A stretch of DNA of 64,000 nt, from assembly GCF_902652985.1 (NCBI RefSeq), contig NC_047015.1, positions 45,756,001-45,820,000 of the forward strand. Reading direction: 5' to 3'. The notes beneath the pieces are model-generated. The model had not been told where the DNA came from, did not search any database, and saw nothing but the letters and a program-made list of their open reading frames with translations. Shown in pieces: positions 1-64,000 of this stretch. Numbering within the stretch: position 1 is the first letter of the stretch; each line of letters opens with the position of its first letter. The position numbers and the translations under genes are program-made. The DNA is from Pecten maximus (lineage: Eukaryota).

Positions 1-14738: not shown

Positions 14739-16871
14739 GTTAAAAACTAACCCTGTCGTACACATCTGATGGGCAATATTAAGTAGGGCATATCACAGGC
14801 AACTGGGACTTCTGGATTTTTAAACATACCTCTTGATTTCCTCCAAGGTTGCTTCAAATAACACCTGGTTTTGATCACATTGCTTCGACAGGTTATTTTA
14901 GTGAACTCAAGACAAAACTAGACAATCGATAGAAATAATTGCGCGTAATTCTTTTTTGTCGATGTGTGTTAATATAACGGACAGTTATAACTTAAGTAGC
15001 CTTTAATTGTTCTATCTATATATAAAATGACACAATTTACATATAGTGTAATGCATTACGTACTAACATATGAAATATATATCATTAAGATACATATACA
15101 TGTATAATGTTATTTTGATAGAGGTTGCTTGAAATAAACGTTGAAACTTCGAAGGTTTCCCAGCGTACCACTTGACCATTACCTCGACTCTGTACTCTAG
15201 ATAACGGCCGTAGACAGTCGTAGTTTTCAGATTACGTCAACGCTTGAGTTTTTCTAAGAAACACTTTCTATGTTTAAAGCATATGAACATGCACATCCTG
15301 TATTTGGTGCAGAATTGTCGAGATATCGGATCCTCACACCAGACACAGGTTTCCGCTTTAAACACGTAAACATACTATCGCGTGCATATCATGTTGATGT
15401 AAATAAAATCTTATAAGTTGTAATTCAATAATTCTATTAAAAAAATATTACGTAGCTTTTTACGCACGTTAAGAACGTCAGTACTGTACTGTTGGGAATT
15501 AATCGAGTGATAAAAGCCAACCCTGTGTGATTTTAAAGGGGCGTTTTAAAGGGTCACAATGTAAACAGATTTTATAACTCTAATTACAATCAGACTATGC
15601 GAGATATGATTTTAATTAGGCAGTACAGAGATCATACTCGTATTTATTTAGATGATATTCTACTTCGATATGGTATATGTTTAATATTTATATTAGCTTC
15701 CAAAATTGATTTTTTTTATTTTGTCTTTTATTTTTTTGTTTTTTGTTTTTGTTTTTTTGTTAAGGATAAAATATATCGAAACACCATATGATTCAAACAG
15801 TTTACACGAATTGAGAAGGTCATCATGGTGTGGCATTATTTGGATGAACTGACAAAATGATATGAGTTGACCCATCTGAAATTGCCATGCTTTTATAATA
15901 AACTGGTCCTCTCTCAATCGTATATCTTCGAGGACAGGTCACGTATTTACACACTTTATGGATACAAAAAGATATCAACATTGTGTTTGTATATTTATAT
16001 ATTTATTTATTTTTCTTGTTATGCCTTACAAGTTTTGTAAAAACTGTATTGTGTATTATTTCGGCATTGTGTTAATTTGATATTTATCAGGGTAAAACAA
16101 CTCTGAATTTAGTACATTGGTCCTCAACTGCACACAATGGTATGATAAGGCTGAAGTACACAACACATTTAATCTCGGTTCAAAGGCTCCTCGATTTCCC
16201 GTTCCCAGAAAGCCTACATGTATATAGTCACGTTAGCCGGATGTTCGTATTCCATTTGATGATGTCGGGTTACTTTCCGAAATAGTTGTACAGTGTTAGT
16301 CTGTTTTGATAGAAATCACCAGAACCCTTCATATGGTGTCCTGTCAGCATGTGCCATCATGGTCACTGTTGATTTTCAGTGTTTTGATCAGTGATGACTA
16401 CCCCCCTAGGCAGCGAACTTAACAGTTGTCGTTTGTATGGAACAGTTATAGAGTCGGTACTTGGTGGGGAATTACCACAGAAAATACAATTATGTTACTA
16501 CAATCGGGTATTTTATAGGGAATTACCACGTAAAGCCACGTCATCAAACTACGTGTTGTTTCCGTAGTGGTATTATGGCATGATATCAACATTTATCTCA
16601 CTTCCGGCTTCGCACTTGGTAATGTTTCCATAGTGATATGATGGTTCGATATGTATAATTTACCTAACTTCCTTTTTCAAACTAGATGTTGTTTCAGTAG
16701 TGACATAGAGGTTCGTCGAAAACCTAGGTTTTCAATTTAAAAATAGGTCAACTGCCATTTCAACGGTTGAATTGATTTGTATATCAATTTCAAAAAGTTT
16801 ATCGGTGAAGAAAACTTCGTTTAAAGGGAGGTAATACAAACAAAATAAACCTAATGATGTTTCGATTTTGT

Positions 16872-17520
16872 AAATGCACTGAAGATGGTTTTAAATATTA
16901 ACTTATTCTTAAATACACTGAATATGGTTTTGAATATCAACTTATTCATAAATATACTGAAGATGGTTTTGAATATCAACTTATTCATAAATATACTGAA
17001 GATCGTTTTGAATATAAACTTATTCTTAAATACACTAAAGATAGTTTTGAATTTAGCTTATTCATAAATGCATTGAAGATGGTTTTAAATATTCACTTAT
17101 TCATAAATACACTGAAGATGGTTTTGAATTTAACTTATTCATAAATTCACTGAAGATGGTTTTGAATTTAACTTATTCATAAATTCACTGAAGATGGTTT
17201 TGAATATTAACTTATTCTTAAATACACTGAATATGGTTTTGAATATCAACTTATACATAAATATACTGAATATGGTTTTGAATTAACCTTATTCATAAAT
17301 ACACTGAAGATGGTTTTGAATTTAACTTATTCATAAGTGCACTGAAGATGGCTTTGAATGTAAACTTATTTATAAGTGCACTGAAGATGGTTTTGAATAT
17401 TAACTTATTCTTTGATACACTGAAAATGGTTTTGAATTTTCATTTATTTATAAATACACTGGAGATGGTTTTGAATATTGACTTATTCATAAATATACTG
17501 AGGGTGGTTTTAAATATTGA
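16872..17520. repeat. ~39-bp AT-rich minisatellite, ~16 copies
   Basis: Unit GAAGATGGTTTTGAATATTAACTTATTCATAAATACACT; 13-aa periodicity in the spurious ORFs. Confidence 0.93.
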
Positions 17521-18953
17521 CTTTCCTGCGATGCTGGATGTCTTGAATGTATAACTGTATTGACTTACTGATAAACTACAACTATGTCAGGTGTTTTTGA
17601 ATTTTGTGTTACATACAATCTAATATATGTTTAAGGATTACAGTGTCGCCCTGGTAGTTATAATAGTATCGATACAATACTGAACTTTACCATGTGATAA
17701 AACTGCCAGAAATGAAGATCGTTATATTTTCTTGCGAACGAATGACACACATGTAGGTTTTACAAAGATTTACAGTATTTCGTGCATGGACATTATATAT
17801 GTGACCAATATGTGATTCTGCGACCCTCTTACACACTGTACCTGGTACCGAAATCACAGTAACAGGTCAAGACGAATCATGACAAGGGATTCACATTCTG
17901 CGATTGACCGATGACATACATGTACACTCTTCAATTTCCATTCAATTTGCTTATTAACTTTGATACCCAATTGTGAGATCGGACAGTTATGAAAATATTC
18001 ATAATTTTTTTTGATGAAACTTAATCAACATTCCGTACATCCAATTAACAACCTCGCTTTGTCATTTATATTGACAATAAATACAATCTAACACGCGTTT
18101 AATTGTGAAGTAACCAAATGTGTTACGTACTGCCAATAATTGCAAAACTTATATGTACCTGTGTGTCGATCGTTCGCCACCTTCATATAGTACCAATTTC
18201 TGGTGTACGGGTATATAACGTATGTTATGAAGATGACGGGTGCTTTGACAATTGACCTATTTATGGGGTATACTGACTTATCGACGGAAAAGTACACACG
18301 TACTTCTCTCTCTTCGGGAACAATAACATTTCCCGGCCCACTTGTCATAAATATTGTTAGAAATCCGACTTCGTTTCGTTTATGATGACTTTTACAGACT
18401 TTAATCACGTATGTCAACATGAAACTACGCTAAATCGGAGGCAATTACCATATTGCCGTTTGTGTACTACGGTCAGAAGCTAGTGTAGTGAATTGGTGAT
18501 TTTTAATATAAAAGGATGAGCAGTGGGATTGGATAACGGTCTCGATCTGTATAAATATTGTCATGGGGATTATATATTGACAATCTGCCTCCATAGTAAA
18601 CAAACTTAATTTATTGCCGTTTCTTTTCACTCATTAAATCCTCGAGGCATAATCTGTATTGAATCTGTCAAGAAAAACAAAATTACGTATTCGGTTTGGA
18701 GGCAGAGAAGTCGGGCAGACAGGCAGTCAGCATCCAGTGAGTCTTCTGCGCAGGAACGTTTGTAGCTGTAGTCTCTAAATTCTAGTCCAACATTCTGTGG
18801 AAAAACATCAGAGTTAATCGACGGAATGTCGTCCAGTCTTTCTTTGCATCGACTGAAGCCACAATATGTATGCCATGTTCATTTTGTGTTGACCGAAGGT
18901 CTATTGATATATTGAATTAACAATGTAACGCTGGTCCTTTTAGTGGCTCAAAA

Positions 18954-20274
18954 ATGCACGGAAAACTGATGTTTATGGTATTCTTAGTCTGGCTATTTGG
19001 GAGAAATGTGACTCCTGTTATGCTTCCGGAAGCACAAAGACTGTACAAACAACTGTTTCGGAACTACACTGTAGCACTTCGGCCAGTTTTGAACCAGAGC
19101 AAAGCCGGTGGAGGTTCGTGTGTCCATGGGGATAATGTCCATTAACGACTTGGATGAACTATCGGGTACAATAACTCTGACTGTCATTTTTAATTCCGTT
19201 TGGAAAGAGGAAAGATTTACATGGAACCCTGAACATTGTGGTGGTCTGAAATCACTTACACTTCCTCAGGAATCCGTGTGGCTACCGGAAATGGTTCTCA
19301 CCACGGCAGCGGACGACACCGTACATATATCAACAAAGGGTAACTTCAAGGTGCGCGTGGACTTCACGGGTCTGATGAATTGGTGGAGGATTGGGATCAT
19401 TAAGTCGGCATGTGTAGCGGATGTGACGTATTTTCCGTACGATGTTCAAAAATGTCATGTGGTCCTCTCTCCTTTTGGATACCAGACAGAGGAAATCAGC
19501 CTAGTTCCAATGCGGGACACCATTTCGTTTGACCATTTCTCTAACAACGGTCAGTGGAAAGTGAAATCTTCGTCGGTGGAGGTAAATTCCCTCCCGATAA
19601 CAAAAGACAATCTGGAGGATAGTGTGGGATTTGCCAATTTTACTATAGAGATTGAGAGAAAGCCATTATACTTCGTTGTGTCAGTGATTATCCCTATAAT
19701 GCTTCTGACCCTGCTCAACCCATGCGTGTTCGCTCTCCCTATAGAGTCCGGTGAACGTGTGTCCTTCGCTATAACTGTACTATTATCATTCGCGGTATTT
19801 GAGTCCATGGTGAGCGACTACATGCCCCAGGGATCTGATCCTATGTCATTGCTCTCTCTATTCCTGGTGATAACGTTGATGGACAGCACTCTTATCACCA
19901 TAACAACCATCATGCTTCACGCCACATATCACAAGGATGAGGCCGACGCTATACCGGAAGTGCTAGTTCATATGCATCTCTTTATTCGGCAACGTACACT
20001 GTCGCGGAAAATATCTCCAATCTGCCCTAGGCCTGAAGAGACGATATCCGAATTACCGGAGATGGATAGTAAGTCAAAGTATGGACAATCTGAAAAATCA
20101 GAATCTAAACTGGCTGCCAGTGTCAACGATATCAAGACCGAAATCCGTTCAGGTCCCGAAGAGGCCGCTGTGAATTGGCGACAAATTACGGAAACGTTTG
20201 ATCGTGTATTCCTCACAGTGTTTCTGTTGTTTAATTTCCTGTTTTGTTTGGTGTTTTTCCTGTATATATCTTAG
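18954..20274 (+). CDS. Cys-loop LGIC / nAChR-like non-alpha subunit (gene 1); intronless; 1-bp frameshift at ~19101-19103 (assembly error or pseudogene); ~439 aa if corrected
   Basis: Signal peptide MHGKLMFMVFLVWLFG, then ...LFRNYTVALRPVLNQSK. Removing one A from AGC-AAAG-CCG joins this to ORF 19108-20274 (PVEVRVSM...). Cys-loop CVADVTYFPYDVQKC, M1-M4, M2 entry SGERVSFAITVLLSF. Confidence 0.9.
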
Positions 20275-23200
20275 TGAGTTTACTAGACATTTCAGCTGAG
20301 CACTAAAGAGGCTAAGTAAGACTTTCTAGCGACACATCTTTACAATAATTCAGTGAGCCGTTTAACGGAGTTCGACACTCAGCAGAGGGACAGAGGGACA
20401 ATTATTGCTATTATTATTATTATTTTTTGGGATTTTTTTTGTAAATACAAGTAAAAAACAGACTGGGTGCACTGGAATTTGAGTTTTGGTGAATGAGTTG
20501 GGTATCCAAATTATACTTCATCAGAAAAAACAACAACACTATTTATTATTTATTTTCTCACTATGTTGAGCGTAGAACTCTTCGTATGTCGTGTAAATAC
20601 AATTTTATTGACTTTAGACTTATAATGTGACAGAGCCTCTGATTGTATTACATCCTGTGTGACATGTCTGACAGGAATGTTGTGTCTCGCCTAGGGTCGA
20701 CTCCATGTGGAGGTATCACAGCCGCCAATCTACCCACTACAATGACCTGTGTCCGTGTCCGGTATGAGTTGGCGTCCCGTAAAAAGGTGAGGAGCCGGGT
20801 TCAAGCCCATCATGTACCTAATCTGATGTTTTAAATGCCTCGTCACATCATGATATCGAGATATTTTTCATTTGAAGCATCACATTAGCTGCAAACCTGT
20901 TTGAATACGGATTCCCGCATATCCGGGTGTTGCTTTCGGGAAAGATAATTCGTACCAGATACTGATACTCATTTTTTTCTTGTCATAACACTAAGCCTAT
21001 GAGTAGGTTTATTGCATGGTAGCTGTCTTTATATCAGTACCAAACCTAATTATAAACGTTTACCAGCGACACTCGACGACTTCACGCTTTGTGACGAGTT
21101 ACTGAAATACTGTTGTGACGTATATCAATTCATCGTTGATATAGCTACTCTTGTAAAATAAAAATAACATTTTTTGCTAATAAGAAGTTTTCGTTTTCGC
21201 TTTAGTATCCAATAAGGATTGCAGGAGACATTAAATTTGTGTTTGGGTGGAATTATGGGAAACCAGAGCATTGAGAAACAAGTGTGCTTTCTTTCCATCA
21301 CGGATATAGCAGTTTTCTTGGAAGTGGGTACAGAGTCTGATTCTGATTCATAAAATTGACATACAGTTTAGTTTCTTTGTACCGGAGTAAGTTATGTTAA
21401 ATGTGAAGGGAAGTACTCCAGACGAGACAATAAAACGTGATTTTTTTTGTTGTATATAAAAAGGGGATGTGTAGTCTAAAAGGCAGACTTTTCTACAAAC
21501 ATATATTCTCATCCGTTTGAGTTACACAGCTACATGTATTGTAATAAAGCCTTTACGCTATGAGTCACGGTTGCCGTTCAAGTTTATGTAGTTATAAGCC
21601 ATTGTTTAGGTAGGATCGCCCCTATATCACTAGTTACCTCCCTTTGCCCGTGTGTGACAAGGCTGTTGCGATCCCTAGACCTTGACTAAGGGTAGGTAAC
21701 TCGGATATGCCTTCTACTCCGAAGCAGTAAAAATTATGAATATCTCTATGTTCGCGTTTCAAGAAGGAGCATCCTATCAAACGGCTCGGCCAGCTGCCAA
21801 CAAAGTTTTAATATACATCGTATTGGCAAATACCGTCGTATACATTTTTTTTATATACATCGTATACATGATAAAGGCGGTGTAGTGTGTGCAAAATTGG
21901 ACCATTTAGTACTGAAATTTCCCTGAAATAAAGTTTTCTAGCGTAAATTTCGACAGAGGTTTTCATACATGATTATCCCACTTGGTACATGCATGCCGAT
22001 ACATCAGGTGAAGACGTTGTGGCAAGTATCGAATTAAGGAACAATGTGTGACCTGTATTTGACCTTTGACCTCAATCACTGAAATAAAGATTTTCAGAAC
22101 ATATAACAGCCATAGTAGTTATAAATTGACTTCAAAATAAGCATGCAAGTAAATAATTAGAGTTCACAGTATCATATTCCAAAATTGGAAAATCGCAACA
22201 TATGTTTGGCTGTCGATACGTTGAGACCTAAGACTTTATTGGAAGTGAAACCTGGTATTACAGTAACCGTATTCATTTGACTTGACATAAAGTCCCAGAA
22301 TGCTGGTTTCCCGCGGTGTATTTCGGCAATATTCCATGTTAAGACTTTGTATGAAGGTACCTTCACAGTACTATACATACTATTTTGGGAACAACGTTGA
22401 CCTTGACCTCAAATACTGACGTACAGGTTCATCATGGTCAACAAGCTGGGGTCATCACGATCTGTAGGCTGTATACTTCAAGCAAAAATGTAATTACCAT
22501 TTATTGACTAACAATAGTTCTAATTAACGAACATAAACATACTGTACATATGTTGTTTAAGTTCGTACTTCAGTTAAATATTGATTCCGATCACACACCC
22601 CACATTACTTAACAACCATTAACTCCAGAACGTTCTCTTATCTAATTGAGATATTATTTTAACTTAATCATGCATGCGGTCATCAATAGGTTTTTCGCTG
22701 CTCTGCGGCCTGGAAAATGTCCAATTTGAATGACGTATTGTAAGTTAAAGCACAGGTCAGAGTCGTTAATTGGTTTGATGTTTTTAGATATCGACCAAAA
22801 TGGTTCAGCACACAATGGTGCCGTGGAGATACACATCTCACGGACGAGGTTGGCTAACTCCAGGCAATAATATTTCGGTGTCACCACGACACCATGTACC
22901 CAATGTAAAATGAGCTTTCCTGTTCAGGTCTGAGATCGGTTCTGATTTTTGATCCCAGAACATATAGGTCATCTCAACATCTTATACAACACATGGACGT
23001 ACCCCTGTACTGTCCTTACGGCCGTCTATTGTAGTGATACTACCGATATTGATAAATCGATACGTCAGTAGATCTCCGAGTATGTGTTTTAACTCGATGT
23101 GTACTATTAAGTAATATACGTTTTAATTTTCGAAAATATTTGATAAAACAAATTTATTCCAGATCGAGATCGTCTTAATCATATTAATTGATGTAATCGT

Positions 23201-24868
23201 AGTAACAGTTAATTAATTATTATCAACAATGTTGGTATAGGATGGGATGGAATTAGATGAGGGTACATGTATCTATTTATGGTAGACAATTAAGGCGTAT
23301 CTATTTACCAAGCTAGGCAATTACTTATTCAAAATTACTACTAAACTTACGATTGTCTAATCAAAATATATGGACAGTTTGTTTACAGCATGTAATATAA
23401 AAATTTAATCAAATAATTATAAATTTTTACAAAAACCACTGGCTATAATAACTAGTACATTATTGCAGCCTTGTCGCCTTATCTAGTATGTTTACGAATA
23501 TACCGACGTTATATAACGTTCCTGTTATGTTTTAGAGTAATCCACATCTTAAAGATATGTTAATGTCAATACAGTTATGAAAGGAAGAATGAAAAGAAAC
23601 TTTCAATTCCGATAACCATCGTACGATCGATGTAAAATAAACAACACGAACAGTTATTAAAAATATATAAAGTTATCAAATGTTGTCATACTAAAACAAA
23701 GAGAAAGTATTTAGGTTGGGTGTCCCCTGTCAAATTAATCACAAGCAAGTGTTGTTGTTTTTTTTCTTTTCATAATATTACAACACATATAATTTAGAAT
23801 GCAGATCCGTTTTTGTCACTGTTTATACCCCATCACCATTTTTTGTTGTTGTAATTCTCAGGAATGTAGGAATGCTGTGTTGTATTATTCTCTCCTGACA
23901 AATACAGCTTGTAATTGAGACTTGTTTCGTGTGCGTTATGCGCCAACTTAATTGATTTAGAATATTTTCTGTTTGGTAAACGGCTGCAAAAAAAAAATTC
24001 AAGGGATACACTAAATAAATAAAATACAACATGAACGTAAAATTTAAGCATTTATTACGAAACGGTACACATTTAAAATTACGACAATAATAGAGAAAAG
24101 AAACAATTGAAATTAACGGCGTGACGCCAAGGAAAGAGTTGGTGTTGACTAGAGGCGTGACGCTGCGTGAACAACAACAAGACGACAATAGGCGTGACGT
24201 CATAGGAAATAGAAGCAACGCCCTGAGGCGTGCACGTGACGTCATAGTTAAAACAAAAGCGATGTCAAGAAGCGTGACGTCGGCAGAGGCGCGCCGCCAG
24301 AGGGAAGAGAGGCAACGTCCTGAGACATGACGTCATAGAAAAAGCATAGTCGACGTCAGGAGGCATGCCGTCATAGGAAGGAGGCGTGTGTTGTCAAGTG
24401 GGTCTGAGGGGAAAGATTGGTTTGAAATTGTTTGCGTCCTTTTAACACAATAATGTAATTTAGGGACAGGTCAAGATATAGAGAATACATGGTCAGTGCC
24501 TTAAAATATAAGCTGTATTTTGGCGAGGGTAAAGAAAGACAAAAATGGCGAGCCTTGGCCTAGAGCTTATATTTTAAGACACTGTTTATCCTGCAACAAT
24601 GAAAAAATAATCATCAAAAATAATCATTTTGAAGTGAAACGGTGTCAAAAATGACAGAAATATGTTCGCCTTTTAAACGTTGTTTCACTTTGAAGTAGGT
24701 CAGTCGAATTGACGCACGTGCTAAGATTCCAAAATACAGCTGTTTTCCGTTACTGCCGTATACAGCGAAAATATATAGGGTGGGTGTATTCCGACAATGC
24801 GCTGGCAGTTGCAGGATAAAAAGAGATATACAATGACTAGAAGCGTAACAAAGAGAGGAAGATTTCGA

Positions 24869-26731
24869 CTAGAGGCGTGCCGCAAGTGGAAAGAGAAAGA
24901 ACGTAGAAATAAGCACGTTAACAACCAGATAGGACAACAGGAATATTTTATCTAATGTTAACGAAACCTGTTTCCATGTGAGTTGTTTACTAGATAATTC
25001 CTGTGATATCCGGTTCCGGTCTCGTCCTGATTTACGAGACTGAGCTGATCCTTGTTTTTTACTGAGACCATCTGTATCTTTTGCATTGTCTGAAATCACA
25101 ACACAAGTCTGTGCGTGTTTGTTTTGTTGTTGACTTTTGCCACGAGACCGGATACTGGAAGTCCGCCATTGTTTATCACTGGTGAAACCCTTGGCCTCGT
25201 TTTCATTACTATCGTTTTCATTTCTCCAGTGAACACTCTTTTGACTTGACCTCCTGACATTGACGTTGGATATTTTGCCTGTATTTTCATCGGGATGCAA
25301 AGTAGAATTTCCTAGCTGTCCTTCATGTATGTTTAAAGTCTCATTGTCTTTATGAAGCACGGGCGAAACCTTCCTTGCACGTTTGACCTTGGAGGAGCTG
25401 GAGGAGCTGGACGAGCCTGAAGACTCGCTGGTCTGTCTCGCTAAACCAGTAATCTGTCTCTCAACACCGACATCGCTCTGTTCCGACACCTCTATCGAAG
25501 TTTGTGATAGAATGGATACTTGACGATTAATTTCTGGATACATATACCTTATGTCCGAAGCCTCGTTATCCGGACAACAAGGACTCCTTTGGGGGTCAAT
25601 AATGATGCTATTCCTCCGTTCAGGATCCGGAGGTGCTACCGTTATGCGGGTAATATGGCTACACTTTTTCTTCCTTTTGGTTTTGGTTTTTCTAATAATA
25701 CCCGATATCAGTATATGTAAGTATTTTGGAATTTTGTCATTGTTTGTCTTAAAATAGAGGGATACTGATAAAATGGCTGACACAGAGACGAAGACACTGT
25801 ATATCATCTGCCACATGAAGAAGTAGCCGAGATAGGTCATTGTGTCCGAAGCCCTCGGTAGGAATGATATGGTGTATATAAAATAGAACGACAAAGTTAT
25901 AAATCCTATCGAGACCATCTGTCCGCGACCTTCCTCTGCAGGAATCATGAAGGAACACGTGATCAATACCGTTATCAGAAGGACAGGAAGGAGCAGATTG
26001 ATGACGAAATACACAGGTTTACGTGACATTTTAATCTCAAAATGAATAACGGAACTGTGTTGTGAAAGCGTATTATACACTTTCGTTTGATCAACGTTCC
26101 ATTCTGTATTAGTATTTAGAGAGACAATATCAATGTTTCCCTCACCTTTTGTAGTACCGAGCTTTACTTCACTTGGTTTGTATCCCACAATTCCAAAGGA
26201 AATATTGCACGTTTGAACGTCAAATGGAAAGTACTGAACATTTGTCGTGCACAACGACTTCGTCATTATCATAGGCTTCCAAGTCATTTCACCACTATCG
26301 TTAATTATAATGACGTCACTTCCGGAATTTATCACGCCAGTATCTTCGAATGGATTGGTGACGACAACTGGAGGAATCCAAACGTCTGAAGATCTCATTC
26401 TTATGTTCTTTATGTCCTTGAAGCTTTCCGAATAGTTTTTCCACGATAAAAGTCTGTCCGTCCATTTTATCTCTAAATGTCCGATTGTGTGAAGGGCACC
26501 TAAAACACAATCCAGTTCAGTGACGGAGTGAAGTGTCAAACTCGCTCGAACGTCCACTTTGTCTTCTAAATTACTGACCGGACGGATATGTACACTATAC
26601 TTTGAAAAAATATCGGAATCGAAGAAACTTAGCATGGTTTGACTAGTCACTGTTGTAAGGTTGTCGGCTGAAATACAGGAGCTCAGGACGACACATGTCA
26701 GCAGAATTGACGAGTACAGCGGTGCAGGCAT
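24869..26731 (-). CDS. Cys-loop LGIC / nAChR-like subunit (gene 2); intronless; ~620 aa (alternative ATG at 26761); very long Ser-rich M3-M4 loop
   Basis: Signal MPAPLYSSILLTCVVLSSCISA; YSVHIRPV; WIPPVVVTN; Cys-loop CTTNVQYFPFDVQTC; RKPVYFVINLLLP (M1); WKQVSLTLDKIFL (MA/M4). Confidence 0.93.
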   Translation of the reverse strand: MPAPLYSSILLTCVVLSSCISADNLTTVTSQTMLSFFDSDIFSKYSVHIRPVSNLEDKVDVRASLTLHSVTELDCVLGALHTIGHLEIKWTDRLLSWKNYSESFKDIKNIRMRSSDVWIPPVVVTNPFEDTGVINSGSDVIIINDSGEMTWKPMIMTKSLCTTNVQYFPFDVQTCNISFGIVGYKPSEVKLGTTKGEGNIDIVSLNTNTEWNVDQTKVYNTLSQHSSVIHFEIKMSRKPVYFVINLLLPVLLITVLITCSFMIPAEEGRGQMVSIGFITLSFYFIYTISFLPRASDTMTYLGYFFMWQMIYSVFVSVSAILSVSLYFKTNNDKIPKYLHILISGIIRKTKTKRKKKCSHITRITVAPPDPERRNSIIIDPQRSPCCPDNEASDIRYMYPEINRQVSILSQTSIEVSEQSDVGVERQITGLARQTSESSGSSSSSSSSKVKRARKVSPVLHKDNETLNIHEGQLGNSTLHPDENTGKISNVNVRRSSQKSVHWRNENDSNENEAKGFTSDKQWRTSSIRSRGKSQQQNKHAQTCVVISDNAKDTDGLSKKQGSAQSRKSGRDRNRISQELSSKQLTWKQVSLTLDKIFLLSYLVVNVLISTFFLFPLAARL

Positions 26732-27580
26732 CGAGAACCTGTGTAGTTGTCCTCCCGACATCAACACAATAAAATGGCAAAGCAATTAAAAGAGGAGGGC
26801 ACCTGTAGGGTGACGCAATTTTAAATTTCCATCCTTTAGTTTGATAACATAAGCAGTGAGATTGTTCATTGTAAATAATGAGGTCAGACAGAAGTTCGAA
26901 GCCATAATTATTGTGTATGAATGGTGTCCCTTACAGGTGTAGGATCCAACACCCTAAAGCTCCTCCGTGTTTACAAAACCCCAGGCATGTTCTATTATGT
27001 GACGTCACATAAACACCTTTCTCCTGCTCCGCCCGAGCGGATAATTCGTTAGGTGATGTGTGGCTAATGTCTCGGGCTCTACAGGTTTACATTGTTGATG
27101 AAAACCTACCAGGTCCACAAAGGTCGATTAAAAGTGAAGATATGGAGTTATCATTTCATCACCGGGCGTTTCGGGTATAATAAATGTATTTTTGATCCAA
27201 GCTGAACAATCTAGATCTAGATAAATGATACGCATGTACGGGTGGGTATACACAGCGTAAGGGGAAGTGGTTTTTTCTCAGGTGTTAACCTGCTACTTTT
27301 AATTATGTGGTAGGTTTAGAGAATACTGGGAAATATTAGAGTGAAACGAATAAAGAATACTGGTAATATTTAGATTAATGGCGAATAAAGAATATTTCTA
27401 GGGAGTATCGGAATAACTGCAAATAAACAATACTACTCGGGAATACTACTAAGGAATATTAGTATAATGGTGAATAAAGATTTCTTGGTGACATTTAAGA
27501 TAATGCCAAGATTAAGATACTGGTATATATGATATTTGGAATGCTATCAGAATGTACATATATATAATAATGATAAGATA

Positions 27581-27735
27581 TACAGTGGACCCGCGATAAT
27601 CCGGACGCCGATAGTCCGGAAAACTCACAATCCGGACGGAAATGTCCGGGAACGGATTTCCGTAACGTAATTTGTACTGACCAGTCCGGAAATTCGGATT
27701 CCGAATCCCCGGAACTCCATTTTGGGAACGGAATG
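27581..27735 (+). mobile_element. Left end of a Tc1/mariner-pogo (Tigger-like) MITE/DNA transposon remnant
   Basis: Begins TA-CAGTGGACCCGCGATAATCCGGA with repeated TCCGGA sub-terminal motifs; no matching right TIR seen. Confidence 0.5.
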
Positions 27736-27807
27736 TAATATCAGTAGTAAAATTCCCACAGTAATCCAGACGATTTTTCTCGCCACGTATAGCGACAAAA
27801 AAATACT

Positions 27808-29712
27808 GATTCTGGGATAAAGACTTATTCTGTAATACAAACTTATTATGGGGTTAAGTCTTATTCTTGGATATAGACTTATTCTGGTATACAGACTTAT
27901 TCTTGGATACAGTCTTAATCTGGGATACAGTCTTATTCTGGGATACAGACTTATTCTTGGATATAGACTTATTCTTGGATACAGACTTATTCTGGGGTAC
28001 AGTCTTATTCTGGGATACTTGTTTATTCTGGGATACAGACTTATTCTTGGGTACAGTCTTATTCTGGGGTACAATTGTACAGTCTTATTCTAGGATACAG
28101 ACTTATTCTTGGATACAGACTTATTCTTGGGTACAGTCTTATTCTGGGATACAGACTTATTCTTGGATACAGACTTATTCTTGGGTACAGTCTTATTCTA
28201 GTATACAGACTTATTCTTGGATACAGACTTATTCTTGGGTACAGTCTTATTCTGGGATACAGACTTATTCTTGGATACAGACTTATTCTTGGGTACAGTC
28301 TTATTCTGGGGTACAGGTTTATTCTGGGATACAGACTTATTCTTGGGTACAGTCTTATTCTGGGGTACAATTGTACAGTCTTATTCTAGGATACAGACTT
28401 ATTCTGGGATACAGGTTTATTCTGGGATACAGACTTATTCTTGGGTACAGTCTTATTCTGGGGTACAATTGTACAGTCTTATTCTAGGATACAGACTTAT
28501 TCTGGGGTACAGTCTTATTCTGGGGTACAATTGTACAGTCTTATTCTAGGATACAGTCTTATTCTGGGATACAGACTTATTCTTGGATACAGACTTATTC
28601 TTGGGTACAGTCTTATTCTGGGATACAGGTTTATTCTGGGATACAGACTTATTCTTGGGTACAGTCTTATTCTGGGGTACAATTGTACAGTCTTATTCTG
28701 GGATACAGACTTATTCTTGGATACAGACTTATTCTTGGGTACAGTCTTATTCTGGGGTACAATTGTACAGTCTTATTCTAGGATACAGACTTATTCTTGG
28801 ATACAGACTTATTCTGGGATACAGGTTTATTCTGGGATACAGACTTATTCTTGGGTACAGTCTTATTCTGGGGTACAATTGTACAGACTTATTCTGGGTT
28901 ACAGTCTTATTCTGGGATACAGACTTATTCTGGGGTACAATTGTACAGTCTTATTCTAGGATACAGTCTTATTCTGGGATACAGACTTATTCTGGGATAC
29001 AGACTTATTCTGGGGTACAGTCTTATTCTGGGATACAGACTTATTCTGGGATAGTCTTATTCTGGGATACAGATTTATTCTGGTATATAGACTTATTCTG
29101 GGATACAGACTTATTCTGGGATACAGTCTTATTCTGGGATACAGTCTTATTCTGGGATACAGATTTATTCTGGTATATAGACTTATTCTGGGATACAGAT
29201 TTATTCTGGGGTACAGTCTTATTCTTGGATACAGTCTTATTCTGGGATACAGATTTATTCTGGGATACAGTCTTATTCTTGGATACAGATTTATTCTGGT
29301 ATATATACTTATTCTGGGATACAGATTTATTCTGGGATACAGACTTATTCTGGGATACAGATTTATTCTTGGATACAGATTTATTCTGGGGTACAGTCTT
29401 ATTCTTGGATACAGACTTATTCTGGGATACAGTCTTATTCTGGGATACAGACTTATTCTGGGATACAGACTTATTCTGGGATACAGTCTTATTCTGGGAT
29501 ACAGATTTATTCTGGTATATAGACTTATTCTGGAATAGAAACTTATTCTGGGATGCAGACTTATTCTTAGATACAGACTTATTCTGTTATGCAGACTAAT
29601 TCTGGGATACTGACTTATTCAGGGATACATGAATTGTTCTTAGAAACAGATTTATTCTGGGATACAAACTTATTCTTAGAAACAGACTTATTCTGGGACA
29701 CTGACCTATTCT
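27808..29712. repeat. 18-bp minisatellite, ~100 copies, with variant patterning
   Basis: Unit TTATTCTGGGATACAGAC/TC with recurring AATTGTAC insertions; 6-aa periodicity in overlapping spurious ORFs. Confidence 0.95.
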
Positions 29713-30129
29713 GAAAAAAAAATATACCAATGACTGGTGAAATCATGTTATATTTCGTGTTGATCAGCGTTTGCAGTTGTATCTTTACGGCACGTAAGTA
29801 ATATAATGCCCCGTATTATTTTGGTTTTGAAAGAAGTTGCATTTCGATCTATCTCGCAATTCATTTGTTTTCATCGTCTGTCTTGCAATTTAATATATTC
29901 ACCTATACTGTCCGCCATTGGCCTACTTTCACCTATTTTCACCTACGTACATCCATTCTTTTTTTCATTCTGACACTTTCATCCTTACCATCTGCTTTGT
30001 TACTTCCTTCCACACCATCCTCGGCCCCAGGCTAAAGTCGCACTGTCTGTTTAAGCGACCGTGGATTTCCACCTGGGGCCGAGGATGCTTTCACACGTAC
30101 GTGCTGTGTTGGCATTTGCGTTATTTCAC

Positions 30130-30520
30130 CCCATTTTAGTGCTATTTACATACTTTCACACACCATTAGTTTTGCTATTTACCTACTTTCACACATCATC
30201 AGTTTTGCTATTTACCTACTTTTACACACCATTAGTTTTGCTATTTACATACTTTCACACACCATCAGTTTTGCTATTTACATACTTTCACACATCATCA
30301 GTTTTGCTATTTACATACTTTCACACACCATCAGTTTTGCTATTTACATACTTTCACACATCATCAGTTTTGCTATTTACCTACTTTCACACACCATTAG
30401 TTTTGCTATTTACCTACTTTCACACGCACCATCAGTTTTGCTATTAACCTATTTTCACACACACCATCAGTTTTGCTATTTTCCTACTTTCACACACATC
30501 ATCAGTTTTGCTATTTGCCA
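30130..30520. repeat. 33-bp minisatellite, ~11 copies
   Basis: Unit CAGTTTTGCTATTTACATACTTTCACACACCAT; 11-aa periodic ORF. Confidence 0.9.
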
Positions 30521-31302
30521 ACATGAACCCATTTCACCTGTTTTGTCATTTACCTACTTAACCGCATACTTTCAAGATGTCAAAGCTTCCAATTTAGAAT
30601 ATTGGAATCTTAAAATATCACTTTAAAGAGTACTTTTGATTTTCAACCCTGAAGCTACATGTATCTGACCGCAATTTATTCTGTATTTACAGAGTTAATA
30701 GCTCCGGCTTAATTGCTATTTAATGATTGAACAATAGAACTAATAGCACAATACTAAACACACTATTATGTCAGCACTTTATTGAAACACCAGAAAATAC
30801 ATGTAAATACATGTAAAGGCGATATCTCTATAGTAAATCATGCTTCATTAACAAGTTAGTTTGGAATACCATTGCCACACAGGAGAGTTCCAGTTATACA
30901 ATGTATCCCATATGACAGTCTCAGTAGTATTTTTGTTTCTTGGTACGATAACCCAGACTCGTTGTTCTAGAGTAAATTGTCTGTCAATATCAGACCTCGT
31001 GTCTTGTCTACCAACCCGACGTAATTTCTGTATAATAACCGACAAGTCGACTTCAAACAACAAACTTCCTGGCACAGGCAAATCGTCAGATAATTTAATA
31101 GCAAGTCCCTGCCTTATTGAAGTTTGATTATGAAAAATATCGTAATATTTTAACAACGAATAGTCTCGGTATGTGAAACAGCATCACTTCTCACAAATGA
31201 CAAATTTTAAGTGTCGCACATAATATGTTAGTGTTTGTATCACGTGACCTGTATTTGTCTGTAGCACGTGATACGCCATTTTTTGTTTTGCGCGCGAACC
31301 TA

Positions 31303-33060
31303 TCATTCCAGGCCAGCTACAACAAGTGGATACATGAAGAAAACAGTAATACCCAACGAGAGGAAGAAAAAGAATATGAAACTGAAACCGTCCAAAGCTC
31401 CGCCCACCATCCTCCACGTTATCCCTCTGATGTCTCGGTCATCCACTGGTGCCTGGATACTGTCCACTTCGGCGTCGCTGTTGTCGTCATCATCGTCGTT
31501 GTCGATCATGTCTGTCACCGCGTTCTTACTTGTCTTCCTTTTGCTGCACCATTTTTTGCATTTCCGGCATGTCATGAAGGCGACAAGATGGCGTACGCCC
31601 TCTGGGGGCGTGGCTTCCTCGTCTTGATGGTAGACCCTCAATATCAGAATAGTTGCTATAGTGATAAGGGAACTAACCATTAGCATAAGGGTCAAGAAGT
31701 AACACAACAGTGACATTGGTTCAGAGGCTTTGGGCAAGTTTTCGGCCACCATCGTCAAAAACACTGCAAATGTTAAGAACGCCGTGATGGCGTAACCCAC
31801 GCGTTCACCACAGTCAGCCGGAAGTAGAAACACTAGACCATTGAGAAGTCCAATGATGAGGATTGGTATAATCATATTGACGAGAAAATAGCCCGGTTTA
31901 CGGGCCAGATTTAAGGTAAAGACAACATACGAGACATCGGCTATAACGGTACTCATCACCGAGGTTGTCTCCAACGACCACTCCACATTCTCCATGTAAA
32001 GGGACATGTCGATCTCGTTTGACGAATTCAAGACGATCTGAAAAAATGAATAAATAAAAGGATTTTTATTTAAAGAACAAAGAAGGATATACATGTACAG
32101 TTCAATACATTTATCTATATTACAAATAAGTGATATATTTAGTTTTTTTAACCACTTATAAGGTTATATTTATTGAGGTACGTGAACTATTATTCACTTA
32201 TTTAGTTATTCTGATTGGGGTGCGTGAAATATTATTAACTTATTTGGTAATTCTGATTTGGGTGCGTGAAATATTATTAACTTATGTGGTAATTCTGATA
32301 TTGGTGCGTGAAATATTATTAACTTATTTGGCAATTCTGATATTGGTGCGTAAAATATTATTAACTTATTTGGTAATTCTGATTGAGGGCGTGAAACATT
32401 ATTCAATTATTTGGTCATTCTGATTGGGATGCGCGAGATATTTATCATTTTGGCCATGTATTGATTGAGGTGCGTGAGATATCTATCAATGGCCGTATCA
32501 CTCACCTGATCTTCCGTGTAGCCCAGTGCAGCAAATGTGATGTTGCATGACTGTCTGTCGAAAGGATAGAGTGTGACGTCAACGCCACAAGCCGTTCGGG
32601 CGACTAAGCCGACGTTCCATAGGACATTGCCTTCGTAGTCGGTCCGAATCTTGTATGTGGAGTCCCCGAGTTCCGCCAGTGAATCAACAGAATTTGTGAG
32701 AGTAACCGGAGGTTTCCAAAAGGTTTCCTGTGGAAGCAGAATGCTCTCCATGGGGTTGTCATCTACAAGATTCCACGTAAGGAGTTCATTTTTCCATCGG
32801 ATTACACCGAGACCGACTATTTCTAAGTTTCCATTCAACTCATCAAAATCGGTTACTCCAACCAAAGTAAACTCAATGTCAACGTCCAAGTGCTCTATTT
32901 GAAAGATCTTCGGGAAAATTTTGTTATTGTAACTTCTGAATGGTTCATTGTCCAGAAATTCTTTGAAATTCGTACTTGTAGCACACAAAACACTTTCAAA
33001 ATTCCAAAAACTAAGGCAGAATAGGACTACAATTCCATAGAGGCGAAAAAGGCTCGCCAT
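31303..33060 (-). CDS. Cys-loop LGIC / nAChR-like non-alpha subunit (gene 3); two exons, 33060-32506 and 32037-31303; 429 aa
   Basis: Exon 1: MASLFRLYGIVVLFCLSF signal, Cys-loop CGVDVTLYPFDRQSC, ends GYTEDQ at donor CAG|GTGAGT. Acceptor TTTTTTCAG|ATC; exon 2 encodes IVLNSSNEIDM...M1-M4 with M2 CGERVGYAITAFLTF. Phase-0 intron 32038-32505. Confidence 0.93.
32160..32480. repeat. 42-bp minisatellite inside the gene 3 intron, ~7 copies
   Basis: Unit ATTCTGATTGGGGTGCGTGAAATATTATTAACTTATTTGGTA. Confidence 0.85.
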
Positions 33061-33199
33061 TTTGAATTCCCTACCCAAACGTCATAACATGTATGGGTAT
33101 TTGAAGATACTTTACATTAAACAAAACAATCATCGAATCAAATACACTGGCTATATGAACATACATGTGGGTGATTCAACTTTGAACAAGTATCACGAA

Positions 33200-33215
33200 A
33201 CTGCGCATGCGCAGT
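33200..33215. promoter_or_regulatory. Perfect NRF1-type palindrome ACTGCGCATGCGCAGT upstream of gene 3
   Basis: 16-bp palindrome containing TGCGCATGCGCA, 140 bp upstream of the ATG at 33060. Confidence 0.45.
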
Positions 33216-33634
33216 ATTGCTTTGATTTGGTAAAGAATATGTGATCATATGACGGTGTTATCATTAATGACAGTCAGTTGGTCCATGATACGTATCTAAA
33301 AACAAAGACAAACGTGATACGAATAAGTACACCCGTCTTACAATGGCACTACCGGACTGCTAAAGCACTGTCAGCTTAACAATCTAAACCTAATGTTCTG
33401 TATTATCCCTAAGTTTTCAAAATGGCCGTGACAATGTATACGCCATGAGTATGTTAAAGGTACAATGTGTAGAGTCACTTATTTAACTTCTCACGCTGAA
33501 ACGATTATAATTCTAACGTTAGACTACACGACTCGTTAAGTTAACAGTGCTACAGACAACTGGAACCCGGATTTATAAATTACACAAACATGTGTGTAAC
33601 GCTTCAACGCCAACGCTCGGAATTATCTATTCTC

Positions 33635-34261
33635 TTCTAGCTGTCTCTCTAGATGTCTCTTGTAGTTGTCTTTTCTAGCTGTCTCTCTAGATGTCTCTTG
33701 TAGTTGTCTTTTCTAGCTGTCTCTCTAGATGTCTCTTGTACTTGTCTTTTCTAGCTGTCTCTCTAGATGTCTCTTGTACTTGTCTTTTCTATCTGTCTCT
33801 CTAGATGTCTCTTGTAGTTGTCTTTTCTAGCTGTCTCTCTAGATGTCTCTTGTACTTGTCTTTTCTAGCTGTCTCTCTAGATGTCTCTTGTACTTGTCTT
33901 TTCTAGCTGTCTTTCTAGATGTCTCTTGTACTTGTCTTTTCTAGCTGTCTCTCTAGATGTCTCTTGTAGTTGTCTTTTCTAGCTGTCTCTCCAGATGTCT
34001 CTTGTAGTTGTCTTTTCTAGCTGTCTCTCTAGATGTCTCTTGTTCTTGTCTTTTCTAGCTGTCTCTCCAGATGTCTCTTGTAGTTGTCTTTTCTAGCTGT
34101 CTCTCTAGATGTCTCTTGTTCTTGTCTTTTCTAGCTGTCTCTCTAGATGTCTCTTGTAGTTGTCTTTTCTAGCTGTCTCTCTAGATGTCTCTTGTAGTTG
34201 TCTTTTCTAGCTGTCTCTCTAGATGTCTCTTGTACTTGTCTTTTCTAGCTGTCTCTCTAGA
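33635..34261. repeat. 38-bp minisatellite, ~16 copies
   Basis: Unit TCTAGCTGTCTCTCTAGATGTCTCTTGTAGTTGTCTTT. Confidence 0.95.
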
Positions 34262-34791
34262 TAGTCTTTTGAAGAAATGGTCGACAAATGTGGATATGCA
34301 TAATTATTTTAATAACAGGGAGGGAATATGTATCTTTATTCAGTGTATGTATGTGTGATGGGCAAAACAATATTGGCTTCTTTATTTCGGAAATGATGCC
34401 TTTGTATTTTTTCACAATTAAATCGGTCATTATAGCAATAGAAAAAAAAACATTTTACAAAGTAACTTTAATGCGTTTGAAGGAACGTGACGTCGCAGGA
34501 TTATTTTTTTTTATATTGTTTTGTTTTTAAACTTGTTACCGCATATTCATCGCCAGATGATATCAAAATTATAATAATCAAGTGTATTAGATATATTTAA
34601 CATGCAAAATTCCCAAAAACAATTCAACGTATTTCACAGAAAAGAGAAGTAAAAATATTCCCTGAGTTCTCAACATTGGCAGACATGATTCATTGAAATA
34701 AACGATTGTATCAATAGACATGTGAAATAATAATTGGAATTAATGTTAAATATTATTTTTATTTTTTATCTGACTATATGTAATTTTACTA

Positions 34792-34923
34792 AGCGGGCTG
34801 AAGTTAGCAGCGGATTCGTTATTCGTTATTGGGGATTCGAATAACGAATCCGCTGCCGGGAGCGGATTTGAGATTCGAATCCCCAATAACGAATAACGAA
34901 TCCGCTGCTAACTTCAGCCCGCT
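34792..34923. mobile_element. 132-bp palindromic MITE with 51-bp perfect terminal inverted repeats
   Basis: 34792-34842 is the exact reverse complement of 34873-34923. Flanked by ATTTTACTA / ATTTTACTT (8-9 bp target-site duplication). Confidence 0.85.
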
Positions 34924-36467
34924 ATTTTACTTATACAATTGTATTAGTAGTAACGACGGCTTCAACGATAAATGTACCGTCAGGTATTGCGTAACTTTAG
35001 CTTTTAACGGGAGGGGGCGCTTCTTACGCCACTGTAATATTGAAGTGTGATATTCGTATGTTATGAAGATATCAGGAAATGGAGCGTACTCTAAATAAAA
35101 CGCTATTACTCAATAATGATTCGGCACCAACCCCTCTTCCTCGAAGTGGGATTGACTCTCGACTGATACAATATTAAATTCCTTCCATCCGAGTTTAATC
35201 AAATCACTTTTATTCAAACAGAATGTAAGATTTTCAAATAAGTAAAGTATTTCTTTAATTGAATTTCCATCATCCATGATACTTCCTTTATTTGGAAAAA
35301 AAGAAGAAGTTATATATAGCTGCGGGTGTTTCTGGCTAGGCGATTTGGTTCCGTAGATCGTGAGTTCGAGGCCCGGTCAGGGTACGAATCATCAAGCTGT
35401 ATCCCTTCGTCATTTGCGTTACTATGCATATATGTAGGTTTACTGCTATTTTCAATATCGTTTTACTATGGTGGTTAATATCAGCAATGTCGCACTGTCG
35501 CATTGGCGCCTCGCCATGCGATGAGCGAGAGAGCGTCATGCGCTGAGCGACAGTGCGCCAAGCGACAAAATGAACGCACCAGTGTGAAATCATAAATTAG
35601 AGATATTCCAGATAAACTTCCAAAAAATCCAAAAATTAAAACAAACATAGAAATAATAGACATCTTTCACAATAGAAAATCGAATATTGCTAGATTTCGC
35701 CCTCTTTCTTCGGGCATTTGATTTCGGGTAAGCGTTGGAATACTTGAACTTACACTATTGAGAAAATTGTACCATTTTTTTGTGAAAAAATAAACAGAGG
35801 TTGTAATTTGCGAACTTACACTGATAAACACTCGATTTTGTGCTGTTTTGATCGGAGATAGCCGGGTAACCACGTGACTTCTCGAAACCTCGTTTCAACC
35901 GACTGAAAATGGATGGAGCTGGGAAAGTGTAAGCATTTGTCAGATGGGGTCCACGTGCACCAGTTGTCTTGATCATAGCTTCATAATTATAAAAGGAGAC
36001 ACATTTTTGGTAATGAATTTATTATCAGCTTATATAGTAAAAGAAAAACATATACGTTTGTGATAAGTTTTAAATTCCTTAATTACTTTTAAAAGCTGTA
36101 CAATTTCTTATAGGTCATATGATGAAAATCGAACCATTAAATCCCTTTAAACAACAACAATTTATTGAGTTCGGCCATATTTCACATTACATTTTATGAT
36201 TGATAAAACATCTGTCACATTCTAAAACTGTAATCTTTATCATGATTTCCTTTACGCGAGGAAATAATCCTTTGTTAAGAACCCACTTTCTGTTCATTGT
36301 CATTTTAGCAATCGTTCCTAAACGAATAAAAAGAGACACACTTTGATAGATTGAAAGTGTCCATTCTTTCCCTACTACACACTGTCGCATCTGACCTCCA
36401 AATATATAAAACATATACTCGTCTGTTTCCGTAGAGATCGAACTCGTCCGTTTCCGTGGAAGTCGAG

Positions 36468-38455
36468 CTACTCGTCTGTTTCCGTGGAGGTCGCCGCTAA
36501 GGCCAGGGGGATCAGGAATACACACGATATAACGACAGTACCAAAAACAAACAATGAGAAGAAAAACCCGTCCAGTGTACCACCGACCACCCTCCACGAG
36601 ATACCTTTGATGTCGGCATTGTTTGGTTTGGGTTTCTTCGCCTCTGTCTTCCGTTTTCCTTCTTCGTCAGAGTCCTCGTCTTCGGCAGAGTCCTCATCTG
36701 ATGACGATTCTTCCTCCTCGACCTCCTGGCCAGGTTTTGGTTCTTCGATGGCCTCCAGTTTTTGTCCACACCACTTCTTGCACTTTCTACAAGTAATGAA
36801 GGCCACTACGTGTTTGAGCCACATGGGTACCGGGCTGTCGTCATCTTGGTGATAAACTCGGAGTGTCATAATCGTGATCACAGTCGATAAAGCGCTCATG
36901 ATCAACATCAACGTCAGAAAGAAGCATAGTAGAGACATTGGCTCTGACGATTTCGGAAGGTTGTCAGATACCATGGTCAAAAATACAGCAAATGTGAGAA
37001 ATGCTGTGATGGCGTACCCGACGCGTTCACCTGAGTCAGCCGGAAGTAGAAACACGAGACCGTTGAGCATGCCGAGAATAAGGATTGGGATAATCATGTT
37101 GACAAGGAAATAGCCGGGTTTCCTGGCTAGATTGATGGTGAAGTCGAGGTAGGAGGCAGATGCAGAAGAAAGTGCCTCCACGGAGGTACCGGTCAGAGTC
37201 CATTCAACGTTAGGCATGAAAAGAGCTGTGTCCATCTCGGAGCTGGTAGTATTAAGCCGAACCTGAAAGAGTAGATAAATTGATGGTGTTTAGTCTCACC
37301 TGTGAGTGTAAACTACCCAAATAAATACCCAGAGTTGATGGTGTTAAGTCCCACCTTTGACAGTAAACTACCCAAATTAGTACCATGAGTTGACGGAGTT
37401 TTGTCACATCTGTGACAATAAACTACCCAAATTAGTACCATGAGTGGATGGAGTTTTGTCACACCTGTAACAATAAACTACCCGTGTTGATGATATAAGC
37501 CAAATATGAAACAGTAAATAATCTAAAAGTAAGAGACGCCAGCTTCAGAGGATATCACAGACCAGATATTGACAAAGAGAGGATATATTACATACCGGAA
37601 GTGGTCACAACGAGGATATTGCAGACTAGATGTGGTGGCTGAGAGTATATTACAGACCGGATGTGGACACAGCGCGGATTCTTAAGACCGGATGTGGACT
37701 AAGAGAGGATATGATAGACTGGATGAGGACAGAGACAGGCTGTTACGGACCGAATGCTGACATAGAGAGAATATCACAGACCGGATGTGGACACAAATAG
37801 GTTCTTACAGGCCGAATGTGGAAAAGGATATCACCGACCGGATTAGATATATGCATTCAATATGGAATAGTATCAAGCTATAAAACAGACATATGTATGA
37901 GTTTACCTGTGTGTCGGTGTATCCCCACGGCGTAAAGGAAATCTTGCAGGATTGTTTATCGAAAGGATAATAGGACACGTCCACGGAACACGCCGACTTG
38001 GAAACAACGCCAATTTGCCATTCACAAACGCCATCTTTGTTTATCCGGATGTTGTAGGAATTGTCGCCCATTTCTGTGAGGGACTCTACAGAGTTGGCAA
38101 GGACCAAGGATGGTCTCCAGAAATTGTTTTGCCCCATTATCACCTCTTGCATTGCGTTGATGGAGCTGTTCCACATTATGAGTTCATTGGTCCATGTTAA
38201 CACTGTATACCCCACGAGATCGAGGTAGCCGTTCAGTTCATTTAATTGTGTTATGGCTACCAGGTAAAACTGAACATCTACTTCAACTTTTTCTGTTTGT
38301 GAATTCCGTGGAAAAATCTTCAGATTGTATGTACTAAACGGGGGATTGTCTATCCACGACCGAAAATGTGCTGCTGTTTGAGCATGAGTTATATCCACAC
38401 TCCACAGGAGAGCCAGAAGGACAATTGTACACGAAGACAGTCTCAGCGAACCCAT
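36468..38455 (-). CDS. Cys-loop LGIC / nAChR-like non-alpha subunit (gene 4); two exons, 38455-37907 and 37262-36468; 447 aa
   Basis: Exon 1: MGSLRLSSCTIVLLALLWSV signal, Cys-loop CSVDVSYYPFDKQSC, ends GYTDTQ at CAG|GTAAAC. Acceptor CTTTCAG|GTT; exon 2 VRLNTTSSEMD...M1-M4 with M2 SGERVGYAITAFLTF. Phase-0 intron 37263-37906. Confidence 0.93.
37280..37830. repeat. Two degenerate tandem repeats inside the gene 4 intron
   Basis: Recurring AAACTACCC...GAGTTGATGG blocks (~37280-37490) and ACAGACCGGATGTGGAC blocks (~37590-37830). Confidence 0.6.
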
Positions 38456-38771
38456 GATATTGCAAGAAGTTTAAAAACTTTAAAAATACTTGCAAGTGTC
38501 CATTTTTGTTATGTATCGTCTTTAAAACATGGCGTGGATTATATGGTATATAATACACAGTTAAGCAATTGTTATACAGCCGCGAGGAGTAGCCCCACTC
38601 TGTCATAGGAAACCAACAGTGCGTGTAGCGCCAGCCTTTAATTCAGCATGCGCACTGCCGAGTTTATTGTTTTAATTGTAGATAATTAAAACCGCATACA
38701 TATAATACATTTTACATACACCGTAATCCCGGTAAATCGGGTGTACTAATTGAATCTATAAAATATACAAA

Positions 38772-39165
38772 GTGTAAGTCCGGTAAATATTGTTTACCTT
38801 GATATACATTATCTGTGTAAGTCCGGTAAATATTGTGTACCTTGATATACATTATCTGTGTAAGTCCGGTAAATATTGTTTACCTTGATATACATTATCC
38901 GTGTTAGTCCGGTAGATAGTGTGTACCTTGATATACATTATCTGTGTAAGTCCGGTAAATATTGTTTACCTTGATATACATTATCCGTGTTAGTCCGGTA
39001 GATAGTGTGTACCTTGATATACATTATCCGTGCTAGTCCGGTAGATAGTGTGTACCTTGATATACATTATCCGTGTTAGTCCGGTAGATAGTGTGTACCT
39101 TGATATACATTATCCGTGTTAGTCCGGTAGATAGTGTGTACCTTGATATACATTATCTGTGTTTC
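38772..39165. repeat. 43-bp minisatellite, ~9 copies
   Basis: Unit GTGTAAGTCCGGTAAATATTGTTTACCTTGATATACATTATCT; GTCCGGTA at 38778 and 38821. Confidence 0.92.
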
Positions 39166-39232
39166 TCCGTTAAATAGTTTATACTTTAACATAGTTTATC
39201 CGGCACACACTAATGTAGGTATATGATAAGAA

Positions 39233-40534
39233 TTAATTTGTGATTTGCTGCACTTTGATGTAAAATACCAGTGAAACACAGATATAAATTATCCAGTATG
39301 CAATGAAAAATATCTTGTCCAGCGCCTTCCCTATCATTTTCCAATCAACACTATTTTTGGGTTTGTGATCGACTCCGAATTCAGCCGGGATTTTTTCCAA
39401 AGCAGTGCTATTTTTACCACACGAGGTTGCTCCAATATCTACAGGTTTTCTATTTGTTATAGCGCCCTCTACATCGTCCTTTTGGCTAGGGAAGCAGCAA
39501 TGTTCGGTCCTATTACAAGATGTACTTTTCATCATTGTCCGTAAATACTTTGGTACCGGCAAATACGTTTCGGCGAAATGGAATCTTAGGCTGAACACTG
39601 TCACAAACGCAATTGTGGAACTAAGAAGTAACATTATGAGCATATAGTAGGAAAGGAGAGGCATCGGAAACGAAGCTTTTGGTAAACTGGCACTCATCAA
39701 GCTGAGGAAAACTGCAAAGGTGAGAAAGGCAGCAATGGAGTAACCAACACGCTCTCCAGTCTCCGCGGGTAACAGAAACACAAGCGTGTTCAGAATCGCC
39801 AAAAGAAAAATAGGTAGCGCCATATTTATCATGAAAAATGTCGGTTTCCGTGCGAGAGTTACTTTATAAGACAAGAAGGCTTGCCTTTTGACTACTTTCA
39901 TGCTGACTTCGGCATCAGTGATGTTCCATTCTTCATTACGAGCGAATTCATCTGTTCGAACACCTGATTCATGAACCTTGAAAGCTATTTCAGTATTGGT
40001 GTATCCCCGTGGAGTGAAGATCAGTGTACATATCTGAACATCAAATGGGTAGTTTGTAGCGTCTACGGAACACCCAGTCTTACTCACTATTCCGAACGTC
40101 CATTCCACGTCACCGGAAGTCATATTGATACGAAGATTGTGTGCAGAATTACCCAATGTTGACGCAGTATTATCCACGGAATTGAAAATGGAAATTGTTG
40201 GAATCCAGATGAATTCAGATGGGAGAGAAAGATCTTCGAACGTGTGATAAGATTTGTTTATTGTAGCTGTCACAAGCTCGTCATTCCAATCCATTCGAAT
40301 GTTACCAACCATGTTCAGATGACCGGTAATCTCGTCAAATCGTGTAATGGCGGCTATACTGAAGGACAGGGCGACCTCTACCGGACGAGACTGGTTATGA
40401 CGGGGGAATACCTTATTGCTGTACGGGCACGAGGAACAAAATGTCTGATTTATAAAGTCCAGGACGATGTCTGTTGTCTGTCCGTGACTCGGACGAATAG
40501 ACAGATATACAAGCGGAAGTATATACATATACAT
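39233..40534 (-). CDS. Cys-loop LGIC / nAChR-like non-alpha subunit (gene 5); intronless; 433 aa
   Basis: Signal peptide, YSNKVFPR, WIPTISIFN, Cys-loop CSVDATNYPFDVQIC, M2 TGERVGYSIAAFLTF, WKMIGKALDKIFF. Confidence 0.95.
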   Translation of the reverse strand: MYMYILPLVYLSIRPSHGQTTDIVLDFINQTFCSSCPYSNKVFPRHNQSRPVEVALSFSIAAITRFDEITGHLNMVGNIRMDWNDELVTATINKSYHTFEDLSLPSEFIWIPTISIFNSVDNTASTLGNSAHNLRINMTSGDVEWTFGIVSKTGCSVDATNYPFDVQICTLIFTPRGYTNTEIAFKVHESGVRTDEFARNEEWNITDAEVSMKVVKRQAFLSYKVTLARKPTFFMINMALPIFLLAILNTLVFLLPAETGERVGYSIAAFLTFAVFLSLMSASLPKASFPMPLLSYYMLIMLLLSSTIAFVTVFSLRFHFAETYLPVPKYLRTMMKSTSCNRTEHCCFPSQKDDVEGAITNRKPVDIGATSCGKNSTALEKIPAEFGVDHKPKNSVDWKMIGKALDKIFFIAYWIIYICVSLVFYIKVQQITN

Positions 40535-41117
40535 TCTTCTATGGCTGCTGATGCTGAATCTGTTTTCAACTTCTTAAAATCGTAGTTTCGTGTTCGTATT
40601 TGTAGAGTATGCAATGGTTGGCTATACCTCATATCAAGAATGCTTTTTACATTTCACACAATGACACGTAACGAGGAATTTCCGTCCGCCAATGTTTTTG
40701 TCCGTTAAAGTTCCAGTCCACAATCAGTTATTTATGCCTACACATATCGAGTAGAAAATGCATGCCGCGAAATAAAAATGGAGATTTCAGATTAATTCGC
40801 CGAGGAGCAAGTCTACTGGAATGATTCGACAGCGAATGCGTCAGAACAAAGAGCTAATCGTTTATTAATGTAATTTGACAGTCGTTCGTTCAGTGCAAAC
40901 GCTTTCATATCTAACATAAGAAATTCCATATGTTTACGCCAAGTCCTTAAACAAGGGTAATAAATATCAAATGTTACTGCAAATGGAAAAATCAACATGA
41001 AGATCTTACCTGTTAAATGGCGTAAGCTTCATTACACCAGCTCGCTTTCTGATTGGGTGGCATTTACCTGTATAGTCTTTGTGACGTGCATACCATAAAT
41101 ATGTATTGTCACTGTAT

Positions 41118-41280
41118 NNNNNNNNNNNNNNNNNNNNNNNNNNNNNNNNNNNNNNNNNNNNNNNNNNNNNNNNNNNNNNNNNNNNNNNNNNNNNNNNNNN
41201 NNNNNNNNNNNNNNNNNNNNNNNNNNNNNNNNNNNNNNNNNNNNNNNNNNNNNNNNNNNNNNNNNNNNNNNNNNNNNNNN
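41118..41280. other. Assembly gap (163 N)
   Basis: Run of N. Confidence 1.
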
Positions 41281-41544
41281 ATATTATTGTTACCTGTAAT
41301 GTACATGCAGGTTGGGAACATTCTCTTAAATAGCCTCTGCTGGACCTTTAAACCATACATTGTACCAAATGACAACTGCTGTATTTAGAGAAATAGCCGT
41401 TTGACTTGTTAATGAAGGTTGTAAATTGTTTCTTACACGTGAAAATTTAATATATAATGTAACAATTAAACCACAATACTGCTTGTAAGTATAAACATAG
41501 TTTCTTACCCACAGACGTCGACTCTCAAGTCCTATCTAACGTAT

Positions 41545-44500
41545 GCTTACTTACTGACACATCCTAACGCCAACCCTTACTAGTATGGACATCCTAACGC
41601 CTACCCTTACTAGTATTTACATATCCTAACCCCAAATCTTACTAGTATTTACATATCCCAACACCTACCCTTACTAGTATTGACATATCCTAACGCCAAC
41701 CCTTACTAGTATTGACATATCCTAAACCCAACCCTTACTAGTATTTACATATCCTAACGTCTACCCTTACAAGTATTGACATGTCCTAACCCCATCCCTT
41801 ACTAGTATTGACATATCCTAACGCCTACCATTACTAGTATTGACACATCCTAACGCCAACCCTTACTAGTATTGACATATCCTAACGCCTACCATTACTA
41901 GTATTGACATATCCTAACGCCTACCCTTACTAGTATTGACATATCCTAACCCCAACCCTTACTAGTATTTACATATCCTAAACCCAACCCTTACTAGTAT
42001 TTACATATCCTAACGTCTACCCTTACAAGTATTGACATGTCCTAACCCCATCCCTTACTAGTATTGACATATCCTAACGCCAACCCTTACTAGTATTGAC
42101 ACATCCTAACGCCAACCCTTACTAGTATTGACATATCCTAACGCCAACCCTTACTAGTATTGACATGTTCTAACGTCTACCCTTACTAGTATTGACATGT
42201 CCTAACGCCTACCCTTACTAGTATTGACATATCCTTACGCCTACCCTTGCTAGTATTGACATATCCTAACGCCTACCCTTGCTAGTATTGACATGTTCTA
42301 ACGTCTACCCTTACTAGTATTGACATATCCTAACGCCAACCCTTACTAGTATTGACATGTCCTAACGCCAGCCCTTACTAGTATTGACATATCCTTACGC
42401 CTACCCTTGCTAGTATTGACATATCCTAAAGCCTACCCTTACTAGTATTGACATATCCTAACGCCAACCCTTACTAGTATTGACATATCTTAACGCCTAC
42501 CCTTACTAGTATTGACATATCCTAACGCCAACCCTTACTAGTATTGACATGTTCTAACGTCTACCCTTACTAGTATTGACATGTCCTAACGCCTACCCTT
42601 ACTAGTATTGACACATCCTAACCCCAACACTTACTAGTATTGACATATCCTAACGCCAACCCTTACTAGTATTGACATATCCTAACGCCAACCCTTACTA
42701 GTATTGACATGTCCTAACGCCTACCCTTACTAGTATTGACACATCCTTACCCCAACCCTTACTAGTATTGACATGTTCTAACGTCTACCCTTACTAGTAT
42801 TGACATATCCTAACGTCTACCCTTACTAGTATTGACACATCCTAACCCCAACCCTTACTAGTATTGACATATCCTAACGCCTACCCTTACTAGTATTGAC
42901 ACATCCTAACCCCAACCCTTACTTGTATTGACATATCCTAACGCCAACCCTTACTAGTATTTACATATCCTAACGTTTACCCTTACTAGTATTGACATAT
43001 CCTAACGCCTACCCTTACTAGTATTGACATATCCTAACGCCAACCCTTACTAGTATTGACATATCCTAACGCCAACCCTTACTAGTATTGACATGTCCTA
43101 ACGCCAACCCTTACTAGTATTGACATATCCTAACGCCTACCCTTACTAGTATGGACATATCCTAACGCCTACCCTTACTAGTATTGACATATCCTAACGC
43201 CTATCCTTACTAGTATGGGCATCCTAACGCCAACCCTTACTAGTATTGACATGTCCTAACGCCAACCCTTACTAGTATTGACATATCCTAACGCCTACAC
43301 TTACTAGTATTGACATATCCTAACGCCAACCCTTACTAGTATTGACACATCCTAACGCCAACCCTTACTAGTATTGACATATCCTAACGCCAACCCTTAC
43401 TAGTATTGACATATCCTAACGCCAACCCTTACTAGTATTGACATGTCCTAACGCCTACCCTTACTAGTATTGACACATCCTTACCCCAACCCTTACTAGT
43501 ATTGACATGTTCTAACGTCTACCCTTACTAGTATTGACATATCCTAACGTCTACCCTTACTAGTATTGACACATCCTAACCCCAACCCTTACTAGTATTG
43601 ACATATCCTAACGCCTACCCTTACTAGTATTGACACATCCTAACCCCAACCCTTACTTGTATTGACATATCCTAACGCCAACCCTTACTAGTATTTACAT
43701 ATCCTAACGTTTACCCTTACTAGTATTGACATATCCTAACGCCTACCCTTACTAGTATTGACATATCCTAACGCCAACCCTTACTAGTATTGACATATCC
43801 TAACGCCAACCCTTACTAGTATTGACATGTCCTAACGCCAACCCTTACTAGTATTGACATATCCTAACGCCTACCCTTACTAGTATGGACATATCCTAAC
43901 GCCTACCCTTACTAGTATTGACATATCCTAACGCCTATCCTTACTAGTATGGGCATCCTAACGCCAACCCTTACTAGTATTGACATGTCCTAACGCCAAC
44001 CCTTACTAGTATTGACATATCCTAACGCCTACACTTACTAGTATTGACATATCCTAACGCCAACCCTTACTAGTATTGACACATCCTAACGCCAACCCTT
44101 ACTAGTATTGACATATCCTAACGCCAACCCTTACTAGTATTGACATATCCTAACGCCTACCCTTACTAGTATTGACATATCCTAACGTTTACCCTTACTA
44201 GTATTGACATATCCTAACGCCAACCCTTACTAGTATTTACATATCCTAACGCCTACCCTTACTAGTATTGACATATCCTAACGCCAACCCTTACTAGTAT
44301 TGACATATCCTAACGCCAACCCTTACTAGTATTGACATGTCCTAACGCCTACCCTTACTAGTATTTACATATCCTAACGCCTACCCTTACTAGTATTGAC
44401 ACATCCTAACGCCAACCCTTACTAGTATTGACATATCCTAACGCCTACCCTTACTAGTATTGACACATCCTAACCCCAACCCTTACTAGTATTGACATAT

Positions 44501-47500
44501 CCTAACGCCAACCCTTACTAGTATTGACATATCCTAACGCCTACCCTTACTAGTATTGACATATCCTAACGCCTACCCTTACTAGTATTGACATATCCTA
44601 ACGCCAACCCTTACTAGTATTGACATATCCTAACGCCAACCCTTACTAGTATTGACATGTCCTAACGCCAACCCTTACTAGTATTGACATATCCTAACGC
44701 CTACCCTTACTAGTATGGACATATCCTAACGCCTACCCTTACTAGTATTGACATATCCTAACGCCTACCCTTACTAGTATGGACATCCTAACGCCAACCC
44801 TTACTAGTATTGACATATCCTAACGCCAACCCTTACTAGTATTGACATATCCTAACCCCAACCCTTACTAGTATTGACATATCCTAACGCCAACCCTTAC
44901 TAGTATTGACATGTCCTAACGCCAACCCTTACTAGTATTGACATATCCTAACGCCAACCCTTACTAGTATTGACATATCCTAACGCCTACCCTTACTAGT
45001 ATTGACATATCCTAACGCCTACCCTTACTAGTATTGACACATCCTAACCCCAACCCTTACTAGTATTGACATGTCCTAACGCCAACCCTTACTAGTATTG
45101 ACACATCCTAACGCCAACCCTTACTAGTATTGACATGTCCTAACGCCTACCCTTACTAGTATTGACATATCCTAACGCCTACCCTTACTAGTATTTACAT
45201 GTCCTCAAACATACCGTTCTAGTATTGACATATCCTAACGCCTCCCCTTACTAGTATTGACATATCCTAACGCCTACCCTTACTAGTATTGACATATCCT
45301 AACGCCAACCCTTACTAGTATTGACATATCCTAACGCCTACCCTTACTAGTATTGACATATCCTAACGCCAACCCTTACTAGTATTGACATATCCTAACG
45401 CCTACCCTTACTAGTATTGACATATCCTAACGCCTACCCTTACTAGTATTGACATATCCTAACGCCAACACTTACTAGTATTGACATATCCTAACGCCTA
45501 CCCTTACTAGTATTGACATATCCTAACGCCAACCCTTACTAGTATTGACATGTCCTAACGCCTACCCTTACTAGTATTGACATATCCTAACGCCTACCCT
45601 TACTAGTATTGACATATCCTAACGCCAACCCTTACTAGTATTGACATATCCTAACGCCAACCCTTACTAGTATTGACATGTACTAACGCCTACCCTTACT
45701 AGTATTGACATATCCTAACGCCAACCCTTACTAGTATTGACATGTCCTAACGCCAACCCTTACTAGTATTGACATGTCCTAACCCCAACCCTTACTAGTA
45801 TTGACATATCCTAACGCCTACCCTTACTAGTATTGACATATCCTAACCCAACCCTTACTAGTATTGACATATCCTAACGCCTACCCTTACTAGTATTGAC
45901 ATATCCTAACGCCTACCCTTACTAGTATTGACATATCCTAACGCCTACCCTTACTAGTATTGACATATCCTAACGCCTACCCTTACTAGTATTGACATGT
46001 CCTCAAACATACCGTTCTAGTATTGACATATCCTAACGCCTCCCCTTACTAGTATTGACATATCCTAACGCCTACCCTTACTAGTATTGACATATCCTAA
46101 CGCCTACCCTTACTAGTATTGACATATCCTAACGCCTACCCTTACTAGTATTGACATATCCTAACGCCAACCCTTACTAGTATTGACATATCCTAACGCC
46201 AACCCTTACTAGTATTTACATATCCTAACGCCCAACCCTTACTAGTATTGACATATCCTAACGCCTACCCTTACTAGTATTGACATATCCTAACGCCTAC
46301 CCTTACTAGTATTGACATATCCTAACGCCAACCCTTACTAGTATTGACATATCCTAACGCAACCCTTACTAGTATTGACATATCCTAACGCCTACCCTTA
46401 CTAGTATTGACATATCCTAACGCCAACCCTTACTAGTATTGACATATCCTAACGCCAACCCTTACTAGTATTGACATATCCTAACGCCTAACCCTTACTA
46501 GTATTGACATATCCTAACGCCTACCCTTACTAGTATTGACATATCCTAACGCCTACCCTTACTAGTATTGACATATCCTAACGCCTACCCTTACTAGTAT
46601 TGACATATCCTAACGCCTACCCTTACTAGTATTGACATATCCTAACGCCTACCCTTACTAGTATTGACATATCCTAACGCCTACCGTTCTAGTATTGACA
46701 TATCCTAACGCCTACCCTTACTAGTATTGACATATCCTAACGCCAACCCTTACTAGTATTGACATATCCTAACGCCAACCCTTACTAGTATTGACATATC
46801 CTAACGCCTACCCTTACTAGTATTGACATATCCTAACGCCTACCCTTACTAGTATTGACATATCCTAACGCCAACCCTTACTAGTATTGACATGTCCGAA
46901 CGCCTACCCTTACTAGTATTGACATGTCCTAACGCCAACCCTTACTAGTATTGACATGTCCTAACGCCAATCCTTACTAGTATTTACATATCCTAACGCC
47001 AACCCTTACTAGTATTGACATATCCTAACGCCAATCCTTACTAGTATTGACATATCCTAACGCCAACCCTTACTAGTATTTACATATCCTAACGCCTACC
47101 CTTACTAGTATTTACATATCCTAACCCCAACCCTTACTAGTATTGACATATCCTAACGCCTACCCTTACTAGTATTGACATGTCCTAACGCCAACCCTTA
47201 CTAGTATTGACATGTCCTAACGCCAATCCTTACTAGTATTGACATATCCTAACGTTTACCCTTACTAGTATTTACATATCCTAACGCCAACCCTTACTAG
47301 TATTGACATGTACTAACGCCTACCCTTACTAGTATTGACATATCCTAACCCCAACCCTTACTAGTATTGACATGTTCTAACGCCTACCCTTACTAGTATT
47401 GACATATCCTAACGCCAACCCTTACTAGTATTTACATATCCGAACGCCTACCCTTACTAGTATTGACATATCCTAACCCCAACCCTTACTGGTATTGACA

Positions 47501-48200
47501 TGTCCTAACGCCTACCCTTACTAGTATTGATATATCCTAACGCCTACCCTTACTAGTATTGACATATCCTAACGTCTACCCTGACTAGTATTGACATATC
47601 CTAACGCCAACCCTTACTAGTATTGACATATCCTAACGCCAACCCTTACTAGTATTGACATATCCTAACCCCAACCCTTACTAGTATTTACATATCCTAA
47701 CCCCAAATCTTACTAGTATTGACATATCCTAACGCCTACCCTTACTAGTATTGACATGTCCTAACGCCTACCCTTACTAGTATTGACATATCCTAACGCC
47801 AACCCTTACTAGTATTGACACATCCTAACGCCAACCCTTACTAGTATTTACATATCCTAACGCCAATCCTTACTAGTATTGACATGTCCTAACGCCAACC
47901 CTTACTAGTATTGACATGTCCTAACGCCAACGCTTACTAGTATTGACATATAGCATGTCCTCAATCCTTTCTAGTATTTACATATCCTAAAATGTACTTG
48001 TCCTAGCGGTAATTCGTACTTGTATTTACATATCTTAACGCCAACCCGTGCTAGTATTTACATATCCTAACACATACCGTTCTAGTATTTACATATCCTA
48101 ACGCATACCGTTCTAGTATTTACATATCCTAACGCATACCGTTCTAGTATTGACATATCATAACGCATACCGTTCTAGTATTGACATATCATAACGCATG
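41545..48200. repeat. 32-bp satellite, ~6.6 kb, ~200 copies
   Basis: Unit CCTAACGCC(A/T)ACCCTTACTAGTATTGACATAT with a TACTAGTA palindrome (SpeI site) per monomer; degenerate edges. Confidence 0.97.
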
Positions 48201-48229
48201 CTCTTCTAGTATTTAGTAGCCTGATTAAC

Positions 48230-48935
48230 CTACCTTTGATTATATACTTATATAGGATGTGACCTTTGATTTTATACTTACAAAGGATGTGACCTTTGAT
48301 TTTATACTTACAAAGGATGTGACCTTTGATTATATACTTATATAGGATGTGACCTTTGATTATATTTTTATACAGGGTGTGACCTTTGATGATATACTTA
48401 TATAGAGTGTGACCTTTGATTATATTCTTATATAGGATGTGACCTTTGATGATATACTTATTCAGGATGTGACCTTTGATGATATACTGATTGGCCCTGC
48501 AGGTAGGGCGTAAGAATTGTATCTGCTGCCCCCATTGCATGATCGTAGGAGGCGACTGAGTTTGGGATCTTATCTTTTCTCTTCCTTCTGAACAACTTTC
48601 TTCTTCCTAATGTCTCCCTTGACAATGCCTCACTTTTGGTCTTCAGTTGAGCGTTCGCCCCTGTGAGGAAGGCTATGGGTTCTGTCCCCTGGCCGAGACA
48701 TACCAGAGTCTTTAAAAATTTGATGATATACTTATATAGGATGTGACCTTTGATGATATACTTATATAGGATGTGACCTTTGATGATATACTTATATAGA
48801 GTGTGACCTTTGATTATATACTGATAAAGGATGTGACCTTTGATTATATACTTATATAGGATGTGACCTTTGATGATATACTTATATAGGGTGTGACCTT
48901 TGAGTATTTTGCATATTTCACGTCTGACCTTTGCG
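48230..48935. repeat. 30-bp minisatellite interrupted by a retroposon fragment
   Basis: Unit GACCTTTGATGATATACTTATATAGGATGT on both sides of the insert at 48493-48718. Confidence 0.9.
48493..48718 (+). mobile_element. SINE-like retroposon fragment: structured 5' leader plus degenerate tRNA-like region
   Basis: Non-repeat insert in the minisatellite. Its 3' part (CAGTTGAGCGTTCGCCCC...GGGTTCTGTCCCCTGGCCG) resembles a tRNA-derived SINE head; TTTGATGATATACT occurs on both flanks. Confidence 0.55.
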
Positions 48936-49587
48936 TATTTAACCTACTGATAAAATTATTATACTTATAAATGTTTTCTTACATATGCCATACTTGGCCT
49001 TTGACCTTTGCTGTGCTATACCAATTTCATGGTGTAGAATATTAGATGCTTCAGGTTTCATTTTGAGTGGAATTATTACCATAGCGCCAGTAAAGGTCGA
49101 AATGATCGGAATTGTTATTATTTCATCTCAAATAATTAAAAAAGTCCACTTATTTACAAAACGAGGTGTTTATTGCGAATTTAATGACAAGTATGAATTG
49201 ATAAGTGTAACAGTAATCACACGTCAGTAGCAGGGAAATGACGACAATTGCACTGTACAAATATACATCTATCTTTACTCATGTACCTTTATCACATGGT
49301 TTATACACTACGTATGTGTACATCAGACTTCACTATTGTGTCACATCAGCTGCACGTAATCTGCTACGTGTATATACATTTAATGTATGACGTCACACCG
49401 GCGTCACATCAGTTCATGAAATCGTATTTACTGCGCAGAACACGAATGTTCATTTCCGAGTCCAGAGGAAACCTGGTGACCATTCCCGATTCTAGAGGGA
49501 GCTCGTATGTCCATTCTCGCATGCAAAGCTACGTCTATATTTGTAATAGGAAAGTTTCCCACAACGAACAGTTACAGGGCGATGAAA

Positions 49588-51051
49588 TCATGCTCTGGAG
49601 AAGAGCGGAACAAGAAACACGCTTGAAAGTGCCATACTACCAATACTAAATGCAACGAAGAAGAATTTGTCAAAAGTCTGTGCCACGGTTTTCCACGTAA
49701 CACCATATCTAATTTCCGGTTGCTGATCTTCCTCTTCATCACTGCTCTCATCATCCACGACGACTGCCTGCGTCGGCTGGGGCGGTGGCTTCTTCAGCTC
49801 ATCTAGAGGGTCCGCTGCGGCATCCATTCCCAGTCGACTTGGACCGGCGCTAGGCGCCATGCTCGAGGGTGGACGACTTTTGTCTTCTGGTCCTGGTGTG
49901 GTCACCGGCTTTGGTCGCGGTGGTGGGGCCTTAGGTTCGGGCTTCTCTGGGTTTTTGTACTTTTCTCTACATATACGAAAAGTCATTGTGGCCACTAATG
50001 CAGCGACGTAGAATGGGACGGTGGATTCTTCGTCCTTGTCGTGAATGCGGAGGGTAAATATGGTAACAAGAGTTGACATGCTGCTCATGGCTAACATAGA
50101 TGATAGATAATAGCTCAACATAGCTAGCGGTGCGGATGTCTTTGGCAAGTTTTCAGCTAATATGGTCAAAAACACGGCAAAGGTTAGAAATACATTAACA
50201 GCAAAGCCTATTCTTTCTCCAGCATCTGCAGGTAATACGAAAACGAGGCTGTTAAGGAGCCCGACTAGTACGAGTGGACTGATCATGTTCACAATGAAAA
50301 ACACTGGTCTTCTTTTCAAATTCAGAATATACCTCCTGAACGGTTTGTTAGACGAGTTGTAAGTTGTAACAGTTGAACTTTCGAGATCCCATTCCTCGTT
50401 TTCATCGTAGTATTCAGTGTCCAGTTCTGTGGCCGAATTGTCGAACATGACCTCCTCTGCTGTGTAATCCCACATGGTCAGAACAAGTTCACAAGCCTGG
50501 CTGTCGAATGGATAGTACGTAGCGTCGACCGAACATCCTGTCGCGGTGGTCACTCCGGCTCGCCAGTAATTCTTGGCTGCGGCCAGAATGGTTTTCACGT
50601 GATAGTTCTTGTCAAAAATAGGTTTTAGTCCCTTTACAGAATTAAATATAGTGACGGGCGGGACCCAGACATCTGTCTGTAGAGAGTCCATCTCGTAAGG
50701 TTTGTGATGGCCGGGAATATACTTTGCGGTTAGATATTCGTCCCTCCAGATAACTGTAACTTTTGCCATTAAGTTCATCACGCCGGATACCTCGTCCAGA
50801 TCGGTAATTTTATACAACTGGAAAGTGACGTCAACAAATATTGTCTCATTTTGCATCAAGCGAGGGAAAACTCGACTGTCGTAAATAGTCGAATCAAACA
50901 GGTCAGTCAACATAACGGCAAAGTCCGACGCCGTTGGAACCGGAATGGTCTGACACAGGGTACAGTTGGACTCGATCAGGAAGGAGCCTCCGGACACTCC
51001 AGAGACGGCTGTCCCTATCAGCAGCAGGACCCGTAAACACATAATCTCCAT
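49588..51051 (-). CDS. Cys-loop LGIC / nAChR-like non-alpha subunit (gene 6); intronless; 487 aa from ATG 51051; Pro-rich M3-M4 loop
   Basis: Signal MEIMCLRVLLLIGTAVSGVSG (the 85 aa upstream in the ORF track are probably not translated). YDSRVFPR, Cys-loop CSVDATYYPFDSQAC, M2 AGERIGFAVNVFLTF, WKTVAQTFDKFFF. Confidence 0.94.
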   Translation of the reverse strand: MEIMCLRVLLLIGTAVSGVSGGSFLIESNCTLCQTIPVPTASDFAVMLTDLFDSTIYDSRVFPRLMQNETIFVDVTFQLYKITDLDEVSGVMNLMAKVTVIWRDEYLTAKYIPGHHKPYEMDSLQTDVWVPPVTIFNSVKGLKPIFDKNYHVKTILAAAKNYWRAGVTTATGCSVDATYYPFDSQACELVLTMWDYTAEEVMFDNSATELDTEYYDENEEWDLESSTVTTYNSSNKPFRRYILNLKRRPVFFIVNMISPLVLVGLLNSLVFVLPADAGERIGFAVNVFLTFAVFLTILAENLPKTSAPLAMLSYYLSSMLAMSSMSTLVTIFTLRIHDKDEESTVPFYVAALVATMTFRICREKYKNPEKPEPKAPPPRPKPVTTPGPEDKSRPPSSMAPSAGPSRLGMDAAADPLDELKKPPPQPTQAVVVDDESSDEEEDQQPEIRYGVTWKTVAQTFDKFFFVAFSIGSMALSSVFLVPLFSRA

Positions 51052-51969
51052 GTTGTTAATACGAACGAGAGAACACTTCCATCGTCTACACAGATTTACA
51101 TACCATGTACCCCGACGTAGGTGATATATTGTAGGTATTGGCGAAGTCACTGGCACGAAACCAGCTTTAAATTGATATGAAGGCGTCCTTTGTTCGTGTA
51201 AACTTGATACCGGGTCACAATTAGTCTGTTTTGTATCTAAACCTTTAAGGATATACACGATATTTTGAAATAGTCTATTGTCTATATTTGATATCTCGCT
51301 CACCATATCTATCCCTGGCCGATGTCCGATCTATACTTAAATCGTGCCATTGTTACACATGTGATAGGTAATGGAATCGCTGCCATTGTTAAGCTCTAGT
51401 TTGATTTGAAAATTCGAATGGCTCAAAATCACTACGAAAATGTTACTTATATAACTTCTTTACTGTCTTTATTTACAAATCTCTACAAAATACCAGACAC
51501 TTATGGACCAGATTTGGAAAGGATATGAAATGTCTTATATATCAATTGTTTTATTATGTGTGTGGTTAAGACTGCTATTTTCACCACGCCCAATACCACC
51601 AACGCATAAATATATAATCGTTTTGCAACAAACAAAAAAAAAAACAAAAAAAAACAAAAAAAAAAAAAAAGAAGAAAAAAACATGAATAGCTTTATTCCT
51701 CATATGTTTTTTTTACGATATCAATAATTTTGTGTGGTTCCAAATGGAAATCTTCCACTTATGAACTTCTATCATATATTGAAATCCTTCAAACGAAGGA
51801 GCGCCGTTTCCTTGTCGGTAAATAGGTAAAAATATAATTGAGTACAATACATATCTGTGTTGGATTTAATGACTGTTACAGATATACCCAGTATACACTG
51901 TTCTGAGCGGAGTGATCATTTTACTACCATCGTAGGGATTTTCCCTCAGAGGTGTTGGTGTCATATCAC

Positions 51970-52480
51970 AAATCTATATTGTCCCGAGGGTGGGGGTTGA
52001 TATTGTGACATAACCGATCTATATTGTCCCGAGGGTGGGGGCTGATATTGTGACACCACCGATCTTTATTGTCCCGAGGGTTGGGGTTGATATTGTGACA
52101 TAACCGATCTATATTGTCCCGAAGGCTGGAGTGGATATTGTGACATAACCGATCTATATTGTCCCGAGGGTTGGGGTTGATATTGTGACATCACTGATCT
52201 ATATTGTCCCGAGGGTTGGGGTTGATATTGTGACACCACCGATCTTTATTGTCCCGAGGGTGGGTGCTGATATAGTGACACCACCGATCTTTATTTTCCC
52301 GAGGGTGGGGGTTGATATTGTGACACCACCGATCTATATTGTCCCGAGGGTGGGGGTTGATATTGTGACACCACCGATCTATATTGTCCCGAGGGTAGGG
52401 GTTGATATTGTGACACCACTGATCTATATTGTCCCGAGGGTGGGGGCTGATATTGTGACACCACTGATCTGTATTGTACT
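51970..52480. repeat. 45-bp minisatellite, ~11 copies
   Basis: Unit GATCTATATTGTCCCGAGGGTGGGGGTTGATATTGTGACACCACC. Confidence 0.92.
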
Positions 52481-52764
52481 GTTCATTGTGGGTGTTTATG
52501 ACATTATAGATATTGCCCCGAGGGAGGGGATATATACCGTACTATATGTAGCGTTAGTCTGTCTTTTTTTCTAACCCTGGAATATTAATTTGCAAAGCGT
52601 TTGCTTTTTATTTTTCTCACATTTTGTTTGAAAGGGAGGATTCCGTATTGTTAATAATTGTATCACATCAGGTGAATTTTCTCCCTATCCTGACACATAT
52701 AGGCCCGAGGATAGGGGGTTTATCTCATAATTAACTGTGATACCGTGGCTAATATATCTCAGCA

Positions 52765-55700
52765 AACCACTATACATTGTCCTGGGGATTGTGATTTCTA
52801 CCTGAGCACCCCACTCTACATTGTCCTGGGGATTGTGATTTCTACCTGAGCACACCACTCTATATTGTCCCGATGGTGGTTATTTCTACCTGAGCACACC
52901 ACTCTATATTGTCCTGAGGGTGGTGATTTCTACCTGAGCACACCACTCTATATTTTCCTAAGGGTGGTGATTTCTTCCTGAGCACACCACTCTATATTGT
53001 CCCGATGGTGGTTATTTCTACCTCAGCACACCACTCTATATTGTCCCGAGGGTGGTGATTTCTACCTGAGCACACCACTCTATATTGTCCTAAGGGTGGT
53101 GATTTCTTCCTGAGCACACCACTCTATATTGTCCCTGAGGGTGGTGATTTCTTCCTGAGCACACCACTCTATATTGTCCAAAGGATGGTGATTTCTACCT
53201 GAGCACACCACTCTATATTGTCCTGAGGGTGGTGATTTCTACCTGAGCACACCACTCTATATTGTCCTAAGGATGGTGATTTCTACCTGAGCACACCACT
53301 CTATATTGTCCCGAGGGTGGTGATTTCTACCTGAGCACCCCACTCTATATTGTCCCGAGGGTGGTGATTTCTACCTGAGCACCCCACTCTATATTGTCCC
53401 GAGGGTGGTGATTTCTACCTGAGCACCCCACTCTATATTTTCCTAAGGGTGGTGATTTCTTCCTGAGCACACCACTATATTGTCCTAAGGATGGTGATTT
53501 CTACCTGAGCACACCACTCTATATTGTCCCGAGGGTGGTGATTTCTACCTGAGCACCCCACTCTATATTGTCCCGAGGGTGGTGATTTCTACCTGAGCAC
53601 CCCACTCTATATTGTCCCGAGGGTGGTGATTTCTACCTGAGCACCCCACTCTATATTTTCTAAGGGTGGTGATTTCTTCCTGAGCACACCACTATATTGT
53701 CCTGACTGAGGGTGGTGATTTCTACCTGAGCACCCCACTCTATATTGTCCCGAGGGTGGTGATTTCTACCTGAGCACCCCACTCTATATTGTCCCGAGGG
53801 TGGTGATTTCTACCTGAGCACCCCACTCTATATTGTCCCGAGGGTGGTGATTTCTACCTGAGCACCCCACTCTATATTTTCCTAAGGGTGGTGATTTCTT
53901 CCTGAGCACACCACTATATTGTCCTGACTGAGGGTGGTGATTTCTACCTGAGCACCCCACTCTACATTGTCCCGAGGGTGGTGATTTCTACCTGAGCACC
54001 CCACTCTTTATTGTCCCGAGGGTGATTTCTAACTGAGCACACCACTCTATATTGTCCCGAGGGTGGTGATTTCTACCTGAGCACCCCACTCTATATTGTC
54101 CCGAGGGTGGTGACTTCTACCTGAGCACCCCACTCTATATTGTCCCGAGGGTGGTGATTTCTACCTGAGCACACCACTCTATATTGTCCTAAGGCTGGTG
54201 ATTTCTACCTGAGCACCCCACTCTATATTTTCCTTAGGGTGGTGATTTCTTCCTGAGCACACCACTATATTGTCCTAAGGATGGTGATTTCTACCTGAGC
54301 ACACCACTCTATATTGTCCTGAGGGTGGTGATTTCTTCCTGAGCACACCACTCTATATTGTCCTGAGGGTAATGATTTCTACCTGAGCACACCACTCTAT
54401 ATTGTCCTGAGGGTGGTGATTTCTTCCTGAGCACCCCACTCTATATTGTCCCGAGGGTGGTGATTTCTACCTGAGTACACCACTGTATATTGTCCTAAGG
54501 ATGGTGATTTCTACCTGAGTACACCACTCTATATTGTCCTGAGGGTGGTGATTTCTACCTGAGTACACCACTGTATATTGTCCTGAGGGTGGTGATTTCT
54601 ACCTGAGTACACCACTCTATATTGTCCTGAGGGTGGTGATTTCTACCTGAGTACACCACTCTATATTGTCCTGAGGGTGGTGATTTCTACCTGAGTACAC
54701 CACTCTATATTGTCCTGAGGGTGGTGATTTCTACCCGAGTGTACCACTCTATATTGTCCTGAGGGTGGTGATTTCTACCTGAGCACACCACTCTATATTG
54801 TCCCGAGGGTGGTGATTTCTACCTGAGCACACCACTCTATATTGTCCTGAGAGTGGTGATTTTTATCTAAGCACACCACTCAAAATTGTCCTGAGGGTGG
54901 TGATTTCTACCTAAGCACACCACTCTATATTGTCCCGAGGGTGGTGATTTCTACCTGAGTATACCACTCTATATTGTCCTGAGGGTGGTAATTTCTACCT
55001 GAGTATACCACTCTATATTGTCCTGAGGGTGGTGATTTCTACCTGAGCACACCACTCTATATTGTCCCGAGGGTGGTGATTTCTACCTGAGCACACCACT
55101 CTATATTGTCCTGAGAGTGGTGATTTTTATCTAAGCACACCACTCAAAATTGTCCTGAGGGTGGTGATTTCTACCTAAGCACACCACTCTATATTGTCCC
55201 GAGGGTGGTGATTTCTACCTGAGCACACCACTCCATATTGTCCTGAGAGTGGTGATTTTTATCTAAGCACACCACTCAAAATTGTCCTGAGGGTGGTTAT
55301 TTCTACCTAAGCACACCACTCTATATTGTCCTAAGGGTGGTGATTTCTACCTGAGTATACCACTCTATATTGTCCTGAGGGTGGTAATTTCTACCTGAGT
55401 ATACCACTCTATATTGTCCTGAGGGTGGTGATTTCTACCTGAGCATACCACTCTATATTGTCCCCAGGATGGTGATTTCTACCTGAGTACACCACTCTAT
55501 ATTGTCCTGAGGGTGGTGATTTCTACCTGAGTACACCACTCTATATTGTCCTGAGGGTGGTGATTTCTACCCGAGTATACCACTCTATATTGTCCTGAGG
55601 GTGGTGATTTCTACCTGAGTACACCACTCTATATTGTCCCCAGGATGGTGATTTCTACCTGAGCACACCACTCTATATTGTCCTGAGGGTGGTGATTTCT

Positions 55701-55830
55701 ACCTGAGCACACCACTCTATATTGTCCTGAGGGTGGTGATTTCTACCTCAGCACACCACTCTATATTATCTTGAGGGTGGTGATTTCTACCTGAGCACAC
55801 CACTCTATATTGTCCTTAAGGATGAGAGTT
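52765..55830. repeat. 44-bp satellite, ~70 copies
   Basis: Unit CTCTATATTGTCCCGAGGGTGGTGATTTCTACCTGAGCACACCA. Confidence 0.96.
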
Positions 55831-56322
55831 TCTACCTTTATACACCAATAGATATTATCCTGTGGATGGCTTTTAAAAGAAGTTTTCTATAATGTCCCTA
55901 TCACATCACACAGTTTAAGGATGTTAAATGTTACAAAACATTTTTTCCCCTTTTTGATATACCAAAGTCTGTTCACTTTAGTAAATGACGTGTTTTCCAC
56001 TAGTCTACAAGCATTGTTAATCATAAAACTAACTCCTAGCCATAGCATTAGATATTAATAACCCGTACAACAATCAAATGATAAAAAAAATGATTTATTG
56101 ACAAATATGCAACAATAAACAGATCCTAAACTTCAGGAACGAAATAGTTCCTATGTATTCGCAATAACAATATCGATGATGAAACATCATATTCAATGAT
56201 TATTTACAACGCTCGCTAGATAGATTATCAACATTTAATCCGAAAGAAATGCAGCCGTTGACTATAATCATTCACATGTGACATAAGGTCAAAGTTCACC
56301 TGTCCAAGTTCGTCGTTTGACC

Positions 56323-57679
56323 TTACATTGTGGCTGCTAAAGGCACGAGGAAGAAGAACGTGATGAGGGCATTCCCAGCAATAAACACGAGGAAAAAGAA
56401 AAAGTCCAGTGTAGCTGAGATAAGTTTCCAATCCACTCCGTATTTACCTTTGACGATTTCCTTTTCTTCGTTTTCCTCGTCCTCTCCCGCCTCCTCGTCG
56501 TCCGGTAATGGCGCTTTTTCGTCTACGCCGGGGTCAGCACCAGGGTCAATCATGTCTAAGGGTTCATTTTTCGAATCAAGAGGTTCTGGAGTTTTAATCG
56601 CAAATATCTCCATTTCATCTTCGTCATCGTCTTCGTCCTTACACACTTTACAGTTTAAAACAGCGACAATAGTAGCGAGTTTATCCGGTATCCTTTCCTC
56701 CTCCTCCGTGTGGAAGATCCTGAGTGTCGTGATTGTGAACAGCGCCGTTCCTGCACTAATGCAAGTCATTATCATTAGATACACACAGAGGATGGAGAGA
56801 GGTTCTGACGTCCTTGGCAAGTTCTCAGAGGTCAAGGTCAAGTACACTGCGAACGACATGAATGCCGTGATAGAATACGAGATCCTTTCCCCTGTCGCTG
56901 GTGGGAAGTAGGAAGACAATAGCGTTAAGGAGACTGAGAATAAGAATGGGGAAAACCAGGTTAGCGAGAAAGAAAAGTGAGCGCCTGGCAAGTGTAACGG
57001 TGTACGTGGCATAATTGATGTTGTTAATATCTTCCATCTCTAGGATGGTCGTTTCGATACTCCATTCCTCATTCTCCCGGTAGTTTTCAAGATTTACGGA
57101 AGAGGACGATAAGACAAAGCGCACTTCTGTGTTTTTGAACCCCCAGTTTGTGAATGTTACCTTGCACTTTTGCTTGTCAAAAGGGAAATTCGATGCGTCG
57201 ACATTGCACCCAGTCTTCAGCACGATCCCAGGCCACCATTCCATAGCACCAGTGGTGGGGTTGCAGCGAATCTTGTTGGTAATATCGCCTACAACTTTAA
57301 TTTTGGACACAGAGTTGAATATTGTCACTGTTGGAAGCCATATGTTGGAGGAAGTGATGAGAATTTCGCTGATGTTACCATGTACTGCCCAAGCATACTG
57401 GTCGCCAATAAGCTGGTCAGTCCAAGTAATTTTAAGGATACCGATCAACTCAAGCGTCCCTGAGACCTCGTTGAATTCCTTTATGGACGAGAGATAGAAT
57501 ACCATGTCAACATCTATGATGTCGGTCTGAGTGTCACGAGGGAAAACCTTACTGTTGTACGCGCCGTCTGTGATGGTGGTTTTGTAAAACTCCAAAAGCT
57601 GTGTGTAATTCGCTCCCAGAGTCCCGTGTACGACCAGAAACGCGACACATGTCAATAACATCCAAGTTCCGGTTGCCAT
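56323..57679 (-). CDS. Cys-loop LGIC / nAChR-like non-alpha subunit (gene 7); intronless; 1-bp frameshift at ~56903-56905 in the M1-M2 linker; ~451 aa if corrected
   Basis: ORF 57679-56825: MATGTWMLLTCVAFLVV signal, Cys-loop CNVDASNFPFDKQKC, M1 ...AIVFLLP. Deleting one C from CTT-CCC-ACC gives LPPATGERISYSITAFMSF and joins ORF 56323-57012 (M2-M4). Confidence 0.9.
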
Positions 57680-58629
57680 ATTGGTGGTACCTCAAATATA
57701 CTTATATCTGTTAATAAATAAATCAGGACCGCTTGCGTTGTTATTATACACAATCTGACGAATGCGAGACTTGACCAAAGCGAGGCTCATCCATAACGAG
57801 ACTCTGGTGGTCGATGTATCGGTAGTTATTGCTTTGTTTTAAACTCCTCGACTGGTACATCTGACAGACTATTAAAACAATAGCCATTTACAGAGGATCT
57901 CAGCAGGGTTCAAACACTTTGATATGTATATTGCTCTGATATTCAATACTGATAAAATGTTTGTTATATTTAATCAACACGAGGTAGCTTTACGCGTGAC
58001 TTGAGATACCCTACCGAAGTGATTACACTATGTTAATCTATAGGCGGTAATAGCTCAATTAACTTATATGTAATTCCGTAAAGGACATAATTTACATACA
58101 AAACATTCATAGCGTCAATTATACAGATGTGTGTAGAAATTTTAGCAATGTTGAAAATTGCCGGGAAAAATGCCACCTTTGTTAACATTGTTCTAGAAAA
58201 ATTTGTCATTATTAAAAAAATTAGGCACTAAAACATACTAAATCGTAGATTTCTTATTGTATTTCAGAACTTGAAATGACATATATTGTATTAAAATACA
58301 CATAAAGCACTGAAGAAACTGTTTACAGTGTTACAAAATGGTTTGAGAAAAAAAAGGTGTCGATTTTGTCACGTGTAAACACCACCATGTAAATCAATAT
58401 ATATATATATATACTTTCATTTTCATTTTAATTTTAAATCCTTCTTTTATTATTTTTCAAAAACCCACACTCCGATAATAACAGCATCTCTAACTAATAA
58501 TTAAGTAAAACTACGTGACAAAAATAATCACGGGTAGTCATAAGGTCACTGACAAAAACATAAACCTGAATGAATTACCTCACTGCGATAGAAGTAGTGA
58601 CAATGACATTACGATTGGTGTCGTTATGC

Positions 58630-59812
58630 TATTGACTTTTGGTGTCTCAATGATGTGACTTTTGATGTCTCAATGATATTGCTTTTGGTGTCTCAATGAT
58701 ATGGCTTTTGGTGTCTCAATGATGTGACTTTTGATGTCTCAATGATGTGACTTTTGGTGTCTCAAGGATGTGGTATTTGGTGTCTCAATGATGTGACTTT
58801 TGGTGTCTCAATGATATGGCTTTTGATGTCTCAATGATATGGCTTTTGGTGCCTCAATGATGTGACTTTTGGTGTCTCAATGATATGACTTTTGATGTCT
58901 CAATGATATGGCTTTTGGTGTCTCAATGATGTGACTTTTGGTGTCTCAATGATATGGCTTTTGATGTCTCAATGATGTGACTTTTGGTGTCTCAATGATA
59001 TGGCTTTGGGTGTCTCAAGGATGTGACTTTTGATGTCTCAATGATATGGCTTTTTGTGTCTCAAGGATGTGACTTTTGGTGTCTCAATAATGTGACATTT
59101 GGTGTCTCAATGATATGACTTTTTGTGTCTCAAGGATATGGCTTTTGATGTCTCAAGGATGTGGTATTTGGTGTCTCAATGATATGACTTTTTGTGTCTC
59201 AAGGATGTGGTATTTGGTGTCTCAATGATATGGCTTTTTGTGTCTCAAGGATGTGACTTTTGATGTCTCAAGGATGTGGTATTTGGTGTTTCAATGATGT
59301 GGCTTTTGGTGTCTCAATGATATGGCTTTTGATGTCTCAATGATATGGCTTTTGGTGTCTCAATGATGTGACTTTTGGTGTCTCAATGATATGGCTTTTG
59401 ATGTCTCAATGATATGGCTTTTGGTGTCTCAATGATGTGACTTTTGGTGTCTCAATGATATGGCTTTTGATGTCTCAATGATGTGACTTTTGATGTCTCA
59501 ATGATATGGCTTTTTGTGTCTCAAGGATGTGACTTTTGGTGTCTCAATAATGTGACATTTGGTGTCTCAATGATGTGGCTTTTGGTGTCTCAAGGATATG
59601 GCTTTTGATGTCTCAAGGATGTGGTATTTGGTGTCTCAATGATATGACTTTTTGTGTCTCAAGGATGTAACTTTCGGTGTCTCAAGGATGTTACTTTTGG
59701 TGTCTCAATGATGTGGCATTTGGTGTCTCATGGATATGACTTTTTGTGTCTCAAGGATGTGGTATTTGGTGTCCCAATGATATGACGTTTTGTGTCTCAT
59801 GGATATGACTTT
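58630..59812. repeat. 23-bp minisatellite, ~50 copies, degenerate tail to ~60150
   Basis: Unit GGTGTCTCAATGATGTGACTTTT. Confidence 0.94.
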
Positions 59813-60321
59813 CGTTGATGGAACATTTGGTGACATATCTCAATTAATGTATCAGGGACGTTGCATTTGGTAACTCGGGGATTTGGCTTTTGTTATTTCA
59901 GGGACATAAATTTTGTGTGGTTTTTGTGTCAAAATGACAATTGATATTCGTGACATAAGGACGTGACTTTCGTAATAATTACATTGACTTTTGGTGTCAC
60001 CAGACCATGACTTTTGCTGTCAAAATGATATTGAATTGTGACATTACAAGAACGTTGCTGTTGGTGTCATGATGATATTGACGTTTTGTGTCACAGTGAC
60101 ATTGGAATCTTGTGTTACACGGATGTGACTTTTTGTGATACAATGACACGGTCTTTTCACAGATCACACATTTGTCTTTCGTTTTACCTGTACAAGATAT
60201 CTGATTCACCCCCTAAGCTTTCTCTATTGACTCTAAGGTTATGACAGATAGCACGCGCTGGCTACAATACAATGACGTCACTTCGACAATTCGATCACGT
60301 CACGTCGAGTTCAGGGTTAGT

Positions 60322-60520
60322 ATTGTTTAACGTCCTATCAACAGCAAAGGTCGTTTAAGGACGACCTATCCTGTGTGAGCGATGCGTGAGGGGCGTGTAT
60401 GAGTGTTTGATTTGGGAGGCTGTGGTATGTTTGTGTTTGTCTTCTTGTGATAGCGCTGTACTGATGCCGACTATACAATGCTACATCACTGTTCAGTATA
60501 CTGCCGAAGACACCCAGCAG
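60322..60520 (-). mobile_element. SINE 3' portion (5'-truncated)
   Basis: Reverse complement ends ...CCTTTGCTGTTGATAGGACGTTAAACAA, the same tail as the insert at 62928-62981. Confidence 0.6.
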
Positions 60521-60937
60521 GTATAGGTATGAAGTATAGGTATCAATATTATTCTAACAGATATTATCTAAAAATACTGCTTTACATCGTCACACAAAGT
60601 TCCAATTTACTGCCCAACTAGGAATGACATTTGTACATACAGAATTCAACAACCACTCAGATATATGTTTATTTACAAACACCAATATTACAGTACAATA
60701 ACAAAATGTTATCGACGTGTCAGGTAAATATGATTTGTAACCAGTCAAGGCTTGACTATTCTTGGTCAAATTAGAAACATTCGAATTCACATATAAATGA
60801 ATTCTTCAACTAATGGTGAGGGTGGTGATTTTGTTCATTACACACATATAATAATGCGTTTCAAATGTTAATTTCGGCGAAAGGCTTTAAAAATATCACA
60901 CAAATCCTCTCCATTCATTGATAGTGTTACTTGCACC

Positions 60938-62317
60938 TTAATAATACTGGACAACAAGAGGGACAATGAAAATCGCCAGCAATGCAATCTGACCACCAAG
61001 GAAAAGAACGAAAAAGAAATGGTCAAGCGTCCGTGCGACCGTGACCCAGCTTACTTTGGGTACATAACATAGTTCGCTAAAGTCCATGTCAACTTCCTCC
61101 TCCTCTTCAATCGTCTTCCATTTCTGGTTGGGAGCTCCAAATTTGATGCCTTGTGGGAGCTGATCTAACGCCTTCATTTCAAACGTGTTGCCGTGGATGT
61201 TAATCCACGTGTGTGGGTCCTTCTGTTTCAATGTCTGTTTGGCGGGATGAACCTTCAGGTTCTTGTTGGGATTCTGGCACACCTTGCAACACAAACATGC
61301 CACAAACGTCATCACAATGTGTGGTACTGGGATCTCGTCATCTTTGATATGCCAACGGACGGTGAAGATGGTGACCATTGTTGTGAGGCCTCCGAAAGCG
61401 ACTTCACAAACCACATACCACGACAACAGTGACATGGGATCGGATGATTTTGGAATGTTATCACCAATGAGAATCAAAAACACAGAGAATGTTAGGAAAG
61501 CCGTCATGGCGTAGCCTACCCGTCCTTCCGGTACCGGGATGTAAAATGAGAAGACGGTTAGAACCCCCAGTAGGAGTACGGGGATTATCATCACAATAAT
61601 ATACCACATCGGCCGGCGCAAGAGGTCAACTTTAAAACTGACCATAGATTTACTATCAATGGTAGAAGATAGTATACTTGTGGATTCGAGATTCCACACC
61701 AAGTTCTCCTCATATAAAGTAGTATCGATATCGCTTCTGGTGGTAACTAATCTAATCTCACTCTGATGAAAGTCCCAGGGTATGATGTCAATAGAACAGT
61801 TCTGAGAATCAAATGGGTAGTTCAGTACATTCACGGAGCAACCGGCTTTTAAAATGACCGGAGGAGACCACGTGGTCTGACCGTTATATCGGACCGTTAC
61901 CTTGTTGTATTTGTGGCCTAGTACCTTCAGAGAGTCAACCGCATTGTAGAGAGTGATGGGCGGGTGCCAGACGTCTTCCCTGTTCATGATGAAGCGGTTC
62001 ACGCCGTCATAGTCGTTTGGATCCCACGTGAGCTGGCTTGTCCAGCTAATGTCCAGTATACCCACAGTAGCCAGGGTTCCGGCCAGCTCGTCAAACTCGG
62101 TGATTGCTCTGATGGAATAATCTATGGTGACCACGAGGGTATTGCTAGTGTCATCTGTCGGTATCACATCGTCCTGGTATGACGCTAGAACTGCCGAGTA
62201 CCAAGTTCGTACCTGACTGGAGGAAACGTTCAATGTCCCTGCACCGGATACCGTACCGACGAGACTGATCCACACTAATAAAGACAAAAATGGCGTTAAA
62301 CTCACACCTTTGTTCAT
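60938..62317 (-). CDS. Cys-loop LGIC / nAChR-like non-alpha subunit (gene 8); intronless; 459 aa
   Basis: Signal MNKGVSLTPFLSLLVWISLVGTVSG, WHPPITLYN, Cys-loop CSVNVLNYPFDSQNC, M2 PVPEGRVGYAMTAFLTF, WVTVARTLDHFFF. Confidence 0.95.
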   Translation of the reverse strand: MNKGVSLTPFLSLLVWISLVGTVSGAGTLNVSSSQVRTWYSAVLASYQDDVIPTDDTSNTLVVTIDYSIRAITEFDELAGTLATVGILDISWTSQLTWDPNDYDGVNRFIMNREDVWHPPITLYNAVDSLKVLGHKYNKVTVRYNGQTTWSPPVILKAGCSVNVLNYPFDSQNCSIDIIPWDFHQSEIRLVTTRSDIDTTLYEENLVWNLESTSILSSTIDSKSMVSFKVDLLRRPMWYIIVMIIPVLLLGVLTVFSFYIPVPEGRVGYAMTAFLTFSVFLILIGDNIPKSSDPMSLLSWYVVCEVAFGGLTTMVTIFTVRWHIKDDEIPVPHIVMTFVACLCCKVCQNPNKNLKVHPAKQTLKQKDPHTWINIHGNTFEMKALDQLPQGIKFGAPNQKWKTIEEEEEVDMDFSELCYVPKVSWVTVARTLDHFFFVLFLGGQIALLAIFIVPLVVQYY

Positions 62318-62927
62318 TGTCGGTTAGCTGATCAAAACTGTCCGTTTCAAAACAAAATGTCGTCCATTAAGACAACGTCTCTCCACATGAAGATGGCCTC
62401 TGGTGTATGCGCCCTTTGTTTTAATACAAATCGTTCCGTTGAATAGCTTCCTTTTGTGACGTTTGCCGTGTTCTTTTAATATATATATATGTGCGGGTAT
62501 GTCTGTAATATGCATAATTGATATTGGCTATACATTTACATATTCTATCCAAAAATTATGCTGATATATATTAATTAAAATAAAAGTGTCTTTGCATTTA
62601 AAAAATTTGAAATAGACATAGTGGGTATATATACGAAATGACTCAATACTTCGGACTTTAAAGGATCTTAACTACCTGATAATTACTTGTGTTAGATTTA
62701 AAAAGACCATTTCGGTTAGGCTACACGGAGAACCATCCTTACTACATTAACTGACATCTGAAATGTTATTTATATAGCTGATGATGACAGACTTGACAGG
62801 TAATGATGCGTATTGAACCAGAACTACTCCAACTGAAAACACGTGCTCTTCTCAAGTGTTATCCTTTAGAAATATTTAAACTTTTCATTCAAAGATACAG
62901 AATTTATATTGTTAGTTAGTTTATAAA

Positions 62928-62981
62928 CCCTGGCTGTTAATAGGACGTTAAACAAAAAAACAAAAACAAAAAAAAACAAAA
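62928..62981 (+). mobile_element. Severely 5'-truncated SINE/LINE tail insertion with an 11-bp target-site duplication
   Basis: CCCTGGCTGTTAATAGGACGTTAAAC plus an A/C-rich tail, flanked by TAGTTTATAAA at 62917-62927 and 62982-62992. Confidence 0.75.
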
Positions 62982-63373
62982 TAGTTTATAAAACTACATC
63001 CTTGAAAACATACTCTAGCTGGGAAATATGAATTAATTCTCTCCACGGTGATCGGTCGATGCTTATTGTAACAATTCGTTATTGTCAGTAGTTAAAGGTA
63101 GACAACTCCCGTAACTGCTCGTAATTTCCAAGCAAAGAAGATTCTACTTAAAACACAAGGTGGGGTTTCGACTTTATGCATACACAATGTTTACTTATTA
63201 ATATATATATATATATATATAAACCTATTAATCCACATAGATAAGGGTTACCCCTCCCTTCATTTAACTTTGTCCCCTCCTAGGTATCAATATATTAGTT
63301 TCCTTATCATTGACTAGTCGCATAGTTAATTTAGTTCCAGAAGTTGACCGTAACCTGAATGTGATATTTGTAT

Positions 63374-63506
63374 CCTCGGTGGCCTAGTGGTTAAGGTGTC
63401 CCGACACATTATCACTAGCCCTCCACCTCTGGGTTGCGACTTCGAAACCTACGTGGGGCAGTTGCCAGGTACTGACCGTAGGCCGGTTGTTTTTCTCCGG
63501 GTACTC
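63374..63506 (+). mobile_element. tRNA-derived SINE head with start of a V-domain-like core, 3'-truncated
   Basis: A box TGGCCTAGTGG (63380-63390), B-box-like GACTTCGAAACC (63438-63449), then TTTTCTCCGGGTACTC, which resembles the V-SINE core. Confidence 0.7.
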
Positions 63507-64000
63507 ACCGACGAGTTCTAGAAGGACGAAACAGCTGCATGATGTCCCTAACATCACCGACGAGTCCTAGAAGGACGAAACAGCTGTATGATGTCCCTAA
63601 CATCACCGACGAGTCCTAGAAGGACGAAACAGCTCGATTGTGTTCCTAACATCACCGACGAGTCCTAAAAGGACGAAACAGCTGTATGATGTCCCTAACA
63701 TCACCGACGAGTCTTCGACGGACGAAACAGCTGTATGATGTCCCTAATATCACCGACAAGTCCAAGAAGGAAAAAACAGTTGCATGATGTCCCTAACATC
63801 ACCGACGAGTCCTAAAAGGACGAAACAGCTCGATGGTGTTCCTAACATCACCGATGAGTCCTAGAAGGACGAAACAGCTGTATGATGTCCCTAATATCAC
63901 CGACAAGTCCAAGAAGGAAAAAACAGTTGCATGATGTCCCTAACATCACCGACGAGTCCTAAAAGGACGAAACAGCTCGATGGTGTTCCTAACATCACCG
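63505..64000 (+). ncRNA. Tandem array of 49-bp monomers, each a minimal type I hammerhead ribozyme motif (at least 10 copies, runs off the window)
   Basis: Monomer ACATCA-CCGA(C/T)GA-GTCC-TAGAA-GGAC-GAAAC-AGCT-GTA-TGATGT-CCCTA. Helix I ACATCA/TGATGT, core CCGANGA and GAAA, helix II GTCC/GGAC, 2-bp helix III with AGCT loop, GUA cleavage triplet. Confidence 0.8.

What the first reader, a model, noticed from the sequence alone, without database searches (positions are those of the whole stretch)
18954..62317. Tandem cluster of eight intron-poor, ACh-site-deficient nAChR-like channels: candidate chemosensory receptor array
Seen: all eight have the Cys-loop and four TMs, but none has the loop-C YxCC motif. 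In the seven minus-strand genes the segment from the beta9 Trp to the pre-M1 R-K/R-P/S is uniformly 29 aa, about 6 shorter than in alpha7 as I recall it, so loop C is truncated; gene 1 has a 37-aa version. The loop-B Trp position varies (PFGY, IVGY, ALGY, PWGY, PRGY, MWDY, NWGF, PWDF), and the loop-A Tyr survives only in gene 8. Known: bivalves have large expansions of intronless nAChR-like genes, and cephalopod chemotactile receptors are clustered, intronless nAChR derivatives that lost ACh binding. Inference: this is an orphan-ligand channel array, possibly a parallel chemosensory system able to form combinatorial heteropentamers.
Basis: partly seen in the sequence, partly recalled or inferred. 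Interest (0 to 1): 0.78.

Follow-up and report, generated by a model that had tools for sequence, protein, structure and literature searches.

The report
Scallop array of non-alpha nicotinic-like channels
This is a real, old and well-conserved row of eight nicotinic-receptor-like ion-channel genes in the king scallop that lack the classical acetylcholine-binding loop, but it is one ordinary example of a gene expansion already described in bivalves, and nothing here shows that it serves smell or taste.

Summary
Eight Cys-loop receptor genes lie at 18954-62317. All have the C-x13-C loop and M1-M4, and none has the loop-C Cys pair. The beta9-Trp to pre-M1 segment is 29 aa in the seven minus-strand genes and 37 aa in gene 1. 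The N gap is intergenic.

Corrections:
- Genes 1 and 7 are frame-broken as assembled. Contigs of three DNA runs and one RNA-like run all lack one base at the gene 7 break, so that break is an assembly artefact. Gene 1's break is untested.
- Genes 3 and 4 share one phase-0 intron.

The features are not special to this array. In this genome 0 of 115 sampled single-frame paralogues have the Cys pair, and their segment is 25-34 aa. Of 19 exon-type loci, 17 have it.

The array is ancient. Synonymous sites are saturated between the paralogue pairs tested. Six of eight genes have 69-92% identical counterparts, five of them in named scallop genera.

Bivalve tandem arrays of intron-poor nAChR genes are published, and the chemosensory idea is already in print. 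The chemosensory role is untested here because run labels were coded. The scan noted this kind of cluster at least eight times elsewhere in this genome.

The parts
18954..19106 (+). Gene 1, first frame: start codon, signal peptide and N-terminal helix (51 codons before the frame break)
   Evidence: ORF 18954-19145 and the DNA. A Pinctada counterpart, P0014, has the same region in one frame with the rest.
19108..20274 (+). Gene 1, main frame: beta1 to M4. Offset by +1 from the first frame within 19093-19108. The break was not tested with reads.
   Evidence: Pfam LBD 4e-37 and memb 6.6e-15. 85% identical to Argopecten and Ylistrum proteins. The public P. maximus model P0013 starts at an internal Met and lacks M4.
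24869..26761 (-). Gene 2: single open frame with ATGs at 26761 and 26731. Very long Ser/Lys-rich M3-M4 loop and an atypical M1-M2 loop/M2 (E-G-R order, no -1' Glu).
   Evidence: The membrane-domain match is below Pfam's cut-off (24.1 against 28.1 bits).
32506..33060 (-). Gene 3, exon 1 (signal peptide to loop B)
   Evidence: Donor cag|GTGAGT at 32505. 100% match to the first 185 aa of public model P0055.
32038..32505 (-). Gene 3 intron, 468 b, phase 0. Overlaps the 42-bp tandem repeat at 32172-32442.
31303..32037 (-). Gene 3, exon 2 (beta8/9, short loop C, M1-M4, stop)
   Evidence: Acceptor ttttcag| before 32037. 100% match to the last 244 aa of P0055.
37907..38455 (-). Gene 4, exon 1
   Evidence: Donor cag|GTAAAC at 37906. 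100% match to the first 183 aa of public model P0048.
37263..37906 (-). Gene 4 intron, 644 b, phase 0, at the same codon position as in gene 3. Holds a 55-bp tandem repeat.
36468..37262 (-). Gene 4, exon 2
   Evidence: 100% match to the last 264 aa of P0048
39233..40534 (-). Gene 5: single open frame, 433 aa
   Evidence: 69-72% identical to Argopecten, Mizuhopecten and Ylistrum proteins.
41118..41280 (.). Assembly gap (N). Intergenic, between gene 5's start and the 32-bp satellite.
49588..51051 (-). Gene 6: single open frame, 487 aa from the Met that opens the signal peptide. The mechanical ORF runs up to 51306.
   Evidence: Equals P0059. 88% identical to a Ylistrum protein.
56323..57679 (-). 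Gene 7: one gene. The assembly carries one extra base at 56903-56906, in the M1-M2 loop, which splits it into two overlapping ORFs.
   Evidence: All four runs laid lack one base there. RNA-like contigs lie on the gene.
60938..62317 (-). Gene 8: single open frame, 459 aa. Keeps the loop-A Tyr and loop-B Trp. M1-M2 loop has E-G-R instead of G-E-R.
   Evidence: RNA-like contigs cover 60761-62317. 81% identical to P0002.

Best explanation
The locus is an ancient tandem array of eight intron-poor, non-alpha subunit genes of the nicotinic/5-HT3 branch of the Cys-loop receptor family. It lies on chromosome-scale contig C1 of Pecten maximus and is kept across scallop genera. It is one of many such arrays in the published bivalve nAChR expansion.

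Each gene encodes a signal peptide, a ligand-binding domain with the Cys-loop, and M1-M4. Five such subunits are expected to form a cation channel. That expectation is inferred from the pore-lining motifs: G-E-R before M2 in six genes, E-G-R in genes 2 and 8, and a 9' Leu in seven. No current was measured.

Loop C is six residues shorter than in alpha subunits and lacks the Cys pair. The loop-A Tyr is gone in seven genes and the loop-B Trp in four. The subunits' own (+) face therefore cannot hold acetylcholine in the classical way (inferred). The (-) face Trp is kept in all eight.

The most likely working model is that these are functional channel subunits gated by something other than acetylcholine at their own (+) face. 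They may work alone, with each other, or with alpha-type partners. The ligand and the tissue are unknown. The seven minus-strand genes arose by local duplication long ago. Gene 1 is a more distant family member that sits beside them.
For: Family: Pfam LBD and membrane domains in all eight. The best solved relatives are human nAChR alpha-6/alpha-4/beta and 5-HT3A (E 1e-35 to 2e-40).

Species: P0013, P0048 and P0055 are named Pecten maximus and lie on a contig of 60,076,705 b, which is the length of C1.

Intact genes under constraint:
- pS is 0.76-0.80 against pN 0.29-0.48 for the four paralogue pairs tested, yet the frames stay open.
- M1-M3 is 1058 of 1105 positions identical over 13 comparisons with counterparts from other species, against 308 of 393 for the loop-C segment.

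Orthologues on shared contigs:
- Ylistrum contig of 4,039,350 b: counterparts of genes 1, 4, 5, 6.
- Argopecten contig of 51,162,219 b: genes 1, 3, 4, 5.
- Mizuhopecten contig of 893,135 b: genes 3, 4, 5.

Local origin: the seven minus-strand genes form an exclusive clade among 142 rows (UFBoot 87, SH-aLRT 47). Genes 3 and 4 are sisters (100/96) and share the intron.

Family-wide trait: the 123 intron-poor rows separate from the 19 exon-type rows at 100/99. 0 of 115 sampled single-frame loci have the Cys pair, against 17 of 19 exon-type loci.

Transcription: contigs of run X6 (labelled 'RNA?', a guess) lie only on genes 7 and 8, with zero depth over 57723-60122. X6 also holds 22% of the words of 31303-40534.

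Literature: bivalves have 99-217 nAChR genes that are often intronless and sit in tandem arrays of up to 8 and 12 genes. Only 33 of 132 are alpha-type in C. gigas (PMC6896357, Results read).
Against: - No ligand, current or assembly was tested. Cation selectivity rests on motifs only.
- Gene 1 is frame-broken as assembled, and I could not lay reads on it. The public models of its counterparts in Argopecten and Ylistrum also start at the internal Met, so a real break is not excluded.
- Gene 2's M2 and membrane-domain score are atypical.
- Support for the seven-gene clade is moderate. The alignment used for the tree includes the loop-C region.
- The RNA status of X6 is the tool's guess, backed only by the coverage pattern. 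Depth is low (2-9).
- Contig sharing in other scallops shows the same scaffold, not adjacency.
- Genes 2 and 7 were not searched for orthologues.
Confidence: 0.8

Rival explanations
1. Accessory or complementary subunits. The eight proteins co-assemble with alpha-type scallop subunits and contribute the (-) face or a structural position in ordinary acetylcholine-gated receptors, as vertebrate beta, delta or alpha-5/beta-3 subunits do.
For: The loop-D Trp is kept in 8 of 8; it is invariant as W92 of gene 8 across the 33 rows of A2. The pore motifs are those of cationic nAChRs. Vertebrate beta and delta chains are among the best solved matches. The genome holds alpha-type loci with the Cys pair that could be partners, 17 of the 19 exon-type loci sampled. 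The slow, one-to-one evolution fits a housekeeping synaptic role.
Against: At least 123 Cys-pair-less genes stand against about 17-19 alpha-type loci in the sample, which is far more accessory subunits than partners would seem to need. The loop-C segment is shorter (29 aa) than in any of the 19 exon-type loci (31-36 aa). PMC6896357 reports highest expression in gill and expression before the nervous system forms, in other bivalves.
Confidence: 0.2
2. One reading: a peripheral chemosensory receptor array parallel to cephalopod chemotactile receptors. It would be expressed in mantle tentacles, gill or larvae and gated by environmental chemicals through combinatorial heteropentamers.
For: The genes show loss of the classical (+) face, few introns and clustering, as described for chemotactile receptors (PMC11526382, passages; PMC13174522, sections 3.4 and 4.2). 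The ligand-binding loops evolve faster than the channel. Gene 8's loop-C segment is 52% identical to P0002 against 93% for M1-M3. A 2026 preprint reports a 'CR-like' clade that includes bivalves and raises this idea for divergent clades (PMC13174522).
Against: The diagnostic features are shared by all 115 single-frame paralogues sampled, so they say nothing specific about this array. There are no recent duplicates, and scallop genera keep single counterparts. Octopus receptors, by contrast, show lineage-specific expansion and diversifying selection (PMC11526382, passages). No chemotactile receptor chain is among the 60 best solved matches shown, of 98 for gene 8 and 224 for gene 5. Tissue of expression is unknown.
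Confidence: 0.12
3. Decaying retrogene copies: some or all members are expressed or unexpressed pseudogenes left by retroposition and duplication.
For: Two of eight genes are frame-broken in the assembly. PMC6896357 notes that more intron-poor than intron-rich nAChR genes have little or no expression. Gene 2 has an atypical M2.
Against: Gene 7's break is absent from all four runs laid. The assembly shows three more single-base insertions within 2.3 kb against the three DNA runs. Frames of 429-620 codons stay open although synonymous sites are saturated. M1-M3 is 89-100% identical between genera.
Confidence: 0.05

Closest known systems
Bivalve intron-poor, tandemly arrayed nAChR expansion (Jiao et al. 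2019, PMC6896357)
   Same: The host is a bivalve. The genes have none or one coding intron and sit in a tandem array of eight; arrays of 8 and 12 are reported in oysters. They are mostly non-alpha, with divergent ligand-binding loops. The genome holds at least 150 LBD matches out of 344 candidates.
   Different: Nothing of kind. This particular Pecten maximus array, its conservation across scallop genera and the shared intron of genes 3 and 4 are not described in what I read. The paper's supplements, which list genes, were closed.
Cephalopod chemotactile receptors (CRT1, CRB1 and relatives)
   Same: They are nAChR-derived, intron-poor and clustered. The acetylcholine-binding residues are lost. 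A pentameric cation channel is expected.
   Different: No shared ancestry was shown here, because no receptor sequence could be obtained. The scallop genes have conserved single counterparts rather than lineage-specific bursts. No sensory expression or hydrophobic ligand is known for them. The primary papers (PMC7605239, PMC10228259) are not held, so their features come from a review and a preprint.
Alpo4, orphan lophotrochozoan nAChR-like receptor of Alvinella pompejana (PMC10338036)
   Same: It is a lophotrochozoan nAChR-like subunit without the loop-C Cys pair and responds to neither acetylcholine nor serotonin. That paper's phylogeny of 649 sequences already includes Pecten maximus.
   Different: Alpo4 keeps the aromatic residues of loops A, B and C (passages read). 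Seven of the eight scallop genes lack the loop-A Tyr and four lack the loop-B Trp. Alpo4 is not among the 60 best solved matches shown for genes 5 and 8.
Vertebrate non-alpha nAChR subunits (beta-2, beta-4, beta-1, delta, gamma, epsilon)
   Same: They have no Cys pair and a shorter loop C, keep the loop-D Trp, and have a cationic pore. They are among the best solved matches.
   Different: The scallop genes are intron-poor and number over a hundred per genome. Identity to any solved chain is low.

Membership tests
Cys-loop pentameric ligand-gated ion channels, nAChR/5-HT3 branch | Neur_chan_LBD and Neur_chan_memb domains | tested here: met
   8 of 8 have both. Gene 2's membrane match is below the curated cut-off.
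Cys-loop pentameric ligand-gated ion channels, nAChR/5-HT3 branch | Cys-loop of two Cys 13 residues apart, and four membrane helices | tested here: met
   C-x13-C in 8 of 8. M1-M4 are shown by alignment and hydropathy.
nAChR alpha-type subunit | Vicinal Cys pair at the tip of loop C | tested here: not met
   0 of 8. There is a 6-residue gap against alpha-6.
nAChR alpha-type subunit | Aromatic residues of loops A and B on the principal face | tested here: not met
   Loop-A Tyr in 1 of 8 (Phe in 3). Loop-B Trp in 4 of 8.
Bivalve intron-poor tandem nAChR expansion | Bivalve host; none to two introns; tandem array | tested here: met
   Pecten maximus names on P0013, P0048 and P0055. Six genes are single-frame and two have one intron. 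Eight genes lie in 43 kb.
Bivalve intron-poor tandem nAChR expansion | Falls with the genome's other intron-poor paralogues, apart from multi-exon alpha-type genes | tested here: met
   The split of 123 against 19 rows has support 100/99.
Cephalopod chemotactile receptors | Membership of the CR (or CR-like) clade | not tested
   No receptor sequence was reachable. None is in the 60 best solved matches shown for genes 5 and 8. That such chains are in the PDB copy is recalled, not shown.
Cephalopod chemotactile receptors | Expression in a peripheral sensory epithelium | not testable with these tools
   Run, sample and study names were coded. Only presence in one RNA-like run was seen.
Cephalopod chemotactile receptors | Gated by poorly soluble environmental compounds, not by acetylcholine | not testable with these tools
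   This needs electrophysiology.
Cephalopod chemotactile receptors | Lineage-specific expansion with diversifying selection in the pocket | tested here: inconclusive
   There are no young duplicates, and scallop genera keep single counterparts. The loop-C segment does evolve faster than M1-M3 (78% against 96% identical).

The most novel reading that the evidence does not exclude
The whole intron-poor clade without the Cys pair and with a short loop C has at least 123 sampled genes in this genome and a single origin apart from the alpha-type genes. It could be a bivalve family of ionotropic sensors for non-cholinergic, possibly environmental, ligands, evolved in parallel to cephalopod chemotactile receptors. 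Within it, this array would be a set of old, conserved 'tuned' receptors for cues common to all scallops, which would explain one-to-one orthologues and near-invariant channels alongside faster-changing binding loops.
Probability: 0.12. Interest if true: 0.7.

Novelty: new member of a known kind. Interest (0 to 1): 0.25.

Why it matters
As it stands it matters little. The genes are already modelled in the public annotation and belong to a published expansion.

Three small things are useful:
- The 'acetylcholine-blind' traits that first-stage readers keep flagging in this genome are a clade-wide trait of more than a hundred genes. They cannot be used to single out any one cluster.
- This array is old and kept across scallop genera, with near-invariant channel helices. 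Its members are therefore real working subunits and good candidates for de-orphanising experiments.
- The assembly carries single-base insertions that mimic frameshifts, which should temper pseudogene calls elsewhere in this genome.

If any member were shown to be gated by an environmental ligand in a sensory tissue, it would extend the transition from neurotransmitter receptor to chemoreceptor beyond cephalopods.

Tried and rejected
Haplotig check. I searched the own assembly with the DNA of genes 7 and 1 to find a second copy that might lack the frame breaks. Only the window's own copy was found.

Paralogue dN/dS. Synonymous sites are saturated, so no ratio could be given.

Structure route to chemotactile receptors. 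The ESM Atlas call only returned molluscan nAChR-like clusters.

Sequence route to chemotactile receptors and Alpo4. The solved-structure search shows only the 60 best rows, all vertebrate nAChR or 5-HT3A.

Tissue of expression. Run labels were coded.

Pseudogene reading of gene 7. Rejected.

A short intron at the gene 1 or gene 7 breaks. Rejected, because the two frames overlap within at most about 50 bases, too little room.

Papers seen:
- PMC6896357: abstract and parts 1-2 of Results.
- PMC13174522: abstract, sections 3.4 and 4.2, and passages.
- PMC10338036, PMC11526382, PMC11682238 and 10.64898/2026.08.07.743245: passages only.
- The other papers: listing only.
- Supplements, which may list these very genes and clade assignments, were closed and not requested.

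The claim that this array is not described in print rests on the searches only.

Rows dropped. Of the 142 non-window places, I did not fetch 8 (partial matches or matches with stops). The 194 candidates that one search did not score are not in the census.

Joined step left out. I searched and aligned genes 1, 3, 4 and 7 piece by piece and did not join exons or frames. The public spliced models P0048 and P0055 came from the tool.

Full report
**What is there.** The window is G000:C1:45756001-45820000 of a 918,306,378-base assembly in 3983 contigs. Proteins P0013, P0048 and P0055 match window genes at 98-100% and are named Pecten maximus. They lie on a contig of 60,076,705 b, which is the length of C1. 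An earlier follow-up in this scan also called the genome king scallop.

Between 18954 and 62317 there are eight genes of the Cys-loop receptor family. All eight match Pfam Neur_chan_LBD and Neur_chan_memb. The best solved relatives are human nAChR alpha-6, alpha-4 and beta subunits and 5-HT3A.

It is correct in every detail I could check.
- A script found C-x13-C in 8 of 8 and no CC in any ligand-binding domain.
- The beta9-Trp to pre-M1 segment is 29 aa in the seven minus-strand genes and 37 aa in gene 1.
- Gene 8 aligned to chain 8zrn_A shows a six-residue gap at the loop-C tip that carries the Cys pair. An alpha-like sea-urchin protein (P0008) shows the same extra residues with CC.
- The loop-B Trp is kept in genes 4, 6, 7 and 8 and lost in 1, 2, 3 and 5.
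- The loop-A Tyr is kept only in gene 8, with Phe in genes 5-7.
- The Trp that I take, from recall and from the Alpo4 passage, to be the loop-D Trp of the complementary face is present in all eight. It is invariant in the 33-row alignment A2.

**The gap.** N at 41118-41280 lies 584 bases beyond gene 5's start codon (40534) and 275 bases before a 32-bp satellite of about 201 copies at 41555-47990. No reading frame crosses it. I did not fill it or look it up.

**Gene models.**
- Genes 2, 5, 6 and 8 are single open frames.
- Genes 3 and 4 each have one GT-AG intron of 468 and 644 bases. It is in phase 0 at the same codon just after loop B. The exon pieces add up exactly to the public spliced models P0055 (185 + 244 aa) and P0048 (183 + 264 aa).
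All searches and alignments were done piece by piece.

**Frame breaks.** Genes 1 and 7 are each split into two overlapping frames by a single base. For gene 7 I laid Logan contigs of three DNA runs from three samples and one RNA-like run on 56323-62317.
- All four lack one base at 56903 or 56906, exactly at the break. The two placements differ by a synonymous change in a Leu codon.
- The assembly shows three more single-base insertions against all three DNA runs, at 57917/57918, 58166 and 58214.
- Gene 7 is therefore intact, and the assembly is prone to this kind of error.

Gene 1's break at 19093-19108 could not be tested, because read laying has one call. An artefact is the likelier reading, for two reasons. 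Its ligand-binding domain is 94-95% identical to counterparts in Argopecten and Ylistrum. A Pinctada counterpart also has the N-terminus in frame. However, the public models of all three scallop counterparts start at the same internal Met, so I leave it open.

**Is the array special in this genome?** No.
- The Pfam LBD model finds at least 150 matches out of 344 candidates, most in open frames of 400-500 aa and many in clusters.
- I fetched 134 of the 142 non-window places and measured the same features.
- Of 115 single-frame loci, 0 have the loop-C Cys pair. Their segment is 25-34 aa (29 aa in 28 loci, 31 aa in 35 loci), and 86 keep the loop-B Trp.
- Of 19 loci that match only as a late exon of multi-exon genes, 17 have the Cys pair and 16 have a 35-aa segment.
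- A maximum-likelihood tree of 142 rows separates the 19 exon-type rows from the 123 intron-poor rows with support 100/99.

**Origin and age.**
- In that tree the seven minus-strand genes form an exclusive clade (UFBoot 87, SH-aLRT 47). Genes 3 and 4 are sisters (100/96). Gene 1 falls elsewhere, weakly with paralogues at 32.5 Mb and 25.0 Mb of C1 and 28.2 Mb of C2.
- The paralogues are only 27-36% identical to gene 5.
- Synonymous differences are saturated even between genes 3 and 4 (pS 0.79, pN 0.29-0.37).
- Six of eight genes have close counterparts elsewhere, shown in the table below. Genes 2 and 7 were not searched.

| Gene | Identity to counterparts | Species |
|---|---|---|
| 1 | 85% | Argopecten, Ylistrum |
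| 1 | 53% | Pinctada |
| 3 | 84-91% | Argopecten, Mizuhopecten |
| 4 | 84-92% | Ylistrum, Argopecten, Mizuhopecten |
| 5 | 69-72% | three genera |
| 6 | 83-88% | Ylistrum and one unnamed |
| 8 | 81% | unnamed |

- The counterparts share contigs within each species, which fits a conserved array but does not prove adjacency.
- Between genera M1-M3 is 89-100% identical, against 52-90% for the loop-C segment.
- Gene 8 is the extreme case. Its loop-C segment is 52% identical to P0002, while its M3-M4 loop is 97% identical.

**How it probably works.**
- The pore region reads as a cationic nAChR pore. G-E-R precedes M2 in genes 1 and 3-7, with Leu at 9'.
- Genes 2 and 8 have E-G-R instead, a change kept in gene 8's counterparts.
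- With a truncated loop C and missing aromatic residues, the subunits' own (+) face cannot form the classical acetylcholine pocket. The (-) face may still be usable.
- I therefore rate 'functional cation-channel subunits with a non-classical or unknown ligand' as most likely. 'Complementary partners of alpha subunits' is the main rival.

**Expression.**
- Run X6 (labelled 'RNA?') has contigs only on gene 7 (five pieces) and gene 8 (three pieces, reaching 177 bases past the stop).
- It has zero depth over the 2.4 kb between them.
- It also holds 22% of the words of the stretch with genes 3-5.
- This shows low-level transcription in one sample of unknown tissue. It cannot speak to a sensory role.

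**Comparison with what is known.**
- Jiao et al. 2019 (PMC6896357, Results read) describe 99-217 nAChR genes in bivalves. Many are intronless or have 1-2 introns and sit in tandem arrays of up to 8 and 12. Only 33 of 132 are alpha-type in C. gigas. Expression is highest in gill, and the authors suggest binding to diverse ligands.
- The Alpo4 paper (PMC10338036, passages) already includes Pecten maximus in a 649-sequence tree.
- A 2026 preprint (PMC13174522, sections 3.4 and 4.2) reports a 'CR-like' clade that includes bivalves. It proposes that divergent nAChR clades may be ionotropic chemosensors.

Both the kind of locus and the chemosensory hypothesis are therefore in print. The first-stage scan has noted the same kind of cluster at least eight times elsewhere in this genome. 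One follow-up reached the same verdict.

**Verdict.** The feature is real, confirmed and conserved. It is a new member of a known kind and of low interest. The chemosensory reading remains an untested hypothesis, at about 0.12.

Noticed in passing
window 56903-56906, 57917-57918, 58166, 58214: The assembly carries single extra bases that are absent from the contigs of all three DNA runs laid. One of them mimics a frameshift in gene 7. Apparent frameshifts elsewhere in this genome may be artefacts too.
   Followed up: partly
window 60315-60500: A short element just downstream of gene 8 has word depth up to about 13,600 in DNA runs and 216 in the RNA-like run, with many alternative joints. It looks like a very high-copy dispersed repeat.
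   Followed up: no
window 60938-61300 (gene 8, M3-M4 loop): The intracellular loop of gene 8 is 97% identical to P0002 and still 52-66% identical to P0003 and P0004. It is more conserved than the ligand-binding domain, which is unusual for this family and suggests a conserved intracellular partner.
   Followed up: partly
window 24869-26761 (gene 2): Gene 2 has an M3-M4 loop of about 265 residues rich in Ser, Lys and Arg. Its pore helix is atypical, and its membrane-domain score is below Pfam's cut-off.
   Followed up: no
window 41555-47990, 52761-55816, 27805-29713, 58636-59812: Long tandem arrays fill most of the space between the genes. They are a 32-bp unit x 201, a 44-bp unit x 70, an 18-bp unit x 103 and a 46-bp unit x 26. 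The 32-bp array has a GC skew near -0.52.
   Followed up: no
window 12415-12744 (-): An open frame here reads like a fragment of a reverse transcriptase of a non-LTR retroelement. That is my reading of the translation; no family scan was run.
   Followed up: no
G000:C1:42443914-42507641: Another cluster of single-frame paralogues lies 3.3 Mb upstream on the same contig. Its LBD matches stop at profile position 146-182 and it has varied loop-B residues. This is probably the array of earlier finding s1-789103.
   Followed up: partly
P0011, P0012, P0013 (counterparts of gene 1): The public models of gene 1 and its Argopecten and Ylistrum counterparts all start at the same internal Met and lack a signal peptide. 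The P. maximus model also replaces M4 with unrelated sequence. These are likely annotation errors.
   Followed up: partly
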